From a virus, in the IMG/VR virus record IMGVR_UViG_3300050821_018050, positions 1-64,000 of that record: a DNA stretch of 64,000 bases; one strand, written 5' to 3'. Shown one piece after another: positions 1-64,000 of this stretch. The notes beneath the pieces were generated by a model that was given only the letters and a program-made list of their open reading frames with translations, was not told the origin of the DNA and did no database searches. Both the position numbers and the translations under genes were made by a program. How positions within the stretch are numbered: the first letter of the stretch is position 1; every line of letters starts with the position of its first letter.

Positions 1-1
1 G

Positions 2-202
2 ATCGATAGTCTACAAAATTTAATCAGAATCGCAGAATCCCTTCAAAAGGTTACGGGACAAGCTAACACTGTCAAAATTAAAACCGAAAATGTCAATACT
101 CAAAATGTTAACGTTAATGTGACCGCTAATGATAAATCTATGGATGCTGATACCGCAGCAGCTATATTAAAAGTAGTAACAGACGCTCGTAAAAATAAAT
201 AA
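2..202 (+). CDS. 3' end of ORF running in from the window edge; possible terminase small subunit
   Basis: Open frame IDSLQNLIRIAESLQKVTGQ...VTDARKNK* ending TAA at 200-202; lies shortly upstream of terL (positional inference only). Confidence 0.4.
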   Translation: MDSLQNLIRIAESLQKVTGQANTVKIKTENVNTQNVNVNVTANDKSMDADTAAAILKVVTDARKNK

Positions 203-205
203 CAC

Positions 206-215
206 CCTAATATTT
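206..215 (+). promoter_or_regulatory. Putative late promoter element CCTAATATTT
   Basis: One of 12 exact CCTAATATT copies found, nearly all intergenic and upstream of structural operons. Confidence 0.75.
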
Positions 216-222
216 AAGGGGA

Positions 223-534
223 ATGTCTAATTTTGAATCCAGAATACTTCAATATTTTATGGAAGAGCGCCTTGAAATAGGATTTCTTGGAACTGAATTT
301 AAAGAATATTGGCCCGCACTTTTAATTAATTCAATAATTGAAAAGAATCAAAGATTCCGCATTATTCCTAATCGAGAAGACTATGAATGGGGCCAACTAT
401 TGGCTATATATGATTGCCCGGTAGGATCCAGAATAAGTAAAGTTAATGTTACTGGATTTTGTGCAGTTCGAGTACTGATAAGACAGCTTGATAATTCAGA
501 ACGGACTGAAATTTTCAAGTTTAGATATGATTGA
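223..534 (+). CDS. Hypothetical protein, LExRI N-terminal family
   Basis: 103 aa; SD AAGGGG; starts MSNFESRILQYF. Confidence 0.7.
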   Translation: MSNFESRILQYFMEERLEIGFLGTEFKEYWPALLINSIIEKNQRFRIIPNREDYEWGQLLAIYDCPVGSRISKVNVTGFCAVRVLIRQLDNSERTEIFKFRYD

Positions 535-557
535 GAACTTATGGTATTATACAGTTA

Positions 558-857
558 ATGGTTAACCTTGAGATAAGAATTTTAGATGAGTTAATTCATC
601 AAGCTTTGGTGGAAGCAAATTTTCATCAATCTCAATTTGTGATCAGTGTGCCTTTTTGGCGTTTTAAACTTTATGAAAAACTTATTAAAAAAGGCAAGGT
701 TTCACGGTTTTTTGGTGGCGAACCGATTGTTATTGCTAATAACCCACCTTACAAATTTGACGAGATGAAATTTAGGGTCGTGACAGATGATGATCAACTT
801 CTGTTTACCGCCAGAACAAAAGATTACCATTTTAAAATGAAAGAAATGGGAATATGA
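558..857 (+). CDS. Hypothetical protein, LExRI family (start moved from 531 to ATG 558)
   Basis: MVNLEIRILDEL; TGG-TATTAT (542-550) lies 7 nt upstream; stop overlaps terL start (ATGA). Confidence 0.65.
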   Translation: MVNLEIRILDELIHQALVEANFHQSQFVISVPFWRFKLYEKLIKKGKVSRFFGGEPIVIANNPPYKFDEMKFRVVTDDDQLLFTARTKDYHFKMKEMGI

Positions 858-2839
858 GTATTGTAACCCCAGTAGACAAAACTTTAGCAGATGCTTTTTT
901 GGTTAAATTCCAGTCTAAAGAGCACTTAAAGAATTGGATTGATACATTTATTGGTTGGAATCTTCCAGACTCTTTTATTGATCCAGAGTCAAATTCCTCC
1001 CCTATAGAGTGGATGTATTCGGCTTATTCTATGTATCGTGACAATACTTGCAATACGTCGCCTTCTATTATTACGATCTCTACTCGCGGGGGGTACAAAA
1101 CTTTAACCCAGTCCATCTTTTCGGTAATTATGATGTTGCATTTCAATGCTTCGTATTGTCATGGAGCCGCCATTATTCCTCAAGCACAAGTTGCTCAAGA
1201 ATATGTATCTAAATTTTTGGTTCAATTACAGCCATTCATGGAATATCATAATATTTATGTTTTGACCGATAATTCCAAAGATATTAAATTGGGACCTAAA
1301 GGGGCAAAAATAGCCCAATCTCAAATGAAGATCCTAGTTTTAAATATGGCTGGGTCAAATGCTGCCCATTCGAATCTTCTCTGTTTAGATGAAGTCGATC
1401 TTTTACGATCTGCAGAGCAAAGAAAGGCATTCGGTGAAATTTCTAAGGTTCCGGCAGAGTTTGATGGCCAATTTCCCTTAACTATTAAAACCTCTACTTT
1501 AAAATTCCGATCGGGGTTATTCTCTCAACAATTGGATTTAGCAAAAGAAAAGGGCTGGCAAGTACATAAGTGGAACTTGCTGGATATTACAGAAAAATGT
1601 CAACCAGAACGCCATGGCGAAAGAACTAATCAAAGCGTTTATGCGCGATACGAGCTACCTCTTAAGACTATTAAAGAAGATGAATATAATGATTTAGTGG
1701 CAAAAGAAAAAGAAGGTTACAAAAGACTTGATAATGTTAGAAAAGGTTGCATGGGATGTTCTTTATTACCGGTTTGCAAAGGACGTTTAGCAGAAAGAGC
1801 AGAAACAGACAAGGGCGGTTTTTGGAAATCAATTGAATTTACCAAATCAGAATTAGAAACAACAGAGCCCGATCTTGCTACTGCCCAATTACTTTGTCGA
1901 AGGGCAGCCGCATCAGGCATGGTATACCCAAGATTTGAAGATCGTGCTGATGGCGAAGGCAATACTTATTCATTAGAGCAAGCATTCGAGAAATTCACTG
2001 GTGATAAAGCTCCCAAAGGAATTACCTATCCTTTTTTACTCAAAACTCTATTAGATAATGGTACAAAATTTTATGCATCAGGTGACTGGGGTCATACCGG
2101 AGCACAAGCATTTGTTGTAGCTGCTCAAATGGGCATGGGAGAGTTTTGGTTATTAGATTCATATTCCATACCTAATTTAGAATGGGAACAAGTACTAGAT
2201 CTTGGGAAACGCATCAGAGATCAATATCGTAGGCCATTAAAATGGTTTATGGATACCAATCAGCCGATGTTCATTAAAGCGTTCAATAAAAATCAAATGA
2301 AATGCGCCAAATTTACTAAAGATATTTTTGGTGGTATTTCTTCAATTCGCGGTCAGATCTTAGATGGAGCTAATCGCCGAAAATTAAAAGTAATTAAACA
2401 CGATAGAACAAAGATCATCGTAAAAATGTTTCAAGAACACGCCTTTAAATTGGATTCGCTTGGTAACCCTACCCAAGAGCCCGACGATTCACCAGTAAGC
2501 CATATTGGTGACTCAGTGAGATACATGGGACAGAATCTTTTTGCGCCAAAGGGTGGTGGACTAAGGCAGAACATTGATACTAATCAATACATGTCAGATG
2601 CTCCCGTAGAAGATACTTATGAAAACTGGTTAGAACAAAAAATTGCTGCAGCTAAATCAGAAGATGAGAACCCAAATGGTGATACTAGCGGATTATCAGA
2701 AAGTGGTTCGGTATTTTGGGATTTTGGCGGTACTGACGACGTTGAACCAACTGAAGATGAAAGTGCATTTAAGTTTAAAACAGAAGAAGAACTAATGGCT
2801 GAATATAAGGCTAATGAACCAAAAGAATCAAAAACCTAA
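854..2839 (+). CDS. terL: Terminase large subunit
   Basis: Walker A TRGGYKT, Walker B LLCLDEVD, nuclease motifs SGDWG and HIGDSVRY; Cys-rich insertion CMGC...C. Confidence 0.9.
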   Translation: MSIVTPVDKTLADAFLVKFQSKEHLKNWIDTFIGWNLPDSFIDPESNSSPIEWMYSAYSMYRDNTCNTSPSIITISTRGGYKTLTQSIFSVIMMLHFNASYCHGAAIIPQAQVAQEYVSKFLVQLQPFMEYHNIYVLTDNSKDIKLGPKGAKIAQSQMKILVLNMAGSNAAHSNLLCLDEVDLLRSAEQRKAFGEISKVPAEFDGQFPLTIKTSTLKFRSGLFSQQLDLAKEKGWQVHKWNLLDITEKCQPERHGERTNQSVYARYELPLKTIKEDEYNDLVAKEKEGYKRLDNVRKGCMGCSLLPVCKGRLAERAETDKGGFWKSIEFTKSELETTEPDLATAQLLCRRAAASGMVYPRFEDRADGEGNTYSLEQAFEKFTGDKAPKGITYPFLLKTLLDNGTKFYASGDWGHTGAQAFVVAAQMGMGEFWLLDSYSIPNLEWEQVLDLGKRIRDQYRRPLKWFMDTNQPMFIKAFNKNQMKCAKFTKDIFGGISSIRGQILDGANRRKLKVIKHDRTKIIVKMFQEHAFKLDSLGNPTQEPDDSPVSHIGDSVRYMGQNLFAPKGGGLRQNIDTNQYMSDAPVEDTYENWLEQKIAAAKSEDENPNGDTSGLSESGSVFWDFGGTDDVEPTEDESAFKFKTEEELMAEYKANEPKESKT

Positions 2840-2844
2840 TATTA
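2835..2844 (+). promoter_or_regulatory. Putative late promoter element CCTAATATTA
   Basis: Recurrent motif, overlaps terL stop, upstream of 2863. Confidence 0.7.
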
Positions 2845-2862
2845 CTTAGGGAAAAGGCTATA

Positions 2863-3831
2863 ATGAAAAAACAAATCTTGAATGTAATCAATCAGTTGCT
2901 CGCATACGATAGTGCTAATGGCGTTTCGGATACTCCGAATCTAAAAGCCTTTGATTGGACCCGTCGAATGACGGCACTTCCAATTTCTAATTCTTTGTCC
3001 GACTCTTTTACTTTATTTTCGGGTGAAACTAGAACTCTTTTTTCTAGTGCAGTAGCCAATCCCCTTGATAATACAAGTGTTTTATCGATTACTAACTTAC
3101 AGATGCCGAGCCTTTATCGTTTATCTGTCACGGCAGGTACGTCGGGGTTTAGAACCGCTAGATCCCTTTCTCTAATTAATGCCACGGTAACTGTTAATAA
3201 TAATGCCCAAGCTGTTTTTTCGTTTCCAAGCGGAACTCTAGGCGCTACACAGGTAGGGGATGTGATGCGAATTAAGAGTTTGGCGTTAGGGGACACTGCT
3301 CCATTTGCATTTAATCCATTAAACGGCGGTCTTTGGCAAATTATTGGATTGACGGCCACATCTGTTACCTGTATTAGACCTGTATGTGCTGGGTTCCAGG
3401 GAGTTTCAGAGTCTGTATCTACTGTTGGAGCAGATGTTCAAATTTATTCTGCTGCCGGAGTGCAAAAAGGTGACAAGATGCTGATCAACGGCGGCTTCAG
3501 TTCTATTACCCAAAGAACATTTGAAGTTAAAGATGTAACACCCACTACAATCGATTTTTGCTCAACGCAACCTCTTCCTTCTGAAGCTGGTATTGCATAC
3601 ACTACTGATATGATCGATTTCTTTGGTTTTACTAAGAAGTTTTTTTACGTCGAGGCAGATCAAGAATGTGTGGTATACTTAAATGGTAACGACGGATCAA
3701 GTATTATACCAGTTCAGGCCGGAAACACAGCTCTTCCAGGATTTTTAAATACCACGGGGGAGATTTATTCCTGTTCTGTATTGAATAAATCAATAAATCC
3801 TTTGAATCTTAAACTTTTTACTGCGGAGTAA
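2863..3831 (+). CDS. Probable virion structural protein (beta-rich)
   Basis: 322 aa, S/T/G/V-rich, behind late motif, between terL and portal. Confidence 0.55.
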   Translation: MKKQILNVINQLLAYDSANGVSDTPNLKAFDWTRRMTALPISNSLSDSFTLFSGETRTLFSSAVANPLDNTSVLSITNLQMPSLYRLSVTAGTSGFRTARSLSLINATVTVNNNAQAVFSFPSGTLGATQVGDVMRIKSLALGDTAPFAFNPLNGGLWQIIGLTATSVTCIRPVCAGFQGVSESVSTVGADVQIYSAAGVQKGDKMLINGGFSSITQRTFEVKDVTPTTIDFCSTQPLPSEAGIAYTTDMIDFFGFTKKFFYVEADQECVVYLNGNDGSSIIPVQAGNTALPGFLNTTGEIYSCSVLNKSINPLNLKLFTAE

Positions 3832-3834
3832 ATT

Positions 3835-4032
3835 TTGGAACGAATTAATCGCCTTTTGGACACTATGATGAGTCAAGCAATCACTGGTAAATATACCAGC
3901 GAAGCCGATGTTTTAAAAGAAATGAATTCTATTATTCTTGAAGGTAAGAAATATCCCACTCTAGCGAAAACAGAAGCACTTAAAGAGTTTGAAATGCTAT
4001 ATAGTGCCATGAAAAAAAGAGCAGAAGGCTAA
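3835..4032 (+). CDS. Hypothetical protein
   Basis: 65 aa, TTG start with SD GGAG, fills the gap before portal. Confidence 0.6.
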   Translation: MERINRLLDTMMSQAITGKYTSEADVLKEMNSIILEGKKYPTLAKTEALKEFEMLYSAMKKRAEG

Positions 4033-4033
4033 T

Positions 4034-6124
4034 ATGTCTGAAAAAAGAAAATCGTCTCCTACAAAATCCACGGAAAGATCGATATATACGATCAATCCTG
4101 ATGGGACAGATTTGCAAAAATCTGATTCAGAGCTATTATTGCAAACGGCTAATGATAAAGCAAAAACTGAAGGCGGTTATCTTGAAAGCATCCTTAAGTC
4201 ATTAAAAGATTCTCAGGATGCCCAACGGATTGCCTTTGAAGTTGATCCATATTTAGTTCAAGGTGCGGGATCAATGGGTGGTGGATTTGGGTCGGCTTAC
4301 ATTCAAAAAACAAAACTTACCCCTGATTGGGTTATCAAAGCTTTAACAGGTCCGGGTGGAGACGAATTATTAAATCAAATTTTACAGGCTAGATCAAACG
4401 TAATTGCTTCTTTTGGTCGCCCTAAGTCAGATCGTTTTTCTGTTGGATTTGAATTCATTCCAATTAATAAATCTAATGAATTTGAAAAAGATGCCAAACA
4501 GGCTTCAGCGGTTAAAGATTTAATCGAAAAAGCTAAAGAAGTAATGTGGAATTGTGGGCATCCTGGACTTGAAGAAGACCAAGCCACTAATTTGTCTCAA
4601 TTCTTCAAAATGATCGTCCGAGATGGCTTGCGTTTTGGGCGATGCGCTATTGAAATGATCTATGCTCGCGACCCTCTTGCAAAAGGTGGTGAGAAACTTC
4701 ACTCATTTCGTCCAGTAGATTCAGGCACTATTTATCGCATTAAGCCGCGTGCAGAAACTGAACAAAGTGTTCGTACTGCTGCAATTAAACTTTTAGAAGA
4801 ACTTAAGAATGAAAAAATTGATGCCTCTAAATATGAAAAAGATGAATACAAGTGGCTTCAAGTTATTGAAAATAAGCCAACACAAGCTTTTACTGATAAA
4901 GAATTAGTTGTATATAATTTTTATCCAGTTACCAACGTAGAATATAGTGGATACCCTCTTACTCCAATTGATCAAGCGATTAGCGCGATCATGACTCACA
5001 TCAATATTACCCTTCATAATAAGTTATATTTTCAAAATGGCCGTGCTACAAAGGGTATCTTGGTATTCAATTCAGATAATATGGATGAGACATCTGCACA
5101 AAAGATCCGTCTCCAATTTAATCAAACTATCAATGGCGTAGCCAATTCACATCGCTTGCCTGTGTTCGTTGTTGGCGAGGATGAAAAAGTATCTTGGCAA
5201 TCGATCGATGCTAGTGGCCGCGATATGGAATTCCAATATCTCATGGATATGAATTCACGCATCATCATGGGCGCATTCCAAATGTCGCCAGATGAATTGC
5301 CAGGCTATAATCATCTTTCTCGTGGATCAAATACCCAAGCTCTTTCCGAATCAAATAATGAATATAAAATGACTGCGGCCAGAGATACTGGATTACGTCC
5401 GCTTATCTATGATATTCAGGATTTGATCAATAGTCATATTTTTCCTAAATTTTTCGGCGATTTATCGGAAACCCATCAATTAATTTTATCCGGCTTAGAT
5501 AAAGACGATCCAGAAAAAGAATCTACAAGATTGCAACAAGACATGGCTGTACACATGACGTACAACGATGTGCTTAAAAAGGTAGAGAAAGATCCTTTAC
5601 CAACGGAACTGGGCGGTGATTTCCCATTAAACCCACAATATCAACAAGTGGTTGAAAAATATTTAACCGTTGGTGAAATTATGGAAAACTTTTTTGGTAA
5701 AAAAGGTGCGGCGGTGGATCCGCGCCACCAATGGTATGCTAACCCAATGTGGATGCAACAACAACAAATGCTAGTTCAGCAAGCTCAAATTGCTATGCAA
5801 AATCAAATGATGGCACAACAAATGGTTCAGCAAGCTCAATCTGGTGGACAGCCACAGCCAGGAGAAGAAGGCGGAGACCCATCACAAAGCGGAGGAGATC
5901 AAGGTCCTCCAGGCGAAACTCCTGCACAAAAAAATGAACGCTTAAATTGGTTAAATATTCAAGTGTTAAACAAATCTATTAAAGATAATCACACTAATAT
6001 TACACGAATGATTTTAGCACGCCATGAAGACGTTAGTAAAAAACAGATTGATGCTTTTGAAAAAGAATCTAAAAAATCTGTTGATCGTATTGTTGCACAT
6101 TTACCCAAAAAAAAGAAAAAGTAG
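4034..6124 (+). CDS. Portal protein
   Basis: 696 aa; portal-like motifs (FRPVDSGTI, GYPLTPI, YFQNGRATKGIL, DMEFQ, AFQMSPDELP, GLRPL); position after terL; Q-rich C-terminus. Confidence 0.88.
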   Translation: MSEKRKSSPTKSTERSIYTINPDGTDLQKSDSELLLQTANDKAKTEGGYLESILKSLKDSQDAQRIAFEVDPYLVQGAGSMGGGFGSAYIQKTKLTPDWVIKALTGPGGDELLNQILQARSNVIASFGRPKSDRFSVGFEFIPINKSNEFEKDAKQASAVKDLIEKAKEVMWNCGHPGLEEDQATNLSQFFKMIVRDGLRFGRCAIEMIYARDPLAKGGEKLHSFRPVDSGTIYRIKPRAETEQSVRTAAIKLLEELKNEKIDASKYEKDEYKWLQVIENKPTQAFTDKELVVYNFYPVTNVEYSGYPLTPIDQAISAIMTHINITLHNKLYFQNGRATKGILVFNSDNMDETSAQKIRLQFNQTINGVANSHRLPVFVVGEDEKVSWQSIDASGRDMEFQYLMDMNSRIIMGAFQMSPDELPGYNHLSRGSNTQALSESNNEYKMTAARDTGLRPLIYDIQDLINSHIFPKFFGDLSETHQLILSGLDKDDPEKESTRLQQDMAVHMTYNDVLKKVEKDPLPTELGGDFPLNPQYQQVVEKYLTVGEIMENFFGKKGAAVDPRHQWYANPMWMQQQQMLVQQAQIAMQNQMMAQQMVQQAQSGGQPQPGEEGGDPSQSGGDQGPPGETPAQKNERLNWLNIQVLNKSIKDNHTNITRMILARHEDVSKKQIDAFEKESKKSVDRIVAHLPKKKKK

Positions 6125-6130
6125 GTTAGT

Positions 6131-7000
6131 ATGAGACTAACTTCAGATCAAGAATCAGTCATTGAATCGGTTCTCAATAATCTGTTTGAAACTATTAAGG
6201 CAAAATATTTAGGTCAGTGGTATAAAGGGCCTAAGATTTTTTTTTCTACCGCCAGAGAAGCCAATCCAATGAATACCGTTGGTGGTATTTTTGAATATAC
6301 GTTGAGGTCAATTCACCCTAATCCATCGGTTGATTATGATATGATTCAAAAATTAGCCAACACCTCTGGAAATTATATCGAAGCCGAAAAGAAACGGGCT
6401 CTTGATAGAATACACGAAAATATTGGTAAAGCTAAAGATGGCGATGATTTTAAGAAGATCGTTGAAGATTCATTAGAGCCGTCAAATAATTACATGAATA
6501 TGCTCATGACGACGGAAGTACGTAACGCACAATCCAGAGCGGAAGTTAGTGGTATTCAGCAAATTGGCGCTGCTCTTGGGATGAATGACCCTACTATCGT
6601 GAAATTAGGCGTAGTTGATCCAAAGTTGTGCCCGGCTTGCCGGAAACTATGGCATACTGAGGAAGATATTCGTGTTCCGAGAGCGTATAAGTTATCAGAA
6701 TTATCCGATGGATATAACACGGACATGAAAAACCCATTGCCCACAACGCTCTCAACACATCCACATTGTCGTCACACCATGAGTATAATTCCTTTGGGTT
6801 ATGGTTACGTTGGAGGCTCATTTCAATTTATTTCTCCTACTTACAATCTTTTGGATGACCAAAGAGGCCTCGGTAAATCAGAATTAATTTTTTCTTTAGA
6901 CCGTTCTTCAATAACGCAAAATACCGAACTCTTCCTATTCGCTTATGAAGACGATCCTTGCGATCAACATGCGCATATTGAATTTTTCGAGCCAAAGTAG
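6131..7000 (+). CDS. MuF/SPP1 gp7-like minor head protein
   Basis: TTEV...A, CPAC and HPHCRH Cys/His motifs; immediately after portal. Confidence 0.75.
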   Translation: MRLTSDQESVIESVLNNLFETIKAKYLGQWYKGPKIFFSTAREANPMNTVGGIFEYTLRSIHPNPSVDYDMIQKLANTSGNYIEAEKKRALDRIHENIGKAKDGDDFKKIVEDSLEPSNNYMNMLMTTEVRNAQSRAEVSGIQQIGAALGMNDPTIVKLGVVDPKLCPACRKLWHTEEDIRVPRAYKLSELSDGYNTDMKNPLPTTLSTHPHCRHTMSIIPLGYGYVGGSFQFISPTYNLLDDQRGLGKSELIFSLDRSSITQNTELFLFAYEDDPCDQHAHIEFFEPK

Positions 7001-7145
7001 CTAATATTTCATACCGTTCGGGGTATTGCCACTTGTAGGCTAGTCCAAAAATTTTACGATTAAAGCTGATAGTTTTACCAATACCAAAAAATTCTTTGCC
7101 TTCCGTAAAAAGTTGCTTATAGATAGCTCGTTCGAGTTTTATCAC
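6837..7145 (-). CDS. Small early protein, LExRI-like family, antisense overlap with the MuF tail
   Basis: TTGACT(7180-7175)-N17-TAATAT(7157-7152), 6 nt, then GTG; starts MIKLERAIYKQL. Confidence 0.6.
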   Translation of the reverse strand: MIKLERAIYKQLFTEGKEFFGIGKTISFNRKIFGLAYKWQYPERYEILATLARKIQYAHVDRKDRLHKRIGRVRYFALLKNGLKKKLILIYRGLFGHPKDCK

Positions 7146-7218
7146 CTTTAAATATTATCATTTTCATGTAAGTTAGTCAACCAATTGTTTTCATTGATTT
7201 TTAGTTTTACCGAAAAGC

Positions 7219-7228
7219 CCTAATATTT
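7219..7228 (+). promoter_or_regulatory. Putative late promoter element CCTAATATTT
   Basis: Recurrent motif upstream of the GIY-YIG/protease operon. Confidence 0.75.
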
Positions 7229-7241
7229 CATAAGAGGGTAA

Positions 7242-7742
7242 ATGAAGTCTTACGGTGTAATATATAAAATCACTAATAAAATCAATGGGAAGGCATATGT
7301 TGGACAGACGGTTCAATCATTAAGTGTCCGCTGGTCTAAACATAAATCCAGCCACACTCATTGCAGAATACTTAAAAAAGCAATGGACAAGTATGGTATC
7401 GATAATTTTACCATAGAGTCGATTGTATCAGCTTTTAATGCCGAAGGTTTACACGAACTAGAAGTTCAAATGATAAAAGAGTTTAATACCGTTACTCCCA
7501 ACGGTTATAATATGAATACCGGCAGCGATTGTTCGATAAGTTCCCCAGAAGCAAAGGCAAATAAATCTGCAGCACTTAAGAAAAAATATTCCGATCCGGC
7601 ACATGCAAAAAAAATGCAAATCATTTTCCAGAATCCTGAACGCAAGCGTAAAATTGGCGAAGCCGCACAAGCACGATGGAATGACCCTAATTATAAAGCA
7701 AAGATGATTGAAAAGCGTCGAGCGAAGGTGGGTACGTGTTAA
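7242..7742 (+). CDS. GIY-YIG homing endonuclease
   Basis: GVIYKITNKINGKAYVGQT, RW..H, E..I, PNGYN, NUMOD-like basic C-terminus. Confidence 0.9.
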   Translation: MKSYGVIYKITNKINGKAYVGQTVQSLSVRWSKHKSSHTHCRILKKAMDKYGIDNFTIESIVSAFNAEGLHELEVQMIKEFNTVTPNGYNMNTGSDCSISSPEAKANKSAALKKKYSDPAHAKKMQIIFQNPERKRKIGEAAQARWNDPNYKAKMIEKRRAKVGTC

Positions 7743-9334
7743 TTTACGGTATTGGCGCAACACAGGCGATCGATAGCAGCGGCGAAATTCTTTCAGTAGA
7801 AGGATGCGACATTTCAGATGTTGCGGCTGGAAAAGCGTTTTTTAATTGGGAGCACTCAAACGATGGAGCAGATACAATCGTAGGAGCCGTAACCTACGCT
7901 AAGAAAATCTATTCATTGGCAGAATGCGAAAATGATAAACAAAAAGAATGCTGGGAAGCCTGCCTCTTACCCATGGTTTATATCGAAGGGCGACTTTTTG
8001 ATAAAGAGGGTCATGTAGGAGCTATTTGTTTGGCCGCTATGTTTAGATCATTTGCTGCTCGCGGCGAAAAGATTCAGATAGGTACTTCTATTGAAGGCGC
8101 TACTATGCAGCGCGGTCAGGGGCCAGAGCATAATATTTTAATGCGCACTCTAGCTCGTAGGTGGGCGATCACTTTAAGACCATGCAATAAACAATGCATG
8201 CTTTATTTAGATAAAGATGAATATCCAGACGTTCTAAAATCAGAAACTTTTAATTTCATGGATATCGCTCCTCAAGATGTACCAGCACATGGTTTCATTA
8301 ATATTGAAGATCCTATCGCAGATATCTACAATACAATCGCTGAATTAAATAAAACTCTTGATGCAGGGGGCGGTGCAACCTGCGCTCCTTCACAATTAGT
8401 TGGCGGCGCTGCGCTTGGTGTAGAAAATCTTGTTGGTAGTACAAAAGATCGTATTAAGAATGCATATAAAAAATGGGACCGCAAAAAAAGTTTAAAGGCT
8501 CACATGAAAGCCGAACTCCCAGATGTTGCTGAAAAATACATAGAACATTTTGATGATATTGCTAATGAATTACAAATAAAAAAATCTGAAGGTTTGATTA
8601 GAATTGAATCAGATAAGCAGGGCAATGATGGAGCTACCGCATCTCAAAAGGCTTTACTAAATGGAACTTCTGTTTCTGCTAATGGAAGTCCCAGCAGAAT
8701 CGCTACAAATGATAATGGTCAAGTATTAGATATTTATTCATCATCTATTACGCCAACAGGCGGCGAAACAGCTAAAAATGCGGCTTCTTATTATGCAGCA
8801 GCTGATGATGTATTTGGTCTTGGCGATCATGTTACTCCTACGGCCTTTTTCCTCCATCAAACTTTCCCTATGGATGGAGCACCGTTACATTATGCTGTAG
8901 CTCAGCCAGAAGGTCAATCGGCACTTATTGGCAAAACATTCGAAGATTCTTTTGGCAAGAATAAAGAACTGTACCAAAAAATTGGCCTTATGGATGCAAT
9001 ACTTGGCCATGGTCATAGAATATGTGGTAATATACTGTTGAATAAAGGTAAACCTATTTTGATGGATAATCATCACGCTTTCGAATATAATCAACCTTCA
9101 GGCATGCACCAAAAACTCCACGGCGGAGATATCATGGGTGAAGATACAAGAAATTGGCTGATGTCGATTGATCCAAAAAAACTTGCGGGGACACTAGCGA
9201 GTAGTAAAATTGGATTAGATCGGGTTAAAAAAGCCATAACTGCTTTAAAAATCGCGCAGGCTCATAATCATCATCCGATTGACAAAATAGTAGAAAAAAT
9301 CTATCATATAGAAATGGATCCTGTACAGCAATGA
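7736..9334 (+). CDS. Prohead protease fused to a C-terminal kinase-like domain
   Basis: DSSGE, NWEH (His40), GTSIEG (Ser118), AIT.RPCN motifs of HK97/U35-like head proteases; C-terminal LMDAILG..HR..GNILL...LMDN resembles the PI3/4-kinase/HipA fold. Confidence 0.8.
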   Translation: MLIYGIGATQAIDSSGEILSVEGCDISDVAAGKAFFNWEHSNDGADTIVGAVTYAKKIYSLAECENDKQKECWEACLLPMVYIEGRLFDKEGHVGAICLAAMFRSFAARGEKIQIGTSIEGATMQRGQGPEHNILMRTLARRWAITLRPCNKQCMLYLDKDEYPDVLKSETFNFMDIAPQDVPAHGFINIEDPIADIYNTIAELNKTLDAGGGATCAPSQLVGGAALGVENLVGSTKDRIKNAYKKWDRKKSLKAHMKAELPDVAEKYIEHFDDIANELQIKKSEGLIRIESDKQGNDGATASQKALLNGTSVSANGSPSRIATNDNGQVLDIYSSSITPTGGETAKNAASYYAAADDVFGLGDHVTPTAFFLHQTFPMDGAPLHYAVAQPEGQSALIGKTFEDSFGKNKELYQKIGLMDAILGHGHRICGNILLNKGKPILMDNHHAFEYNQPSGMHQKLHGGDIMGEDTRNWLMSIDPKKLAGTLASSKIGLDRVKKAITALKIAQAHNHHPIDKIVEKIYHIEMDPVQQ

Positions 9335-9951
9335 AAGTTTATCGAATTGTATCGAAACATTCTGAAATACCTTTAGCGGAAATTCGTGCTGACGATCATG
9401 GTAGTATTGAATGGACCGTAGATAATACTAACGGAAAATTACCATCAGAAGCGGGAGATAATCTTGCGTCTATTTCTAAATATGTTGAAGCAAATAAACA
9501 TATGGATTTCGCAGAAGATGATAAATCCGCCGCTCAACTTTTAAGATATGTACTTGAAAATGGCGATGTAGCAGAAGTTACGACAGATGGTGCATCTTGC
9601 GTTTTAAATGGAAAGATTTTATCTCAAGAAGAAAAAGCTGCCTTTTTTGATGCTATTACCCAAGGAACAATCAAAGTAGCTCGCAAAGCTGATGTAATGC
9701 GCCCAATTCCTGTCCCAGCAACAAAACCGCTAGAATACAAACCGGTGGAAACCCCTAAATTAAATCCATCCCTATTGGCTGCTTATCGTCAAGAAATTGA
9801 ATCAGCATATGAAGCTACCCAAAATGATGCATTGTTAGGCAAATCGGAATTAGATCCTACTCAATTTGATGTACCATCAGATGATGTACCGTTTGCACAA
9901 AGAATGATCCAAGTTTTAGCAAAGGAAGCTCGTAAAAATGCCAGACGCTAA
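9331..9951 (+). CDS. Hypothetical head-operon protein
   Basis: 206 aa, coupled to the protease gene; contains LLGKSE. Confidence 0.7.
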   Translation: MKVYRIVSKHSEIPLAEIRADDHGSIEWTVDNTNGKLPSEAGDNLASISKYVEANKHMDFAEDDKSAAQLLRYVLENGDVAEVTTDGASCVLNGKILSQEEKAAFFDAITQGTIKVARKADVMRPIPVPATKPLEYKPVETPKLNPSLLAAYRQEIESAYEATQNDALLGKSELDPTQFDVPSDDVPFAQRMIQVLAKEARKNARR

Positions 9952-12900
9952 TATCACTACACCAGAAATTAAACAACCTGAAATGGTACAAGATCAATGG
10001 GAGCCATCTATGAACGATGCCTCTGATTTTGCAAATACCTCGGCCCCTCCTGCATGGCTACATGAAAATGTATCAAGGTCTTTAAATGAAAATGCAGATC
10101 CATATGATTTAGCGGAAGCTGTTAAAAATCCCGCTACCCCCGAAAAAACCTTAGATTTAATTCACAGTCATTTTAAAAATAACCCCGATGATTCCGAATC
10201 CTTTTCTGATCGCCCAATGACTGCCCTATTGGAACATCCAAAAGCAAAAGTGGAATGGGCTAGAGATATTTTAGACCGTAAACGGGCTGGGGAAGATATT
10301 CATGGCGGTCATCTTAGAGCTGCGATGAAGCATAAAGAAATTACACAGAATGAATTAAATGATCTTGTGGGTAGCAGCATGCAAAATCCCAAAGACCGCG
10401 CTCAGCTTGATGCATCCCGCACAGATCCATCTTTTCTTTTAGAGCAGCATAAACAATTGGACTCTCAATCAGACTCTGGTGATCAGCCCTGGGGTGATTC
10501 TAAAAAAGAACATTACTTGCAAGAAATCGCTAATCATCCAGGACATACACCCGAAACCCTTGAAGCTACTCGAAAACTTCTCATGAACCATTCGGGTGGC
10601 TATGCGAATGCACAAAATTTTTTAGAAAATCAAAAAGGATTAAATCATAATCAAATTGAGGAATTCTACAATCATCATCAGCCAAAAGCAGTTGAAGAAA
10701 GAGATGATAGACAATTAGCAGAAACCGCATTTAACCATCCAAATGTAGATCCATCATTTATCGCTTCTCGTGCAACCGCAGGTTCTGACGGTGAACGTAG
10801 CGCAGCACTTGAAAGTGAAAAGTTGCCACATGAGAACCAATTAAAGGCAATGAACGAAGGTTTCGCTAATCCAGATATTGATGATCATTATCATTTAGCA
10901 AATAATCCAAATCTACCGCCAGATATAGCTAGCCGCTTACTAGAAGCCCATGGTCCTCATGTATTAGGTGGAAAATATTTAAATCATCCCAATTTACCAG
11001 AGCAAGCAATTGCTCAGGCTTGGGAAAATTCAGCAAAAACACCAAAAGATGCAAAAGCTTTTTTAGCGCGTAAAACATTACCGACAAAAGTTTTATCAGA
11101 TATCGTGACTTCTGGTAAACCAGCTGACGCAGCTAAAGCAGTTAATCATCCAAGTGCCGATCAATCATTGATCGATTTAGCGTCACAAAGAAAAGCTAAA
11201 GACGTACAAGCTGCTGTCGCCAAACACCCTCTTGGGCAAGAAAAGCATTTAGGCAATCATATCTTGTCTGGTAAAATGCCAGCATCTGAATATATTAATG
11301 AACATGATGAAAAAGTTTCTCCCGAAGTTCAAATTAAAGCTCATCAAATGTTTGCAAATAAGATTTCAGACCCAAAAAATGCAGATTATTCAGATTCCAA
11401 TCAAAATGCATCAGCTTATTGGCTATACCATTCTCCGCATGTTAGTGATGAGCAAAAAGAAGCCTTAGTAAATCGTTCTTTATCTCAAAATAAAGACATG
11501 ACTAATTCTTTAGCGTGGCATTCTACAAATCTAAAAGCCCATGCTAAGTTATTAACAGATGCTGCAGATGAAGGAAATGTTGAAGCTGGTAAAGCAGTCT
11601 TAACTAATCCTAAACTATTTACTAATGCAGATCTTGATGAAGCACAAAATCCAAAATTTTTAAACAGCGCAGTTAATATGGCTACTCATCCAGATGCTAT
11701 TAGAAATGATGGTATCCAAGGTCAATTAGCTGGCGCACTGTTATCAAATCCAAATTTAGAAACAGAACAAGTTAAAAAATTAATAGATACCCATGGCCAC
11801 AAATTAATGACAGAGATTAGCAAAGGGCATCTTTTGCCCCATCTTCATGGTAAAACTCCAGAAGAAAGACATGCATTTTTTCAAGATTTGTCCACTACTC
11901 CAAATGGTAAATTAGCCACCCTCGTATCACCCGAATCTCCAGCTGATTTAAAAGCGCACGCTATTAATTCGATGAATACAGAAGAATTGATTAATTTCAC
12001 AAAAAATGCACCAGAAAATAGCGTTATATCGGCTTTCCGTACATTACCAGTAGATCAACGAATCGCCATGGTTAAAGGATCCCATAATGATAATTTATAT
12101 GGGGATAATAATGCGGTTCCCGCCACTGCATTGCATACATTGACTCCAGAAGAGGCTCCCCTTAGTAGTATTTTAAATGGATCTAAATCAGAAGATGTAA
12201 GTAATATTATTAAAAACCTTCCAGACTCATATTCAGGAGTCCATGATCCAAAAGCTGATGCTATTATGGTTAATCAGCATCCAGAAGCTCTTCCTGCTTA
12301 TAATTTATATTCTATGGGAAGAGGCGATGCTGCGACCCACTTTTTTCATGATAGAATTATGCCACATTTAAATGAAGATAATGCATATGCTGCTCTTAAT
12401 TCATTAATGTCTAGTAAAAATTTTACGGGCACTGTAGATGACGTAGACGCGATTGCAGATTCAGCAAAAACTCCATATTTGTCGGATGCTGCTCGCGCAA
12501 ACCTTGTAGTAAGAGCAATGCATAAAAGATTGCTTAGTCCATATTGGACTGCTGAATCATTTAATTTGCCAGGTGTAGGTAAAGAATTATTAGATTCAGA
12601 TAATTTAATTAGTGATAAACAAAAATTAAATATTATTAATGATATGGTTTCAAAGCCTAATGTAGATCCAGAAGATTTCACTGCTGCAATTGATGCAGTA
12701 AAACGCCGTGGGTTATTAGCAGAAAGTCCAAATAAAGAAGAAGATAAAGTTTTTGATGGCATGATAAATCATGCATTTAATCATCATAATCAGAATACTG
12801 CAGATGATATTTCTACAATTGTTTCTGCATACACATCTGGGAAAAAAGCTGACAAAGTTGTTAAAACTTTAGGTGATATTTTTCATAAAGTCAACTCGTC

Positions 12901-15900
12901 TAGTCTTCCTCCTGAAGCAAAACATAAAATCATAATTGATTCTTACAATAAATCTTTAGAACTTGCTGCCATTGGTCAATATGGGCCTATCGCATATGGG
13001 TTAGCAGAACCCGTAGCTGATTCAATCATGGCTAATAATGATTTATCTGAACTTTTTAAACAAGGTACTAATGGAACAGCATCATCTCCAATATTTATTG
13101 ACGCCATGAATAAAATAGCTTCTGAACCGCAATTGTTAAACCCAGATGATCTTAATAGTCTTTATAGCAATATTTTGCAGTCCTCTGGTAATGCTAATTT
13201 AACGTCACAAAATTTTGCTAAAGTTTTAGATGCAGGGATCGATAGCGGCAATAAAGATATACAAGAATCGGCTGGTGCAGTACTTTCTAAAGGAATTGAG
13301 TATTCTGGCAAAATGGATCCTGAAAATTTTGATTCTATGGTTAAAACCGGATTCAAGAAAATGCACAGTCTTCCTCCAGAAGTCAAAGATCGTGTGGCAG
13401 TTTCTATTGCAACTTCTACAGCATCACCCGGCGATCGTTTGCGTGCATTGCATTTAATTAGTGATCAAGCTAACCGCCAAGTAAACATAAACAAAGATAT
13501 TCTTAATAGTGATGATATGATTGCCAAAGCTCGTACAGCACCATGGGCAGCTACTCAGCTTACAAATCGATTTAAAGAATTAAGCCCAGAATTTCAAGAC
13601 AAAGCGGCTGATTCAATTGCTGACGGAATGCTTAATAGTAATGCCGATGAGCATACAAGGTCTAGCGTAGTTAGCCATATTATATCTAAAGCTGGCTCGA
13701 CTATTTCGTCTACTGCTGTTAAAAAACTTTTTTCTCCGCTAAATTTCGATTCTCAGACCAGCGTTCTTTCCAATATGCCTGGATCCGAATTTGGTTCATA
13801 CTCTGCTATTTCAGATCAATATTTAGCTAATGCGAAATTATCAGCTTACCAAAACATTGACCCTAATACTGGTCAGGAAAACCTGGACCCAACAAAAACT
13901 TTAGATGCCATTCAAGCAATGAGGATGCTTTTACCGAAAGCAGACAACTTTGGGGATGCTGATAAAAGTGCTGTGATTAATATGCAGAATGAATCTGCTA
14001 AAATGATTGATCACTTATTGAATCGTAAAGATCTCGATATCAATCAAAACAGTGCTTTGATCGAACATCTTGGTGGATTACTGACCAGCAACTTCTCAAA
14101 AGAGCATTTAGACGCTGCCACATTGAATAAAACTATTTCGAGTGCTTTAGCTAAAGGAGCTGAAGGAGAAGTACGTATTAGCCCTGCTTTAGAACGTCAC
14201 ATGATACGATATCAAGGAATAGACAATAAAAATATTGAATCTTTAGCCACTAGCCAGCCCGCTATTATTGCTCATTTAGCATCTAATCCAAATATGGATG
14301 CCAACAAAATTGATATTATTAATAAGGTACTTACTGATTCAAATATTAAAAAACTCGATGATACGACGCTTAAAATAATTGCAAGTAATATGATGAAAGG
14401 TGCTCAAGCTACAGGAACATCACATCAAGCTCTTAATGTTGCTATTCGCAGTTTGAAACACACAGATGAATCAGCAAGAGACCAGTTTCTAGTCGATTTA
14501 GCACCTTTAGATTCCGATAATGTCCAATATATGTTAGACACAGGGTTTGCAACCCCCACTATGTTAGCTGAATCTAATCATGGTGGTAAAAAGGTATATG
14601 AACAGTTTCTAAAAAATCATACACCAACATTTAATTCAATTATATGTAATAATGATCATTTTGATGATCGCGGAGCAGACAAAATAATCCAACATTCATC
14701 TGAAAATGATGTGGGTGAAAATGTTAGATTTATGCTACAAAATTCATCCGGTAAATTATCTAAGCAGAAGTTTGATGAAATTTGCGAAAAGTTTCCTTCT
14801 GTAGTTAAAGAAAATCCAGATGTTATATGCAAATCTCCGCATTTAGATTTTAATTCAATTCAAAATCTTCATAAACAAATCGCCCCAGATTACTCAAAAT
14901 TTATTGAACGCGGCAATAATTTCGCTCCAACCTATATAAACGTAAAATATGGTGCAAAGGTTTTTCGTGAAAATTACCCACAAACTCTGCCCGAAAAGAT
15001 TGATAACATTAATTCGCGTAAATTGCTGAAATCGCAATCTTCTCGAAATGGCGCGGATCGTCTACAGCAAGCTATGGCTGTTATCCCGCCACAGGGGGTT
15101 GCTTGGGGTGAGTTTAAAAAGGCTAATAAACAAATGGAAAGTTGGCCTGAAGTTAAAGCTTTGTTCATGTCCAAAAATAATAAGCCTGTAATGCCGGAAG
15201 ACATAGCTCAAGCAATTGCTAAAATCCCCGAGCAGCAATACCATATCACTTACGATAGTTGGGAAGGTGTGCAACGCCACAATGATAAGAAAAATTTAGT
15301 TGTGCAATTGAATACTGGCGAGTCATTCGACAAGACCCTTGGCGAAGATCCTAAATTGTGGAATTTCTACCAAATGGTGCAACAATCCGCCAATGGAACT
15401 AATGGCCAAGGAAGCTCTCATCCAGTTACTCCTCACACAGTCGGATGGGTGCGCATTGATACCTCTTCTCCAGAACATTTCATGGTGGAAGAATTTCAGT
15501 CGGATTTCAACCAAAAACTGAAAAAACACATTAAGGCTGCTTTTGAGAAAAATCCAAAAGGTACAGTTTCATTTGGGGGCCAATCTTATACTCACGAAGA
15601 AGCTGACGAATATATCGATAAAATCGAGAAAGCCTTCGAGGGTTGGATGCCAACTGCATACCAAGCTGTGGAAGCTTTAGCAAAAAAACAAGGGGTAAAG
15701 AAAATCTTTGTTCATGGCGTGGGCGTAAGAAAACAATTATCGGGAGTTTCCCCGGAACAGCACGTAGCTACTTTTGATGAGGCTTATAAAAAACAACCGC
15801 AAAAAATGGGATATCAACAATGTAATTATTCAGATTATCCATCTTTTAACCCAGATATTCAAAATAAAAACATCGATAAAAAATGCTGGGTAAAAGATAT

Positions 15901-15907
15901 TTCTTAA
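9938..15907 (+). CDS. Giant helical-repeat protein with C-terminal EEFQSD domain; probable internal head/ejected protein
   Basis: 1989 aa; many HPN/NPN helical repeats; C-terminal SH...GWVR...EEFQSD motif of the kind seen in large phage polyvalent proteins. Confidence 0.6.
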   Translation: MPDANITTPEIKQPEMVQDQWEPSMNDASDFANTSAPPAWLHENVSRSLNENADPYDLAEAVKNPATPEKTLDLIHSHFKNNPDDSESFSDRPMTALLEHPKAKVEWARDILDRKRAGEDIHGGHLRAAMKHKEITQNELNDLVGSSMQNPKDRAQLDASRTDPSFLLEQHKQLDSQSDSGDQPWGDSKKEHYLQEIANHPGHTPETLEATRKLLMNHSGGYANAQNFLENQKGLNHNQIEEFYNHHQPKAVEERDDRQLAETAFNHPNVDPSFIASRATAGSDGERSAALESEKLPHENQLKAMNEGFANPDIDDHYHLANNPNLPPDIASRLLEAHGPHVLGGKYLNHPNLPEQAIAQAWENSAKTPKDAKAFLARKTLPTKVLSDIVTSGKPADAAKAVNHPSADQSLIDLASQRKAKDVQAAVAKHPLGQEKHLGNHILSGKMPASEYINEHDEKVSPEVQIKAHQMFANKISDPKNADYSDSNQNASAYWLYHSPHVSDEQKEALVNRSLSQNKDMTNSLAWHSTNLKAHAKLLTDAADEGNVEAGKAVLTNPKLFTNADLDEAQNPKFLNSAVNMATHPDAIRNDGIQGQLAGALLSNPNLETEQVKKLIDTHGHKLMTEISKGHLLPHLHGKTPEERHAFFQDLSTTPNGKLATLVSPESPADLKAHAINSMNTEELINFTKNAPENSVISAFRTLPVDQRIAMVKGSHNDNLYGDNNAVPATALHTLTPEEAPLSSILNGSKSEDVSNIIKNLPDSYSGVHDPKADAIMVNQHPEALPAYNLYSMGRGDAATHFFHDRIMPHLNEDNAYAALNSLMSSKNFTGTVDDVDAIADSAKTPYLSDAARANLVVRAMHKRLLSPYWTAESFNLPGVGKELLDSDNLISDKQKLNIINDMVSKPNVDPEDFTAAIDAVKRRGLLAESPNKEEDKVFDGMINHAFNHHNQNTADDISTIVSAYTSGKKADKVVKTLGDIFHKVNSSSLPPEAKHKIIIDSYNKSLELAAIGQYGPIAYGLAEPVADSIMANNDLSELFKQGTNGTASSPIFIDAMNKIASEPQLLNPDDLNSLYSNILQSSGNANLTSQNFAKVLDAGIDSGNKDIQESAGAVLSKGIEYSGKMDPENFDSMVKTGFKKMHSLPPEVKDRVAVSIATSTASPGDRLRALHLISDQANRQVNINKDILNSDDMIAKARTAPWAATQLTNRFKELSPEFQDKAADSIADGMLNSNADEHTRSSVVSHIISKAGSTISSTAVKKLFSPLNFDSQTSVLSNMPGSEFGSYSAISDQYLANAKLSAYQNIDPNTGQENLDPTKTLDAIQAMRMLLPKADNFGDADKSAVINMQNESAKMIDHLLNRKDLDINQNSALIEHLGGLLTSNFSKEHLDAATLNKTISSALAKGAEGEVRISPALERHMIRYQGIDNKNIESLATSQPAIIAHLASNPNMDANKIDIINKVLTDSNIKKLDDTTLKIIASNMMKGAQATGTSHQALNVAIRSLKHTDESARDQFLVDLAPLDSDNVQYMLDTGFATPTMLAESNHGGKKVYEQFLKNHTPTFNSIICNNDHFDDRGADKIIQHSSENDVGENVRFMLQNSSGKLSKQKFDEICEKFPSVVKENPDVICKSPHLDFNSIQNLHKQIAPDYSKFIERGNNFAPTYINVKYGAKVFRENYPQTLPEKIDNINSRKLLKSQSSRNGADRLQQAMAVIPPQGVAWGEFKKANKQMESWPEVKALFMSKNNKPVMPEDIAQAIAKIPEQQYHITYDSWEGVQRHNDKKNLVVQLNTGESFDKTLGEDPKLWNFYQMVQQSANGTNGQGSSHPVTPHTVGWVRIDTSSPEHFMVEEFQSDFNQKLKKHIKAAFEKNPKGTVSFGGQSYTHEEADEYIDKIEKAFEGWMPTAYQAVEALAKKQGVKKIFVHGVGVRKQLSGVSPEQHVATFDEAYKKQPQKMGYQQCNYSDYPSFNPDIQNKNIDKKCWVKDIS

Positions 15908-16251
15908 ATTGGGAATAGTTCGGAGAATACCCAGAAGTTTCTAAATTTTTGTACATAGCTGCCAATGTTCGAATAATACCCGAAACCAATTTTATTACAT
16001 TTGAGATCGTTGTCGTATTTTACTCCTCCGATCTCGATTGGTACCCCTGCAAGATTCGCCTCTGCTCGCCAACAAATTCCATAAAATCTATGACGATTGC
16101 CAGGGACCGGTATTTGCCACTCGTCTTGTGATGTGATAATATTGGATATCACTGAAAATAAAGCAGGACGAACATTGATAAACCAATCGTCTCGGGCTTC
16201 GGCGTAATCAACGATAAAAAGTATAATACGTTTTTCTAAATCATTAAGCAT
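15904..16251 (-). CDS. Hypothetical protein, LExRI family
   Basis: 115 aa, starts MLNDLEKRIILFI. Confidence 0.65.
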   Translation of the reverse strand: MLNDLEKRIILFIVDYAEARDDWFINVRPALFSVISNIITSQDEWQIPVPGNRHRFYGICWRAEANLAGVPIEIGGVKYDNDLKCNKIGFGYYSNIGSYVQKFRNFWVFSELFPI

Positions 16252-16573
16252 ATTTATAGGTTATTGATAAAATGACATTATCGGTGAAATAAATGAGATA
16301 ATCGTGCGAGTCGTGAACTGAACTTAAATTCCAAGTTAGATCAGAGTCATCTGTATCGTCGAATATTTTCGCATAAGCCGCGCCATAGTAAAGAAAATTA
16401 TTGTCGGTATTACGAAATATCATTTCTAAGTAACTAACTATTGCTATAGCAATAGAATCACCAAACCCTATATCTGATACCATTAAGTTAATAAAATCCG
16501 GTCCTTTGGCGCACCATTGATTCCCGTCGCGATCAAGCGATATTTGAAGTCGATCCCATTTTCTGAAGTTCAT
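16244..16573 (-). CDS. Hypothetical protein with HicB-like N-terminal motif
   Basis: DGNQWCAKGPDF.NL....GFGDS...AI resembles the HicB N-domain; ATG 16573 has SD GAGG. Confidence 0.45.
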   Translation of the reverse strand: MNFRKWDRLQISLDRDGNQWCAKGPDFINLMVSDIGFGDSIAIAIVSYLEMIFRNTDNNFLYYGAAYAKIFDDTDDSDLTWNLSSVHDSHDYLIYFTDNVILSITYKYA

Positions 16574-16673
16574 ACAATTCCTCAAGCATATCTACTAGTT
16601 GCTCATTCGTAGGTTTTTCGCTAGTAGTCGGTTCAGTATATTCATATGAAAAAATCAGAGATTTATCTTCCAT
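16533..16673 (-). CDS. Small acidic protein, 46 aa (not in ORF track)
   Basis: MEDKSLIFSYEY...STSNIA*; TTGCCA-N17-TATATT, 6 nt, then ATG. Confidence 0.6.
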   Translation of the reverse strand: MEDKSLIFSYEYTEPTTSEKPTNEQLVDMLEELYELQKMGSTSNIA

Positions 16674-16818
16674 ATAACAAATATAACATTAAATATATTA
16701 TTTGGCAATATATTTTTTACTTTTATTGGATAAATTTAGTGCGAGCATCCTGATAGTTCGATATGTACCGAACTTTTGTTCCCAGGTTAGAGCCGTGTAA
16801 AATTCTAGTATACGATCC

Positions 16819-17118
16819 TCAAGAGCCCTTGACATAATGCCTGTTAGGATTCCCCTTGCCATGACTTTCTACGAAAATGACGTATCCGCGCTTGTATCGA
16901 ACACCATGCTCTTCGTCTTCGGCCATAACCATTTCAACCTGAGCTAAAACATAAGGAATTTTTCTTTTTTCGAGACCATCTTCTAATTCTTCGATATCGA
17001 CCATACTCATTGGATCATTGAAAGAATGTAATTTGTTGATAAAAATCTTTTCATTGAGATATTTATGAGAGTCAACTATGACTTTGATATTACTGTACTT
17101 TTGATTTTCTTTGTTCAT
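16819..17118 (-). CDS. Hypothetical protein
   Basis: 99 aa; SD AAGGT; upstream TTGACA(17194-17189)-N17-TAAGTT. Confidence 0.7.
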   Translation of the reverse strand: MNKENQKYSNIKVIVDSHKYLNEKIFINKLHSFNDPMSMVDIEELEDGLEKRKIPYVLAQVEMVMAEDEEHGVRYKRGYVIFVESHGKGNPNRHYVKGS

Positions 17119-17241
17119 TTTTAGTCTACCTTAACTAGTTTTATTAAAACGTCCCGTTTCTTATTAACTTATCATAATGTCAAGATATTGTCAACAAAAT
17201 AAACACTAGGATATTTAGAGTCGATTTTTCGCAAAATCTAT

Positions 17242-17251
17242 CCTAATAATT
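17242..17251 (+). promoter_or_regulatory. Variant late promoter element CCTAATAATT
   Basis: One mismatch to the recurrent motif; upstream of the capsid operon. Confidence 0.6.
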
Positions 17252-17302
17252 ACTTGAGGTTGAGCATAAGCCAACCGTAACTTTACTTTTAAGGAGTAAA
17301 CA

Positions 17303-17761
17303 ATGAGTGTTTTTAAAGCTGCGGCTCATATGCGTGATTTGCAACAACGTTTGCAAAACATTTTGCCAGACGCTACTATTTTTACGGCCAATGTCGATCC
17401 AACTGATGGAATGCCGACTTTGACTATTTTAACCGAAGCCGAAAACGAAAATGTTAAAATTTACGTTGACGGTAATGCAGGTCGTGTAGATGGATTGGGA
17501 TTGCCACAACAAGCATATAGCCCACACATCTGTTCTATCGTGCAAGATTCAGCTACCGCTGATGCTGCTGAATTCAAATCAAGAGCAAATATTGTAGCTG
17601 CTGCTGCAAAACTTGGTATGAAAGTAATTTTAACTAAAGCTGCTTCTGCTGGCGCTGCCACTACTTGGGCACTTGCTCAAGCTGCTGTAACTGCTGACAG
17701 TGGTGCTATTTCAATCACAATGCCAAGCGATGATATCAATCCATTAACGATGTCGCAATAA
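17303..17761 (+). CDS. Probable head structural protein
   Basis: 152 aa, strong SD AAGGAG, first gene of the scaffold-MCP operon. Confidence 0.55.
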   Translation: MSVFKAAAHMRDLQQRLQNILPDATIFTANVDPTDGMPTLTILTEAENENVKIYVDGNAGRVDGLGLPQQAYSPHICSIVQDSATADAAEFKSRANIVAAAAKLGMKVILTKAASAGAATTWALAQAAVTADSGAISITMPSDDINPLTMSQ

Positions 17762-17779
17762 GGTTAGGGGGAAATCAAT

Positions 17780-18634
17780 ATGAAATTCTCAGACCAAGAA
17801 ATCGACGCATTGTTAGCCTCTGTTGAGGATGCAATGGCTCAAGCTGATAAGCTTGCAAAGTCTATGCCAGGAGCACACCCACAAGTCGCGCCTGCAAAAC
17901 CTATGATGGCTCCTAAGCCAGTTATGGGCACTGCAGCGCCAATGGCAGCTCCTATGAAAAAAGAAGGCGAAGATGAGCAAGCCGCTCCTGATGCCGTAGC
18001 TCCCGAAGCTGCTGCACCAGAAGCCGCTCCTGCAGCCCCGGCTCCTGATGCTGCCCCTGATGCACCGCAAGGTGATGATCAGTTGCAAGCAGATGCCCAA
18101 GATCAAGGTGAAATCTCTGATGAAGAGCTTCAACAAATCTATGCATCAATGGATCCAGCAGAGCTTCAACGCCATTGTGCTATTATTCAATCGCTTATGG
18201 GCCAATCTGACGCCGCTCCTGAAGCAGCACCTGCTGCACCAGAAGCTGCCCCAGCTCCAGAAGCTCCAGCCGCATCACCAGATGCTATGAAGGCTGAAGG
18301 TTGTGCAGATGATGAAGAAATGGGTAAATCAGAAGGTTTCAAGAAATTGAAAGCCGAAAATGATGCTCTCAAAAAATCACTCGACAAAGTTGTAGCTGCT
18401 ATGGGGAACGCTTTCAAGCCAACCCGTAAAGCTGTAACCAACATTGAGTACATCAGTAAATCAGAACAAGCTACCGACGACAAGCCGTTAGTAAAATCTG
18501 AAGTGATTGCGCAACTAAACAAAATCACAGCTTCTCCTAGTCTTTCTAAGTCTGAGAGAATCTCAATTAACGATTTCATCCTCACGGGTGGGTCACAAAA
18601 AGAAGTCAAAAATATCCTTAAAGGAGGAAAATAG
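17780..18634 (+). CDS. Capsid scaffolding protein
   Basis: Acidic A/P-rich linkers (PEAAPA repeats) and coiled coil; many xxKSE sites; directly before MCP. Confidence 0.75.
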   Translation: MKFSDQEIDALLASVEDAMAQADKLAKSMPGAHPQVAPAKPMMAPKPVMGTAAPMAAPMKKEGEDEQAAPDAVAPEAAAPEAAPAAPAPDAAPDAPQGDDQLQADAQDQGEISDEELQQIYASMDPAELQRHCAIIQSLMGQSDAAPEAAPAAPEAAPAPEAPAASPDAMKAEGCADDEEMGKSEGFKKLKAENDALKKSLDKVVAAMGNAFKPTRKAVTNIEYISKSEQATDDKPLVKSEVIAQLNKITASPSLSKSERISINDFILTGGSQKEVKNILKGGK

Positions 18635-18636
18635 TA

Positions 18637-20025
18637 ATGGACTTGATTAAGCAATTAGAATCGCTGGTTAAGACCTTAGAAGCGGGAAATTATAATTCCG
18701 CTCCGGGTACACTGGTACAAGGGTCTGCTTTGCAGTCAGAAGATCTTTCTTCTGTAATGCATAACGTGACCTTCACTCAAGAAGAGATTAAGCTTCAAAA
18801 GCTTTTCGGCAAAAAGAAAGCAAAATCTCTTACAATCCAATTCAATCGCCAACTGTCTTATGGACGTTTCGGCGGATCAGCACAACGCGAAGGCGCTGTG
18901 GGTGATGTTGACGTAGGTGACTACGTTCGTGCTACGGTCCCTATGTGCTTTTATAGCCATGTGCGCCGTGTCACGGAAGCTGCAAATCTCGTAGAAGCAT
19001 TCGACGGTATCAAAGCCGAAGATCGCGAAGCGGAAAACGCAGCAATCAAATTAGCTGCTGATATCGAGTTTGATCTTTTTAAAGGTAAAGCTGATTTCTC
19101 AAATGCAGGTGTATTTGATGGTCATCCGAACGCTATGCCAGAGCTTCCAAATATGCTCGGCTTAGATGCTCAAATCCGTCAGTCTGATATGCTCGTTACA
19201 ACCCAAGACTTGATGTTTGCTGCTTATGGTAGCAATCAATCAGTTGTTCTGGCTCAAAACGCTGCATTAGACCAAATCGTTATCGAAGATGCACGTTTAC
19301 GCGCTCGCTTGAATTTCTCTCAAGCTAAAAATCTTTATATCGATCCATCTGTTCTCTCTAGCTACAATAAAAAAGTAGCTTTAGGAACTGGTGCAAACAG
19401 CCTACAACGCATTGTTCTCGCAGGTGGCCCACAAACGGCTTCTGGTGCGGAACTTCGCGAACAATGGACCAATCACGGTAACGTGAAACTCGAAGAATCA
19501 GATTTCCTTCGTGGTAAAACTGGCCCATTGCGTCCAAACATTGGATCATCTGCTGCTCCAGCAATTACTACCCAACCGGCTGCTTCTGGTTCAGGTTCAC
19601 TTCTCGCTGCAGGCGCTTACATTTATACTGTAACCGCTTCTAACGAACGCGGTGAATCACCAGCTACGGCTTGTGCTTCAGTAACTGTAACTGCAGGTCA
19701 AATCGTTACCTTGACGATCACTGCTCAATCAGGCATCAAGTACTATAGCGTATATCGCGGAACGACTGCAAAAAATGCAGCATTCATCGGTAACGTTGCA
19801 GCAACTGGCGGACCAGTAGTATTTACTGACCTTGGCAATAAAGCGCCAGGTTTCGTAACTGGCTACTTGATCGACGAAAAAACCTGGGAAATGCATGACT
19901 TAGCTCCTTACAGCCGTAAAAAGCTCGCTCAAGCTGACCTTTCTACTCCAGAAGCGCATTACGCGTTTACCACGGTAGCTGGATACCAACCTCGTAAAAA
20001 TGTCATCGTTGACAACTTATTTTAA
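18637..20025 (+). CDS. Major capsid protein (Herelleviridae-like)
   Basis: LVK|TLEAG..APGTLVQGSALQSEDL N-terminus, IEF.LF.G.AD, Ig-like insertion YTVTASNERGES...YSVYR, terminal NV. Confidence 0.88.
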   Translation: MDLIKQLESLVKTLEAGNYNSAPGTLVQGSALQSEDLSSVMHNVTFTQEEIKLQKLFGKKKAKSLTIQFNRQLSYGRFGGSAQREGAVGDVDVGDYVRATVPMCFYSHVRRVTEAANLVEAFDGIKAEDREAENAAIKLAADIEFDLFKGKADFSNAGVFDGHPNAMPELPNMLGLDAQIRQSDMLVTTQDLMFAAYGSNQSVVLAQNAALDQIVIEDARLRARLNFSQAKNLYIDPSVLSSYNKKVALGTGANSLQRIVLAGGPQTASGAELREQWTNHGNVKLEESDFLRGKTGPLRPNIGSSAAPAITTQPAASGSGSLLAAGAYIYTVTASNERGESPATACASVTVTAGQIVTLTITAQSGIKYYSVYRGTTAKNAAFIGNVAATGGPVVFTDLGNKAPGFVTGYLIDEKTWEMHDLAPYSRKKLAQADLSTPEAHYAFTTVAGYQPRKNVIVDNLF

Positions 20026-20048
20026 TTAATAATTTCAAATAGTTATTC

Positions 20049-20082
20049 AAAAGCCTCGGCACTTCGGTTCCGGGGCTTTTTT
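20049..20082 (+). terminator. Rho-independent terminator after MCP
   Basis: AAAAGCCTCGG-CAC-TTCG-GTT-CCGGGGCTTTT-TT; cUUCGg tetraloop and U-tract. Confidence 0.9.
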
Positions 20083-20084
20083 GT

Positions 20085-20113
20085 TTGACTTAGTAGTAAA
20101 AGTATAGTATAAT
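20085..20113 (+). promoter_or_regulatory. sigma70-type promoter, leaderless
   Basis: TTGACT-N17-TATAAT, ATG 6 nt downstream at 20120. Confidence 0.85.
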
Positions 20114-20119
20114 AAATAA

Positions 20120-20596
20120 ATGCGCACCAAAGAGAAAGAACGAGAGTATAATAAAAGAGCATACGAAAAGAATAAAGAAAAACGTAAAGCAGCTGCGAAG
20201 GCTTATCATGAGACCAATAGAGAAATCGTTATTGAAAAAATGAAACGTAGATATGATGATCCAGAATATACTTCCAAAGCTGTGGCTCGCGCCTTAGAAT
20301 GGGATAAATCTCATCCGATGGCAGTAAAGGAAAGAGTTGCAAGGTATACCAAACGCACCCAACCCCAAAAGAATGCCCGCACCGCACTATACCGTGCCCA
20401 AAAACTCCAAGCTACGCCGCCATGGCTCACTATTGAGCAAAAGCGTCAGATCCAGAAGATCTATAAGGATTGCCCACGAGGATATCACGTAGATCACATC
20501 GAACCGCTCAATGGGAAAGATCGTAAAGGTCTGCATGTACCTTGGAATCTCCAAATCTTGCCTAAACTCGATAATTTAAAGAAATCAAATAAATAA
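20120..20596 (+). CDS. HNH endonuclease
   Basis: YHVDHIEPL.G....GLHVPWNLQIL...N..KSNK. Confidence 0.9.
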   Translation: MRTKEKEREYNKRAYEKNKEKRKAAAKAYHETNREIVIEKMKRRYDDPEYTSKAVARALEWDKSHPMAVKERVARYTKRTQPQKNARTALYRAQKLQATPPWLTIEQKRQIQKIYKDCPRGYHVDHIEPLNGKDRKGLHVPWNLQILPKLDNLKKSNK

Positions 20597-20625
20597 TTGA
20601 CTAATCCGCATCCCCGTGTTACCAT
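20597..20625 (+). promoter_or_regulatory. sigma70-type promoter, leaderless
   Basis: TTGACT-N17 (ending TGT)-TACCAT, GTG 6 nt downstream at 20632. Confidence 0.75.
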
Positions 20626-20631
20626 TTAAAG

Positions 20632-20766
20632 GTGACCACTCACCAGTTCAGAGCGTTAATCTATCTTCAGCGCATGAATTACACTGTATTGTGTAAACAT
20701 CATTTATTTGATTTATATGTGTCTTTATATAAAATACAATTACTTGGTCCACTGGTGCTCAAATGA
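20632..20766 (+). CDS. Small protein, 44 aa (not in track); paralog cluster
   Basis: MTTHQFRALIYL...HLFDLYVSL...; stop overlaps the next ATG. Confidence 0.65.
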   Translation: MTTHQFRALIYLQRMNYTVLCKHHLFDLYVSLYKIQLLGPLVLK

Positions 20767-20963
20767 CTACTCACGAACTTCGCTGCTTTGATTTTCTTAG
20801 AGCATATAAAACTTTTAAAGGGCATAAGTATCATGTCATGTATTTGGTTTTAGTAAGGGAATTGCATAATATTCACAATGCACATAAAAAAATTATTGAA
20901 GGTCAGCAGGCAATTATTAGATCAAGAGGACAGTTTAGTAGGATATTTAGAGGTGCCAAATGA
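20763..20963 (+). CDS. Small protein; paralog cluster
   Basis: MTTHELRCFDFL...; ATGA-coupled at both ends. Confidence 0.7.
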   Translation: MTTHELRCFDFLRAYKTFKGHKYHVMYLVLVRELHNIHNAHKKIIEGQQAIIRSRGQFSRIFRGAK

Positions 20964-21127
20964 ATATAAGTGCCCTAACCCCCTTGGAACGCAGGATATT
21001 CGACACTCTTCACCAGTATCGCTCTATTGAACTTCTCCATGCGCATTTATTTGATTTATTCCTTTCTCTGAATAGTAAACAGAGAGCTTTCGAACAATAT
21101 GGGAGGATTTATAATGAGCGCCCATGA
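20960..21127 (+). CDS. Small protein, 55 aa (not in track); paralog cluster
   Basis: MNISALTPLERRIFDTL...HLFDLFLSL...; SD GAGG. Confidence 0.65.
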   Translation: MNISALTPLERRIFDTLHQYRSIELLHAHLFDLFLSLNSKQRAFEQYGRIYNERP

Positions 21128-21251
21128 ATGCCGGTGTTTATCTATTTTAAATGATTATTACCATCCAATGTTTAATTGGACCATTCCAACCATATATGCA
21201 TCTCTTTGGGTAAGCTTAAGCGATAAATACGTTAGATCGGCGGCCTTATGA
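21114..21251 (+). CDS. Small protein, 45 aa (not in track); paralog cluster
   Basis: MSAHECRCLSIL...LWVSL...; SD GGAGG. Confidence 0.65.
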   Translation: MSAHECRCLSILNDYYHPMFNWTIPTIYASLWVSLSDKYVRSAAL

Positions 21252-21538
21252 TGCCAAGTAGATTTGAAATGCGTATTTATATGCAAACCTTACAGAGGTT
21301 CACGAAATTGCGTACCCAGATTTGGATGGATCCGTTCATGTTCAAAATGGTCGCTAATATTTGTCGGAAACTTGAAAAGTCTACTAGAAATAGTCGTTGG
21401 ACTTGGGACACCAGAAATATTCCTACTTATGTGACTACTGCAACTATAATTATAGATCCATTTGTAATGAACTTAAGTGGCGGTTATTCCACAGATCCTA
21501 CTGAACCAGTTTATACGATACATAGAAATAAAAAATGA
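21248..21538 (+). CDS. Hypothetical protein, LExRI-like
   Basis: MMPSRFEMRIYMQTL; coupled to the previous ORF. Confidence 0.65.
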   Translation: MMPSRFEMRIYMQTLQRFTKLRTQIWMDPFMFKMVANICRKLEKSTRNSRWTWDTRNIPTYVTTATIIIDPFVMNLSGGYSTDPTEPVYTIHRNKK

Positions 21539-21585
21539 TCAGAAAAATTATTGACTTTTTGTTGAATGAGCGGTATCATAAAAGA

Positions 21586-21744
21586 ATGAACCAAAGCCAT
21601 AAATTAGTTATCGTAGAGCATACGTTCGAAGGCGAAGATAAATTTTGGGATTCTCTCATGGATAAGAATCAATTTATGACTATCACTGACTGTAAAGCTG
21701 AAAAAGCTTTTTCCGGTAGTTTAATTGGCGAAGTACGCTGCTAA
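21586..21744 (+). CDS. Small hypothetical protein (start moved from 21535)
   Basis: TTGACT(21551)-N17-TATCAT(21574-79), 6 nt, ATG; MNQSHKLVIVEH... Confidence 0.6.
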   Translation: MNQSHKLVIVEHTFEGEDKFWDSLMDKNQFMTITDCKAEKAFSGSLIGEVRC

Positions 21745-21923
21745 TGGATATTCTATTTGTAATACTTATTTGTGCTGGCGCGGCCATTCTAATGAATATT
21801 AAAGAGGCTCGCGAAAATAAAAAAGTAGATAGCAAAATTATTAAATGTGATCTTCATAAATGGGATACGAATGCAGTAGGAATGCTGGCATGTAACAATT
21901 GTGGAAAGATAGCGGGAACTTAG
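21744..21923 (+). CDS. Small membrane-anchored Zn-finger-like protein, 59 aa (not in track)
   Basis: N-terminal hydrophobic helix ILFVILICAGAAILM; C-terminal CxxH...CxxC. Confidence 0.6.
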   Translation: MDILFVILICAGAAILMNIKEARENKKVDSKIIKCDLHKWDTNAVGMLACNNCGKIAGT

Positions 21924-22609
21924 TGAGTATTTTTGGTAAAAAAGTAGAACCTATTCACGATAGGATTAGGCGAGCACCAATTAAAGTGCTTTTGCCAATT
22001 CCAATTAAGGGTGATTTTTACGGTAATGCTAGATGCTTCAATCTTAATGAAGCTCCAGTAGGAGTTCGGGTATCTCCATTACGGTGGTATGAACGTAATA
22101 AAAATCTTTGGGCTAAAAATGGAAGTTTCCTCTGCGGCGGTGCTCTAGTTGATTTGGCTAGAGGCGAAACTCCTCGCGATCTTGACATGTATTTCAGAGA
22201 TGAAACATCTATCAAAAGAACTTTGCATGAAGCAGCTAATAATGGCTATATTATTGAAGACCAAAATTTTTGGGATTTAGCCCGAGGAGTTTATCAGATT
22301 GTAATTAAACATCCTGGTGATAAATCAATGTATCCTGATTTGAATATGGTGGTATCACAATATTTTGGTGATATTGAGCACGTTTTAGGCTTATTCGATT
22401 TAGACATTTGCTGTGTCGGCGTATGTTCGGATACATTCACTTATACAGTGAATTGGCATAGATCTTTTGCAGATAAAGTATTTCAGTTTCATGTCGTGCG
22501 CAATATGTTAGTAACCCAAAAGCGTGTCTTAAAGTACGCAGAGAAGGGTTTCACTTTTGTTCCGTGTACGACTTATAAAGAAATTCCAGCAGGCCAAAAA
22601 TTTTATTGA
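21923..22609 (+). CDS. Nucleotidyltransferase (CCA-adding/poly(A) polymerase head-like)
   Basis: FLCGGALVD...PRDLDMYF and FDLDIC motifs; GTG 21923 overlaps the previous stop. Confidence 0.75.
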   Translation: MSIFGKKVEPIHDRIRRAPIKVLLPIPIKGDFYGNARCFNLNEAPVGVRVSPLRWYERNKNLWAKNGSFLCGGALVDLARGETPRDLDMYFRDETSIKRTLHEAANNGYIIEDQNFWDLARGVYQIVIKHPGDKSMYPDLNMVVSQYFGDIEHVLGLFDLDICCVGVCSDTFTYTVNWHRSFADKVFQFHVVRNMLVTQKRVLKYAEKGFTFVPCTTYKEIPAGQKFY

Positions 22610-22634
22610 CTTTTAGAATAAAGAAAGGTAAGAT
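22606..22634 (+). promoter_or_regulatory. sigma70-type promoter, leaderless
   Basis: TTGACT-N17-TAAGAT, ATG 6 nt downstream at 22641. Confidence 0.8.
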
Positions 22635-22640
22635 TGTTAT

Positions 22641-23900
22641 ATGAGTTTAAGCACTATTGAAGAAGGCATTATCTACTTACTCCACCACGAACCGTATTAC
22701 GCCCATCTTTTGATGCGTATGCGTCGTTTTAAGACTAGCAAACGCCCAGGGGCTAAAGAAGATAAAGATGCTCCTCCGCCAACTGATAAAGACGGAAAAC
22801 CTCTGGACGCTGAGCAGATTGAAGCAAGTAAATTCACTGCAGGCGTGAATATCACTGACGGAATCAATCTGTACTATAACGAAAAATGGTTTAATTTACT
22901 TAGAGATAAGCATGGTCTTGGCGTTGTAGCTGGAGTCCTCAAGCATGAAGCTGAGCATATCACATTCATGCATTTGAATGGTCGCGAAAAGGGTATGGAA
23001 CCAAAACTCCATAATATTGCCGCCGACTGTTCAATTAATCAATATAATTCACTTTTAAAACCTTGGCTTGATTCGGGAGTTGGCGTATCTTTAGAAAGCT
23101 TTCGTAAGCTCGTAAATAATCCAGCCATTGAAGCTCAGCAGACGACCGAGTATTACTACGCCGCCCTTCAGCAAGAATCTGAGAAGCAAAAAGGCTCAAA
23201 AGAATTTCAAGATGCATTGAAGGAAATGGGCGAAGGCGGAGACGATCACTCTATGTGGGGCGATGGTGTACCAGAAGAAGTGGCTAAGCGTATCGCTAAG
23301 TATGCTGTTGAGCAGGCTGCCGCATCTGTTGGTCGCGGGAATATCCCAGGCCATCTGCAAAAAGCTATTGATGCCTTCAATAAAGAAACTCTCAATTGGA
23401 AGAAAATTCTCCAACGTTTTTGGTCTAAAGGTTTGACGATTGAAACTCGCAATACTCGTATGCGCACTAATCGCCGATTTGGCATCAAGCAGCCAGGCAA
23501 ACGCTCTAAACCATTGACTCAAGTTGCTATGGTGATCGATACGTCTGGATCTATGTCAGATGATGACCTTAACGCAATTTTTGTAGAAGCATTTAAGATG
23601 CATGAAGCTGGCGCTACGGTTGATATCATTGAATGCGATACCGCTGTGCATAAAGTGTGGCGTTATACCGGCAAAAAAACCGGTATTCAGGTCAATGGTC
23701 GCGGTGGAACTAGTTTTCAGCCGGGCTTAGATGCTGCCAAAAAATTAAATCCAGATGCAATCATTTACTTCACCGATGGTGATGGCGAGAGAGATTTCAC
23801 CACCCCAAAAGGAATTCCTATTTTATGGGTACTCACTCAAGAGGGTCACTTTGGTTCGATCCCAGAAAGCGCCCGCAAAGTATGGATGAAGACAAAGTAA
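22641..23900 (+). CDS. HExxH metallopeptidase-like plus vWA domain protein (DUF2201-like)
   Basis: LKHEAEH, NIAAD..IN, DDHS.W, IDTSGSM, GRGGTSF, YFTDG. Confidence 0.88.
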   Translation: MSLSTIEEGIIYLLHHEPYYAHLLMRMRRFKTSKRPGAKEDKDAPPPTDKDGKPLDAEQIEASKFTAGVNITDGINLYYNEKWFNLLRDKHGLGVVAGVLKHEAEHITFMHLNGREKGMEPKLHNIAADCSINQYNSLLKPWLDSGVGVSLESFRKLVNNPAIEAQQTTEYYYAALQQESEKQKGSKEFQDALKEMGEGGDDHSMWGDGVPEEVAKRIAKYAVEQAAASVGRGNIPGHLQKAIDAFNKETLNWKKILQRFWSKGLTIETRNTRMRTNRRFGIKQPGKRSKPLTQVAMVIDTSGSMSDDDLNAIFVEAFKMHEAGATVDIIECDTAVHKVWRYTGKKTGIQVNGRGGTSFQPGLDAAKKLNPDAIIYFTDGDGERDFTTPKGIPILWVLTQEGHFGSIPESARKVWMKTK

Positions 23901-24280
23901 ATGTTAAAAGTTTTGTGAACTTCCAGAAACTGACTCCTACTGAATTAATGCAATTAACTCAATCAGGTCGTGTTTTTAGAACCACAGAAATTGCCAATGC
24001 CTGCGCTTTATTTGATTATCCTGATTTGCAGGGTAGAGCGATAAGCAGCGGCAAAGTAGACGAAGATATTTTGGTTCACTTATCTAAATCAGTTTACCCA
24101 ACTATTCGCATGGCAATTGCTTCTCATGCGAAAAGCCCTAAATTGATTAAAGAACTTTCGATGGATCCCCATTTGGATGTCAAAAAGTGTGCCATTTATA
24201 ACTCATTCGCCCCCGCTGATGTAGCCTTGCTGAGAGCTAAATATGAGCTGGAAAAAAGATTAAAGCAAAAAATAATTTGA
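23882..24280 (+). CDS. Helical (HEAT-like) repeat protein
   Basis: LSK..YPTIRMAIA, LSMDPHLDVK..AI; start likely ATG 23882. Confidence 0.5.
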   Translation: MDEDKVNVKSFVNFQKLTPTELMQLTQSGRVFRTTEIANACALFDYPDLQGRAISSGKVDEDILVHLSKSVYPTIRMAIASHAKSPKLIKELSMDPHLDVKKCAIYNSFAPADVALLRAKYELEKRLKQKII

Positions 24281-24305
24281 CTTATTAAAGTAATCATGTT
24301 ATTCT
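24277..24305 (+). promoter_or_regulatory. sigma70-type promoter
   Basis: TTGACT-N17 (ending TGT)-TATTCT upstream of the AAA gene. Confidence 0.7.
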
Positions 24306-24345
24306 AAGTAAAGACAAAACCCATTAGAAAGGTAACCCGAATAGA

Positions 24346-25419
24346 ATGAAAGTATCAGAACTTAAAAAAATCTTCCCGTATCTTATGCAAGCCCAAGTAC
24401 CAGCGCTATTGATTGGACACCATGGTGTCGGTAAATCATCAGTAGCTCGCCAACTAGCTGAATCGCATGGGATGGAGCTGTTTGATGTGCGCCTTGGCAC
24501 CATGGCAGATGCAGGAGACTTACTTGGTCTTATGCATGAAGGCACCGATGAGCATGGCAATAAATTTTTCCACCATTCGCTTCCAAGCTGGTGGCCTAAA
24601 AAGGGCGAAAAGAAACTGATTTTCATTGACGAGCTTAATCGTGCTCGCCCAGATATGCTTCAAATGGTATTCCAATTGATTTTGGATCGCCGGATTCATA
24701 CCCATGTTCTTCCAGAAGGATGCTACGTCATGTCGGCTATCAATCCAGATACTGATGACTATAAAACGACCAATATCGATGACGCGGCTCTATTGAGTCG
24801 TTTTTGTCAAATCAAATTCCAACCTTCGCAAGAAGAATTCCAAGATTACTTTCGTTCAACCCAACCGGACCCTACTTTTTTTGGTTTCATCGCTGAAAAT
24901 ATGAATGAAGTAGATTCCACCGGTCTCCAAGGCTTTGAACTTAAAGCTAAACCAGATCGCCGTGCGGTAGTACGAGTCAATCAATTGATCCAAGCTGGCT
25001 TACCAGAAGAATTTTGGATTGAAACCATTGGCGGAATGCTCGGTTATGAAATGTCAGTGAAGTATCACACGTACTTTAAAAATAATCGCTTGAAACCGCT
25101 CACTGGTGAGCAAGTACTTGATGAATATAATAAGCATTCTCATGTGATCGCAGAAATGCTTAAAAAAGAACGTCATGATACTATTACCGTATCTGTCGAT
25201 AATGTTCTCGCAGAAGTATTGAAAACCCCGAAGCTGACTAAGAAAGAAAGTTTGAATTTACGTTCATTCTTACTAGATATCCCCCGCGATATCGCCCAAG
25301 GCTTCACCGATCGTTTTGTATCTGATTGTAGCAAAACTAATAAAGATACTATTCGAATGGTTAATGAATATGTTCTCGATGAAGATTTTATCGAGCACTT
25401 TACGAATAAGTTGGCCTAA
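24346..25419 (+). CDS. MoxR-like AAA+ ATPase
   Basis: GHHGVGKS, IFIDELNRA, SAINP, DAALLSRF; adjacent vWA partner. Confidence 0.9.
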   Translation: MKVSELKKIFPYLMQAQVPALLIGHHGVGKSSVARQLAESHGMELFDVRLGTMADAGDLLGLMHEGTDEHGNKFFHHSLPSWWPKKGEKKLIFIDELNRARPDMLQMVFQLILDRRIHTHVLPEGCYVMSAINPDTDDYKTTNIDDAALLSRFCQIKFQPSQEEFQDYFRSTQPDPTFFGFIAENMNEVDSTGLQGFELKAKPDRRAVVRVNQLIQAGLPEEFWIETIGGMLGYEMSVKYHTYFKNNRLKPLTGEQVLDEYNKHSHVIAEMLKKERHDTITVSVDNVLAEVLKTPKLTKKESLNLRSFLLDIPRDIAQGFTDRFVSDCSKTNKDTIRMVNEYVLDEDFIEHFTNKLA

Positions 25420-25701
25420 ATGACAACTCTCCTCCTTGTTGTCATTTTCATTCTCTCCGATACATTAGCAGGTTATCTAGTGTATCGGAGATTCCAAAAA
25501 CAAAAATCAGCTCTAGCTTTTGCTAGTGAAAGAATTTCTAACTTAGAAGAAGCTGCTGGCCAAGAATATCTAAAAGTCGAAGCCCTAGAAGGCGTGTTCA
25601 AAGTCCTCGAAGCAAACGAGAAAACCTGGATTAAGGTTATGTCTAAGCAAGAGGAACGAATCAAAGGACTAGAAAAACGACTGCGTGTAAAGGGTAAATG
25701 A
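25420..25701 (+). CDS. Membrane-anchored coiled-coil protein
   Basis: N-terminal hydrophobic helix followed by heptads. Confidence 0.65.
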   Translation: MTTLLLVVIFILSDTLAGYLVYRRFQKQKSALAFASERISNLEEAAGQEYLKVEALEGVFKVLEANEKTWIKVMSKQEERIKGLEKRLRVKGK

Positions 25702-26219
25702 GTCACACCATTCTTTATACTGACGGAAGCAATAGTTTAAAGACCGGATTCTGTGGCTGGGCCGTAGTGGGTCTAATCAATGGACAAATGGTACGACACT
25801 GCGGCTATTCACGGGGTACCAATCAATTTGCCGAGCTAATGGGTTTTCTTTCGGCTCTCAGGTTGGTACCCCATTCTCAAATGGAAGGTGTAATCTTTAC
25901 CGATTCGATGTATGTTATAAATGGACTCACCACTTTCCGATTAAATTGGGAAAGAAATGGTTATAAAAATGTAAAAGGGCAAGATATTGCTCATAAAGAA
26001 TTTATAATCATCGGCCATAAATTACTTGATGAAAGACCCAATATTAAAGTAAGGTATGTTCCGGGCCATAAAGGTTTTCAGGGTAATGAGTTGGCAGACC
26101 AGCTTGCAAAAAAGGCAAGATATTTTGCAGAAGGTAAAATACAGCAATCAGACGTAGACGGAGAAATGATCAATGGCCTCACGCAAACAATCGAACAAAA
26201 AAATATTGGCTATACTTAG
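25698..26219 (+). CDS. rnhA: Ribonuclease HI
   Basis: LYTDGS, TNQFAEL, IFTDS.YV, VPGH.G..GNELAD. Confidence 0.92.
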   Translation: MSHTILYTDGSNSLKTGFCGWAVVGLINGQMVRHCGYSRGTNQFAELMGFLSALRLVPHSQMEGVIFTDSMYVINGLTTFRLNWERNGYKNVKGQDIAHKEFIIIGHKLLDERPNIKVRYVPGHKGFQGNELADQLAKKARYFAEGKIQQSDVDGEMINGLTQTIEQKNIGYT

Positions 26220-26397
26220 TCAATTGGTTGAAGAAAATCCAGATCTAAGGTTTTCGCAAATATTAATTATTTCAAAAATTTTAGGTGAAAATAGATTTGA
26301 ATTAGGTAAAACTTACTATGAGCTTGATTTTTATCAAGAATCATCGGCATTGCTAGAAAAAATCACGTCTCAAATCAAGAAAGCTGGCACAATTTGA
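26173..26397 (+). CDS. Phage hypothetical protein
   Basis: 74 aa, NPDLRFSQ motif, SD GGAG. Confidence 0.6.
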   Translation: MASRKQSNKKILAILSQLVEENPDLRFSQILIISKILGENRFELGKTYYELDFYQESSALLEKITSQIKKAGTI

Positions 26398-26591
26398 AAG
26401 TAACCGAAGGAATGGTTGTCAAAGTTAGGAAGCCTTTAAAAAATAAAATTGGTGAAGTTATCGAATCGATCGGAACTATTTATCATATTTTTGGGTCCGA
26501 TGTCCACGTACTACTAAGTAATGGAGATATTTGGTCCGGTACTGTTAGTGAAGTGGCATTGCATGTTGCAATGCCTATTGAACAAGTGTAA
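26394..26591 (+). CDS. Small SH3/KOW-like hypothetical protein
   Basis: 65 aa, beta-rich (GMVVKV...GTIYHIFG.DVHVLL.NG). Confidence 0.5.
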   Translation: MKVTEGMVVKVRKPLKNKIGEVIESIGTIYHIFGSDVHVLLSNGDIWSGTVSEVALHVAMPIEQV

Positions 26592-26623
26592 GTTAAGTGG
26601 TAGAGTAATAAACAGGAGATACA

Positions 26624-27007
26624 ATGGCATTAGGAAAAAAGAAAACTAAAGAATTAAAACAAGCACTTCAGAAGAAATTGGATCGTCTTGGAGTTAAATC
26701 AGAAACAACCGCGAAAGTAATTGGGAAGCGCCCCGCTCTTACTATGCAAGAGGGTAAGGTTGTGGAAACGATGTTCCCCGTAGTGCAATTACAAAATATG
26801 CAACGTAGGATGATCAAACAATTGATCGCTGGTGGAGAAAATGTAGTTAGACAATTTATCGCTATGTCAGACGAGTCACTTCGCGGCACGCTAAATATGC
26901 CAGCGGTACCGGTAAATAATGAGCAAGCGCACGCTGAAGCGTTAGAACGGTACGAAGAAACACATATCGAGGCATCCAATGAAACGTCCGATCTGGTGGC
27001 TTTATAG
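26624..27007 (+). CDS. Hypothetical protein
   Basis: 127 aa, SD AGGAG; upstream TTGAAC-N17-TAGAGT with TG extension. Confidence 0.7.
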   Translation: MALGKKKTKELKQALQKKLDRLGVKSETTAKVIGKRPALTMQEGKVVETMFPVVQLQNMQRRMIKQLIAGGENVVRQFIAMSDESLRGTLNMPAVPVNNEQAHAEALERYEETHIEASNETSDLVAL

Positions 27008-27134
27008 AGGTATTGGGGTTGCTGCAATTGTGCTATGTTTAAAGCTATATAATGAAACAAATGTATGTAATTATTGGCTTTTATTCATATCTGCTGGTAA
27101 TTTTTTACTATCGGCAGACCCTTTTAGCCCCTAA
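26979..27134 (+). CDS. Small membrane protein, 51 aa (not in track)
   Basis: MKRPIWWLYRGIGVAAIVLCL...YWLLFISAGNFLL; SD GAGG. Confidence 0.5.
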   Translation: MKRPIWWLYRGIGVAAIVLCLKLYNETNVCNYWLLFISAGNFLLSADPFSP

Positions 27135-27139
27135 TATTT
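27130..27139 (+). promoter_or_regulatory. Putative late promoter element CCTAATATTT
   Basis: Recurrent motif upstream of 27155 and clpP. Confidence 0.75.
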
Positions 27140-27154
27140 ACTGTAGAGGGTATT

Positions 27155-27442
27155 ATGGAAAATGCAAGATTTGAATTTTCTGTTCGAATAGAAGAAGCAG
27201 TTTCTTCAGACCTACCCTTGCCGATTTTTGACTCAGAAAAAAGTTTGATCGGAGCGTTTACGGTGTATCATGAGACCTTGTTAAAAGGGTTCATTGCTGC
27301 TCATGGATGGCCAGATTCACTTTTTGCAGAAGAAGGATTATGGTTTACTTTGGGTAAAGATAAGGACCACGCTACCGTGACCTCTCAAAAAACTTCTGAT
27401 AAGTCATCTCGAATTAACAGCATCGAACGAGGTATTTTATGA
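27155..27442 (+). CDS. Hypothetical protein
   Basis: 95 aa, SD GAGG, coupled to clpP. Confidence 0.7.
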   Translation: MENARFEFSVRIEEAVSSDLPLPIFDSEKSLIGAFTVYHETLLKGFIAAHGWPDSLFAEEGLWFTLGKDKDHATVTSQKTSDKSSRINSIERGIL

Positions 27443-28107
27443 ACGGACCAGATTTAAGTGCAAAACCGAGATTCCCAGGTCTTATGGATTCCCTGGATGA
27501 GGGTAGCAATTATATTTGGGTTAATGAGTTCGATGATCAATCTTTACAATTATTTTATGCCAGCTTTACTCGCCTAGAGGGCGATCCAAGTGTACAAATT
27601 ATCCCAATATTTATTGCTAGTTACGGTGGGGATACCACGGTGTTGGCTGCTATGAGAGATCTGATCAAGTCGTGCCCTAAACCGGTAGCCACAATCGCCA
27701 TGGGGAAAGCAATGTCCTGCGGGACCGGGTTACTCGCCGCTGGAACCAAAGGTTATCGATTTAGTTCACCAGGATCTTCAGTAATGATCCATCAAGTTTC
27801 AAGCGGAACTGGTGGAAAAGCATCAGACATTGTTTCGGACGCTGCTTCGGTTCAACTGACTAATAATATCATGTTTAAGAATTTAGCAAGCGACATCGGC
27901 TGTACGGCTACAGAGCTTCATTCAGAGATCCAAAAGAGAAATAATGCGGATTGGTACCTAACTCCTGCCGAATGCATTAAATGGGGCATTATCGACCATA
28001 TAGGTACTCCCAGGGTACATTCTCAGTCCCCAGCTACTGGCTTAATACTTACCCAAGGTCGCCCCACGAGCCGCCCTAAAAAGCCAAAATCTAAATCTAA
28101 AAAGTAA
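27439..28107 (+). CDS. clpP: ClpP-like serine protease
   Basis: IASYGGD, GKAMSCG (Ser), MIHQ (His), ADWYLTPAE...GIID (Asp). Confidence 0.9.
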   Translation: MNGPDLSAKPRFPGLMDSLDEGSNYIWVNEFDDQSLQLFYASFTRLEGDPSVQIIPIFIASYGGDTTVLAAMRDLIKSCPKPVATIAMGKAMSCGTGLLAAGTKGYRFSSPGSSVMIHQVSSGTGGKASDIVSDAASVQLTNNIMFKNLASDIGCTATELHSEIQKRNNADWYLTPAECIKWGIIDHIGTPRVHSQSPATGLILTQGRPTSRPKKPKSKSKK

Positions 28108-28114
28108 TTGATTT

Positions 28115-28124
28115 CCTAATATTT
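28115..28124 (+). promoter_or_regulatory. Putative late promoter element CCTAATATTT
   Basis: TAATAT ends 6 nt before ATG 28129. Confidence 0.75.
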
Positions 28125-28128
28125 AGGT

Positions 28129-28629
28129 ATGCAGTACGGTTTTTTACTTTTAAATAATTACATAGATAAGAACAATTTTGATCAAACCGATACCCTTACT
28201 TTACAGTTGGGTAATCCCACCACCATATATTTTCGATTAGTTACCTTGCGGGCTCCAGCCCAAGTTAATACGGTTGGCAGATATGGCGATTCTACTTCTA
28301 CCCCCTTTGATCTTTACGCTGATACGCTAAGGTTTTTGCCACTTCTCGGTACGATCGCTTATGTATCTTTTAGTTCTATAGATAACTTCAATTCCGCTGG
28401 ATCGCCATGCGAAAGACCGGGTAGTTACGGTATGACTAACGTCCCAGCCACTCAGGTAATACCATCAGATGATGCTAGTATATTTTCTATCGCGATCCCC
28501 GCAGGTTTTCAGTTCGCTCCTAATACCATGTCGGTAAATTTTAATGATGGGACTAATGTTTATCAAACCCAAGCATTAAGCGACATTTCTCAGATGGATA
28601 CTAGTTCAACAGATCGTTTTTTCTGTTAA
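28129..28629 (+). CDS. Probable virion structural protein
   Basis: 166 aa, beta-rich, behind late motif. Confidence 0.55.
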   Translation: MQYGFLLLNNYIDKNNFDQTDTLTLQLGNPTTIYFRLVTLRAPAQVNTVGRYGDSTSTPFDLYADTLRFLPLLGTIAYVSFSSIDNFNSAGSPCERPGSYGMTNVPATQVIPSDDASIFSIAIPAGFQFAPNTMSVNFNDGTNVYQTQALSDISQMDTSSTDRFFC

Positions 28630-28638
28630 GGGGATAAA

Positions 28639-29520
28639 ATGGCAGATTTAAGAAAAGCTAAAAAGCCAATTCACGCCACATATCCAGTTGACGCAGTTAA
28701 TTCAGCTGAAAACTTTGAGGTAATGGAGAATCTTATCACAGGTCGTCAAATGAAAGAACGGTTTCTATTTGGCGTACCTACGATTGCTCCATTGACTGGC
28801 GAAAAACTTACCGATGCTATGCTTAAAGATTTTATCAAACGCGCTATAAACCTAGTTGAAGCCGAATCTAAGATCGATTTACAGCCCCGCATTAAACGTA
28901 CTCGTCAGCCTTTTCATGCAAAAGACTACATGAGCTATATTCACCTAGAAATTCCACATAAACCTATCCGAAAAGTAATAAGTTTAACCATATCAGCATC
29001 AAATTATGAGGATACCCCAGACGAACATTCTGATTTCCCAAATGGGTTGAAATTATATACGTATCCGTTAGAATGGCTAGATATGGCAAACGCTCAGCGT
29101 GGCATTTTAAATATCAATCCGTTCAGTCCAGCTTTTACTCCGGGACCTGGCGCAGGCGAAGTTTTTACTACTGCCGGAACAGTCCCAATCAATTCCTTTC
29201 TTGGTCAATTAGGCTTCATCCCAGGTTTTTGGAATATTGAAGTTTTGACCGGAGTTGCTTGTGAAAAAACCGGCAAAATCCCAGTTGTATTTAATGAATT
29301 GATTGGTATGAAGGCCGCCATACTTGCTTTAGATAATTTGATTCCATTATTTCGTGTAGCTTCACAAAGTTTGGGTATTGACGGATTAAGTCAATCGGTT
29401 ACAGATAATTTATTTAATTTGCTAGCTAACAAGCGCAAACAACTTGCAGAAGATTATACAAGTTTACTAAAAGTTATGAAAACCCAATTCAATCAAAGTT
29501 TTTTCATGACCTCAATGTAA
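28639..29520 (+). CDS. Head-tail adaptor/neck protein
   Basis: LFG.P, IKRAI..VE, SQSLGIDGLSQS motif typical of SPO1/K-like neck proteins. Confidence 0.7.
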   Translation: MADLRKAKKPIHATYPVDAVNSAENFEVMENLITGRQMKERFLFGVPTIAPLTGEKLTDAMLKDFIKRAINLVEAESKIDLQPRIKRTRQPFHAKDYMSYIHLEIPHKPIRKVISLTISASNYEDTPDEHSDFPNGLKLYTYPLEWLDMANAQRGILNINPFSPAFTPGPGAGEVFTTAGTVPINSFLGQLGFIPGFWNIEVLTGVACEKTGKIPVVFNELIGMKAAILALDNLIPLFRVASQSLGIDGLSQSVTDNLFNLLANKRKQLAEDYTSLLKVMKTQFNQSFFMTSM

Positions 29521-29530
29521 GGATGGCTCC

Positions 29531-30700
29531 TTGGTTACGGAATGGATCAAAAATCGCAAACAAAGTCTTGATCAGCTTGTGCTTCATAAAAGCATATCAG
29601 ATTACTTTGCTATGCTACCAGAATCTAGTCAATCGGCATTGATGTCAGAGCTAGAAAATCAAATATCTCCAATACTTAAGACATATGCACATAAAATAGG
29701 AGCAAAGCCTGTTGATTACGTTCTTTCTTTGAGATATAATGATCAAATGAAGAAACAAACAAAAACTCTTGCTAAGTCGGAATCTTTATTTCGAATTGTA
29801 GAATTAGATGCAAAAAATGCTTGGGATGGAATAACAAATTTAATCGTTAAAATGGCCCAAAGATCAAATAATGAAGATCTCATTAAGTCACTTCGTAACG
29901 CGGCGATTGGGCTAGGGTTACTAGGCGCGTTAGGTTCCGTCCCAGAAACGCAATCCGCTCAGACAGACATTATCCCTCATGCATTTCATTCAAAATTTAA
30001 AGCACCAGATTTTGGTTCACAAAAAGAAGATAATTTTTTACATAATGTAATGCAACTTGAATCTAGTGGTGGAAAAAATACTAATCATGCTACTATTGAT
30101 TATGGAAAATATAAAGGCCAAACTGCGATGGGGCGTTGGGGACTGCTACCAACTACTATTCGAGAAATGGCTCGCAAGAAAACCATGGCCGCTAATCCTG
30201 ATGTTACTAAAGTCAATAGCATGAACGATAGTCAATTAAAAGATTATATTACGCATAATCCAGATATTGAAACCCATATTGCAAGATCTTTAGCTAGGCA
30301 TGTTCTTGGCAGATTTAAAACTCCGCAAAAAGCAGCATATGCATGGAAATATGGCCACAATCTTTCTCCGGCTAGCATCGGTCCCCAGCAAATACAAAAT
30401 AAATATGTACAAGATTTTAATCAACTTAATAGCGGCAAATCTATTCGCGGATTAATTCCGGGATCTCCATCACATTCCATTGCTATGGGCAAATCAGAAG
30501 AATATTTCCCATTACGCCTAGAAAAATGGCTTAAAAAACGACATACTGATCAGCAAAATAGTATCACTAGAACTATGGAGCATATTGGTGACCGTGCCGA
30601 AAAAGTTAAACCTCCAAAAAATGAGGATCCCGCTCAAGGACTAGATTTAAAAGATCCTTTGGATCGTATTAAGTTGGCAGTACGGAAAGTTAACGAATGA
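29531..30700 (+). CDS. Protein with internal lysozyme/lytic-transglycosylase-like domain flanked by K|S motifs
   Basis: MQLESSGG (catalytic Glu), TAMGRWGLLPTT, AAYAWKYG, YV; LAKSE, LIKSL, MGKSE. Confidence 0.7.
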   Translation: MVTEWIKNRKQSLDQLVLHKSISDYFAMLPESSQSALMSELENQISPILKTYAHKIGAKPVDYVLSLRYNDQMKKQTKTLAKSESLFRIVELDAKNAWDGITNLIVKMAQRSNNEDLIKSLRNAAIGLGLLGALGSVPETQSAQTDIIPHAFHSKFKAPDFGSQKEDNFLHNVMQLESSGGKNTNHATIDYGKYKGQTAMGRWGLLPTTIREMARKKTMAANPDVTKVNSMNDSQLKDYITHNPDIETHIARSLARHVLGRFKTPQKAAYAWKYGHNLSPASIGPQQIQNKYVQDFNQLNSGKSIRGLIPGSPSHSIAMGKSEEYFPLRLEKWLKKRHTDQQNSITRTMEHIGDRAEKVKPPKNEDPAQGLDLKDPLDRIKLAVRKVNE

Positions 30701-31209
30701 AAATAACAGATGATCAAATCGCAGAAAGAAAACTTGCAGGCGTCTCAGCTACCGGGCCGGTCGTATATGTTCTTACTCGCGGCGGTCTTCATTCAATGTT
30801 TAGCAAAAACCAAAATGGTGATATAGTGTCACTTTCGGCTGCTCCCCACAGAGGTATTGCTACGTTTTTCGCCGAACAGAAAGACCCTACGATTAAATGG
30901 CGCGATGAATTTATTGCAAAAAGTGAAAACGATATAACAGATCTTAATAAAAATGAAAATGATAATTACGAAAAATATCGCAGCATGATCTGGTCTCAGG
31001 AACAAAATTTAATTAAAACAGAAGCTTCCGATATTTATTTCGTTTATAATACGCAAACTAATGATATATGGGTATCGGATAAAAATGAACTTAAGTCGGA
31101 GATGAAAGAGTCGCAAGATGTATCTTATTGGGTAGTAAGGCCAATAGACATGACCGCTCCAGCTCGTATGGCAAATCTTTGTGAGGAGCTTCAAAATGGC
31201 GAGGCCTAA
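30697..31209 (+). CDS. Hypothetical head-associated protein
   Basis: 170 aa with IAKSE, LNKNE, LIKTE motifs. Confidence 0.65.
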   Translation: MKITDDQIAERKLAGVSATGPVVYVLTRGGLHSMFSKNQNGDIVSLSAAPHRGIATFFAEQKDPTIKWRDEFIAKSENDITDLNKNENDNYEKYRSMIWSQEQNLIKTEASDIYFVYNTQTNDIWVSDKNELKSEMKESQDVSYWVVRPIDMTAPARMANLCEELQNGEA

Positions 31210-32086
31210 ACAAAATCTTGGTCCTCGTGGCCGAGTAGCTAAACCAGTTGCTGGAAATCAACTAATTAATAACTTAATAGATTATCAAGTTTCTTTTGAT
31301 AAAGAATCGTTTGATGCACTAATTCGTTCTCAGGGTGTGACTATGACCCACTATCGTGCAATTCCAGATCCAAGAGGAATGGGCTCTCGCGGGGATAACC
31401 ATGCTGTAGGTGCGACCAGAGATGCGATCGACGGTTATATTTATAAACAAGCAGGAGAGTTCACCTCATTTTTTAGCTCAAACGCGAATTCATTTGAACA
31501 AGCTGAACTTGGTAGAATGGCAAGCGCTTCGGCTTATATCACTTTCCCAGATACTTACGATAATAAGCCTGACTGTCCTGTTCTAATAAATACTCGCGAT
31601 AGACTTTATTTGAAAGACATTGAAATAAGAGTAGTGACTAGCCAATTCGTGGAAGCTTCCCCTACATCTATTGATAAACTTCAATTTCCTGCAACTTGTG
31701 TCGAACATCTCATAGATGCTAAAGGTGTAGAATATCATGAAAACATAGATTTTATCATTACTACAGAAGGTCACATCAAATGGACAGGTCAAAAACAGCC
31801 AGGATTTGATGTGGATATTGGGAAAGGTCGGGTTTTCGCAATCCGTTACAGATATACGCCATTTTTTGTTGTAAGCAAATTACTTCATGAAATTCGCGTT
31901 TCTCAAGTAACAAATCCCCGTACTGGTAATCGTTCGGTAGAGCGCATGCCATATCAAGCTCAAGTTCTTAGAGAATACGTTTTCAGGAATAAAGCTAATA
32001 AAGATGAAGAAGATCAAACATCTGAAGATCCTCGTTATACAGACATGCCGAAGGCATCTGGAAGACTTGGGCCAGCAGATCAGTAA
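31196..32086 (+). CDS. Neck/head-closure protein
   Basis: FDALIRSQGV, RDRLYL, AIRY...P.F.V..LLHE.R; ATG 31196 with SD GAGGAG. Confidence 0.65.
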   Translation: MARPKQNLGPRGRVAKPVAGNQLINNLIDYQVSFDKESFDALIRSQGVTMTHYRAIPDPRGMGSRGDNHAVGATRDAIDGYIYKQAGEFTSFFSSNANSFEQAELGRMASASAYITFPDTYDNKPDCPVLINTRDRLYLKDIEIRVVTSQFVEASPTSIDKLQFPATCVEHLIDAKGVEYHENIDFIITTEGHIKWTGQKQPGFDVDIGKGRVFAIRYRYTPFFVVSKLLHEIRVSQVTNPRTGNRSVERMPYQAQVLREYVFRNKANKDEEDQTSEDPRYTDMPKASGRLGPADQ

Positions 32087-32087
32087 A

Positions 32088-32097
32088 CCTAATATTT
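32088..32097 (+). promoter_or_regulatory. Putative late promoter element CCTAATATTT
   Basis: Recurrent intergenic motif. Confidence 0.75.
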
Positions 32098-32108
32098 GAT
32101 ATAAGGAA

Positions 32109-32498
32109 TTGAACATGCAGAACAAAAGACTTTATAATACTCCAAAAAGACCATCAATGGCAGTGCAAGGCGGGATCGCCGGTTATGCGGGTCGATTACA
32201 GCCACTAAATACACCTAATGCGGATTTATCGACAGCGGTTAGTGTGGGACAGAGCATGGTAATAGCTCTTTATAATTCAGCCACTACCACTCAGTTTTAT
32301 AATACGGGCATAGACAACACTGTTCTAGCTACTAATTTTACAAATGCAATGCCTATTCCACCATTGAGCTATTTGTACATAAATACATGTTCTGATTCTT
32401 ATATTATTACCACTGCTGGTGTTTATGGTTTCTGGTCATATGATGAAGTTCAATATACCAACAATAATGATCAACCAAACCAATCTTTAAACGTATAG
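32109..32498 (+). CDS. Probable virion structural protein
   Basis: 129 aa behind late motif, SD AAGGA. Confidence 0.55.
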   Translation: MNMQNKRLYNTPKRPSMAVQGGIAGYAGRLQPLNTPNADLSTAVSVGQSMVIALYNSATTTQFYNTGIDNTVLATNFTNAMPIPPLSYLYINTCSDSYIITTAGVYGFWSYDEVQYTNNNDQPNQSLNV

Positions 32499-32510
32499 GA
32501 TCATTACATC

Positions 32511-33056
32511 TTGAAACCCAAAAATAAATCAGAATTACTAATGCAACTTAAGTCAAAGTTGACCAAAGCTAAAATGGCTGAAGGCCCATCTGGAGCTGCG
32601 ATGCCAAAAGCTCCAGCCCCGCCACAAGTGCCTAAACCCCCAGTAGCTCCCGGTAATAGCCCAGCAGCGCAGCAAGCCAAACAAGGACAAACTGCGGCTG
32701 TAAAGATGGCTTCCGCTCCTCCTAAAGCACCCCAAGCTCCTAAACCTCCACAAATGGGTAAATCAGAAACTTACTTTTCGCATAAACGCAAAGAACTTAC
32801 TATTTCTGAATCACAACTTTTTACAGAATGCGAACATTGCGGAGTGCCTCAATTCACAAAAACTGAACAAGGGCCATCTTATAAACCCTGTGCTTGTTTT
32901 ATGGTTACTAAGAATGAACAATTTGTAACATTGAAAAAGAATGAAACAGGTTATGCATTAGATTTCAATCCTAAAGCAGATGCTGATTCGGTTAAAGCCT
33001 TTTTGCTAGCACTTAAGGCAAGATTACTGGTGACAAAGAAGTTCGGAGACGATTAA
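32511..33056 (+). CDS. Pro/Ala-rich protein with C-terminal CxxC...CxC domain
   Basis: Low-complexity N-half ending QMGKSE, then CEHC...CAC. Confidence 0.65.
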   Translation: MKPKNKSELLMQLKSKLTKAKMAEGPSGAAMPKAPAPPQVPKPPVAPGNSPAAQQAKQGQTAAVKMASAPPKAPQAPKPPQMGKSETYFSHKRKELTISESQLFTECEHCGVPQFTKTEQGPSYKPCACFMVTKNEQFVTLKKNETGYALDFNPKADADSVKAFLLALKARLLVTKKFGDD

Positions 33057-33057
33057 T

Positions 33058-34218
33058 ATGGAGCAAAAGCTCTGGGTCGTCATGTTTTCAACCCAAATTG
33101 CTGACCAGATTCGTAAATTATTGGAATCGGGCAAATTTACTGAAGCTACTACGACAAACGACTTACTAAAAGCATTTCAAGAAAAGATCTCATCAGAAGT
33201 TCAAAAATCTGGTGGGCATTTGCACGTTTTTTTACCAGAATGGATGGTAATACAAATCACCCCATCCTTAGCTGAGCAAATTCCAGAATTAGTTAAATCT
33301 TTTAATGATCAAGTCGGATACAGTTTAGCAACCGGAATCGGCCTAAATTTTGGAGAAGCTGTTAAAGCCGCTAAGATTTCTGAAGAAACTGGTGACATTC
33401 AATTATTTGAAGAAGATATGAGCAAATCCCTAGAACTTCCTCCTAATCTATTCGATTATGGTGATCAATCTATCGCAAATAATGATGAGAATACTGATGC
33501 TCAGGAACAAACTTATACAAAAGGGCCAGATTATAAAGCTTCTTTACAGTTAGCAGCCGAACAGCTTCAGGCGATTATACAACAATTGGGTGGCCAAGCT
33601 CAGCAAGATGCGGCTCAGCAAGTACAGCAAATTCAGCAACAACAGGCTGCACAACAACAGCAACAAGCGCAGGCTCAGCCACGAGATTTAGTGGATGCAT
33701 TGCATGGTGAACAAGTCGGCGACCGTAATCCTTACAGAGCCAAATCTGACGACAAAGATTCTGACAAAAAATCATCTGATAAGTCAGATGACGACAGCGA
33801 TACTGAAAAAGATGAAGAACCTACCGATGATTCTGACGGCGACGAAGTGCAACAAAAACTAGGCGGTGCTTTGCTTCACATAAAAGAGCAAATCCCTCAA
33901 TTAATGGATTTAGCAGAAAAAAATCCTGATGCTTTTAAACAGTCAATGACTTTGATCCAAAAACTTCTTTCTCTTACTAAGCAAACAAAATCTGGCGTTG
34001 AAAAAAGTGAATCGCAAGAACTAACCGGGTCTCTCAATAAAAGAATGTTACTTCCAGTAGGTTCAACTAAAAATCGTAAGAAAAAAGTTTTGGTTAATGG
34101 CAAGCAGGTTTGGAGATCCATGATTAGCGGCCAAGTACAAGACTTGAGTGGTCAAGCTATTTCTGGTAAATCTAGTAATGCGAATGCCGAAAAGGGTGCT
34201 CAGCCCAAGGAAGAATAA
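33058..34218 (+). CDS. Protein with degenerate mCpol-like N-terminal domain and Q-rich/acidic linkers
   Basis: SGG.LHV...LATGIG.NFGEA.KA...S..TG pattern of the minimal CRISPR polymerase domain without catalytic Asp; MSKSL, VEKSE. Confidence 0.55.
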   Translation: MEQKLWVVMFSTQIADQIRKLLESGKFTEATTTNDLLKAFQEKISSEVQKSGGHLHVFLPEWMVIQITPSLAEQIPELVKSFNDQVGYSLATGIGLNFGEAVKAAKISEETGDIQLFEEDMSKSLELPPNLFDYGDQSIANNDENTDAQEQTYTKGPDYKASLQLAAEQLQAIIQQLGGQAQQDAAQQVQQIQQQQAAQQQQQAQAQPRDLVDALHGEQVGDRNPYRAKSDDKDSDKKSSDKSDDDSDTEKDEEPTDDSDGDEVQQKLGGALLHIKEQIPQLMDLAEKNPDAFKQSMTLIQKLLSLTKQTKSGVEKSESQELTGSLNKRMLLPVGSTKNRKKKVLVNGKQVWRSMISGQVQDLSGQAISGKSSNANAEKGAQPKEE

Positions 34219-34221
34219 TCC

Positions 34222-35163
34222 ATGGCTGACAATAAAGAATTTTCCATAAATATTAATATTGATGAAGTAGCCCAGAAGTTAGGGCAAGTGGCGGATACTA
34301 TTGCCCCCCAAATTCAAAAATCTGTAGAAAATCTTTCAGCCGCAACTCACGCAAAAATTGTAACTATAGTCAATGAAGCTTTCCCAGAGGATGAATTTAA
34401 GCGTCAATTTTATTTAGGCCAAGGTAAATATGCCAAGACCAACCTAAAATCAGATGAACATCCGTTGGTATTACCTGATTCTAAAAATTTACGTTGGAAT
34501 AAATTAAGCAATAATCTTTGGGTAGTTGAACTGGACCCTTCCGCAGAATGGCTAGAAATGGGTCGAGATAGAGTATCCATGGCAACTGAAGATTGGCTTT
34601 TAAAGCCCGGTCCAAGTCTTAAGCATGCCAAAGATGGATCCACTTATAAAAGCATTCCGATGCCAGCAGGGAAACAGGCATCTCATAGTAAGTCAGACAA
34701 GGGAGAAGCTTTTCTTAAGGATGCTTTGATGCAGTCTATAGAAAAAGCTGGAATTGATCTCAAGACCATACAGATGGATAACGCCGGTAATCCAAAATTA
34801 GGAATTACTGATAAAATTGATACCTCAGATTTTGAATGGCAAGGCAGCTCCATCGCAGGCGCTTTCTCAAGAGGTCGTACTGCAGAAGAATCAGCCGCCA
34901 CGGGGTTACCAGAGCATGAAGGACATTTCATGATTGGAGGAGCAGTCATGCTTCAAAGAGAAGATCCAGACGTTAAGGGCGGTGTAAGGCGTGACGCCGT
35001 TGTATTTCGCACAGTTTCAAGTAAACATTTAGGGGAAGACAGATGGATGGCTCCCGCAGTCCCCGGCATCCATGCTTTTGAGCAAGCTGAAAGATGGGCT
35101 AATGACCAATGGAATGCCATTGTAAAACAAATGGATGACCAATTCAATAAAGTTCTGGGGTAG
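34222..35163 (+). CDS. Neck/tail-completion protein (HK97 gp10-like)
   Basis: AEWLEMG, KDGSTY..IP, FRTVSS...WM.P. Confidence 0.55.
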   Translation: MADNKEFSININIDEVAQKLGQVADTIAPQIQKSVENLSAATHAKIVTIVNEAFPEDEFKRQFYLGQGKYAKTNLKSDEHPLVLPDSKNLRWNKLSNNLWVVELDPSAEWLEMGRDRVSMATEDWLLKPGPSLKHAKDGSTYKSIPMPAGKQASHSKSDKGEAFLKDALMQSIEKAGIDLKTIQMDNAGNPKLGITDKIDTSDFEWQGSSIAGAFSRGRTAEESAATGLPEHEGHFMIGGAVMLQREDPDVKGGVRRDAVVFRTVSSKHLGEDRWMAPAVPGIHAFEQAERWANDQWNAIVKQMDDQFNKVLG

Positions 35164-35172
35164 ATTTTATCC

Positions 35173-35182
35173 CCTAATATTG
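35173..35182 (+). promoter_or_regulatory. Putative late promoter element CCTAATATTG
   Basis: Recurrent intergenic motif. Confidence 0.7.
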
Positions 35183-35202
35183 TATATTAAAGGTAGTACT
35201 AA

Positions 35203-36246
35203 ATGGGCGCTCTTCCTACAGATATTCTAATCCGAACCGCACTAGAAGCCGCAATTCAGGATATGCGCCGTAACGCATATTTGCTTAATGATTGTTTTGG
35301 TGGTCTGGCCAATGACTTGGTATCAAAAGCCGAGTATGGTCCTAAAGAGCCAGCCAAAGCTTTAGAATTTATCACAAAAAATAACATACCAGTTTTTTTA
35401 CCTTTTCGGCCAGATGGAATCACTGTACCTTGTGTATTAATTAATCAAATTGCTGCAAGTGAAGCATCTAACCGTGCTTCTTTAGCCGATGATGGTGAAG
35501 ACAATTCGTTTGATCCTGTTTTGGCTGGTCGACCAGTTCATAGAATCCTTCCAGAAATGAATCCTACTTACGATATCACTAATGGTCAATTAACTATTCC
35601 AACAGACCATAACACATATCAAATTGCTCCAGGCATGTTTTTGGTAACGGCTACCGGCAATAAATATCAAATTCAATCTACAATCGATGATCAAACCATA
35701 CAACTTCAAACGGGAATTACCGAGGATCTTCGAAATTCATATGTTACCCCAGCTCCAAATAATTGGTTAGCTCATAGAGAGCAATTATTTTTTACAGAAA
35801 GTTGGAGTATAACGGTTATTGGAGCAGAACCAGTTCAGGCAGGATGGTTGAGACAGTTCATTTCATATTGCTTAGGAAGATATCGCGAAGCATACTTAGA
35901 GGGTCGCGGTTTTGCGATCAGTTCATTTCAGTCAGGACCAGTAGTGACTAGCTCGGTACCTAATTGTTACGAAGCAAAATTTACATTAAGTGGAGATGTT
36001 GAACAAAGTTGGATTAAATATGTTGCTCCTAAATTTACTCGTGTAGAAGGCGGCATAAAAATCCTAGATATGCCTAAGACTCCCATTGTATATGAGGATG
36101 AGGCCGCTAAACAGGGATGGTCATCGGTTAATGATACATTTGTAAATACTTCAAGCAATGAAGCGGACATAGATACATTTGGTGATGCCACGCACGATGC
36201 TCTTGGAATAAATTCAGATGATATTGATTTGTTGGGGGAGGACTAA
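35203..36246 (+). CDS. Probable tail terminator/neck protein
   Basis: 347 aa, P.V.I....E pattern, position in the neck module. Confidence 0.45.
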   Translation: MGALPTDILIRTALEAAIQDMRRNAYLLNDCFGGLANDLVSKAEYGPKEPAKALEFITKNNIPVFLPFRPDGITVPCVLINQIAASEASNRASLADDGEDNSFDPVLAGRPVHRILPEMNPTYDITNGQLTIPTDHNTYQIAPGMFLVTATGNKYQIQSTIDDQTIQLQTGITEDLRNSYVTPAPNNWLAHREQLFFTESWSITVIGAEPVQAGWLRQFISYCLGRYREAYLEGRGFAISSFQSGPVVTSSVPNCYEAKFTLSGDVEQSWIKYVAPKFTRVEGGIKILDMPKTPIVYEDEAAKQGWSSVNDTFVNTSSNEADIDTFGDATHDALGINSDDIDLLGED

Positions 36247-38784
36247 ATGAGACCTCCTATGCGCGAAGGCGATACAGAAACTATGAATAATGGCGAAACA
36301 TATGCTGCCATAAATCATCCTGATCTCGGCTTAGTTTGGGATTTACATCCACAGCATCATGAAGAGAAAAAACAAAAGTTTTTGGTTCAAGCTAAACAAT
36401 GGCTTCAACACCAACCGCCAGAACATCATGAAGTGATCCGATCATTTGTAAATAAGATTTTAAAAGATCCCAACAAGCATTTACGCGTAGGCCAAGATAC
36501 TCGAACTGGCCCAACGGTACCTCGTTTCCGTCACATTAATCAAATGGTAAATGATCATCCTGACACAAAACTGACAGTACATTCACCAAATTCATTGACA
36601 TTGCAGGTTAAGCGTCATAGCCATGATACAAATAATGAAGGTTTATCCAATTTTCACTATGATATGACGAATGATGTTGTAAAATCAGAAGATTTATGGT
36701 ATAATGGAGTATATGGACTCTATAAAGACGAATTCGGGAATAACTATCGAGTCTCTCATGAAGCTGGGGCCTGCTCTATCTTCAGACGAAAGAGTGGCGA
36801 TTTGGGAAAAAGCGAATTTGGGTATGATCAGCTCGATGAACCAAGTACTAAACTTATCCTTGGAAGAATTCAGCCTCTTCTTAAATCTTTACGATACGGG
36901 AGCCATTCTGGAATTTCTGACCCCATCTCAGATGAAAGCGATAATGATCCATTTCAAGGTGACGGGTCATCGATACTAGAAAAAGGTGAAAAAGTGCATT
37001 CTGGAATTATGGTCGCAATACCAATTCCTACTGATATTGGCGAAAAGATTGCCGTTAAGAACGGCGAATCGCCAGATAAAATGCATGCAACGCTTCTATA
37101 TGTTCCTAAAGTTGGAGACAATGAAGAAGTATTTTATAAGATTGTTGCTATAGTGTCGGAAGCAGCCAAGACTTTTGCGCCATTGAAATCAAAAATTGCT
37201 GGGATCGGTCGTTTTAGTGCTAGTAAGTCAAGCGACGGCAAAGATGTCTTTTATGCTGGCTATGATGCCCCTGCATTACCCGAATTACGTCAATATATTT
37301 TTGATAAAGTAAAAGAATCTGGAATTGATTGGGAAAGTAAATTCGGATTCACTCCCCATATAACTTTAAAATATATTGGTACTGAAGACGAACTTCCACA
37401 AAATCGTCTTGAAGGCGAGGAATTCATTTGTGACAAAATCATCATCAAGTCTCAAAGCTTCAAAGAAGAAGAAACATTTACGGGAGATCGAGTTGCAAAA
37501 TCGGATCAACTGTCAGCTCATTTTAGTTCCCTTCTTAAATCTGGTGATGGTGGGGGTAAATTTATTCGAAGATTGCCCGATCAGCATAGCAATAGATTTG
37601 GGTCCGAGTGGTACAAAAAATCTAAAAAAGATAAACGATTAGAAATTCAAAAACCTGATCCGCATGATAAGATACCCTTAAAAACTTCCATTGCCGATGC
37701 CGTTGCTTCGGTTCTTGGCCCAAAAATTAAAAAAGAAGAGCTTGATAAGGGGGCGGCACAACGTCTTTTTCCCGTAGAATCCCCTAAACCGCTACCCACT
37801 TCTTCTAAATATAATTTAAAGGTTCCAGGAAGAGAAAAAGAAGAACAATGGCAATCTGGCATGAATGGTAGAGATTTGCTTCCTGTGCAGTCTAACAATG
37901 AAAGAGCAAGAGGTTTATTAAAATTAACTGGTCAAACTAATCATAGAAAAAATTCTAAAACCGGCGAAAATGAATTTTTATTGCATCGCGCTCACCATCC
38001 ATCTGAAGTTTTTGGTGAATCCCATAAAAGTAGATCTTCATCTTGGACACCACGTAAATGGGTAGCAGAAGAAGAAGCTAAAGTTCATCAAAAAGAACAT
38101 CCCTCTAAAATAACATCGGCATGGTTTCCAGAATCTGATATAAAACATTATACTTTTCAGACTCCAGGCGCATTTCAATCCGAAGATGGTAAACCATACC
38201 CAGAATTTGGATTTGAAAAAGAAGTGGTTATTAAGCCAGGACACAAAGGCATTATACACAGTCAAAATGATATTGTTAAAAAATCAGAATATTTAAGTAA
38301 AGCTGACGACTGGAAATCAAGTTACGAACAGCATTTATCGCAGCCCAACAAATTAATCCATTATTCTAAAAAGGCGGGATTAACATCTTTGGATCCAACT
38401 TTCCAAGGAACCGGCGCGCCGTCTGAAGAATACAAGCACGGATTACCTTCAATCCCCCGTACATATTTTTATCAACATGGCACCGAACCAGAAGATATTG
38501 TGAAACAAGGTGCAGTTGCAAAATATACGGCTACTTTAAAACCGGAACATAAAATTTATGACTTGGCCCACGATAAGGACAATATTCACCATAAATTAAA
38601 AGTAGCTTCTATGGGTAAACAAGTTAACCCAGGAGTAGTAAGTTCAGATGATTATTTGCATGCTATTAAAGCCGCAGGTTACCACGGCTTCAAAAATTCG
38701 GCGTCGACCCAGCTTCCTAATGTTATAGCACTTTTTCACGCCCATCCGATAGATTACGAGGAGACTGTCCATGAAAAAACGTAA
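36247..38784 (+). CDS. Multidomain polyprotein: unknown His-rich domain, 2H phosphoesterase, R-S-E ART-like domain, H-Y ART-like domain
   Basis: HATL/HITL (aa 280/371); LHR...SSW...EKE (aa 581/598/657-659); IHYS...LDP...YFY...AAGYHGF; domains bounded by xxK|SE-type motifs. Confidence 0.75.
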   Translation: MRPPMREGDTETMNNGETYAAINHPDLGLVWDLHPQHHEEKKQKFLVQAKQWLQHQPPEHHEVIRSFVNKILKDPNKHLRVGQDTRTGPTVPRFRHINQMVNDHPDTKLTVHSPNSLTLQVKRHSHDTNNEGLSNFHYDMTNDVVKSEDLWYNGVYGLYKDEFGNNYRVSHEAGACSIFRRKSGDLGKSEFGYDQLDEPSTKLILGRIQPLLKSLRYGSHSGISDPISDESDNDPFQGDGSSILEKGEKVHSGIMVAIPIPTDIGEKIAVKNGESPDKMHATLLYVPKVGDNEEVFYKIVAIVSEAAKTFAPLKSKIAGIGRFSASKSSDGKDVFYAGYDAPALPELRQYIFDKVKESGIDWESKFGFTPHITLKYIGTEDELPQNRLEGEEFICDKIIIKSQSFKEEETFTGDRVAKSDQLSAHFSSLLKSGDGGGKFIRRLPDQHSNRFGSEWYKKSKKDKRLEIQKPDPHDKIPLKTSIADAVASVLGPKIKKEELDKGAAQRLFPVESPKPLPTSSKYNLKVPGREKEEQWQSGMNGRDLLPVQSNNERARGLLKLTGQTNHRKNSKTGENEFLLHRAHHPSEVFGESHKSRSSSWTPRKWVAEEEAKVHQKEHPSKITSAWFPESDIKHYTFQTPGAFQSEDGKPYPEFGFEKEVVIKPGHKGIIHSQNDIVKKSEYLSKADDWKSSYEQHLSQPNKLIHYSKKAGLTSLDPTFQGTGAPSEEYKHGLPSIPRTYFYQHGTEPEDIVKQGAVAKYTATLKPEHKIYDLAHDKDNIHHKLKVASMGKQVNPGVVSSDDYLHAIKAAGYHGFKNSASTQLPNVIALFHAHPIDYEETVHEKT
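36677..36705 (+). promoter_or_regulatory. Intragenic sigma70-type promoter
   Basis: TTGTAA-N17 (ending TGG)-TATAAT; ATG at 36713. Confidence 0.7.
36713..36979 (+). CDS. Nested +1-frame gene, 88 aa, inside the polyprotein linker
   Basis: MDSIKTNSGITIESLMKLGPALSSDERVAIWEKANLG...; own promoter; helical amphipathic composition. Confidence 0.6.
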   Translation: MDSIKTNSGITIESLMKLGPALSSDERVAIWEKANLGMISSMNQVLNLSLEEFSLFLNLYDTGAILEFLTPSQMKAIMIHFKVTGHRY

Positions 38785-39589
38785 CATGGATTGGAAATTG
38801 GATCAATGCAAATTTGCAGCAGTTCAATATAAATCAAAAATTGAGTGGAAAATGAAAGATCATAAATCTTACGAAGCAGCGCGTAAAAATAAATGGATAA
38901 AAGAATGTTCTGAACACATGGTAAGACCTCAAGTGCATAATAAAAAATGGGATTTCGAATCCTGTAAAATAGAATCTTTAAAACACAAGACTAGGGGTAA
39001 ATGGCAAGCACATCACGCTTCTTCTTATCAGATCGCACAAAGGAACGGATGGCTAGAAGAATGCTGTTCGCATATGTCTAACGCAAGAAATCTCAACAAC
39101 ACTTGGACGTTGGATAGATGTAAGTTAGAGGCATTAAAATACACAACTAGATCCGAATGGTGGAGAACAGATGGGAAATCATATGACGCTGCCAGAAGTA
39201 AAAATTTTTTAGAGGATTGCTGCGCTCATATGCCAAAGCGTAGTCATTCTTCTATGCAAGAAAATATAATTTTATCTATAGTAAAAAATAAATTTCCACT
39301 CGCGTGCTCTCGTAAATTCGGTAAAAATAAAAAATTTCAATCCGGGAATAGATTCGAGCTTGATATTTATATTCCAGAATTGAATAAGGGTATTGAATTC
39401 AATGGAGAATATTGGCACAGAGAAGGGTTGTTGCGTAAAGGTAAAGACCCCGCAAAATACCATAGTTTGAAGCGAGATTTTTTTAAGAAACTATCCATAG
39501 ATTATATAGAAATTTGGGAAAATGAATGGGCAAAAAATAAAGATTTATGCCTCTTAAAAATTAATGATTTTTTAGGAGTTAGCTTATGA
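38771..39589 (+). CDS. Free-standing homing endonuclease (repeat DNA-binding modules plus PD-(D/E)xK/Vsr-like domain)
   Basis: Three W...C..E..K...R.EW....SY..A....W...C..HM repeats; ELDIYIPELNKGIEFNGEYWH. Confidence 0.85.
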   Translation: MKKRNMDWKLDQCKFAAVQYKSKIEWKMKDHKSYEAARKNKWIKECSEHMVRPQVHNKKWDFESCKIESLKHKTRGKWQAHHASSYQIAQRNGWLEECCSHMSNARNLNNTWTLDRCKLEALKYTTRSEWWRTDGKSYDAARSKNFLEDCCAHMPKRSHSSMQENIILSIVKNKFPLACSRKFGKNKKFQSGNRFELDIYIPELNKGIEFNGEYWHREGLLRKGKDPAKYHSLKRDFFKKLSIDYIEIWENEWAKNKDLCLLKINDFLGVSL

Positions 39590-41292
39590 AAAATCCATTT
39601 GATGACCATCACATTATTTTTAGTGCCGAAGGTGCTATGCATCCGACAAAACATCAAGTTGTTCCTTCTCATGAGGAAGTTTTAGATTATCTAAGATCGC
39701 AGGGAGAAAATGCTGTTGGGGTTCAAGGTCATTATGGCTCTCCAGAAAGATCCATTCTAGTTAATTCCCCTAAAAATCCAAAAGGCCTTCATCAGCTTGC
39801 TACCGATCTAGGTCAAGATTCTATTCTTGAATCCAAAAATGGTCAACATGCATTAACTTACTTAAACGGTGCCCAAAAAGGAAAAGTAATCACTGGAGAA
39901 GGAACTACATTCCATCCATTGAAGCCGGAAGACCTTTATACGACTATTAAAACCCCTAAAGGTGATGTGCATTTTAGTCATAATTTAAATTTTAGTCAAT
40001 CTGCAGTAAATAAATCAGAATCTGGAATGGGTGATCTATCTACTGACGAAGATACGAATGATTTGATGAATCGAGAAGAAAATAAATATTTCGTCAGTAG
40101 GGATCAATTGGATCTTCTTACCCAAACGGCCAAAGAAAATCTTAAAGAGGGTGATATTGATACGGAAAGTCGCTATAATACCAATAGAACTTTTTACATG
40201 GATAATAAAGATTTAGACTCCATGAAAGATGGATTAGATGGCATTAAGCCACGACTAAAAATCAGAGTAAGACAATATGCTCCGAATCATAAAGATTGGG
40301 AAAATATTGCTTATGTCGAAATCAAGGCAAAGAAGAAAGACGGGATGACGAATAAATGTCGCGTGCGTATTTATGCTGACGACATCGAACCTTTCCTCGA
40401 AGGAAAGCCTTTAGAAAATAGCAAAGATTTAATTAATCTTAATAAAGATATAACAAAAAAACTTTTGGATAAAAGAATTTTAGCGGTAAACAATATTGTT
40501 TCCACGTATGGATTTAAAAAACAAATTGAAGTTAGATATGAACGCAGAGCTTATACTGGCAAAAAAGTCAGGATTACTATTGACGATAATTTGAAATATT
40601 TGGATGCCACAGAAATTTCTCCAGAAAATAAAGAAGCTATTAAAAATACAGATGGCTGGAAGCGTATGGACAAGCATACAGATAAACTTCGCCGTAAAGA
40701 CTATTTAATAGTAGAAGTCAAACATCAAGGTGATGCGCCAAGATGGGTAAAAGATCTTTTGGATAAAACTGATGCAAAGGAAGTAAAATTTTCCAAATAT
40801 TGCGCCGCCGTAGCCTCGTATATTAAATCTGGCAAAAAAGAAAATAATATTAGTAGACTTAGTTTCGACTTTTCTGATAATCTGGATAAGACAGAAAGTT
40901 TAACTAAGATGCCAAAAGTTTTTACCGGAACACCAAAAAAGCCACATACTACTGTATATCGCATGCAAGATAAACATGGAGAAGGTCCGTATATGGCCGG
41001 AATTCCAGCCCTAGACAATCATGGTTCCTCTTCCTCGGCGCGAGGACTATCTACTCCTGATCCAAAATATGATCAAGGATTCAATGCCACTGATTTAAAA
41101 GTATTACACGATTCTCCTGCTGTTAAATTTGGGTTTGAAAAACCTGAACATGCGCATGAATGGTTTAGTCCAGATGAAATTGAAGAATTGGGGAATCACG
41201 GGTTTACACTTCAGCCCGTTAAAGCTGCGCACGTCTGGTCATCAGGTAAACAGGCATTTTATAAGAAGTATGTAAAGCCTAAAAAGCCTTAA
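39586..41292 (+). CDS. Multidomain polyprotein: DUF3293-like domain, VTC domain, small C-terminal phage domain
   Basis: SAE...G.YG.PE.S.LV...LGQDSIL; REENKY, YMDN, KIRVRQY, VEIK, YERRAY, VRITID, VEVK, FSKYC; separated by VNK|SE and LDK|TE.LTK|M. Confidence 0.8.
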   Translation: MKNPFDDHHIIFSAEGAMHPTKHQVVPSHEEVLDYLRSQGENAVGVQGHYGSPERSILVNSPKNPKGLHQLATDLGQDSILESKNGQHALTYLNGAQKGKVITGEGTTFHPLKPEDLYTTIKTPKGDVHFSHNLNFSQSAVNKSESGMGDLSTDEDTNDLMNREENKYFVSRDQLDLLTQTAKENLKEGDIDTESRYNTNRTFYMDNKDLDSMKDGLDGIKPRLKIRVRQYAPNHKDWENIAYVEIKAKKKDGMTNKCRVRIYADDIEPFLEGKPLENSKDLINLNKDITKKLLDKRILAVNNIVSTYGFKKQIEVRYERRAYTGKKVRITIDDNLKYLDATEISPENKEAIKNTDGWKRMDKHTDKLRRKDYLIVEVKHQGDAPRWVKDLLDKTDAKEVKFSKYCAAVASYIKSGKKENNISRLSFDFSDNLDKTESLTKMPKVFTGTPKKPHTTVYRMQDKHGEGPYMAGIPALDNHGSSSSARGLSTPDPKYDQGFNATDLKVLHDSPAVKFGFEKPEHAHEWFSPDEIEELGNHGFTLQPVKAAHVWSSGKQAFYKKYVKPKKP

Positions 41293-41530
41293 GTTCAGGG
41301 AATAGAGTCAATACTAAATCACCATATTTATAAACTCTGTAGGCGTCTAATGTTGGCTCGTACTCAAAGGTTGCCTCACGATAGTTGCATTGATATTTTT
41401 TCCCAAAAATCACGCATAGAGCTATCCAGTAAGTAGTCTTAATATCAATTGTTTGTCGCCCGCGAGTTTTTCTGTAGGAATGGCTGAGAATATAATCAAG
41501 TATACGATTTTTAAGGTCTTTTTTTATCAT
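41279..41530 (-). CDS. Hypothetical protein, LExRI-like
   Basis: MIKKDLKNRILDYI...; start likely ATG 41530. Confidence 0.55.
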   Translation of the reverse strand: MIKKDLKNRILDYILSHSYRKTRGRQTIDIKTTYWIALCVIFGKKYQCNYREATFEYEPTLDAYRVYKYGDLVLTLFPELKAF

Positions 41531-41813
41531 GCAGCGCCTTAAGTTCTTTAAGAGATTGTCGCATTCCGTCATGAAATTTCTTAGTTTTGACTATACCGAT
41601 CAATAAACGCTGTCTTACGCGTTCTCTGGTAACTCCAAAGTCTTTGGCTATGTTATTAATCGGCTCTCCCATAGCGTAAAGCTTCATAGTCCATAATATT
41701 TCGATATTATATGGATTTCGTTGAAATAATGGTATGTAATGCAATACCTCTGATTTGGTAGGTATACCATCATTAAACCTACGCATAAATCTAAAAAACA
41801 TATTTCTAAGCAT
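41511..41813 (-). CDS. Small protein with sigma70 region-4-like HTH
   Basis: IAKDFGVTRERVRQ; TTGACA(41849-44)-N17-TATTAT(41826-21) then ATG 41813. Confidence 0.7.
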   Translation of the reverse strand: MLRNMFFRFMRRFNDGIPTKSEVLHYIPLFQRNPYNIEILWTMKLYAMGEPINNIAKDFGVTRERVRQRLLIGIVKTKKFHDGMRQSLKELKALHDKKRP

Positions 41814-41850
41814 TATATAAATAATAGCATATTTGTCGGGATTTGTCAAT

Positions 41851-41860
41851 CCTAATATTT
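41851..41860 (+). promoter_or_regulatory. Putative late promoter element CCTAATATTT
   Basis: Back-to-back with a divergent sigma70 promoter; implies GTG 41866 start. Confidence 0.75.
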
Positions 41861-41865
41861 TCATT

Positions 41866-43389
41866 GTGAAGCGTGATTATTTTAGACAATTACAGAAATC
41901 TAGCGGTTGGTCTGGGAGACAAAAATCTACTCCTCAAGCCGCCGATTCTATACATTTTTCACATCCAGAGCACGGCACTGTATCTATCATAAAAGACAAC
42001 AACCAATATCATGTTAAACACAATGGAGCCTTGGCTGGTATTCGCGGACAAAAAGGTGTATTTGATCATCCTAAATCTGCAGTAGAGCACGCAAAGGCCT
42101 ACATCGGTCATCTCAACGCTGGTCAGCCCGGCAAAACTATTTTTAATACTCCTTCGGCCCCGCATTTAGGTAAGGCCGATCCTTCGCCATCTCCAAGCCC
42201 TAATTGGGACGTTAATAAACAAGCTGCACAAAAATTTCAAGATGGATTTAATCAAGGCCCCGATATCAGCGGGGCTTGGAACAGCATTAAATCTGGCTTA
42301 GGCTTGGGGAAATCTTTCGGTACTACTGAAAAGATGCACCCTACCGGTAAAAATACTGAGATGGGTCAAATTGCTAGAAAGCAATCTTTACAAAAACTAA
42401 GAGCATTAAAAAAGCCAAATCTAGGGAAATCAGAGAATATTATGTCAAAATCAGCAATCGAACAAGCCAAAGACCTTATCAAAGCATTGAAAGAAAATCC
42501 ATCTGGATTAGAAGAACTTTCCAAAGCTGCAGTTCAACACATTAAAGGTGTGCATATGCCAATCGGCGCGGGCGCTCCTGGTATGTCTGAAATGGGAAAA
42601 ATCAATTCTCTTAAAACTGGTGGAAAAGAATTCGCGAATTCTGCTGCCAAGCATCAAGTAAAGCAAATTTCTCAGGCAGCTAAGACTCTTCCGAAGCCTA
42701 AGTTGGGTAAAGAAGAAATTAAAGAAATACCGCAAGAAGATAAAAAAGGCGACCAACCCTCTGGAACAGTTGGCGTAGAAAATCCTAAAAATGTTGATCC
42801 TTTAATGGATAAAACTGGCGCAAATCCAGATTATAAAGCACCGAGTGAAAAAGAATGCAAAGAAATGGTGAATAAAGCTTCTATGTCTGAAAAGGGTGTT
42901 CATAAGCCAGCATTTATGCATTCCAAGAAAAGCGGAACATCTGATGTTGGCGCTCGTATGGCACCGGGCGGAGCCAGTAAAGAGACCAATGCATATGCCA
43001 AAGAAGAACATAAAAAAGTACTAGCTGAATCTAAGGCTATGCCAAAACCTAATCTTGGTAAAGAAGAAATGGGCAAGTCAGCTTTCAAAACCCTTCAGCA
43101 TAAGATTGAACGCAAAGAAGGTTATTCGCCTGATCGTGCTGCAGCAATTACTGCTTCCATCGGTCGTAAAGAGCTTGGCCAAGCTGAAATGACTCGCCGC
43201 TCCAAAGCCGGTATGCATAAAAAAGCAGAAGGCAACCCAGATATGAAACAGGATGCTCAGCTTGGAGAACAAGTCGAACATGCTGTTGAAAGCCATATGA
43301 TGGCTAATGCCGGAGCTGAAGCCAAAGAAGGACATCCAATGGCTAAGGCCTATTTCAGGAATAAATTGGCTAAATGCGGAGTTAGATAA
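41866..43389 (+). CDS. Basic low-complexity polyprotein with repeated modules and many xxK|S/A sites; probable internal head protein
   Basis: LQKSS, LGKAD, LGKSF, LGKSE, MSKSA, LSKAA, LGKEE, VNKAS, MGKSA; three KP.LGK-terminated repeats. Confidence 0.7.
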   Translation: MKRDYFRQLQKSSGWSGRQKSTPQAADSIHFSHPEHGTVSIIKDNNQYHVKHNGALAGIRGQKGVFDHPKSAVEHAKAYIGHLNAGQPGKTIFNTPSAPHLGKADPSPSPSPNWDVNKQAAQKFQDGFNQGPDISGAWNSIKSGLGLGKSFGTTEKMHPTGKNTEMGQIARKQSLQKLRALKKPNLGKSENIMSKSAIEQAKDLIKALKENPSGLEELSKAAVQHIKGVHMPIGAGAPGMSEMGKINSLKTGGKEFANSAAKHQVKQISQAAKTLPKPKLGKEEIKEIPQEDKKGDQPSGTVGVENPKNVDPLMDKTGANPDYKAPSEKECKEMVNKASMSEKGVHKPAFMHSKKSGTSDVGARMAPGGASKETNAYAKEEHKKVLAESKAMPKPNLGKEEMGKSAFKTLQHKIERKEGYSPDRAAAITASIGRKELGQAEMTRRSKAGMHKKAEGNPDMKQDAQLGEQVEHAVESHMMANAGAEAKEGHPMAKAYFRNKLAKCGVR

Positions 43390-43622
43390 TGAGCCGTAAG
43401 AAAAACCAAAATCAAGCAGAACTACAAATTGTAGGACAGCCTGAATTGGCAGCAAAAAAGATTGAAGTGGCTCCCATTAAGCCAGATATTACCTTTGAAT
43501 CATGGTTTATGCAAACCGGACTCAAAGTAGAACTAAAAAAGGTATTAATGAAGCATTTTAAGGCAAGAGGATTTTTAGATAGTAAAGAATTTGATAAAGG
43601 TTTATCTGATTTTGGTATTTAG
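43389..43622 (+). CDS. Hypothetical protein
   Basis: 77 aa directly upstream of the sheath gene. Confidence 0.65.
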   Translation: MSRKKNQNQAELQIVGQPELAAKKIEVAPIKPDITFESWFMQTGLKVELKKVLMKHFKARGFLDSKEFDKGLSDFGI

Positions 43623-43630
43623 TCAGAAGA

Positions 43631-43640
43631 CCTAATATTA
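43631..43640 (+). promoter_or_regulatory. Putative late promoter element CCTAATATTA
   Basis: Recurrent motif upstream of sheath. Confidence 0.75.
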
Positions 43641-43665
43641 ACCATAAGTTTTAAGGAGATTATAA

Positions 43666-46437
43666 ATGGCACAGTCAACAGTAACACAAGATGGGATTCA
43701 ATTAGTAGTTCCCGGCACTTACGTAAGCACTAATGTACAGTCAGGCGCTTCCGGTGCTGCAACTGCAGGAATCGTGACAATTGTCGGAGAAGCAGACCAA
43801 GGTCCAGCTTTTATTGATGAAACAGATTTAAACAATTCTGTTTTCACCCCTTCCCAATATAATCAAGTAGTTCAAAAATATGTTTCTGGTAATATTGTAG
43901 ACGCTTTCCGCGCCCTCATCACCGCTGCTAATGATCCAGCTATTGTTGGCGCGGTTAATCAAGTTCGTATTGTTAAAACAAATCCATCGACTGCCGCAGA
44001 CGCAACTATTACTTCTAATGGACTTTCATTTGCAACATTGACCGCAGATACTTTCGGAGCTGCTGGTAATTTGATCAAATACCGTTCACAGGTTGCAACA
44101 GCTGAACTAGCTCCAAGCACTGGTTCCATGTCTTATACCCCCGATTATGCGAGCCATGCTGCTAATTTTATCGTTAACGGCACTGCGACAGAATCTGTAT
44201 CAATCCCTTCAAAAACATCTTTAGCGGCATTGGCATCAGCCATTGAAAGTATTGCTGATGGTATTTTAGTATCAGGCCAATCAGAAATTCTTCCTGTAGC
44301 AGCTCTTGTTGGGATTACATTGTCGGCTTCTACTGCCAATGCATCCACTCTTACCCTTTCGTTACCTGCAGGTCAAGTATTTGCAGGAAGTCCAGCCGTA
44401 GGTGATTCTATTGTTATTCCAGCTACTGGGGATTTTGGCGCAACTGCAAATTCTGTTATCAGTAATTCCGGTGCTTCCAACATCGGAACGTATATTATTT
44501 CTGCTGTAGTCAATTCTCCAGCATCAGCTTCTCTAACATTAGCTCTTGCAAACGCTCCCGTAGGAATGACTCTTTCTGCGCAATCTGGAACCATCGTCGC
44601 TTCTCAACGTGATGTTATCCTTTATAAACCATTTGCAGTGAACAATTATACTGGCGAAGATCGCCATGCTATGGATGGTCTTGCCGGAACCTTTACTACT
44701 GTAATTTCTGGTCCAAATGTAACCGTCACCCCTCCAGCAAGCTGGACAGTTTCTCCACGTACTGGAGATATTGTTAAATTATCATCTTCATTCGCAGGAA
44801 TTAATCCAGGTTTCTATTTGGTTTCATCGGCTTCTGCTAATAGTTTAGTGATGGTTAGACAATCGATTGGAGCAGCCGGTACTTCTGGTTCAGCTACTGT
44901 TGGTACGATCAACTCAGGTAATGCGCCATTTATTGTTCTCAAACCAGCTATCGATGGCCTCGGTAAATCATTAGAAATGACCGGCGACCTGCAAAATCTT
45001 TTCAAGGATCCCGCACTTCGTAGTGCTGCCGCAACTATTAATACTGTAATGTTTTCTGCTGCTGAACTACGTAATACCATGACGGTTAGCCGTAATGCTG
45101 TTTCAGAATCGTTTACTTCTGGCGGAAATATCGTAATTAAGGTTGGATCAAGCCTTCCTTCGCCTACATTGACTGTTGGAACCAGCAGCATTACTCTTAG
45201 CTCAAATGCAACTGTAATTCTTACTGCTGCATTTAGCCAATTTCCTACTTTGCAAAACATGGTTGATTTGATTAATTCTCAAACAGGATTTTCAGCAAGT
45301 TTAGGTTCTGCTAAATACGCGAATATTTCTCCATCTGCTTTAGATGAAGGAACTTACGGATTGGCTACCAACTTAAGCGCTCAACCTGCTCGCATTAAAA
45401 ATGATGCAGCTTCATGGTTAGCAGCTATCAATGGATCAACCCTTGTGTCAGCTACTTTGATTGCAACCGGTGGATTACCTGAAACAGTTACTCCTGATCA
45501 ATTTTTGACTGGTGGGACTAAAGCCGGTACTACTGCCGCGCAAGTGGTTGCCGCTATCGACGCTTGCCAATCATTGGACACTAATTTCATCGTGCCACTC
45601 TTTTCTCGTGATGCGAGTTTAGATATTGCAGATGGATTAACCGATTCTTCATCTACTTATACTGTAGATGCGATCAACGCTTATACCCAAGCTCACGTAC
45701 TTTTAATGTCTCAAGTTAAAATGCGTAAGAATCGTATTGCAATTGTGTCTAAACAAGATACTTATGTAAACGTAAAAGAAGCTGCTGGAGAACTAGTATC
45801 TTTCCGCGTAGCATTAGCATTCCAAAGCTTTAAAAATGTATCAGCTGCCGGAGTAATTACCACTTATCAACCTTGGATGTCCGCAATTATCGCTGCTGGC
45901 ATGCAAGCTGCTGCTGGCTATAAAGGTATCGTAAAGAAATTTGCAAATATTTCAGGTGTAGTTGCTCAACCTGATTTTGATGCAAGTAATCCTGGCGATT
46001 TAGAAGATGGATTAGAAGCCGGTTTGTTGATCATGGAAAGAGTTAATACTGGCGGTTTCCGCTGGGTATCTGACCAAACTACATATTCAGTTGATAATAA
46101 CTTTGTGTACAATTCTTTACAAGCGGTTTATCTTGCAGATCTTATGACTTATAGCTTGATCGCTACTTTTGATCTTCAATTGGTGGGTAAATCTGTAGCG
46201 GAAATTTCTGCTCAAGCAGCTTTGGCGATTTTGGAAGCAGCAATGTTTAACTTCTTACGTCAAAAATGGATTGCACCGTCAGACGATGGTGCTCCAAAAG
46301 GATTTAAGAATGCTTCGGTACAAATTACCGGAGGCGTTTGTTCCATCGCTGTAGAAGCAAAACTTGCGGGTATTTTATACTTTGCTCCAATTGCTTTCAC
46401 TCTGAGTGAAGTACAACAATCGGCATCTAGTTCTTAA
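43666..46437 (+). CDS. Contractile tail sheath protein
   Basis: PGTYV N-terminus, IVGEA..GP, FLTGG..G, GLL..E, RWVSDQTTY; large S/T/A-rich insertion. Confidence 0.88.
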   Translation: MAQSTVTQDGIQLVVPGTYVSTNVQSGASGAATAGIVTIVGEADQGPAFIDETDLNNSVFTPSQYNQVVQKYVSGNIVDAFRALITAANDPAIVGAVNQVRIVKTNPSTAADATITSNGLSFATLTADTFGAAGNLIKYRSQVATAELAPSTGSMSYTPDYASHAANFIVNGTATESVSIPSKTSLAALASAIESIADGILVSGQSEILPVAALVGITLSASTANASTLTLSLPAGQVFAGSPAVGDSIVIPATGDFGATANSVISNSGASNIGTYIISAVVNSPASASLTLALANAPVGMTLSAQSGTIVASQRDVILYKPFAVNNYTGEDRHAMDGLAGTFTTVISGPNVTVTPPASWTVSPRTGDIVKLSSSFAGINPGFYLVSSASANSLVMVRQSIGAAGTSGSATVGTINSGNAPFIVLKPAIDGLGKSLEMTGDLQNLFKDPALRSAAATINTVMFSAAELRNTMTVSRNAVSESFTSGGNIVIKVGSSLPSPTLTVGTSSITLSSNATVILTAAFSQFPTLQNMVDLINSQTGFSASLGSAKYANISPSALDEGTYGLATNLSAQPARIKNDAASWLAAINGSTLVSATLIATGGLPETVTPDQFLTGGTKAGTTAAQVVAAIDACQSLDTNFIVPLFSRDASLDIADGLTDSSSTYTVDAINAYTQAHVLLMSQVKMRKNRIAIVSKQDTYVNVKEAAGELVSFRVALAFQSFKNVSAAGVITTYQPWMSAIIAAGMQAAAGYKGIVKKFANISGVVAQPDFDASNPGDLEDGLEAGLLIMERVNTGGFRWVSDQTTYSVDNNFVYNSLQAVYLADLMTYSLIATFDLQLVGKSVAEISAQAALAILEAAMFNFLRQKWIAPSDDGAPKGFKNASVQITGGVCSIAVEAKLAGILYFAPIAFTLSEVQQSASSS

Positions 46438-46447
46438 GGTATAGACA

Positions 46448-46834
46448 ATGGAAAAGCTTTCTAAAACTTCTTTACCCCCTAAGATTAAGTATCGTATCCG
46501 TAAATGGATCGAAACCATGAGACATGCAAAACCAAATATGTCTAATAAAGATCTTGCAGGTAATATTGTGAAGAAATTTGAAGAAGCGTTGGCCATTAAA
46601 GAACTTAAAAAGAATCAGGTGATGGCTTCCATGTACAAATCAGGTGGAATGCGCTTAGATTTTGGAATGAATGTCTCAGAAAAAGCTAAAAAAGCAGCTT
46701 TGGAATGGGCTAAGAAAAAAGGTTTACAGATTGAAACCAGTGAATTGGCTAAATCAGTAGCAAAGTCAAATAAGCTTGAATTCGGCGATTGCCGGACAGA
46801 TGAATGCATCAAACGCGTTATCTGGGAATGTTAA
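46448..46834 (+). CDS. Hypothetical protein between sheath and tube
   Basis: 128 aa, basic; LSKTS, MYKSG, LAKSV motifs. Confidence 0.65.
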   Translation: MEKLSKTSLPPKIKYRIRKWIETMRHAKPNMSNKDLAGNIVKKFEEALAIKELKKNQVMASMYKSGGMRLDFGMNVSEKAKKAALEWAKKKGLQIETSELAKSVAKSNKLEFGDCRTDECIKRVIWEC

Positions 46835-46849
46835 CAAAGGGGAACGAAA

Positions 46850-47323
46850 ATGGCACAAAGTCAAATTTTTACAGGAGCGAGAGCCAAGCTTCTAATCAAC
46901 GGTAAAGCAGTAGGATTATTTGCCAACTGTAATTGGAGTGTTCGTCAAGAGAAAGTACCAGCTTTCATCTTGGGTGCTTATGCCCCGGTAGAAATTACTC
47001 AAACTACACAAGAAGCAATTACCATGGATCTTCGTGGTTATCGCGTAGTCGACAGCGGTCCATATGCTGTAGCAAATGTTACAATGCTTAAAAACTTACT
47101 CACCGAAGAAGATTTCTCTGTAGCGATCACTGATCGTCAAACAGGTAAAATGATTCTTCTAGTGCAAGGATGTAAGGCAACTGGATTTAGTTCCGGTGCA
47201 GCTTCTAAATCTGTTTCAGATATTAGCGTAAGTATTCTCGGCCTTCGTGCGGACGATGAATATACATTGTCACAAGGTGGCGATGGCGAACCGGGCGCAT
47301 CTACCCTCACTGATGGCAGTTAA
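46850..47323 (+). CDS. Tail tube protein
   Basis: FTGARAKL.ING..VG, ILG...PVE, F.V.I.DRQTG; follows sheath. Confidence 0.82.
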   Translation: MAQSQIFTGARAKLLINGKAVGLFANCNWSVRQEKVPAFILGAYAPVEITQTTQEAITMDLRGYRVVDSGPYAVANVTMLKNLLTEEDFSVAITDRQTGKMILLVQGCKATGFSSGAASKSVSDISVSILGLRADDEYTLSQGGDGEPGASTLTDGS

Positions 47324-47353
47324 TTAATCACCAATATTGTCTCAATAATATTG

Positions 47354-47387
47354 AAAGGCTCATCCTAAAGGGTGGGCCTTTTATTTT
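47354..47387. terminator. Probably bidirectional intrinsic terminator
   Basis: AAAGGCTCATCC-TAAA-GGGTGGGCCTTT-TATTTT between convergent operons. Confidence 0.85.
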
Positions 47388-47608
47388 ACGATGGGATAAA
47401 ATTCGGCCATAAAATGTTTAACTAATTTTCCGTTTTTGCCTTTATTAAATTTTGGTCTAGCATTCGCAAGATCATTGAAAAATTTGTTATACCAGCACCC
47501 TTTAGGCCCACGGGCTCTAGGTGCCAAAAATGCTAGTAGCCTAGCTTCAAACTCAGTTATCGTTGTATATGAAGGGTATGGATTGAATTTAAAACGTTTC
47601 GCCATCAT
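47381..47608 (-). CDS. Hypothetical protein
   Basis: 75 aa, end of a minus-strand operon. Confidence 0.55.
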   Translation of the reverse strand: MMAKRFKFNPYPSYTTITEFEARLLAFLAPRARGPKGCWYNKFFNDLANARPKFNKGKNGKLVKHFMAEFYPIVK

Positions 47609-47843
47609 GTTTCCAATAAATAGATTTTAGCTTAAAAATTTCAAAACGATCTAATTCGAAATATTCGTCATATTGTTCGATTCTAGCTTCCAATTTAAGT
47701 CTCTTTTTAAGAGACAGCCTCTCAAGTTGGTAATTTACTATTTTATCACATGCAAAGTAAAGTTGCTCGTAGGGGTCATTAGGGGAACTATTTTCCATTT
47801 TAGCTAAAAATGAATGAACCCTTAACAACAGCTCGGTGATCAT
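47589..47843 (-). CDS. Hypothetical protein
   Basis: 84 aa, ATGA-coupled to the CYTH gene. Confidence 0.6.
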   Translation of the reverse strand: MITELLLRVHSFLAKMENSSPNDPYEQLYFACDKIVNYQLERLSLKKRLKLEARIEQYDEYFELDRFEIFKLKSIYWKHDGETF

Positions 47844-48382
47844 TTTCTGCCCTTTACAAATAGTTGATAAATAGATTTTTTTTCATGATGAAGATCAATA
47901 GCTTTCTTAAGTTTTTTTGTGATGCGCTCGACCTTTTTAATGTCCCTAGCTTCTATTTCTAAGAAAATACGGTGATCTCCCTGGACTTTATAAATACTTA
48001 CATTGGTGTCTTTTTTATCTAAGAAAAATACACTGTACCTTTTACGAACAGATCTTGCTGGTAACCCAAAAAATTGAGTACATATTGCTATCGCCTGGGC
48101 TGGGTCTTTAACGTCAACATCAATCTCTACTCTATTAGTAGTACTACCCTTATCACTATGTTTTACCGTCATTTGGGCTTCACCATGTGGCATCATTCTA
48201 ACTCTAGCAAAATCCGCTTTAATTGACTTAGGGGTATTAAAATAAATATCAGTTGAATCACCGTGAATGATTTTTTTAATTAATTTTCGAAGACAGCATT
48301 TCACTGTTTTAGCAGTAGCGTCGTATCTCCAGCCATTTTTAATTTCAAATTTTTTTTCAATTTCTCGATTACGATAACCCAT
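47840..48382 (-). CDS. CYTH (triphosphate tunnel metalloenzyme) domain protein
   Basis: EIEKKF, DIYF, ARVR, TVK, RVEI, RKRY, FLEIE. Confidence 0.85.
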   Translation of the reverse strand: MGYRNREIEKKFEIKNGWRYDATAKTVKCCLRKLIKKIIHGDSTDIYFNTPKSIKADFARVRMMPHGEAQMTVKHSDKGSTTNRVEIDVDVKDPAQAIAICTQFFGLPARSVRKRYSVFFLDKKDTNVSIYKVQGDHRIFLEIEARDIKKVERITKKLKKAIDLHHEKKSIYQLFVKGRK

Positions 48383-48394
48383 CTTTTTCCTTAA

Positions 48395-48781
48395 TTACTC
48401 GTTTTGATCAACTCCGATAGTGATTTTCTCGCCTTCTGCTGAAATCAGAGTCCGTCGTTTAATGCAATTTCTATTTCTAGTATTTGCTTGGCCAGAAATT
48501 AGAGTACAATTATCAGGTGAATAATGCCCGTTAACATTTTTTCTTTCAAGTTGAAGTTTTTTACTATTTTCAATAAAAAATGAAATATCTATATTTAGTC
48601 TATTTATTTCTCTTAAAAGCCAAAATCTAAAACTTTCTATATCCTTAATCCATTCAGAGCAAACCCTAATACCACGTTCTCCATAATTTTTATATGATCT
48701 ATCGCTCGTTCTATAGCATCTGCCCATCATGCCGTCATATTTTTTGCCGCTTACTGAAATGAAATCTTTCTTTTTATTCAT
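48395..48781 (-). CDS. HNH-type homing endonuclease-like protein
   Basis: M..RCY....SYKNYGERGIRVC.EW...F, LERKNVNGHYSPDNC...N.RN. Confidence 0.85.
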   Translation of the reverse strand: MNKKKDFISVSGKKYDGMMGRCYRTSDRSYKNYGERGIRVCSEWIKDIESFRFWLLREINRLNIDISFFIENSKKLQLERKNVNGHYSPDNCTLISGQANTRNRNCIKRRTLISAEGEKITIGVDQNE

Positions 48782-48788
48782 AAACTTT

Positions 48789-49262
48789 CTACTGAGTAAT
48801 AACGCAATTCGCTTTGATAGTAAAAGTACAACTTGCGTTTACCCCATCACTGCTATAGGTGCCCGGTGGTAACTCAGCTAGGAATCCTCCGTTTAAGCTA
48901 TAAACTCCCCAGATATTACCGTTAATACAAATACCACTTTCTGCAAAAGTGTTCGGATAAGATTGGGTAAAGCCATTACAAAATTGCACTGGCGTAATAA
49001 CAGTACCAGGCGTACCTTGGCTTCCATTTGATCCAGGATTGCCATTTAAAACTACTGAAGAAGTTCCATCAGAGCAAGTGATTAGAGAACCTCCATTAGA
49101 AGCTACAGGGGAGCCAACCGCTAAGGTAGCAACACTACAGCCACTGCCGGATACTCCCGCAGGCCCGGCAGCGCCAACGTCACCTTTTGGCCCTTTTCCA
49201 CATGCAGATAGAGTTAAACTGAAGCAAAGTAATACCGGTAACATTTTCAAATATAATTTCAT
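48789..49262 (-). CDS. Collagen-like lipoprotein
   Basis: Signal peptide with lipobox LSAC, GxxGxx repeats, Cys-rich C-domain; TTGACA-N17-TACACT promoter and SD AAGGAG. Confidence 0.8.
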   Translation of the reverse strand: MKLYLKMLPVLLCFSLTLSACGKGPKGDVGAAGPAGVSGSGCSVATLAVGSPVASNGGSLITCSDGTSSVVLNGNPGSNGSQGTPGTVITPVQFCNGFTQSYPNTFAESGICINGNIWGVYSLNGGFLAELPPGTYSSDGVNASCTFTIKANCVITQ

Positions 49263-49314
49263 TAGGTCTCCTTACTTATAGTGTACTTTCTTTATAGGGA
49301 TATGTCAATATAAA

Positions 49315-49884
49315 TTATGTAAGACTGTAAGGTGGCGCAAATTTTAAATCAAACTCATTTATCACTCTTAAAAATACTTGATCAGCGCTCAAGACAGCCG
49401 TATCAAGCACTAGATCAAATTGGCCCTCAATTGAATCTAAATCAATTTCAGAAGGATGATTGGTATTGTTACGCCACCCATCGGTACGACCTGCTCGCAC
49501 TTGTTCGTCAGCCTTTAATCGAATACGTAAAGCATTAGGAAATGCATGAAATTCATTTTGAAAACGACAATCGTCAATAATGACAACTCCGCTATTAAAA
49601 CTATTAACTACATTTTGGGCAATTTTGACCCAAATATCATCTCCATACGTTTTACGCCCAAAATCGGTCCCAAGCCATTGTAGCAATGAGCCGTCTTTTT
49701 CTGGAGCGTCGATTCCTCTAGCCCGAAGCAAATCTCTGATATTATTGTGCATAGCATAAAGCGTATCCGCGAATTTAACTTGATTTGATGGTATATTTTT
49801 GGATTTAAACCATTTTGCCAATTCTTTTGACAGTGTTGTTTTCCCAGACCCTTGTTTACCCGAAATAATTATAGTTTGAACCAT
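49315..49884 (-). CDS. Deoxynucleoside monophosphate kinase
   Basis: SGKQGSGKTT, FAD.L, LQWLGTD.GR, IIDDCRFQNE, HPSE. Confidence 0.9.
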   Translation of the reverse strand: MVQTIIISGKQGSGKTTLSKELAKWFKSKNIPSNQVKFADTLYAMHNNIRDLLRARGIDAPEKDGSLLQWLGTDFGRKTYGDDIWVKIAQNVVNSFNSGVVIIDDCRFQNEFHAFPNALRIRLKADEQVRAGRTDGWRNNTNHPSEIDLDSIEGQFDLVLDTAVLSADQVFLRVINEFDLKFAPPYSLT

Positions 49885-50008
49885 ATGTGTCTCCCTTGAT
49901 ATCGTTTATTTTTAAAAATACCCGGTAATTCAACAAATATCAACCACGAGTTGTTAACGTGTTTAAGTATATATAATTGCTTATCTATTAAATCGAACAT
50001 GACCCATT

Positions 50009-50018
50009 CCTAATATTT
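50009..50018 (+). promoter_or_regulatory. Putative late promoter element CCTAATATTT
   Basis: Recurrent motif upstream of the fibre gene. Confidence 0.75.
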
Positions 50019-50037
50019 ATGTCAGGAGAAATACACA

Positions 50038-52611
50038 ATGGCATTTAGTTCATTACTTATTACAAAAGAAACACCAGATCGTTCTAATGAACTTTTGAAA
50101 AATGAAACGGATTCAGGCACCTTCTTTAGAAGTGTTACTACTTATTCTGATCCGAGTACCACTTACGCCAAAAACGTTAGTGCTGGATACGTAAAAATCG
50201 TAGAATCTGATTTAGATTTTATTACTGCGACTGGACTTACCCCATTAACTACATGGGCATGGCAATTAGACAGTTCAAGTCAAACATTTAATGGATCAGA
50301 CAATAAAATTACTTTAGTTTATAAAATTGCATTAAACGGTGGACATTTTATTTATCGCACCATAACGGAATATCGCGATACCAGCAGTAATTTGATCAAA
50401 AACGCCGATGAATCAATTAAAAGTTCATATCCATCTGGCGGAGGTGGCGGCGCAGTTGCGTCTGTTTTCGGTCGCACAGGTGCAGTATCCGCTCAAACAG
50501 GAGACTATACAGCTACACAAATAGGTCTCGGCAATGTAAATAACACTTCAGACGTTAATAAGCCCGTTAGCACGGCCCAAGCGGCAGCAGACGCCGCAGT
50601 ACAAGCGTATGCGATACAACGTGCAAATCAAACAGGTACACAAACCTCTTCTACCATTTCAGATTTTACTCCAGCAGCGTTGGCTGCCGCAGAAACTGCT
50701 TTAGGAACTGCAAACGGTTTTGCATCTTTGGATGGATCTGGCAAGTTAACCTCTTCTCAAATTCCTGCGTCGGTTATAGGTGCTTTGAGTTACAAAGGCA
50801 CATTAGACGCTTCAGTCGGATCGTATCCAGCATCCCCAGCAAAAGGTGATTATTATGTAATTAATGTGGCTGGTACAATCGTTGGACACGTGTATAATAT
50901 TGGCGATTGGGCAGCTTATGATGGGACTCAGTGGGATTACATTGACAATACCCAAAATGTAGTCTCGGTTGCCGGTAAGACAGGAATTGTTACTTTAGCT
51001 CCATCTGATGTATCTTTAGGTAATGTAAATAATACTTCAGATGTTAATAAACCGGTTAGTACCGCACAAGCTGCAGCAGATGCTGCGGTTGAAGCATTTT
51101 CTATTCAACGTGCTAATCATACAGGATCGCAAACTGCTTCTACGATTTCCGATTTTAGTACAGCTGTAGCATCTACCGCAGCACTTAAAGCTAATAATCT
51201 TTCTGATCTAGCTAGCGCATCTACAGCTAGGACTAATTTAGGCTTAGGCACAGCCGCTACTCAACCAACCTCTGCCTTTGATGCTTCTGGAGCTGCTGCA
51301 GCAGCACAAGCTGCAAGCGATCCTTCTGGTAGCGCAGCAGCCGTATTAGCCTCTTCTTTACAGAAATCTTCTAATTTATCTGATTTGGCCAGCGCTTCTA
51401 CAGCTAGGACTAATTTAGGGTTAGCCGCTGTAGCTGCGACAGGAGCATATTCAAGTTTATCAGGAACTCCTTCTGCATTACCGCCAAACGGAGCAGCCGG
51501 TGGATCTTTAGCAGGAACTTATCCTAATCCATCTATTGCTGCGACTGCAGTCACCGCAGGTACATATGCAGCTGCAACCATTACTGTAGGTGCAGATGGT
51601 CGTATTACCGCAGCATCTGCCAGTGGAGCTTCTACACTGCCCACTTATCAAGCTAGCTTTAATAGCGAGTATAATGTTTTAACGAGTTATGCCGGTGGAT
51701 CGAGCGACGGATCTCTAGCAAAACCATACACCACCGTTCAAGCAGCAATTAATGCTGCGATCACTAATGGCGGTGTGAATAATGTTGTTTTGATGCACGA
51801 CTCTTCGACTGAAAATCTTACAATCAATAATTCTACGGCTGGCCTTTTAATTACAGCAGCCGTCTCGAATACTGTGGATAGTCAGCGAATTGCTTTAAAT
51901 GGTAATATTACCATTAGCGGAACCAGTACGCGAGTAAAAATCAAAGACATTAATGTGTTATTCCCAGGCGGAACCTCCCCGGATCTAATTGATACTTCGA
52001 CTGGCGGTAGACATTATTATGCTAATGTAGGATTCCAAGGCGGCGGAGGTATTCAATTTAGCGGTTCATGGGCGAGATGGCATGAGTTTACGGATTGCAC
52101 CATTTCAGGTGCAATTAGTATTGCAGGAACTCCGGCAGCTAATTCTTCTATTAGTTGCTGGCGTGTGCGAGGTGGTGGAAACTATACTGTAAATGCCACG
52201 AATGCAACATTAAATTTATATGACAGTTTTTCAGTCGGAAATATTACGCAAACAGCGGGTGTTTTAATTATGGACGGAGGTCGTAACTTTGTTGCGGGAT
52301 CTTCCATTACTTCTACTACCAATGGGGCTGGCGATTTAATGGGCATCAGTAATGTTAATTTTGAAACAGGTGCAGGAACATATTACATCATCAATAAAAC
52401 CGGTACTTCTCCATATATTCTATCTAACGTTCTTCGTAATCAAACTAGTGATACTTTAACTGGAACGAGAGTAAATTACGGATCTTCGGCTACTGATTTC
52501 AGATATGTTCCTGCTAACTCTGGTAATTGGTCAGGTACTGCCCCAGCAAATATTGCTAGCGCTATTGATCGTATTGCTGCAGTTGTAGGTAATCCTACCC
52601 CTATTCCTTAA
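50038..52611 (+). CDS. Tail fibre/appendage protein
   Basis: VASVFGRTGAV, two LGNVNNTSDVNKPVSTA, two NLSDLASASTARTNLGL, GTYPNP, DGS..KPY.TVQAAI plus beta-helix C-terminus. Confidence 0.8.
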   Translation: MAFSSLLITKETPDRSNELLKNETDSGTFFRSVTTYSDPSTTYAKNVSAGYVKIVESDLDFITATGLTPLTTWAWQLDSSSQTFNGSDNKITLVYKIALNGGHFIYRTITEYRDTSSNLIKNADESIKSSYPSGGGGGAVASVFGRTGAVSAQTGDYTATQIGLGNVNNTSDVNKPVSTAQAAADAAVQAYAIQRANQTGTQTSSTISDFTPAALAAAETALGTANGFASLDGSGKLTSSQIPASVIGALSYKGTLDASVGSYPASPAKGDYYVINVAGTIVGHVYNIGDWAAYDGTQWDYIDNTQNVVSVAGKTGIVTLAPSDVSLGNVNNTSDVNKPVSTAQAAADAAVEAFSIQRANHTGSQTASTISDFSTAVASTAALKANNLSDLASASTARTNLGLGTAATQPTSAFDASGAAAAAQAASDPSGSAAAVLASSLQKSSNLSDLASASTARTNLGLAAVAATGAYSSLSGTPSALPPNGAAGGSLAGTYPNPSIAATAVTAGTYAAATITVGADGRITAASASGASTLPTYQASFNSEYNVLTSYAGGSSDGSLAKPYTTVQAAINAAITNGGVNNVVLMHDSSTENLTINNSTAGLLITAAVSNTVDSQRIALNGNITISGTSTRVKIKDINVLFPGGTSPDLIDTSTGGRHYYANVGFQGGGGIQFSGSWARWHEFTDCTISGAISIAGTPAANSSISCWRVRGGGNYTVNATNATLNLYDSFSVGNITQTAGVLIMDGGRNFVAGSSITSTTNGAGDLMGISNVNFETGAGTYYIINKTGTSPYILSNVLRNQTSDTLTGTRVNYGSSATDFRYVPANSGNWSGTAPANIASAIDRIAAVVGNPTPIP
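50527..51156 (+). repeat. Duplicated ~47-aa fibre module (about 50527-50667 and 51016-51156)
   Basis: Near-identical peptides differing mainly at synonymous positions. Confidence 0.8.
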
Positions 52612-52818
52612 TTAACCCTTACGGGCTTTAAATAAGGAATTTACAATCGCTTCCCAGCTTACGAACCATTCTTTAGATGGGACGCTTTTTTTAGAAAGCA
52701 GAATCTCATCTTCAAATTGGAAACGAACGCCTTCTTGTGTAGGGACTGCACCTAAGATCTTAATATCTTTTTTTGCTTGTGGTTTTTTTGCGGCTAGAAG
52801 TGGTTTCGATTTTTGCAT
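52612..52818 (-). CDS. Hypothetical protein
   Basis: 68 aa, SD GGAG. Confidence 0.6.
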   Translation of the reverse strand: MQKSKPLLAAKKPQAKKDIKILGAVPTQEGVRFQFEDEILLSKKSVPSKEWFVSWEAIVNSLFKARKG

Positions 52819-53215
52819 TGAGTGACTCCAATTGTTTTTGGGCTCGTAAAAAAGCCTGTTGTGTTTTGAACAGTTTAGTTAAAACGATAGATGGAATTTC
52901 GTCAACGTCGTTATGAAAAGAAATCGTTCCTTCAGAATCAATGGTCCCATAAATTGGGCCAATATCGAAATCTAATGAATCAATAGACAAAGGTTGCCCA
53001 TCGATAAACTCTTTTCCAAATTGATATGACTTTTTATCTTCTCTAATGTTAAATGTGCCATCTCGGAAAACGTGATTTACAGTAACTTTTTTGCCAGCAA
53101 AACGATCCATATCATCAATAAAATTTGGACCAACATCTCGCGCAAAACGTAATACAGACAATGGTTTCAACTTTACGGTCAGACCTTCTTTTAATACTAA
53201 TTTCTTAACTGCCAT
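52760..53215 (-). CDS. Hypothetical protein (SH3-like N-domain)
   Basis: Start likely MAVKK with SD AGGAG; beta-rich GKKVTV...F.I.ED. Confidence 0.6.
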   Translation of the reverse strand: MAVKKLVLKEGLTVKLKPLSVLRFARDVGPNFIDDMDRFAGKKVTVNHVFRDGTFNIREDKKSYQFGKEFIDGQPLSIDSLDFDIGPIYGTIDSEGTISFHNDVDEIPSIVLTKLFKTQQAFLRAQKQLESLNAKIETTSSRKKTTSKKRY

Positions 53216-53225
53216 TTGATTTCTC

Positions 53226-54056
53226 CTAGTGATGAGCAATTGCGAATAATCGCGTAGGTTGCTCGGGGTTTAAATAATACAATTTATATACATCAATCAT
53301 TCCATTTGGATAAGTCTTCATCAAACGCCATACCCAAATTTTATACATTAGTGCCCAAAACCAGTTTCTCTTTTTCAGCGGAAACCATATTACGTAAGCG
53401 AGCGTGCGAGCATCTGTATTAGATGGGTCCGCAAACATCCCGATCATCTGCCCGACAAGGAGACCCACCCACCGAAGTGGAGTAGTAAGCCCTCCGGCAG
53501 CGAAATCCTTAAGGGCCAATAACCCAGGACTTCGACCAAACCAGCTATAAAAGCAAAATTTAGTCGGATCGCTTACGTTAAAACAGAATCTTGCTTTGCC
53601 TAAACCGATAATCCTTGCAAGTAGAAGAGTTTGTTGAGACTCTGTTACTTGTCCTGCATCTGGATATGAGGTATCGGCTTCAGTAAGATTAGATTTGGAA
53701 TTAAAAGAATTCATACCTTCGGCGAAAAGATCTTCCACGCCTAAGTTTAAATCTTTAATAATCATTTCGAATGCAAGACGAGCTGTTGTGTTATCCATTG
53801 AATCATATTCAGTGGATCCCGGTGAACGTCGTTGCAATCCTGGCTGAACTGTAAGGATTTTGAAAATGTCAACCAATGCCTTAGCCCGAGCTTTTGCATC
53901 TTCTAAAAATGCAGCCTGAGATAATCCATTGATAAGATGCTCGACAGAATATAGCACACCATCTTGAGACTGTTGACCGGGTTGAAGGGTCGTTAATCCA
54001 GTCTCATCAGTAAATGCCATAGATTGAGCATCAAACGGGGTTCTTTGGTCGCCCAT
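53226..54056 (-). CDS. Hypothetical protein
   Basis: 276 aa, SD AAGGA; no motif recognised. Confidence 0.75.
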   Translation of the reverse strand: MGDQRTPFDAQSMAFTDETGLTTLQPGQQSQDGVLYSVEHLINGLSQAAFLEDAKARAKALVDIFKILTVQPGLQRRSPGSTEYDSMDNTTARLAFEMIIKDLNLGVEDLFAEGMNSFNSKSNLTEADTSYPDAGQVTESQQTLLLARIIGLGKARFCFNVSDPTKFCFYSWFGRSPGLLALKDFAAGGLTTPLRWVGLLVGQMIGMFADPSNTDARTLAYVIWFPLKKRNWFWALMYKIWVWRLMKTYPNGMIDVYKLYYLNPEQPTRLFAIAHH

Positions 54057-54228
54057 TGGCTTTCCTTTCAGATCTTTTAATGCGAAATTGTTCTAACTCA
54101 ATATCACTTCTGGCCGCTTGGGAAAGGAATAAATCTCTTAATTTACCACTCGATAGAGCAGCTTCTTTTAGACTAATTCTAATCAAAACCTTACGATGAC
54201 GAATTTCTTGAGATAGGAGTCGCATCAA
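54031..54228 (-). CDS. Hypothetical protein
   Basis: 65 aa in the minus-strand operon. Confidence 0.5.
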   Translation of the reverse strand: MMRLLSQEIRHRKVLIRISLKEAALSSGKLRDLFLSQAARSDIELEQFRIKRSERKANGRPKNPV

Positions 54229-54231
54229 TGA

Positions 54232-54573
54232 TTATCCTTCGGTAGGTTTTTCGTTTTGAGCTTTAGTGAGTAATGCTTTTTGACGAGCTAGCATTACTGC
54301 AGCGTCAGCATTAGGATTTTTGGTTGCAGCACTAGAAAGAACGTCATCTTCGCCGTAGCCTGCGATTGCGATTAACATCGTATGGGGTGTAGCTTCGTCG
54401 AGCGCAGCACAGAAAGTTTGCGCAGCTTCTTGAGCATCGCGAATTTCTACTTTATTCCCACGGTCTTCGTAATTTTTACGAGCAGCCGCAGATAACACGG
54501 TTACATCCATATCTTCAGTTTTTGAGGTGCCATCGTCTTGTTTAGTGGTCATGCTTACTTTTTTAATTTCCAT
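54232..54573 (-). CDS. Hypothetical protein
   Basis: 113 aa, SD GGAG. Confidence 0.7.
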   Translation of the reverse strand: MEIKKVSMTTKQDDGTSKTEDMDVTVLSAAARKNYEDRGNKVEIRDAQEAAQTFCAALDEATPHTMLIAIAGYGEDDVLSSAATKNPNADAAVMLARQKALLTKAQNEKPTEG

Positions 54574-54743
54574 TGTACTTCTACTCCGTTTTTGTTTAAG
54601 TATGATTCGAGCCCAGCGAGGATACAGAAAGTCTGTATACTTTTCTCGTTGTTGCAGTCAAATCTACCTTGTTGCATAAAGGCAGTGTGGGCAAATGTTT
54701 TGATCTCTTGAATTGCCTTATCATCGATCTCAACTTTATCCAT
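54555..54743 (-). CDS. Hypothetical protein
   Basis: 62 aa, SD AAGGAG immediately after the tRNA-like CCA. Confidence 0.7.
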   Translation of the reverse strand: MDKVEIDDKAIQEIKTFAHTAFMQQGRFDCNNEKSIQTFCILAGLESYLNKNGVEVQWKLKK

Positions 54744-54759
54744 GCTGCTCCTTAAATTC

Positions 54760-54854
54760 TGGTGTCAAAGTGTGGATTGGAACCACATTACCGAGTTTAT
54801 CTCGGACTAAGAATTAGCAAAACCCTCGCAGAGTTCACACCTCTGTGCTTTGAC
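54760..54854 (-). tRNA. Non-canonical tRNA-like RNA, 95 nt, long variable arm, 9-nt anticodon loop (Ser-GCT-like, ambiguous)
   Basis: Acceptor GTCAAAG/CTTTGAC plus ACCA; D arm CAGAG/CTCTG; anticodon stem GAGGG/TTCTT with loop TTTTGCTAA; variable arm CCGAG/CTCGG; T arm TGTGG-TTCCAAT-CCACA. Confidence 0.8.
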
Positions 54855-54860
54855 ATAACC

Positions 54861-54889
54861 AGGATAACACGACTCATCTAATCTGTCAA
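54861..54889 (-). promoter_or_regulatory. sigma70-type promoter for the tRNA-like RNA operon
   Basis: TTGACA-N17 (ending TGT)-TATCCT; 6 nt before G1 of the RNA. Confidence 0.75.
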
Positions 54890-54963
54890 ACATATTTTTT
54901 ATCTAAAATACCCAAAATATATCATGTGAAATATCAATAGGTTAACTCAAGGGTAACTAAATA

Positions 54964-54973
54964 CCTAATATCT
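54964..54973 (+). promoter_or_regulatory. Variant late promoter element CCTAATATCT
   Basis: One mismatch; upstream of the membrane-protein pair. Confidence 0.6.
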
Positions 54974-55000
54974 TAGTATAATTATTTTTAAGGGGATGGC

Positions 55001-55450
55001 TTGGATCACAAATCGGGTAATACAAAAAATAACGGCGCTGCGCCTCAACCCGACATGAGCGGTATTGAGAAAGATGTCTTACATATTCGCGAATTGATGG
55101 ATGTCAAGTTCGAAGCCAATAGAGCCACATTAGAAAAGAATACAGCGGACATTTCTCAGATGAGTTTAATTTTAGGGGAAAACGTTCGCCAACTCGGGAT
55201 CCATATTCAAGGAGTAAAAGAGCTTAAAGAAATGAATGGATTGATGCGAGAAGAAATCAGTTTATTTAGAAATCAGGTTGCAGCAGAAGTAAACGAAATA
55301 AACTCAAGAATGACTAAAGTAGAAGTTCCGTTCGTTTGGTTTAGAACAACAGCTTCTTTTGCAGAAAAAACTCTCTCAATAGTTAAAATCATCATCCTTA
55401 TAGCAATAGGTTTTGGTGCAGACAAAATACTCTCTAAGTTTTTGGAGTAG
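55001..55450 (+). CDS. Coiled-coil protein with C-terminal TM helix (possible lysis accessory)
   Basis: Heptads followed by LSIVKIIILIAIGFGA. Confidence 0.55.
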   Translation: MDHKSGNTKNNGAAPQPDMSGIEKDVLHIRELMDVKFEANRATLEKNTADISQMSLILGENVRQLGIHIQGVKELKEMNGLMREEISLFRNQVAAEVNEINSRMTKVEVPFVWFRTTASFAEKTLSIVKIIILIAIGFGADKILSKFLE

Positions 55451-55453
55451 CAA

Positions 55454-55831
55454 ATGTTAGAAAAATTAAATAAAATTTATAAATACCTTACCGAAAAAGG
55501 TATTCCGATGCCATTGGGCTATGATCCGGTATCTAAAAAACCATCTATTACGATCACCTTTGCCCATTTTACTTTTACTATTGCTGTTTTTGCTGTTTTC
55601 AGATATTTAAACAACATGTGTAATATTATGCAAGTTTTGGTTTGCATCATGTTTTGGTCAATGTCTACTGTATTTTATCTTATTCGTCAGATAAATAAAG
55701 CTAAATTCAATTTACAGCAACAAAGTTTTGAATTTGAGGGCGGGGATGGTAATCAAAATAATAACAAAAGAAGCTATGAGCCTCAGTATGCGCCAATGGC
55801 CTCTATAAAGGCAGACGACCCCGACGCTTAG
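55454..55831 (+). CDS. Two-TM membrane protein, holin-like
   Basis: DP.S.KPSITITF..., two hydrophobic helices, late context. Confidence 0.5.
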   Translation: MLEKLNKIYKYLTEKGIPMPLGYDPVSKKPSITITFAHFTFTIAVFAVFRYLNNMCNIMQVLVCIMFWSMSTVFYLIRQINKAKFNLQQQSFEFEGGDGNQNNNKRSYEPQYAPMASIKADDPDA

Positions 55832-56240
55832 GCTTAATCGTAGCTTTTGGAGCTGGACTCGGTTTGTCTCCTGGGAATTCTTTTACTGATTTCAAAGAAG
55901 CTCTTTCAATAACATCGATAAGAAGTACTTGCTGCATTTCTCTTAATCGAAATTCATTTTCGCTTACATTATAAAGAGCCACATTGATAAAATTGCCCTC
56001 TTTATAGGCTCCCATCATCATGATGCCTTTTTCGAAAAGTTCTTTTGGAGCCCTAAATTGGAAAGTCATACTATTTTCGTCATCTGGGTGCATAAGCTCT
56101 AATTTAAATGGTAAATACAAAGAGGTGAGACCACTTTTAAGGCGCATGTCTGGGAAATCTCCTGAAGTAACTTTTAGTGCGATGGTCCCACCTTCTTGAA
56201 TGGGGGCGTTAACTTGGCTTTTAATAATATATTGTCTCAT
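55803..56240 (-). CDS. dUTPase-fold-like protein lacking catalytic motifs
   Basis: Spacing of L.SG....LP..L.L / F.FRA...L..KG / I.VALYN.S...F.L.....V echoes trimeric dUTPase; leaderless ATG 56240 is 6 nt after TATTAT. Confidence 0.5.
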   Translation of the reverse strand: MRQYIIKSQVNAPIQEGGTIALKVTSGDFPDMRLKSGLTSLYLPFKLELMHPDDENSMTFQFRAPKELFEKGIMMMGAYKEGNFINVALYNVSENEFRLREMQQVLLIDVIERASLKSVKEFPGDKPSPAPKATIKPKRRGRLPL

Positions 56241-56338
56241 GGTCTTATAATACCACAAAAAACATTTTAAGCAACCGCCGATGAGAATCTATGGTAATAT
56301 TCGAGAGTGAGTATAAAGCAAAGGAACAGAGGTAATTA

Positions 56339-56725
56339 ATGGATACAATAAAGACAATCGAACTAGTAACAACCGGCCAAGATACAGGTCACCCATATTC
56401 TGGCAATTTTGAAGTCAAAACCGTTCTTTCAAGACGGGATCGTTTCGCTGCAGATCAAAAACGTAGAGAAGTGCTAGGGCCAGGAGGAGACTCAGCCCTA
56501 CCAACATTACAAGGCGAAGCCTTTATGATTGGTCAATTATGGGTGCGAGTGGTAAAAGCGCCAGATTGGTGGTCTAATGCCAATTGTGGCTTAGATTTAA
56601 AAGACGAGAACGTTACGCCAGAGCTTTTTGAACTTGCTTTAAAAGCAGAGTCTGATGCCGTAAAAGAGCTGCAATCTAAAGCGAAGTCGTCTCTGGAAAA
56701 ACTTAGCGAAAATAAGCTCCCCTAA
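56339..56725 (+). CDS. Tail assembly chaperone
   Basis: Y.G.F..K, L.V.V.KAPDWW; upstream of tape measure; GGTAATATTC variant motif at 56293. Confidence 0.65.
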   Translation: MDTIKTIELVTTGQDTGHPYSGNFEVKTVLSRRDRFAADQKRREVLGPGGDSALPTLQGEAFMIGQLWVRVVKAPDWWSNANCGLDLKDENVTPELFELALKAESDAVKELQSKAKSSLEKLSENKLP

Positions 56726-57240
56726 TGTCCAATATTGACTATTTCCGAGCACTGCAAATCCTCGCATTAAATGCTGTGGAAAATCAGGACGGCGATTCTT
56801 TTTACAGAAAGGTCGCTCGATGGTATTCTCGTGAATTTGCCACTCCTCTTGCTGAAGTTGATTTAATTCCAGAAACTACACTATTTCAAACGTTTTACGA
56901 AGATACATTTGATTCTATGTACCATGGGGATGAAGAGCAAAAGAAACAATATGAAATTTATCGGGCAGATATTATTTCCGGTAAGGCTAATAGTCAAGAT
57001 GAAGAAGATGAAAAGTGGGCACAAGAGGAAATAGCCAAACTAAAGGCCGCTGAAAGACCAAAGAAAGATATTAGTCAAATCATTGATAATACAGCGAAAC
57101 ATGTTAGTGATATGGTAAATAAGGCTAAATTAGACAGACAAAAAGGACCGTCAGTAGACCCTAATATTTCAAAAGAAGGCGAGATAAATCTTGATGGCAT
57201 TCGTCTTCTCGGAGAAGATCCTTCAATTCCATCGAATTAA
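56725..57240 (+). CDS. Second tail chaperone-like protein
   Basis: R.V.RWYS..F..P, TAATG overlap, directly before tape measure. Confidence 0.55.
   Translation: MSNIDYFRALQILALNAVENQDGDSFYRKVARWYSREFATPLAEVDLIPETTLFQTFYEDTFDSMYHGDEEQKKQYEIYRADIISGKANSQDEEDEKWAQEEIAKLKAAERPKKDISQIIDNTAKHVSDMVNKAKLDRQKGPSVDPNISKEGEINLDGIRLLGEDPSIPSN
57160..57169 (+). promoter_or_regulatory. Putative late promoter element CCTAATATTT (intragenic)
   Basis: About 90 nt upstream of the tape-measure gene. Confidence 0.55.
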
Positions 57241-57257
57241 GATAAGTATTTGTAATC

Positions 57258-59519
57258 ATGGCAAAAATTGAGTTTAGTGCAAATTTCCGCGATGCCGAGC
57301 TAGTTGCTTCTGCAATTAAAAACCTTCAAAAGGAATTGATTGCACTCGGTAATGTTGGAGCTGGAGCTGGTAAGCAAGTTAATACTGCTTTTAAATCACT
57401 TGGCGAATCCATTGCCAAAATCCAAGAAATATCTCGCGGTGCCGGATCTATCAAGGAATTGACTAATCAGGTAGACCAATTAGCTAAAATGGGAACAAGC
57501 GTACAAGCTTTTGCCAGATCGTTCGATTCAATTGGTAAATCTATTAATTCTGCCATCGGCGATGCTCAAGTAGGAGCATTCAAGAATTTAAAAAATGCTA
57601 TCGTTGATATTAAAAAAGAGATGGATGGCTACAAAGATAAGATCCAAGAGATTAACTATAATCTTCCAATCATTGAAGCTCGTCATGGTAGAGATTCTGC
57701 CGAATACAAAGCCGCACAAGCAGATCGTAAAGGAACTGCCGTAGCCTATTCAGAACTAGATCGACAAAAAAAACAAGCTGAATGGTCTGAAACGATGAAC
57801 CGTCCATTGGGTAGCCCTGAATCATTTTTCGGAAGAATGACCCCCAATAAAATTTTAGACTCTGCAAAAAATGTAGCAGCTGGATTGTATGTAGGCGGAG
57901 AAACATCTTTTGAATTAGGCACTATGTCGATGCGTTCGAGCATTCAACAAAGACGATTAAGAATGCAAGTTGGAGATGAAGCTAATGCCGGTGACCCTAC
58001 TTTGGCTATCTTAAGGGCCAACGGCGTCGGATTAGAAAATGGCGCTATGAGCTTTTCTAAAGGCGGCTCGTATGCTAGTGAATACGGAAAAGAAGCCTTA
58101 AAATATGCGGGTATTATAGGAGCAGGGTTACTTAATCCGCTTCTAGGAGTCGCAGCATTTGGCGGAGTAGCCACCAATGGTGGATTCCGTGGAATTGGTG
58201 AAATTAATGCAGCGGCCCAAGGTCGTGTTCGTAATATGGACAAAGACTATTATGAAAAATCATTCGCCCCCGCTTATCAGTCTTACAATGCGAATTTCGC
58301 AGCTTTTGAAGATCAGTACAGAATGTATGGAGATACAGACGTAAATTTAAATACTGCAGGTTTTATGCGTCAAGGAATGAGCCGTGAACGTTTGTCCCCA
58401 GCTCTAAACGCTGTGACTGGATATGGTGGCAGAGCTAACCCAGGAAACGCTTCTGATATTGATATGCTAGATGCGCAACGTAGATATGGCGTCACAGCTC
58501 AAGGGCAGGCACAATTAGCTCGTATGTCGAGATACAATACCTCTACTCCCATAATGGGGAATTATCGTTCGTTCATGAATAGTACTGGAGTAGGCGGAGA
58601 TATTGCCGCTCGTCGTATTGTGAGCGATCAAGCATTTGAAATGGCCGAATCTCTTGGACCAACTAATGCAAATATCGGAGGTAATACTTTATCTGCAGCC
58701 ACTAATGCTGCTGGCGCGACTGGAATGTATAATTCAGCAGCAGGCGGTATTAATGTTGAAGGAGCCCAAGCTGCGGTTACGGCAACCCAAACAGTGTCTG
58801 CTCAGATGAAAAATCCTTCGAATATAATGAATGCCATGTATACTCAGAAGTTAATTACTTTGGGTGTAAGTGATATTCGTACCATTCAAATGATCAATAG
58901 TGAAATGGCTGATGGTGGTGGTATTACTGATCGTGCTGTTAATATTATTGCAGGTATTCGTAAAGCTAAAGGATTACCCGCAATGTCTCCTGCAGATATT
59001 AAATCATCGTTAGGCGGAGTGGGCACAGCAATCAATACTCAGCGTAAAAATTTACTCATGAACTCTGTGGATGCTAAAGTGGCAGCTGAAAATGGATTAA
59101 ACCAAGGTGGTTTTATGATGACCGGAACCACTAAGGGTGCTGCCGGTGGTTTTTTTGATATGGTCCAGGCTGCAACTGGTGGCATGAATGCCGCTGCGCC
59201 TGCTGGCCCAACAGTTGGACCTTACCATCCAGGTGAAGGGGGTGGCGCTAATTATCAAGCAAGAGGAGCTGACGTTGCAGAAGCTGGTAAGGCAAAAACA
59301 GAAGCTCTTAAATTAGAATCTTTCGAAAATTTAAATGATAACATGCAAAAAACCGTACATCAAACCGTTTATTCTGCCATAGCAGATGCACTCATTGATA
59401 GCGGCAATGAAATCAAACAAAAAGTTAAAGAAGCTATTGATGAATCGGCCCCAAAAAGCCCGGTCCAGTCTGGTAAAGTTTTTAATGGAACTGGTAATGG
59501 AATTAACGGTAAAATTTAA
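57258..59519 (+). CDS. Tape-measure-like protein
   Basis: 753 aa, helical A/G-rich, hydrophobic segment, position after chaperones. Confidence 0.65.
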   Translation: MAKIEFSANFRDAELVASAIKNLQKELIALGNVGAGAGKQVNTAFKSLGESIAKIQEISRGAGSIKELTNQVDQLAKMGTSVQAFARSFDSIGKSINSAIGDAQVGAFKNLKNAIVDIKKEMDGYKDKIQEINYNLPIIEARHGRDSAEYKAAQADRKGTAVAYSELDRQKKQAEWSETMNRPLGSPESFFGRMTPNKILDSAKNVAAGLYVGGETSFELGTMSMRSSIQQRRLRMQVGDEANAGDPTLAILRANGVGLENGAMSFSKGGSYASEYGKEALKYAGIIGAGLLNPLLGVAAFGGVATNGGFRGIGEINAAAQGRVRNMDKDYYEKSFAPAYQSYNANFAAFEDQYRMYGDTDVNLNTAGFMRQGMSRERLSPALNAVTGYGGRANPGNASDIDMLDAQRRYGVTAQGQAQLARMSRYNTSTPIMGNYRSFMNSTGVGGDIAARRIVSDQAFEMAESLGPTNANIGGNTLSAATNAAGATGMYNSAAGGINVEGAQAAVTATQTVSAQMKNPSNIMNAMYTQKLITLGVSDIRTIQMINSEMADGGGITDRAVNIIAGIRKAKGLPAMSPADIKSSLGGVGTAINTQRKNLLMNSVDAKVAAENGLNQGGFMMTGTTKGAAGGFFDMVQAATGGMNAAAPAGPTVGPYHPGEGGGANYQARGADVAEAGKAKTEALKLESFENLNDNMQKTVHQTVYSAIADALIDSGNEIKQKVKEAIDESAPKSPVQSGKVFNGTGNGINGKI

Positions 59520-61564
59520 TGCAACATCCAAGAATTAATATTATTGCAAATGGCGAAACGGTAAATGGTTACACAAAACATGATAGAAATGTCGGGTGGA
59601 CAATTGCCTTTATTAGATTTGCCGAACCGGCATCTGCCTATGCCGCACGCACCGATTTGAATAAAACATTAAAAATGTTAATTGTTGAAAACGATTGCGT
59701 TAATGTTCAGATCACTAATAGTAAAACAAGTTTTGCCAAAACCTGTTCTTTGACCATGAAAGTCACTGATGATTGGTATGCATCAAATGTAAATCCAGGA
59801 GATTGGGTATTTGTTTGGTTAAATAATTCTCAAGATCAAAATAATCAATTACAGAACGCCATCGCATCTCAAAATTTTTCTAATCAGTCCCTTATTAATG
59901 GGTGGACATCCGGCTTAAAGTTTTGTGGTCGAGTACTTAATCTTGGTGCTGTTGACTCAATTACCGTGAATGGAATGAGAACTTTGGCCCAAACCGTCAA
60001 TTGCCAAGCTTTCTTGGAATTAGCGACTTCTATTTATTATACTTATATTAGTCAATCCGTTATTAATCCAGCAGCCGGAACTCCGTCTGGGATTTTAGCG
60101 CCAGGATTTAATCCAGATATCATTTCAAGGACTGCGGCAGTGGAAACTTCGCTTAAAGCGGCAAATTATATGACCTCATTTGCTGATAAATTTATTAGCT
60201 TATATTCATCTGGTACCGCTTCATGGACCCCCGATTCCGTAGTAGGATATTTATTTGCTCTTACTATGGGAGTAGATAGGATGCATAATCCAGCCAACGC
60301 TTTCCTTACAAATGGCATTAATGGAACATTCAATGATGCCATCACTATTCCAAAAGATGTAGATAATCTTTTGGGTGCTCGGGGAGCTACGCGACTCTGC
60401 CAAGCTTACCAAGTTATTTTGGGAATACAAAAATACAAAAATTACAATGGTAGTCAAGCGTCATTATTAGCTCCAGCTTTTAACGATACACCGACCAATA
60501 GTTCAATCATATTACAAACACCCGCAAGGTGTAAAGGCTTTGTTCCATTCTATCCTCCTCAATGGGACAACACGCCTATTTGGTCCATTCTAAATCAATA
60601 TACAAATCCTGTAGTGAATGAAATGTACACAGCGCTTCGTATGAATAGTAATGGAATGATTCAGCCAACTTTAATAGTAAGAGAAAAACCACTTAGCACT
60701 GGTCTTTACGCTGCATTAACTAATCCACAATTGAACCAAGGAGCTATCGATAGACTGCCTGCAAAAGTTAAAAATCAAGTCCAACCTAATGCGACGCCTA
60801 TAGCGAAATCTTCAGCCGATTTTAAAACAAAATCTTCAGCCGCAGATCCTCATGGATACGGCCCTCAGTCAACAGAAAGAACTTTTTTTGGGGAATTGCC
60901 ACGTTGGGTAATTGATGAATCAATGATTCAATCCGTTAACACCACCACTTCTGAATCTTCCAGGATCAATTTTGTTCAAGTATGGGGCAGATCAGCCGGT
61001 GTTGAATATTTAGGAATTAATGAACAAGCTTCACAAGGAACTATGCTTGGCCAAATGGCGATGGGAAATTATTTTGCAGATACTGCCGATATTTCTCGCC
61101 ATGGGTTACGAGCATATATCGAAACATCTCCATTTGATGTATCAGTTAATCAAAATGGGTCAGAAGCTCCTCAATGGGCAAGAATGCGTGCCGACTGGAT
61201 GTTTAATGGACATCTTAAACTTGAAGGATCTATTTCTTGCATTGGAATTCAAGAACCTATTTGTGAAGGTGACAATATTGAGGTACGTGGGATAGTTTAC
61301 CATATTGATAGTGTTGGCCACTCCGCAGGTATTTCTCCGAATGGGCAAAAAACTTTTAGTACAGTGTTGCAAGTATCAAATGGAATGTTGGCTGATGGAT
61401 TAGATGATAAAAATCCACCAAAATATATGTGCCATTTACCGAAAGGTCGTGCCGGTCATCCTGGTCCTGGCTATACAGAAGTACAAACTCGTGATAGTTC
61501 TAGTAAGAAACGTAATTCCCAAGGAGATTTACAAGGCTCTGATGAGGATTCTCAAGATGAATAG
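59519..61564 (+). CDS. Baseplate hub-like protein
   Basis: PGDWVFVW, NEMYT.L, LIVREKP, RHGLR, G...I..GD, YHIDSV.H. Confidence 0.65.
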   Translation: MQHPRINIIANGETVNGYTKHDRNVGWTIAFIRFAEPASAYAARTDLNKTLKMLIVENDCVNVQITNSKTSFAKTCSLTMKVTDDWYASNVNPGDWVFVWLNNSQDQNNQLQNAIASQNFSNQSLINGWTSGLKFCGRVLNLGAVDSITVNGMRTLAQTVNCQAFLELATSIYYTYISQSVINPAAGTPSGILAPGFNPDIISRTAAVETSLKAANYMTSFADKFISLYSSGTASWTPDSVVGYLFALTMGVDRMHNPANAFLTNGINGTFNDAITIPKDVDNLLGARGATRLCQAYQVILGIQKYKNYNGSQASLLAPAFNDTPTNSSIILQTPARCKGFVPFYPPQWDNTPIWSILNQYTNPVVNEMYTALRMNSNGMIQPTLIVREKPLSTGLYAALTNPQLNQGAIDRLPAKVKNQVQPNATPIAKSSADFKTKSSAADPHGYGPQSTERTFFGELPRWVIDESMIQSVNTTTSESSRINFVQVWGRSAGVEYLGINEQASQGTMLGQMAMGNYFADTADISRHGLRAYIETSPFDVSVNQNGSEAPQWARMRADWMFNGHLKLEGSISCIGIQEPICEGDNIEVRGIVYHIDSVGHSAGISPNGQKTFSTVLQVSNGMLADGLDDKNPPKYMCHLPKGRAGHPGPGYTEVQTRDSSSKKRNSQGDLQGSDEDSQDE

Positions 61565-62489
61565 TTTTAATCAACTGTACCTTGGCGTTATCCAAGAAGT
61601 ATATTCTCCGGGTGATCCGTTGAATGCTTCTAAATATCAATACGAATATCGTGTTTTGATATCAGGTGACGGCAATGCGCAAATACCATGCAAATGCATA
61701 AGAATGGATCCATATGGTTCATATCATAATTACCAAGACGCCGTACTCTCTAAAGGCTATCGCGTATTTGTACAGTTTCCCAGAGGTGATCGTTCTATGG
61801 GAGTCATCATGGGCGGCTCAAGATTCCGGCAGGAAGTACAAGACCCCAAAGCAGGAATTATCTATGAGCATAGATTCAACGAAGTGGTCAATACCGTCGA
61901 CTTCACAGGGGCCTGGACTACTCGCACCACTTCCGGGACATTTCTAAAAGTAGAAAAAAATAAAGTCACAATTTCAGATACTCTTATTCAACAACCTGGT
62001 TACCAAAATACAAATTTTCAGGCTCAGAACAATGCAGCTTCTCCAGTTACTACCGATCCTTTTGATGGTGAATTTATTATTTTGGATAAAGCTGCAGGAC
62101 AGCTTTGGATCAACACTAATCAGTTTAAAGTCGTAGTAAATAAAAATGCTGATATACATGTTCGTGCGGACTCCAATGTTGTTCTTGATGGGGCTGCGAC
62201 TATTACCGTTGGTAAAGATGCCAATGTAACCGTTAATGGAAACGCTAATGTAAACGTGGCTAAAGACTTACAAGCAAATGTAACTGGTGAATTAAAAGCA
62301 ACAGTTGGAAAAGATGCCACGATCACCTCATCTGGCTCAGTGAAAGTTAGCGCCAAAGACATATCGCTGCAGGCGCAAGGTGCTAGTTTCCCTTTAGCCG
62401 CATTATTAACAACTACTTCAGATCCCATAATCGACTATATTACAGGAATTCCCACCCAAGGCACACCAACTATTAAAGCAGGCGAATAA
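61557..62489 (+). CDS. Baseplate central spike (gpV/gp5-like)
   Basis: N-terminal OB-like domain (LG.I..VY, G.RV.V.F..GD...GVI.GG) plus V.G/V.KD beta-helix repeats; ATG 61557 with SD GAGG. Confidence 0.75.
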   Translation: MNSFNQLYLGVIQEVYSPGDPLNASKYQYEYRVLISGDGNAQIPCKCIRMDPYGSYHNYQDAVLSKGYRVFVQFPRGDRSMGVIMGGSRFRQEVQDPKAGIIYEHRFNEVVNTVDFTGAWTTRTTSGTFLKVEKNKVTISDTLIQQPGYQNTNFQAQNNAASPVTTDPFDGEFIILDKAAGQLWINTNQFKVVVNKNADIHVRADSNVVLDGAATITVGKDANVTVNGNANVNVAKDLQANVTGELKATVGKDATITSSGSVKVSAKDISLQAQGASFPLAALLTTTSDPIIDYITGIPTQGTPTIKAGE

Positions 62490-63229
62490 TGGCTGTTCAA
62501 CCGTCAGTACTCACACAATTATTCACGACAAAAGCCCACACATATATTTTGGCAGCGGATAATGCTCGTGTTCCGGGCAGAGCAAATTACAATGGCCCGC
62601 TCGCTCAACCCAATCCCCAATATTTTATGAAGTACGCTCAAGGCGTGGCAACTGGTATCGCAATAGGAACTCCTTCAGTAAATTTCATAACAGCTGATAC
62701 TGGAGTTATGGGAGCCCCACCAATTCCAGGCGCTGGTGCAGGAATCGGGATAATCGTCGATGCATTATATTTTGAAAAAACTTGTTATTCGTTAATTCAG
62801 CAAGCTTTACAGGCAAAATATAATGGTACGTCAGTTATTGAGCCATACGCTTCATTAACGCCCACGAGCAATGGAGTTTATTTGAAGGCTATTTGCCAAG
62901 CTCTTGGTGAAGCTATCAAAGAGCATTACGCAACTTGCTGGACATTAACTTCAGTTCACCCATTAATTTATATTGGAACAGGTCTTATAGTCGATGGCGC
63001 ATTTTCTGGAATCCAACAAAACCTAGTCTCTTCTTCAATAATGGGCCAATTATCTGGTTTTAATGGAGATTTTTTGCAAACCATGATAGATCAAATCGCC
63101 TTAGCTTATAAAATGACAATAGAAAAAATGTCCACCGGTCAAGTAGCCATCGTAGGAGTATGTGTTCCAAGTCCTGGACAAATATGCGGTATTGGATCTG
63201 TTGGAGCTGGTACCGGCGTAGCTACATAA
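62489..63229 (+). CDS. Probable baseplate structural protein
   Basis: 246 aa, coupled to the spike gene. Confidence 0.55.
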   Translation: MAVQPSVLTQLFTTKAHTYILAADNARVPGRANYNGPLAQPNPQYFMKYAQGVATGIAIGTPSVNFITADTGVMGAPPIPGAGAGIGIIVDALYFEKTCYSLIQQALQAKYNGTSVIEPYASLTPTSNGVYLKAICQALGEAIKEHYATCWTLTSVHPLIYIGTGLIVDGAFSGIQQNLVSSSIMGQLSGFNGDFLQTMIDQIALAYKMTIEKMSTGQVAIVGVCVPSPGQICGIGSVGAGTGVAT

Positions 63230-63264
63230 ACCTCCACTAGTTTGTGGAACCTCTTATACAACCC

Positions 63265-63274
63265 CCTAATATTT
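63265..63274 (+). promoter_or_regulatory. Putative late promoter element CCTAATATTT
   Basis: Recurrent intergenic motif. Confidence 0.75.
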
Positions 63275-63284
63275 AAGGTATCCC

Positions 63285-64000
63285 ATGGCAACTAATTCCC
63301 CTCTTACTAATGGTGCATTAAATTTTGATGCAGAGTCGCAACAAGCGCAATCCTCTATTGATCAACTTAGTTCCGATCTAAAGGATTACTCACATCCCCC
63401 CACTGCAACTCCGGCCAAAACCTATAGATATCAAAACTCTATATTTGATCCAGCTGTTGACTTGGTAACCCTTTCCTCTGCCAATTTCAACGAATTATTT
63501 GATGAATTAGATTTTACCAGACAATATGGGTACACTTTTTGTATTTATTCAAGTGACAATAAATTCCAAAAGGTAGCCTATTCCTTTCCATTGCCACCAC
63601 AAAGTATTTCCATTAGTGTGCCCGCAGCTGTTAGCGGTACCGTTACTATGAAAGGATACGTAGAAGACCACAATGGTGCTCCTATTCGTAGAATTAGTTT
63701 ACGTGGAACTACCGGTATTTACCAAGAAGTCAGCGCTCAAGATCCTGGCAGTACTGGACCAAATTCATTGCTCAGCTCTCTTTTAAAAAATACATTCCAG
63801 TCTGCTGTACGTGTAGCTAACCAAGCCACTGCTTTAGCTGGTACAGTTTCATCAATTTTCAGTGGATCTAGCCCGCTTTCTGCCCGTATTAATTGGAATA
63901 ATTCCGATGTATCTAGTAGAAAACTTCTTACTGGATACGAAGCTGCGCATACTTTGTACCGTTTTTTAGATGGTTATCTTGCGATGAAGAAACAAACAGC
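63285..64000 (+). CDS. Baseplate/tube-initiator-like protein, truncated by the window end
   Basis: MATNSPL...FPLPPQSISI..P.A...TVTMKG..E.HNG...R.ISL.GTTG. Confidence 0.6.
   Translation, partial: MATNSPLTNGALNFDAESQQAQSSIDQLSSDLKDYSHPPTATPAKTYRYQNSIFDPAVDLVTLSSANFNELFDELDFTRQYGYTFCIYSSDNKFQKVAYSFPLPPQSISISVPAAVSGTVTMKGYVEDHNGAPIRRISLRGTTGIYQEVSAQDPGSTGPNSLLSSLLKNTFQSAVRVANQATALAGTVSSIFSGSSPLSARINWNNSDVSSRKLLTGYEAAHTLYRFLDGYLAMKKQT

What the first reader, a model, noticed from the sequence alone, without database searches (positions are those of the whole stretch)
4034..46834. Candidate system: head 'cargo polyproteins' diced by the prohead protease at [LMIV]-x-K|[S/T/A/G]-(E) sites
Seen: the MCP begins ...SLVK|TLEAG and the scaffold has LAKS, MGKSE, ISKSE, LVKSE, LSKSE. 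The same motif recurs in the portal (LQKSD, ILKSL, LNKSI), MuF (LGKSE), protease (VLKSE, LNKTL, IKKSE), 9331 (LGKSE), 29531 (LAKSE, LIKSL, MGKSE), 30697 (IAKSE, LIKTE), 32511 (MGKSE), 33058 (MSKSL, VEKSE), 36247 (VVKSE, LGKSE, LEKGE, VAKSD, LDKGA, VKKSE, LSKAD), 39586 (VNKSE, LDKTE), 41866 (about ten sites) and 46448. In the enzyme-bearing ORFs the sites fall at domain boundaries, and by eye they are scarce in tail and early proteins. Known: Herelleviridae-type capsid proteins such as Listeria phage A511 Cps are matured by cleavage at a Lys-Ser bond, and T4 gp21 and phiKZ gp175 process many internal head proteins. Inference: this phage packages strings of unrelated effector domains as polyproteins and releases them as separate enzymes during head maturation, ready for injection.
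Basis: partly seen in the sequence, partly recalled or inferred. Interest (0 to 1): 0.92.

Follow-up and report, generated by a model that had tools for sequence, protein, structure and literature searches.

The report
Protease-cut enzyme chains in phage heads
A relative of Myxococcus phage Mx1 joins swappable enzyme modules into long late proteins with the same short Leu-x-Lys|Ser signal at which its capsid protein is very probably trimmed, so the head protease likely cuts them into separate enzymes inside the capsid (one gaining a hidden export-like signal only after the cut); no cut has been measured yet.

Summary
The window is the late region of a 160-kb myophage whose closest cultured relative is Myxococcus phage Mx1. 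In 10 other genomes it is enriched 8.5-fold (core head) and 5.4-fold (neck-to-sheath cargo), against 0.9-fold for the rest. It aligns with the point where the shorter deposited phi812-type capsid chain begins (VVK|S). Across homologues it is 3-6-fold enriched beside shuffled modules and 2-fold depleted inside them. The modules are two ADP-ribosyltransferase folds, a 2H phosphoesterase, a SAM-lyase-like domain, VTC, a transglycosylase and a kinase. Two additions: the transglycosylase always follows a site plus a signal-peptide-like helix, and the protease carries a copy of the capsid N-arm behind a site. Corrections: the 1989-aa head gene is not enriched, the MuF and 9331 sites are not conserved, and several ORFs look like scaffold-type core proteins rather than effectors. 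Cleavage, packaging and injection are inferred. This scan found the same system before in another Mx1 relative, and T4-type versions elsewhere. Verdict: new variant of a known kind, testable in Mx1.

The parts
4034..6124 (+). Portal; N-terminal site K55 partly conserved (10/27 exact, 18/27 nearby), C-terminal K647 in 7/15
   Evidence: Pfam Phage_portal E 6e-14; conservation
6131..7000 (+). MuF-like head protein (Cys/His motifs); its single strict site K249 is poorly conserved
   Evidence: sequence; 4/30 homologues; no Pfam or PHROG hit
7736..8230 (+). Prohead serine protease domain (aa 1-165 of ORF 7736-9334), H40 (nt 7853) and S118 (nt 8087), followed by site K168
   Evidence: 34% to Mx1 putative prohead protease, weak hits to Twortvirinae prohead serine proteases; H40 and S118 invariant in 65 sequences including Herelleviridae and DAC19
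8351..8584 (+). Site K206, copy of the mature capsid-protein N-arm, short helical domain, site K283: candidate capsid-docking piece of the protease
   Evidence: MCP N-arm HMM hits about 40 family proteases; K206 in 28/30; same copy in a Twortvirinae protease
8585..9334 (+). Kinase-like (PI3/4-kinase/HipA type) cargo module fused behind the protease
   Evidence: weak Pfam here; a homologue in G026 passes the Pfam cutoff; module also occurs in other polyproteins
17780..18634 (+). Scaffold with six conserved sites (K27, K183, K199, K227, K239, K257)
18637..20025 (+). Major capsid protein, SPO1/phi812-type; maturation site LVK|T at K12 (nt 18670)
   Evidence: L10 and K12 invariant; aligned to phi812-type VVK|S, where the 439-aa chain of 9ROW starts
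29531..30700 (+). Cargo: leader, site K119, signal-peptide-like hydrophobic helix (29888-29950), SLT-type transglycosylase, site K321
30697..31209 (+). Conserved small late protein; N-terminal 72-aa module ends at site K75
32511..33056 (+). Low-complexity leader, site K84, conserved Cys-rich C-terminal module; probable core protein
33058..34218 (+). Conserved two-module late protein with Gln/acidic linker, sites K123 and K316; probable core protein
36247..38784 (+). Enzyme polyprotein: unknown module (aa 1-146), 2H phosphoesterase (247-418), R-S-E ART fold (502-679), second ART/RES-like fold (686-845), with sites K146/188/213/246/418/431/501/679/685 between modules
39586..41292 (+). Enzyme polyprotein: SAM-lyase-like (1-143), VTC/CYTH domain (162-411), T4 Y00F-like module (436-568); sites K143 and K435
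41833..43389 (+). Site-dense protein (11 sites): one shuffled 92-aa module (23-114) plus repeated modules ending at a site; probable diced core protein
46448..46834 (+). Small basic late protein with conserved sites K6 and K102
   Evidence: 6/8 and 8/8 homologues

Best explanation
The motif is the recognition site of the phage's own assemblin/HK97-type prohead serine protease (ORF 7736, H40/S118), which cuts after Lys in hydrophobic-x-Lys|small residue. During prohead assembly, late polyproteins are co-assembled into the core. Maturation then trims the capsid propeptide, dices scaffold and core proteins, and cuts the enzyme polyproteins at their linkers into single 15-32 kDa domains (ARTs, 2H phosphoesterase, SAM lyase, VTC, kinase, transglycosylase). 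These stay in the head and are delivered with the DNA to counter nucleotide-signal, restriction and NAD-based defences or to take over the host. Because each module carries its own linker, modules recombine freely between genes. Shown: enrichment, conservation, position at module edges, depletion in module cores, alignment with the start of the shorter phi812-type capsid chain, module shuffling, folds. Inferred: cleavage (about 0.85), packaging of the enzyme polyproteins (about 0.75), ejection and function in the host (about 0.65).
For: Enrichment about x10 in the window and x8.5/x5.4 in 10 other genomes of 33-56% GC, with control motifs near 1. The MCP site is invariant and aligns with phi812-type VVK|S; 9ROW is the same protein minus exactly 24 residues. 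In homologues of 11 modules the strict motif is x6.3 upstream, x4.9 downstream and x0.50 inside cores, with Arg/Glu controls x0.8-1.35. Module edges from an independent search of 1.8 billion proteins fall at 245-420, 491-681 and 695-841 of ORF 36247, matching sites K246/K418, K501/K679 and K685. The same modules occur in different orders and hosts, including fused to the protease. The SLT module follows a site plus an uncharged hydrophobic helix in all 27 homologues, whether near the N-terminus or more than 1000 residues in. Where the same 2H module is fused to a different-looking protease, L-x-E|S/A is enriched instead (2 proteins). Precedent: T4 gp21 cuts core and internal proteins, and Alt is ejected (PMC9026906).
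Against: No proteomic or biochemical data exist for this clade, and no Mx1 virion study was found. In T4 and SPN3US the protease removes terminal propeptides or destroys scaffolds; SPN3US MS found 14 sites, all releasing terminal propeptides, and about 80% of head proteins uncut (PMC10052503). No case of several retained enzymes from one chain was found in the papers searched. The motif is degenerate, so some matches are chance (VTC K394, 2H K401). No shared capsid-targeting tag was identified for the cargo genes. Homologue counts are not phylogenetically independent. ART assignments rest on Z 4.9-6.9 fold matches plus catalytic motifs.
Confidence: 0.72

Rival explanations
1. The motif is a short docking or targeting helix that binds scaffold, protease or the inner capsid wall. 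Cargo is packaged and ejected as intact polyvalent protein, with cutting limited to capsid, scaffold and terminal propeptides.
For: Most SPN3US head proteins are uncut; N4 virion RNA polymerase is packaged unprocessed (PMC5512222); the motif context is helical (E at -4/-3); tandem sites often occur near N-termini.
Against: A binding tag would not need to sit between every pair of modules, nor be depleted two-fold inside cores. It would not explain the signal-like helix placed right after the site deep inside chains. The same sequence marks the capsid site matching the processed phi812-type chain.
Confidence: 0.13
2. The sites are cut, but the purpose is clearance or activation outside delivery. 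The proteins are core filler that leaves the head, or the protease processes them in the cytoplasm late in infection (for example unmasking the transglycosylase for lysis), and the domains are not injected.
For: 41833, 32511, 33058 and 46448 are low-complexity and site-dense like T4 gp22/67/68. A signal-like helix on a muralytic enzyme resembles signal-peptide or SAR endolysins (own knowledge).
Against: The modules are intact, conserved enzymes of classes that act at the start of infection (SAM lyase, 2H with a weak Acb1 match, ARTs), and folded 15-32 kDa domains are unlikely to leave through prohead pores (inference). The same modules are fused directly to the protease and MuF-region proteins.
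Confidence: 0.12
3. Compositional or repeat artefact of Lys/Ser/Glu-rich linkers.
For: Cargo proteins are Lys-rich (10-14%), and 41833 contains repeats ending in the motif.
Against: Local-shuffle controls, mis-spaced and Arg/Glu controls, persistence at 33-56% GC, and column-exact conservation in scaffold, MCP and protease. Only 1 of the 13 strict cargo sites is in 41833.
Confidence: 0.02

Closest known systems
Myxococcus phage Mx1 (OR576727), cultured
   Same: MCP 52%, protease domain 34%, same late gene order. Its 1239-aa protease and 1479-aa 'NUDIX hydrolase' are punctuated by the same motif, including site + hydrophobic helix + SLT.
   Different: Different module content and order; GC 56% vs 39%, so the host probably differs. 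No published description of the motif or virion proteome was found.
Herelleviridae head module (SPO1 gp6.1, phi812/K major capsid protein, Twortvirinae prohead serine protease)
   Same: Homologous MCP (E 3e-29 and 3e-19) with the site at the same place; the phi812-type 439-aa chain starts after VVK; homologous protease with the same His/Ser and the same N-arm copy.
   Different: Only about 25% MCP identity. The Herelleviridae protease seen here is 269 aa with no cargo, and no multi-enzyme chains were seen in the 10-kb stretch examined.
T4 internal proteins IPI-III and Alt with gp21; phiKZ gp175; SPN3US gp245
   Same: A prohead protease with a three-residue motif cuts many head proteins; an ART (Alt) is packaged, processed and ejected (PMC9026906, PMC10052503).
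   Different: Those cut after Glu (L/I-x-E, A-x-E) and remove terminal propeptides from single proteins. Here P1 is Lys and the sites lie between several enzyme domains of one chain.
Polyvalent proteins of phages and conjugative elements (Iyer et al. 2017, PMC5512222; 2022, PMC9503650)
   Same: Multi-domain late proteins with ART, 2H, Nudix, GNAT, kinase and lysozyme-like domains, predicted to be packaged and injected; fusions to head proteins and to the capsid-processing peptidase are noted.
   Different: The passages read propose autoproteolysis by internal zincin peptidases, or a generic role for fused assemblin domains. They give no linker code read in trans by the head protease, no latent signal helix and no capsid-arm mimic.

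Membership tests
SPO1/phi812-type head module (works-like) | MCP homologous to SPO1 gp6.1 / phi812 MCP | tested here: met
   profile hits 9VEL E 3e-29, 5LII E 3e-19
SPO1/phi812-type head module (works-like) | Propeptide ends at hydrophobic-x-Lys in the MCP | tested here: met
   LVK|T aligns with VVK|S; 9ROW is 5LII minus 24 aa; L10 and K12 invariant. The cut itself was not observed for this phage.
SPO1/phi812-type head module (works-like) | Prohead serine protease with His/Ser dyad | tested here: met
   H40 and S118 invariant in 65 sequences including a Twortvirinae protease; no Pfam/PHROG model hit
Herelleviridae (taxon) | Family-level core-gene phylogeny and Firmicutes host | not tested
   MCP identity only 24-26% vs 52% to Mx1; not filed as a member
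Polyvalent proteins (Iyer 2017) | Two or more unrelated conflict domains in one polypeptide | tested here: met
   36247 and 39586
Polyvalent proteins (Iyer 2017) | Encoded among virion genes, with variable architecture between relatives | tested here: met
Polyvalent proteins (Iyer 2017) | Zincin MPTase or LPD hub domains | tested here: inconclusive
   only a sub-threshold Tox-MPTase4 match overlapping the 2H domain
Polyvalent proteins (Iyer 2017) | Packaged in the virion and injected | not testable with these tools
   needs proteomics
T4 CTS/gp21 internal-protein system | Cleavage after Glu in L/I-x-E | tested here: not met
   HxES control x0.9; the Lys motif is the enriched one
T4 CTS/gp21 internal-protein system | Shared short N-terminal capsid-targeting propeptide | not tested
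   no formal search; N-termini of 36247 and 39586 begin directly with a module
ADP-ribosyltransferase superfamily (36247 modules 3 and 4) | ART fold and catalytic residues | tested here: inconclusive
   nearly all top VIA matches are ART/RES folds but best Z 4.9 and 6.9; module 3 has invariant R and conserved S-x-W and E motifs; activity untested

The most novel reading that the evidence does not exclude
Mx1-like phages use the head protease as a general polyprotein-processing enzyme, as RNA viruses do. One gene yields several injected enzymes, the linker travels with each module as a recombination unit, and cleavage also programmes localisation. It unmasks a latent Sec/SAR-like signal at the new N-terminus of a packaged transglycosylase, sending it to the envelope after injection, and it exposes a capsid N-arm mimic that tethers the protease's cargo to the shell.
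Probability: 0.35. Interest if true: 0.85.

Novelty: new variant of a known kind. Interest (0 to 1): 0.64.

Why it matters
How phages choose, load and activate the proteins they inject is understood only for T4 and a few jumbo phages, and the 'polyvalent proteins' predicted since 2017 have lacked a mechanism for releasing their domains. A readable linker code gives one. It splits 800-2900-residue 'hypothetical' proteins of a large uncultured clade into discrete domains, several of no known family, that are candidate anti-defence enzymes. It makes residue-level predictions in a cultured phage (Mx1). A signal peptide created by capsid maturation would be a new way to route an injected enzyme.

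Tried and rejected
Alternative genetic code for the small-ORF region (73-118 kb): no single stop reassignment opens it specifically, and Mx1 also has many tiny genes there; rejected. Whole-protein alignment of 36247 with fragments collapsed, so modules were folded singly and no full-length model of linker disorder was obtained. An EM-derived PWM was diffuse and not used. The generic all-vs-all boundary test gave only a modest signal (0.27 vs 0.18); the module-anchored test is the cleaner one. Foldseek and PDB/Pfam profile searches gave no significant hit for the two ART-like modules. Complex prediction of the protease N-arm copy with the MCP returned no verdict and is not used. ORF 9938 (1989 aa) was tested as cargo and shows no enrichment. 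A related-loci scan with 35203 found nothing. Papers on A511, SPO1 and phi812 processing were not held, so the A511 Lys-Ser cut remains from memory. The contig for P0233 was too short for context. Literature searches found no paper combining prohead protease and polyprotein for this motif; the library is incomplete.
Full report
Context. The window is bases 1-64000 of a 159,805-bp single-contig phage genome. The late cluster runs terminase (854), portal (4034, Pfam hit), MuF-like, protease (7736), scaffold (17780), major capsid protein (18637), neck genes, a block of variable genes, sheath (43666) and tube. The nearest cultured phage is Myxococcus phage Mx1: MCP 52%, protease domain 34%. Herelleviridae and Bacteroides DAC phages follow at about 25%. 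At least 1373 MCP homologues exist, nearly all from uncultured phages.

Checking the observation. All listed motifs are present. Because the cargo set was chosen by eye, I repeated the test out of sample on nine metagenomic relatives plus Mx1, with sets defined by gene position. Enrichment was 68 vs 8.0 (core head), 103 vs 19.1 (non-neck genes between neck1 and sheath), 2 vs 3.2 (neck genes) and 94 vs 101 (rest). Arg, Glu and mis-spaced controls were 0.65-1.35 and the Gln control 0.9-1.5. These genomes span 33-56% GC. The profile is (E/P)-(E/D)-[L>M,I,V,F]-x-K-[S>A>T]-E; G and N occur at P1' in particular modules. The loose motif alone is at chance level in tail and early proteins, ORF 9938 is not enriched, and the MuF, 9331 and first portal sites are not conserved.

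Why it is a protease site. The MCP carries the motif at K12; L10 and K12 are invariant in 38 aligned sequences and a match lies in the first 30 residues of all 120 homologues. The family profile aligns this position to VVK|S of the phi812-type capsid protein, and PDB 9ROW/9ROX/9ROZ hold that protein as a 439-aa chain lacking exactly the first 24 residues. I read that as the mature form; I could not obtain the papers. ORF 7736 has invariant H40 and S118, shared with a Twortvirinae prohead serine protease. The scaffold has six sites conserved in 20-28 of 29-30 homologues, as expected of a protein that is diced; T4 gp22, gp67 and gp68 are treated so by gp21 (PMC9026906).

Anatomy of the cargo. 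ORF 36247 is an unknown module, a 2H phosphoesterase (Pfam LigT E 4e-8, weak Acb1), and two modules that fold confidently on their own (pLDDT 83 and 92). Their best structural matches are nearly all ART or RES folds, at modest Z 4.9 and 6.9; the first has R, S-x-W and E motifs. An independent search of 1.8 billion proteins returned local matches at about 245-420, 491-681 and 695-841, bracketing sites K246/K418, K501/K679 and K685. ORF 39586 is a SAM-lyase-like module (a homologue passes the Pfam cutoff), a VTC domain (E 2e-35) and a T4 Y00F-like module, with sites at K143 and K435. The protease ends in a kinase-like module after K283; in relatives it ranges from 300 to 1437 aa with other cargo. 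Across 11 genomes the same modules appear in different orders and genes, with sites between them; relatives add Nudix and GNAT domains. Pooled over homologues of 11 modules, the strict motif is 6.3-fold enriched in the 45 residues upstream, 4.9-fold downstream and 0.50-fold inside cores; Arg and Glu controls are 0.8-1.35. Avoidance inside cores is what a cut site predicts and a mere binding tag does not. These counts are not phylogenetically independent.

First, in ORF 29531 site K119 (15/15 conserved) is followed by a basic residue, an uncharged Ala/Gly/Leu helix and a polar spacer, then an SLT-type transglycosylase. All 27 homologues found have this order, whether the module starts near residue 10 or beyond residue 1000. 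Ten of 15 internal uncharged hydrophobic segments in late proteins have a site within 16 residues upstream, against a background of 14%, and 20 of 176 in other genes; nine of those ten are this one SLT module. After cleavage this would be an N-terminal signal-peptide- or SAR-like segment; export is inference. Second, the protease contains, right after K206, a copy of the mature capsid N-arm, found in about 40 family proteases and in a Twortvirinae protease. It may dock the protease or its cargo on the shell; this is untested.

Mechanism. Most likely (0.72) the prohead protease trims the capsid, clears scaffold-like core proteins (17780, probably 41833, 32511, 33058, 46448) and releases single 15-32 kDa enzymes from 36247, 39586, 29531 and its own tail, for delivery with the DNA. 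Enrichment, conservation, position and shuffling are shown; cleavage, packaging and ejection are inferred. Rivals are an uncut docking tag (0.13), cutting without delivery (0.12) and artefact (0.02). A small natural control supports coupling of code and protease: two proteins that fuse the same 2H module to a different-looking protease domain are enriched in L-x-E|S/A instead (9 vs 2.0 and 9 vs 2.9).

Comparison with what is known. It works like the T4 gp21 / phiKZ / SPN3US systems but fails their defining Glu specificity, and those remove terminal propeptides; SPN3US MS found 14 sites, none releasing several enzymes from one chain (PMC10052503). The cargo genes meet the architectural definition of polyvalent proteins (PMC5512222, PMC9503650); the passages I read give no linker code. 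The head module is of SPO1/phi812 type, but the phage is not filed under Herelleviridae. This scan noted the same system in another Mx1 relative (e1-5325956) and Glu-type versions in T4-like phages; I tested the claim independently and do not count those notes as support.

Verdict. A real, family-wide feature and a new variant of a known kind. Interest 0.64: the ingredients are known and nothing is measured, but the code gives a concrete release mechanism for polyvalent proteins and residue-level predictions in a cultured phage.

Noticed in passing
window 9938-15907: 1989-aa gene in the head operon: long helical-repeat-like N-terminal part and a conserved C-terminal domain (about aa 1735-1970) that recurs as a module in other polyproteins; no Pfam/PHROG assignment and no motif enrichment.
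   Followed up: partly
late polyproteins of relatives (P0123, P0124, P0132, P0147, P0211; G001-G006 late regions): A variant linker LAASE occurs 7 times in 50 kaa of cargo genes vs once in 406 kaa elsewhere, often where a Lys site is expected; Arg-at-P1 variants also appear. Possibly a second or relaxed specificity.
   Followed up: partly
L194:4908-5717 (Mammaliicoccus phage PMS2 prohead protease): The Herelleviridae protease also carries a copy of its own MCP N-arm after an INK|A site, so the mimic is old in this head lineage; I found no paper describing it.
   Followed up: partly
genome 73000-118000 (outside the window): About 45 kb packed with very short (50-100 aa) minus-strand ORFs interleaved with a few long low-Lys plus-strand genes; not explained by stop-codon recoding.
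   Followed up: partly
window 7242-7742, 20120-20596, 38771-39589: Three homing-endonuclease-like genes (GIY-YIG- and HNH-like by sequence) inserted before the protease, after the MCP and between the two enzyme polyproteins; none is motif-enriched.
   Followed up: no
window 21899-28107: Non-structural block between MCP and neck genes: VWA-type protein and AAA ATPase pair (22641, 24346), RNase H-like (25698) and ClpP-like (27439), judged by sequence only.
   Followed up: no
window 33058-33460: The N-terminal module of 33058 is conserved across the family and resembles a degenerate nucleotide-cyclase palm by eye; Mx1 has an annotated nucleotide cyclase next to its protease.
   Followed up: no
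window 38302-38781: This ART/RES-like module is very widespread in polyproteins (at least 86 relatives among the top 150 hits), has no Pfam model, and its second-best structural match is a cyanophage A4 pre-ejectosome chain (9K3A, Z 6.0).
   Followed up: partly
L013, L015-L077 (many loci): In a large subclade the protease gene is inverted relative to the scaffold and MCP genes, yet keeps the motif and the N-arm copy.
   Followed up: no
window 54760-54854 (- strand): Single tRNA-Ala(TGC) call, unusually long.
   Followed up: no

Follow-up and report, generated by a model that had tools for sequence, protein, structure and literature searches.

An 88-codon open reading frame lying wholly within a phage polyprotein gene, in its +1 frame, is almost certainly a real gene, because the frame, its start and stop codons and its promoter are conserved in relatives and selection acts on the nested frame. 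Selection and composition together suggest that the nested frame is the constrained one, and that the overlying polyprotein spacer is read-through. Comparison of loci also shows a fixed linkage of the nested gene to the domain encoded directly upstream of it. The stretch of DNA analyzed here (the window, 64,000 nucleotides) makes up the first 64 kb of a virus record of 159,805 bases, the genome of an uncultured myophage of about 160 kb (G000), and includes its head-tail region; no matches were found among prokaryotic genomes. The features of the window that concern us are as follows.

18637 to 20025, plus strand: major capsid protein, matching phrog_752 and phi812-type capsids; the reference for the cleavage motif.
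36247 to 38784, plus strand: head-region polyprotein of polyvalent type, 845 residues, with repeated [LIVM]-x-K-[STAGN] motifs; the host reading frame.
36286 to 36684, plus strand: DPNRH domain (a name coined here), basic and uncharacterized, residues 14-146, directly upstream of the nested gene.
36676 to 36690, plus strand: upstream putative cleavage motif V-V-K↓S-E (arrow, putative cut), residues 144-148; its codons also contain the -35 hexamer.
36677 to 36705, plus strand: predicted sigma-70-type promoter of the nested gene, with -35 TTGTAA, 17 nt, and extended -10 TG-n-TATAAT.
36685 to 36984, plus strand: polyprotein spacer, residues 147-246, open, its residues without purifying selection.
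36713 to 36979, plus strand: nested gene, 88 residues, +1 frame; product acidic (pI 5.5), all-helical, the predicted binding partner of the upstream domain.
36976 to 36990, plus strand: downstream putative cleavage motif L-E-K↓G-E, residues 244-248.
37000 to 37494, plus strand: 2H phosphoesterase module, after the spacer here and missing from the polyprotein of the relative G001.

The initial annotation had described a complete gene with its own promoter inside a polyprotein, and the promoter, the ATG, the 88-codon frame and four putative cleavage motifs are all present in the DNA as described. The hexamer TTGTAA (36677-36682) is followed after a 17-nt spacer by TATAAT (36700-36705), with TG at 36697-36698; the ATG at 36713 lies seven bases past TATAAT and opens a frame that is +1 relative to the ORF at 36247-38784 and closes at the TAG at 36977-36979, a stop built from the Leu and Glu codons (CTA GAA) of the L-E-K↓G-E motif. 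Translation is predicted to begin on a leaderless message, with its start at or adjoining this ATG. The candidate shares its layout with the clear sigma-70-type promoters of this phage, which are leaderless (TTGAC-17-TAnnnT-5 to 7 nt-ATG; about 14 cases in G000) and examples of which are found at window positions 16673, 20120, 21586, 22641 and 41813, and the same type occurs in G001.

Considered by itself, this genome makes a weak case for the gene, because promoter-like sites are at chance level (37, against 42.5 in shuffled sequences) and four ATG-led +1 ORFs of at least 88 codons are found in its 61 large genes. The nested stretch has the weakest frame preference among all tested gene windows, and the nested ORF is the most gene-like of 27 long stop-free +1 runs, yet its codon score lies below those of all 14 free-standing leaderless genes. 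The suggestion that the polyprotein stretch looks like off-frame sequence is borne out only in part, as codon usage is intermediate in both frames rather than cleanly off-frame. These measures would suit a chance ORF and a chance promoter in an ordinary fast-evolving linker, as would the failure to find a free-standing homologue of the 88-residue protein in the protein collection, the Atlas, viral and metagenome contigs, the rest of G000, G001 or G005, by searches that are insensitive for short proteins; the polyprotein-frame spacer matched only itself among 1.8 billion representatives. Our initial reading was indeed of a chance ORF, base composition favoring the polyprotein frame, and it was overturned by the relatives. 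The chance explanation is left with next to no probability, being refuted by comparative data: the nested frame is under purifying selection in two clades, its start, stop and initiation signals are kept, and it is present in ten of ten loci.

One of these relatives, G001 (160.6 kb), was reached through its capsid protein, which is 83% identical. It carries a nested ORF of identical 88-codon length, start and stop (42% identity) behind TTGCAA-17-TGtTATAAT-7-ATG; over the TG, the polyprotein has Trp in the window and Cys in G001, and the promoter is nonetheless kept. A third locus, L046, encodes an 85-residue orthologue behind TTGCAA-17-TATACT-7-ATG. The putative leaderless promoter is thus kept in all three near loci, with the consensus TTG[C/T]AA-17-TATA[A/C]T-7-ATG, and the promoter claim is sustained both by this conservation and by its fit to the leaderless class of the phage. 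Gene callers overlooked the nested gene in those relatives whose gene tables were examined.

Which of the two frames conservation acts on was one of the tests named in the initial annotation, and the ratios of non-synonymous to synonymous change (pN/pS) point to the nested frame and not to the polyprotein. A comparison of the window with G001 gives pN/pS values of 0.44 for the nested and 1.16 for the polyprotein frame, with ordinary orthologues at 0.19-0.48; the nested frame ranges from 0.44 to 0.67 across near pairs. Pooled over the near clade, with an alignment weighting both frames equally (as in all pooled values given here), the ratio is 0.54 for the nested against 1.11 for the host frame. 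By codon position, conservation peaks at nested position 2 (0.65), which falls on polyprotein position 3, and is weakest at nested position 3 (0.44). Of the roughly 2,040 sixty-codon windows in G000 and G001, the one over the nested gene is the most extreme: its frame-0 ratio of 1.33 exceeds all others (next 1.13), its +1 ratio of 0.49 is below all others (next 0.58), and no other spacer in this comparison gave such a signal.

The host frame over the nested gene drifts, as the comparative data show, and yet it remains open. From the nested protein sequences and local codon usage, four to seven host-frame stops would be expected per locus and none is observed (log10 P -2.5 to -4.8 each), in a sample biased towards an open host frame because seven of the ten loci entered it by way of proteins 248 residues or longer (the window, G001 and G005 were found otherwise). 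The claim that the polyprotein reads through the nested gene therefore stands, its frame being free of stops across loci. Across the family, Arg, Gly and Ser are enriched in the spacer and Pro and Lys are scarce.

The spacer is bounded by a short motif, L/V-x-K-[STAGN], found at its start in 14 of the 14 polyproteins listed and at its end in 13; in the exception, P0026, a second site was not seen at the usual distance. The two motifs lie 94-107 residues apart in the near clade and about 51-61 apart in most distant proteins, with 78 in G005, and in six loci the nested stop codon falls within the Leu codon of the closing motif or adjoins that Leu. Head-region genes, a set picked with the motif already known, hold 30 copies against 4.8 expected, and genes elsewhere hold 15 against 17.4 expected. 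The N-terminal L-V-K↓T of three capsid proteins aligns with V-V-K↓S of the phi812-type capsid (PDB 5lii), and the 439-residue chain of 9row begins immediately past that Lys, consistent with maturation there; both bracketing motifs match this putative capsid maturation site. Internal motifs had also been noted in the spacer of the window, LGKSE (residues 186-190) and LLKSL (residues 211-215). Both are there, but LLKSL is lost in one relative and LGKSE varies. No prohead protease gene was identified by profile match; a candidate is the gene at 7736-9334.

Well-characterized phage proteases provide a parallel for such processing. The T4 gp21 protease cuts at L/I-x-E in packaged proteins (Alt and the IP proteins), and the T4 and phiKZ proteases cut at short motifs and discard propeptides (PMC9026906). 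The putative processing resembles that of these substrates in its three-residue motif, its several sites per propeptide and the discarding of fragments from the head, and differs in that the motif ends in Lys and that the discarded stretch carries a second gene. Given the motif enrichment, the alignment with the capsid site and the T4 and phiKZ parallels, the polyprotein is likely cleaved, and excision of the spacer is quite probable.

More distant relatives, G004 and G005, were reached through the tail sheath. There the N-terminal domain of our polyprotein lies near the end of a 1025-residue protein, and no recognizable orthologue of the 88-residue nested protein was found in either genome. 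A profile search located the DPNRH domain at varying positions in 16 proteins; it is about 130 residues long, with invariant W18, P62, H65, G75, R80, R82 and H83 (domain numbering). DNA was available for ten distinct loci, and in all ten the domain ends in a K-[SNT]-E motif at which a +1 ORF starts; in each the ORF is complete and on the same strand as the host gene. The nested proteins of the seven distant loci (56-79 residues) are mutually similar, with 28-48% identity to that of L049, and the pooled pN/pS of this clade is 0.57 for the nested and 1.21 for the host frame. In place of a promoter these loci have a GGAG ribosome-binding site, 4-7 nt before the start in seven of seven loci against 2 of 183 background starts, a count somewhat inflated by the picking of each distant start among a few candidates. 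The codons of the upstream cleavage motif also hold the start region of the nested gene in these relatives.

The helical pattern of the distant proteins aligns with the C-terminal half of the window's nested protein, around a near-invariant Glu and Tyr, though the near and distant proteins cannot be called homologous on statistical grounds (hhalign E 0.038, probability 1.4%; HMM cross-search negative). A tandem-repeat origin of the longer near-clade protein was an impression by eye without statistical support and was set aside. In the window, the position of a Shine-Dalgarno-type start is shut by a stop (36680-36682) in codons that now provide the -35 hexamer, from which it appears that the near clade swapped Shine-Dalgarno initiation for a leaderless promoter.

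The initial annotation had viewed the nested gene as an unrelated insertion, and this reading needs to be changed, because the +1 gene follows the same upstream domain in all ten loci, wherever the domain sits, and the two products are predicted to bind. An early accessory gene inserted in a tolerant spacer, with no functional tie to the adjoining domain, seems to us improbable. A slot that accepts different cargo could explain why near and distant nested proteins are not demonstrably homologous, and why the near clade has its own promoter; it would hardly explain why the gene trails the domain at the N-terminus, in the middle or near the end of very different polyproteins, why other spacers of G000 and G001 give no signal, or why the complex model described below beats all its controls. 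Two polyproteins, P0028 (domain at residues 469-600) and P0033 (residues 901-1033), stop right after the DPNRH domain and therefore fit a partner that was once a separate downstream gene. The partner gene probably once stood downstream of the domain and was overrun by a read-through fusion.

Programmed frameshifting into the +1 frame, giving a domain-plus-tail fusion in place of a separate protein, is also conceivable, for the +1 frame is open from 36683, just past the end of the domain, and from further upstream in G001 and L046. We regard it as very unlikely: an ATG with promoter spacing is kept in three loci and Shine-Dalgarno spacing in seven, and no shared slippery sequence was seen by eye.

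AlphaFold predicts compact helical structures for both nested subfamilies (pLDDT 79), and fold searches with both gave no clear structural match. A HeH/LEM-like fold was a by-eye impression without statistical support; in the comparison with HeH, SAP and Rho-N folds, SAP reached E 0.05 in one member, the top Foldseek rows for Rho were at E 2.8 or worse, and the best VIA Z was 3.8. The domain and the nested proteins matched nothing significantly in Pfam, PHROG or PDB.

As the fixed linkage suggested a partnership, the domain and the nested protein were modeled together. The complex model has an ipSAE of 0.79, against 0.00 for the best of three controls; the ipSAE mark used was reached by 58 of 80 solved complexes and by 2 of 110 mismatched pairs. 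Contact agreement between runs is at least 92% and the partner pLDDT at least 87. Nothing similar was found among solved complexes, which makes it unlikely that the model recalls a known one. The modeled interface joins W18, R80, R82 and H111 of the domain to L57-Y60-D61-T62 and H86-Y88 of the partner; its residues are barely more conserved than the rest (p = 0.07 for the domain, no rise for the partner). The pI of the domain is mostly about 10 (8.3 in the window's copy) and that of the partner 4.1-5.5 in eight of ten cases. On the strength of the model, the nested protein probably binds the DPNRH domain.

Pairing of an acidic with a basic protein is typical of inhibitors, and in toxin-immunity and type II toxin-antitoxin pairs a small acidic protein is encoded right downstream of a basic domain. 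The resemblance here lies in an acidic partner predicted to cover the conserved face of a basic domain; the differences are that the partner gene is inside the host ORF and that there is no family match. That the nested protein is an inhibitor is plausible, at a little under an even chance. The words 'effector' and 'inhibitor' rest on charge, conserved residues and the model, because no family or activity is known for the domain. A chaperone, packaging adaptor or activating subunit that binds the domain would be equally expected to show the linkage and the complex model, and in distant relatives the gene led by a Shine-Dalgarno site could be co-translated from the late mRNA. We consider such a role unlikely, though the strongest of the alternatives: the near clade's own host-type promoter suggests expression ahead of the late operon, and the model covers invariant basic and His residues in the acidic-basic manner of an inhibitor.

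On balance we favor a packaged effector and a separately expressed inhibitor, two genes packed as one module into a single stretch of DNA. Frame 0 would encode the late head polyprotein, which a prohead protease would cut after L/V-x-K, freeing modules such as the basic DPNRH domain and throwing away the 100-residue spacer. The spacer would merely have to stay open and in frame, and its DNA would therefore be free to encode a protein in the +1 frame. The nested protein would be produced separately, from a leaderless host-polymerase promoter in this clade and a Shine-Dalgarno site in distant relatives, and would bind the conserved basic face of the domain, most likely inhibiting it as an immunity or antidote protein and so protecting the infected cell, or the phage DNA or RNA, during polyprotein synthesis or after delivery of the domain. 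Cleavage, packaging, early timing, effector activity and inhibition are steps that we infer, and an inhibitor made ahead of, or alongside, the packaged effector fits best. More tentatively still, a family of large myophages may package a toxic or nucleic-acid-acting domain in a protease-diced polyprotein, with its specific antidote in the +1 frame of the discarded spacer. If true, effector and antidote would travel between polyproteins as an inseparable cassette yet be expressed at different times, and the cleavage motifs would double as the promoter or start, and the stop, of a hidden gene.

Embedded phage genes, and a tolerant spacer over a constrained gene, are already known. In the Rz/Rz1 spanin genes of phage lambda, a gene is embedded on the same strand in another frame (PMC6139136, PMC5295617). 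As there, a small gene lies wholly within a larger phage gene, and its product is predicted to complex with that of the host gene; unlike Rz and Rz1, which are membrane lysis proteins with a functional overlapped part of Rz, both proteins here are soluble, and the overlapped stretch is without purifying selection, bounded by putative protease sites and, in one clade, provided with a promoter of its own. The nested protein has neither Cys nor a signal peptide, the host N-terminus is hydrophilic, and no Pfam or PHROG match was obtained. The spacer of the hepatitis B virus polymerase overlaps preS, and its frame has been modeled as arising by overprinting (PMC9093120). It likewise is a tolerant interdomain tether over a more constrained gene in another frame; that virus is eukaryotic, its genome tiny, and its spacer stays in the protein, whereas the phage genome measures 160 kb, its spacer is probably excised, and the model predicts binding of the nested product to the adjoining domain.

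The host gene itself resembles the polyvalent proteins (Iyer et al. 2017, PMC5512222). The parts of that study considered here describe them as virion-associated proteins with several domains, in which conflict domains (2H phosphoesterase, ART, GNAT, NUDIX) are shuffled and from which peptidases release them. Unrelated domains are shuffled here too, with 2H in the window, NUDIX, GNAT and others in homologues, and a varying domain position. It departs from them in that neither Pfam nor PHROG has a family matching the DPNRH domain; nested genes were not encountered in those parts of the source. A search of the polyprotein for an embedded peptidase gave only a weak Tox-MPTase4 match (E 0.019), which overlaps the 2H domain.

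The novelty lies in two protein families, gene ends that coincide with cleavage motifs, an apparent switch in mode of initiation and a predicted pairing. The locus is a well-controlled example of complete dual coding on one strand of a large double-stranded DNA phage: selection is on the unannotated frame, and the long annotated one is carried along as passenger. It shows that spacers removed by a protease, as this one probably is, can host genes, suggests how a mobile effector domain could retain its regulator through domain shuffling, and adds two undescribed protein families with a predicted interface. A rule for finding more cases follows: scan the +1 frame of Arg-, Gly- and Ser-rich spacers flanked by cleavage motifs.

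Several further observations were made in these genomes. The gene at window positions 39586-41292 encodes a head-region protein in which Pfam strongly matches a VTC (polyphosphate polymerase-like) domain (E 2e-35), alongside an N-terminal module that is weakly SAM-lyase-like. The G001 polyprotein (L008:8302-12051) has 1249 residues, no 2H module, and a C-terminal module that by eye looks like the end of the 39586-41292 gene, suggesting that modules move between genes. Three methyltransferase-like genes (for DNA or other substrates; PCQ/PCK motifs, by eye) lie in the head-tail region of G001 at L008:4653-7241, with none in the window. At window positions 41511-41813, on the minus strand and flanked by late genes, is a leaderless gene for a 100-residue protein with a sigma-region-4-like helix-turn-helix motif (by eye). 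A second 88-codon +1 ORF in the same polyprotein (37376-37642, TTG start) has a gene-likeness of -0.45, lies in a region missing from G001, and is probably due to chance. Beyond the window, near position 146230 of G000 on the minus strand, a 1188-residue polymerase-like gene contains a 146-codon stop-free +1 run, which is stop-free in both genomes over 60 codons, with selection on frame 0 (0.37 against 1.19).

Follow-up and report, generated by a model that had tools for sequence, protein, structure and literature searches.

The window analysed here comprises the first 64 kb (64,000 nucleotides) of a 159.8-kb phage record, which has a GC content of 39 %, is 99 % complete and is of probable soil origin. 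Among cultured phages, Myxococcus phage Mx1 is the closest (capsid identity 52 %). The minus strand of the window carries, at 54854-54760, a 95-nt tRNA-shaped non-coding RNA, recognized by its fold, its homologues and their covariation. It is flanked by a divergent 149-aa gene on one side and by a leftward operon of small uncharacterized ORFs on the other, and the locus immediately precedes the tail-assembly genes. At the default score ARAGORN makes a single tRNA call in the 160-kb genome, at this locus, and labels it tRNA-Ala(TGC); the program reported no second tRNA, and the phage has no tRNA cluster. An Rfam scan of the window gave neither a tRNA nor any other credible match at the RNA. A Logan contig from the probable source run has identical letters and is not independent of the record.

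The RNA is preceded on the same strand by a sigma70-type promoter (54889-54861) with a -35 box at 54889-54884, a 17-nt spacer and a TG-extended -10 box at 54866-54861, which ranks first among the consensus sites of an 11-kb region (10/12 plus the TG extension). The predicted transcription start, 54854, is the first base (G1) of the RNA and lies 6 nt past the -10 box. The genome contains 61 promoter-like sites, 25 of which have an ATG within 12 nt, and in 14 of these 25 the spacing is exactly 6 nt, so leaderless genes are common in this phage. Because the spacing of leaderless ATGs in the genome peaks at the same 6 nt, G1 is very likely the transcription start. The first-pass annotation had pointed to this shared spacing and to an ORF directly after the CCA, and both observations proved correct: a Shine-Dalgarno (SD) sequence at 54753-54748, 6 nt past the CCA, precedes a 62-aa ORF (54743-54555, minus strand, ATG at 54743) encoding a two-helix phage protein.

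The window copy consists of a 7-bp acceptor stem, a 5-bp D-like stem, a 5-bp middle stem with three G.U pairs, a 5-bp variable stem and a 5-bp T stem. The 5' strand of the acceptor-like stem (54854-54848) pairs with 54770-54764, and all seven pairs show compensatory changes in the family. The C8-A9 linker and D-like arm (54847-54829) follow, with a 5-bp stem and a 7-nt loop, G-Y-R-N-G-R-A, of invariant columns, in which R (54838) is the equivalent of position 18 and G (54836) that of position 19. The anticodon position is occupied by a hypervariable arm (54827-54809), here of 5 bp with a 9-nt loop (54822-54814), of which the basal pairs alone are kept in the family. The segment 54808-54788 holds an invariant AGU junction, a variable-arm-like hairpin opened by CC/GG and a 3-nt linker ending in A; the T-like arm (54787-54771) has a 5-bp stem ending in G-G/C-C and the loop Y-K-Y-V-A-R-U. 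The element closes with the acceptor 3' strand, A73 and an encoded CCA (54770-54760). The cloverleaf is the minimum free energy fold of the window copy (z -2.4), in which the 9-nt loop zips to 5 nt. All of the tRNA-like features listed by the first-pass annotation (acceptor, T and variable stems, CCA, C8, A73, the stem with three G.U pairs and the 9-nt loop) were verified on the minus strand. Its description of a D loop without the usual GG placement calls for one correction: counterparts of G18 and G19 appear to exist at 54838 and 54836, with one base between them.

DNA searches with the window copy failed to reach homologues. Exact-pattern scans of viral and metagenome contigs with its 3' end gave no match, blastn against phages gave short chance matches only, and a pattern scan of GTDB genomes returned no family member; relaxed patterns recovered two phage copies, in G001 (160 kb) and G003 (139 kb), together with real tRNAs and chance matches. 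Homologues were instead reached via the neighbouring proteins, giving 10 further distinct copies in related phages (L001, L009, L045, L046, L047, L049, L050, L051, L071 and L066, where L009 is the G001 copy and L066 the G003 copy). The RNAs are 87-120 nt long, and each of three genomes that are complete or nearly so has a single copy. L046, L071 and L066 were absent from the training of model R1, with which they score 54, 73 and 29 bits, respectively; family members other than L066 score 54-98 bits with the family model, and real tRNAs score below 30. Neither the RNA nor the 62-aa gene is present in Mx1. No Rfam family matches the tRNA-shaped RNA, and a literature search returned no paper on the RNA family or on Mx1. 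A 47-kb phage carries, upstream of its terminase gene (L082:936-1068:+), a 133-nt folded RNA that starts 6 nt after a strong -10 box and is closed by a 9-bp stem, with a T arm of canonical form and the AGUCC...CGG module seen in the family; it scores 16.5 bits with R1 and gives no match with a second model, R2, and is a distant cousin at most.

The five-helix cloverleaf is maintained by selection and is not decaying. In the alignment of all 11 sequences, which was fitted to the model, 96.4 % of cells are paired and 18 of the 23 pairs show compensatory changes, a result reached in 0 of 500 shuffles. An alignment of eight sequences made with MAFFT, and not fitted, gave 97 % of cells paired and compensatory changes in 15 of 23 pairs, and slid controls paired at most 48 % of cells, the ceiling for the 11-sequence alignment being 47 %. 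The first-pass annotation had held that the intact stems argue against simple decay and had named covariation in related phages as the check, and the family agrees with it on this point. Decay of a tRNA into a pseudogene, or a misassembly, could be suspected from the non-canonical positions, the low Rfam score and the derivation of the exact sequence from a single sample; this reading is refuted by the covariation, as the stems are repaired by compensatory changes and the same non-canonical core is invariant where the neighbouring 62-aa protein is merely 26-55 % identical across the phages carrying the RNA.

The 7 + 5 bp acceptor/T stack is kept across the family. Little or no variation is seen in C8-A9, in the pairs C10-G and G14-C that close the D-like stem, in its G-Y-R-N-G-R-A loop and the C that follows the stem, in the AGUCC junction, in the GG/CC on which the T loop sits, or in A58 and U60. 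C8 and G14 are invariant in 10 of the 11 copies, position 55 is U or G, and position 57 is C in the window copy. C8, the additional 14-21 pair and the unvarying AGUCC are foreign to tRNAs. The variable arm spans 11-40 nt and can be as short as 2 bp. The discriminator is A in eight members and C in three; CCA is encoded in 3 of 11, and a C follows the discriminator in 8 of 10. Many Mx1 tRNA genes likewise have no encoded CCA, so its absence from a gene does not rule out addition by the host.

The middle arm varies from 9 nt (L047, 3 bp and a 3-nt loop) through 13 nt (L050 and L001) to 26-27 nt (L051 and L049), and the family has no triplet in common there. The 9-nt loop of the window copy is therefore one state of a drifting arm, and these comparisons show the anticodon arm to be free of constraint, with selection acting on the tRNA body alone. 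The first-pass annotation would have taken a normal 7-nt loop in homologues as the sign of a sequencing error or recent pseudogene; the loops of the homologues run from 3 nt up to long hairpins. Its readings of the loop as a Ser, Ala or Gln anticodon do not survive the comparison, and with them fall a frameshift-type tRNA and a decoy for anticodon nucleases, both of which rest on an anticodon loop that the family does not keep. Such decoding roles draw on the ARAGORN call of tRNA-Ala(TGC), the encoded CCA of the window copy and a CAT triplet in two homologue loops; the 3-nt loops of L047 and L050 are too small for an anticodon, others are long hairpins, and the Rfam tRNA model has no match at the RNA position in the window or in eight scanned homologue loci. 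A decoding function is refuted at the family level and has a negligible probability.

The D-like and T-like loops vary together at one position. The third base of the D-like loop is G where T-loop position 55 is U (n = 4: the window copy, L050, L009 and L045) and A where position 55 is G (six copies), with no mixed state. This pair ranks first of 153 column pairs, with an uncorrected p of 0.005 that fails correction for 153 tests, and it is the 18-55 pair that a tRNA structure would predict. The protein tree places the G:U copies in two distinct clades, both of which have an A:G sister (node support 79-99), so the covariation, over 10 sequences, comprises only two independent changes. L066, the most distant member, has a 3-nt loop on the D-like stem, which makes the same contact impossible there. 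The canonical interloop pairs are G18-U55 and G19-C56 (PMC6337575). Of the 91 tRNA calls scored in the loci examined, one has G55, and its D loop reads AG where GG is usual. The geometry of an A18:G55 pair is compatible with T-loops, and a literature search returned no paper stating such a swap. Judged from the alignment, a fair though not conclusive basis, the D-like and T-like loops likely dock as a tRNA elbow, R18 with K55 and G19 with Y56, and the molecule probably folds into an L shape.

Three other likenesses were examined and rejected. The D-like loop had been considered as a complement of the tRNA-Met anticodon loop and as the partner in a kissing interaction with the RNA's own "anticodon" loop, and both ideas fail on homologues that read GUAGGAA or GCGCGAA. 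The resemblance to helices 52-53 of 23S rRNA is no more than loose, and the best match of the family model in E. coli 23S rRNA scored 9 bits (E 1.9).

The RNA probably originated from a class II tRNA, that is, one with a long variable arm. It resembles canonical class II tRNAs (tRNA-Leu and tRNA-Ser; RF00005) in arm order, the 7 + 5 bp stack, the 2-nt linker, the long variable arm, the one base between the D-like stem and the next helix, T-loop A58 and the probable 18-55 and 19-56 contacts. It differs from a canonical tRNA in that no anticodon loop is kept, position 8 is C and not U, G14 pairs with C21, three unpaired invariant bases precede the variable arm and six members have A18:G55; the canonical D and T loops of tRNA-Leu are absent. 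The canonical set of U8, A14, G18G19 and U54-U55-C56-R57-A58 is not found in the family, and the G001 copy scores 19 bits against the RF00005 gathering cut-off of 29.

Bacterial LeuRS reads A73, the long variable arm and the elbow, and does not read the anticodon. The RNA could accordingly be imagined as a chargeable, non-decoding tRNA, most likely for Leu, serving as an amino-acid donor outside the ribosome or as a sink. The A73 of most members, the long variable arm, the elbow and the C that usually follows the discriminator would suit such a role, as would the AGUCC junction, which is similar to the junction between anticodon stem and variable arm in some tRNA-Leu genes (L075 and L078). The C73 of three members, a variable arm of anything from 2 bp to 40 nt, the missing U8, A14 and A15:U48 and the freely varying acceptor pairs tell against it, and we regard charging as very doubtful. 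The two viral contigs just named (L075:3463-3572 and L078:824-933) hold the 3' part only of a tRNA-Leu(CAG) and are probably attP sites.

Allo-tRNAs have an 8/4 or 9/3 acceptor branch and keep the anticodon, and some have been proposed to be non-translational (Mukai et al., PMC5389517). Like these and tRNA-Sec-like molecules, the phage RNA has a long D stem with a small loop (5 bp and 6-7 nt) and a long variable hairpin, and such molecules too occur in soil bacteria and phages; it differs from allo-tRNA and SelC* by its 7/5 branch (L046 can form 8/5) and by having no anticodon.

The RNA has the sense orientation at each of the 11 loci, and an SD sequence follows it within a few nt. Eight copies share the same promoter, with G1 exactly 6 nt after the -10 box. 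In the other three (L051, L071 and L066) the RNA begins a few to about 20 nt past the stop codon of the upstream gene and has no clear promoter of its own; the operon promoter of L051 and L071 lies several hundred bases upstream. The next gene at these three loci is unrelated to the 62-aa ORF, which sits one or two genes further, and over the family the downstream gene varies by lineage among three unrelated ORFs. A position-1 start in one lineage and an internal site in another would be expected if the exact mature 5' end is important and RNase P is able to free the RNA (PMC4919922, PMC4201824). In L051 (932-1309) and L071 (2860-3478) the RNA stands just 3' of a gene with a WYL_2 domain, in an early operon ending in an Rrf2-like gene.

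The first-pass annotation had also suggested a structured mRNA leader, which is a possible reading, though three homologues lie between genes of an operon and ahead of unrelated genes. In a wider form, the RNA would be a cis-acting mRNA element, a tRNA-shaped cap that buries the 5' triphosphate and stabilizes the early transcript, with the internal copies acting as operon punctuation cut by RNase P and RNase Z. The invariable sense orientation and nearby SD fit this reading, as do the failure to find a terminator after the window copy and the poor conservation of CCA and discriminator. The RNA-run data, which consist of depth-2 contigs only, include a single contig at the RNA, which extends from the variable arm past the CCA and into the ORF (54796-54646); it fits an unprocessed transcript or DNA, and contigs of this depth reveal no discrete RNA, strand, ends or level. 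Against a cis role, the downstream gene changes among three unrelated ORFs, the other early promoters of the phage start leaderless genes without such a structure, and a plain hairpin would suffice as a cap, the invariant unpaired bases suggesting a more specific partner. We consider a cis element an unlikely explanation, though one to be taken seriously.

The gene for the 62-aa protein adjoins the RNA or sits within about 550 nt of it at 11 of 11 loci, a figure affected by ascertainment, as most loci were found through this gene. In two further phages (L072 and L073) the gene is present and no copy of the RNA lies within 6 kb of it. The 62-aa protein is confidently modelled (pLDDT 93) as a helical hairpin of amphipathic character, and a comparison of the model with the PDB gave no match, including none to a solved RNA-binding fold. 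Its family comprises at least 37 clusters at 50 % identity, and one member has been annotated automatically as a CO dehydrogenase subunit, a label that looks wrong. The second operon gene, a 113-aa ORF (54573-54232, minus strand), occurs in the promoter-proximal clade only and belongs to no family; a C-terminal motif region is highly conserved across eight phages and the fold model is poor (pLDDT 68). An assignment as an anticodon-binding domain was rejected, being a weak Pfam match (E 0.016) in one of eight homologues. The neighbouring proteins have no PHROG or Pfam family, and Atlas searches gave nothing usable.

This neighbourhood invites the reading that a phage protein uses the RNA as a scaffold or regulatory site; the 62-aa protein, for instance, might bind the AGUCC core in an RNP or for autoregulation. 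The proximity of gene and RNA at every locus, the lack of both in Mx1 and the invariance of the unpaired core speak for it; the ascertainment, the two loci with the gene alone and a helical hairpin unlike any solved RNA-binding fold speak against it, and it appears quite improbable.

Several known RNAs offer partial parallels. The T4 species 1 and 2 RNAs (rnaC and rnaD) are also phage RNAs; they carry the annotation small and stable with no function given, and rnaC combines a T arm with the lack of an ordinary anticodon arm. They differ in lying within a tRNA cluster, in length (119-139 nt) and in fold, and score at most 11 bits with R1 and give no match with R2. YrlA, a bacterial Y RNA, is a tRNA elbow mimic without an anticodon, occurs in phages and is a substrate of tRNA enzymes; it is circularly permuted, has a Ro60-binding stem and is encoded beside the Ro60 gene (PMC4201824). 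The phage RNA, by contrast, has the normal arm order with ends that form an acceptor-like stem, and the 99 %-complete genome has no match to the TROVE/Ro60 gene (PF05731). The tRNA-like mascRNA and menRNA and the C4 RNA of phage P1 are cut from longer transcripts by RNase P, and mascRNA also by RNase Z (PMC4919922). By analogy they may serve as a model for the processing proposed here; the phage RNA has no Rfam match to either kind, and no antisense target loops were seen in it. Mx1 itself has three tandem tRNA-Arg genes called by ARAGORN and not annotated in its record (51522-51739, L004:6523-6740), with shrunken D arms and low Rfam scores, as well as an ARAGORN tmRNA call and a TROVE gene.

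The explanation we prefer, tentatively and as a chain somewhat short of probable, is that of a non-decoding tRNA mimic acting as a free tRNA-body decoy; the fold is well supported, and the release and the decoy role are inferred. Weighing against the chain are the RNA-run contig that reads into the ORF, an elbow covariation of two events, the 3-nt loop of L066 and the features that are foreign to tRNAs. The early promoter would place the RNA within the operon transcript, with its 5' end set at position 1 by the transcription start in eight copies or by host RNase P in the three internal ones. Host tRNA-maturation nucleases would then free the 3' end from the downstream mRNA, and CCA might be added. 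RNase P is known to cut tRNA-like RNAs that are not tRNAs, including the phage C4 RNA (PMC4919922), and among the main features that direct this cleavage is a 7-bp acceptor-like stem (PMC4201824). Handling by host tRNA enzymes is on balance slightly favoured. The released RNA would be a stable look-alike of the tRNA body early in infection, occupying host proteins that read the elbow or acceptor while itself staying out of translation, and it may thus act as a decoy for such proteins. Candidate targets are tRNA-targeting defence toxins or nucleases; a search among the neighbours for a target protein or defence link found none. A more specific version is a phage counter-defence RNA, present as a free mimic from the onset of infection. 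Its elbow would be rewired (A18:G55 or G18:U55) and its AGUCC core private, and it would titrate a host defence or stress protein reading the tRNA body while being immune to anticodon nucleases, possibly together with the 62-aa protein; we offer this version as speculation and think it rather improbable.

The RNA family is uncatalogued, while the tRNA-shaped, non-decoding kind of RNA is itself already known. The usual explanations for phage tRNAs are codon supply and the replacement of tRNAs cut by host defences. The phage lineage described here has no tRNA cluster and retains a single tRNA-shaped RNA, with a decoding arm that drifts freely. For annotation it carries a warning, since ARAGORN labels such genes as ordinary tRNA-Ala. 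A compensatory swap at the elbow pair occurs naturally in the family, which would also provide a small, single-copy and self-promoted case in which to address the role of non-decoding phage tRNA mimics, a question that dates from the T4 species 1 RNA.
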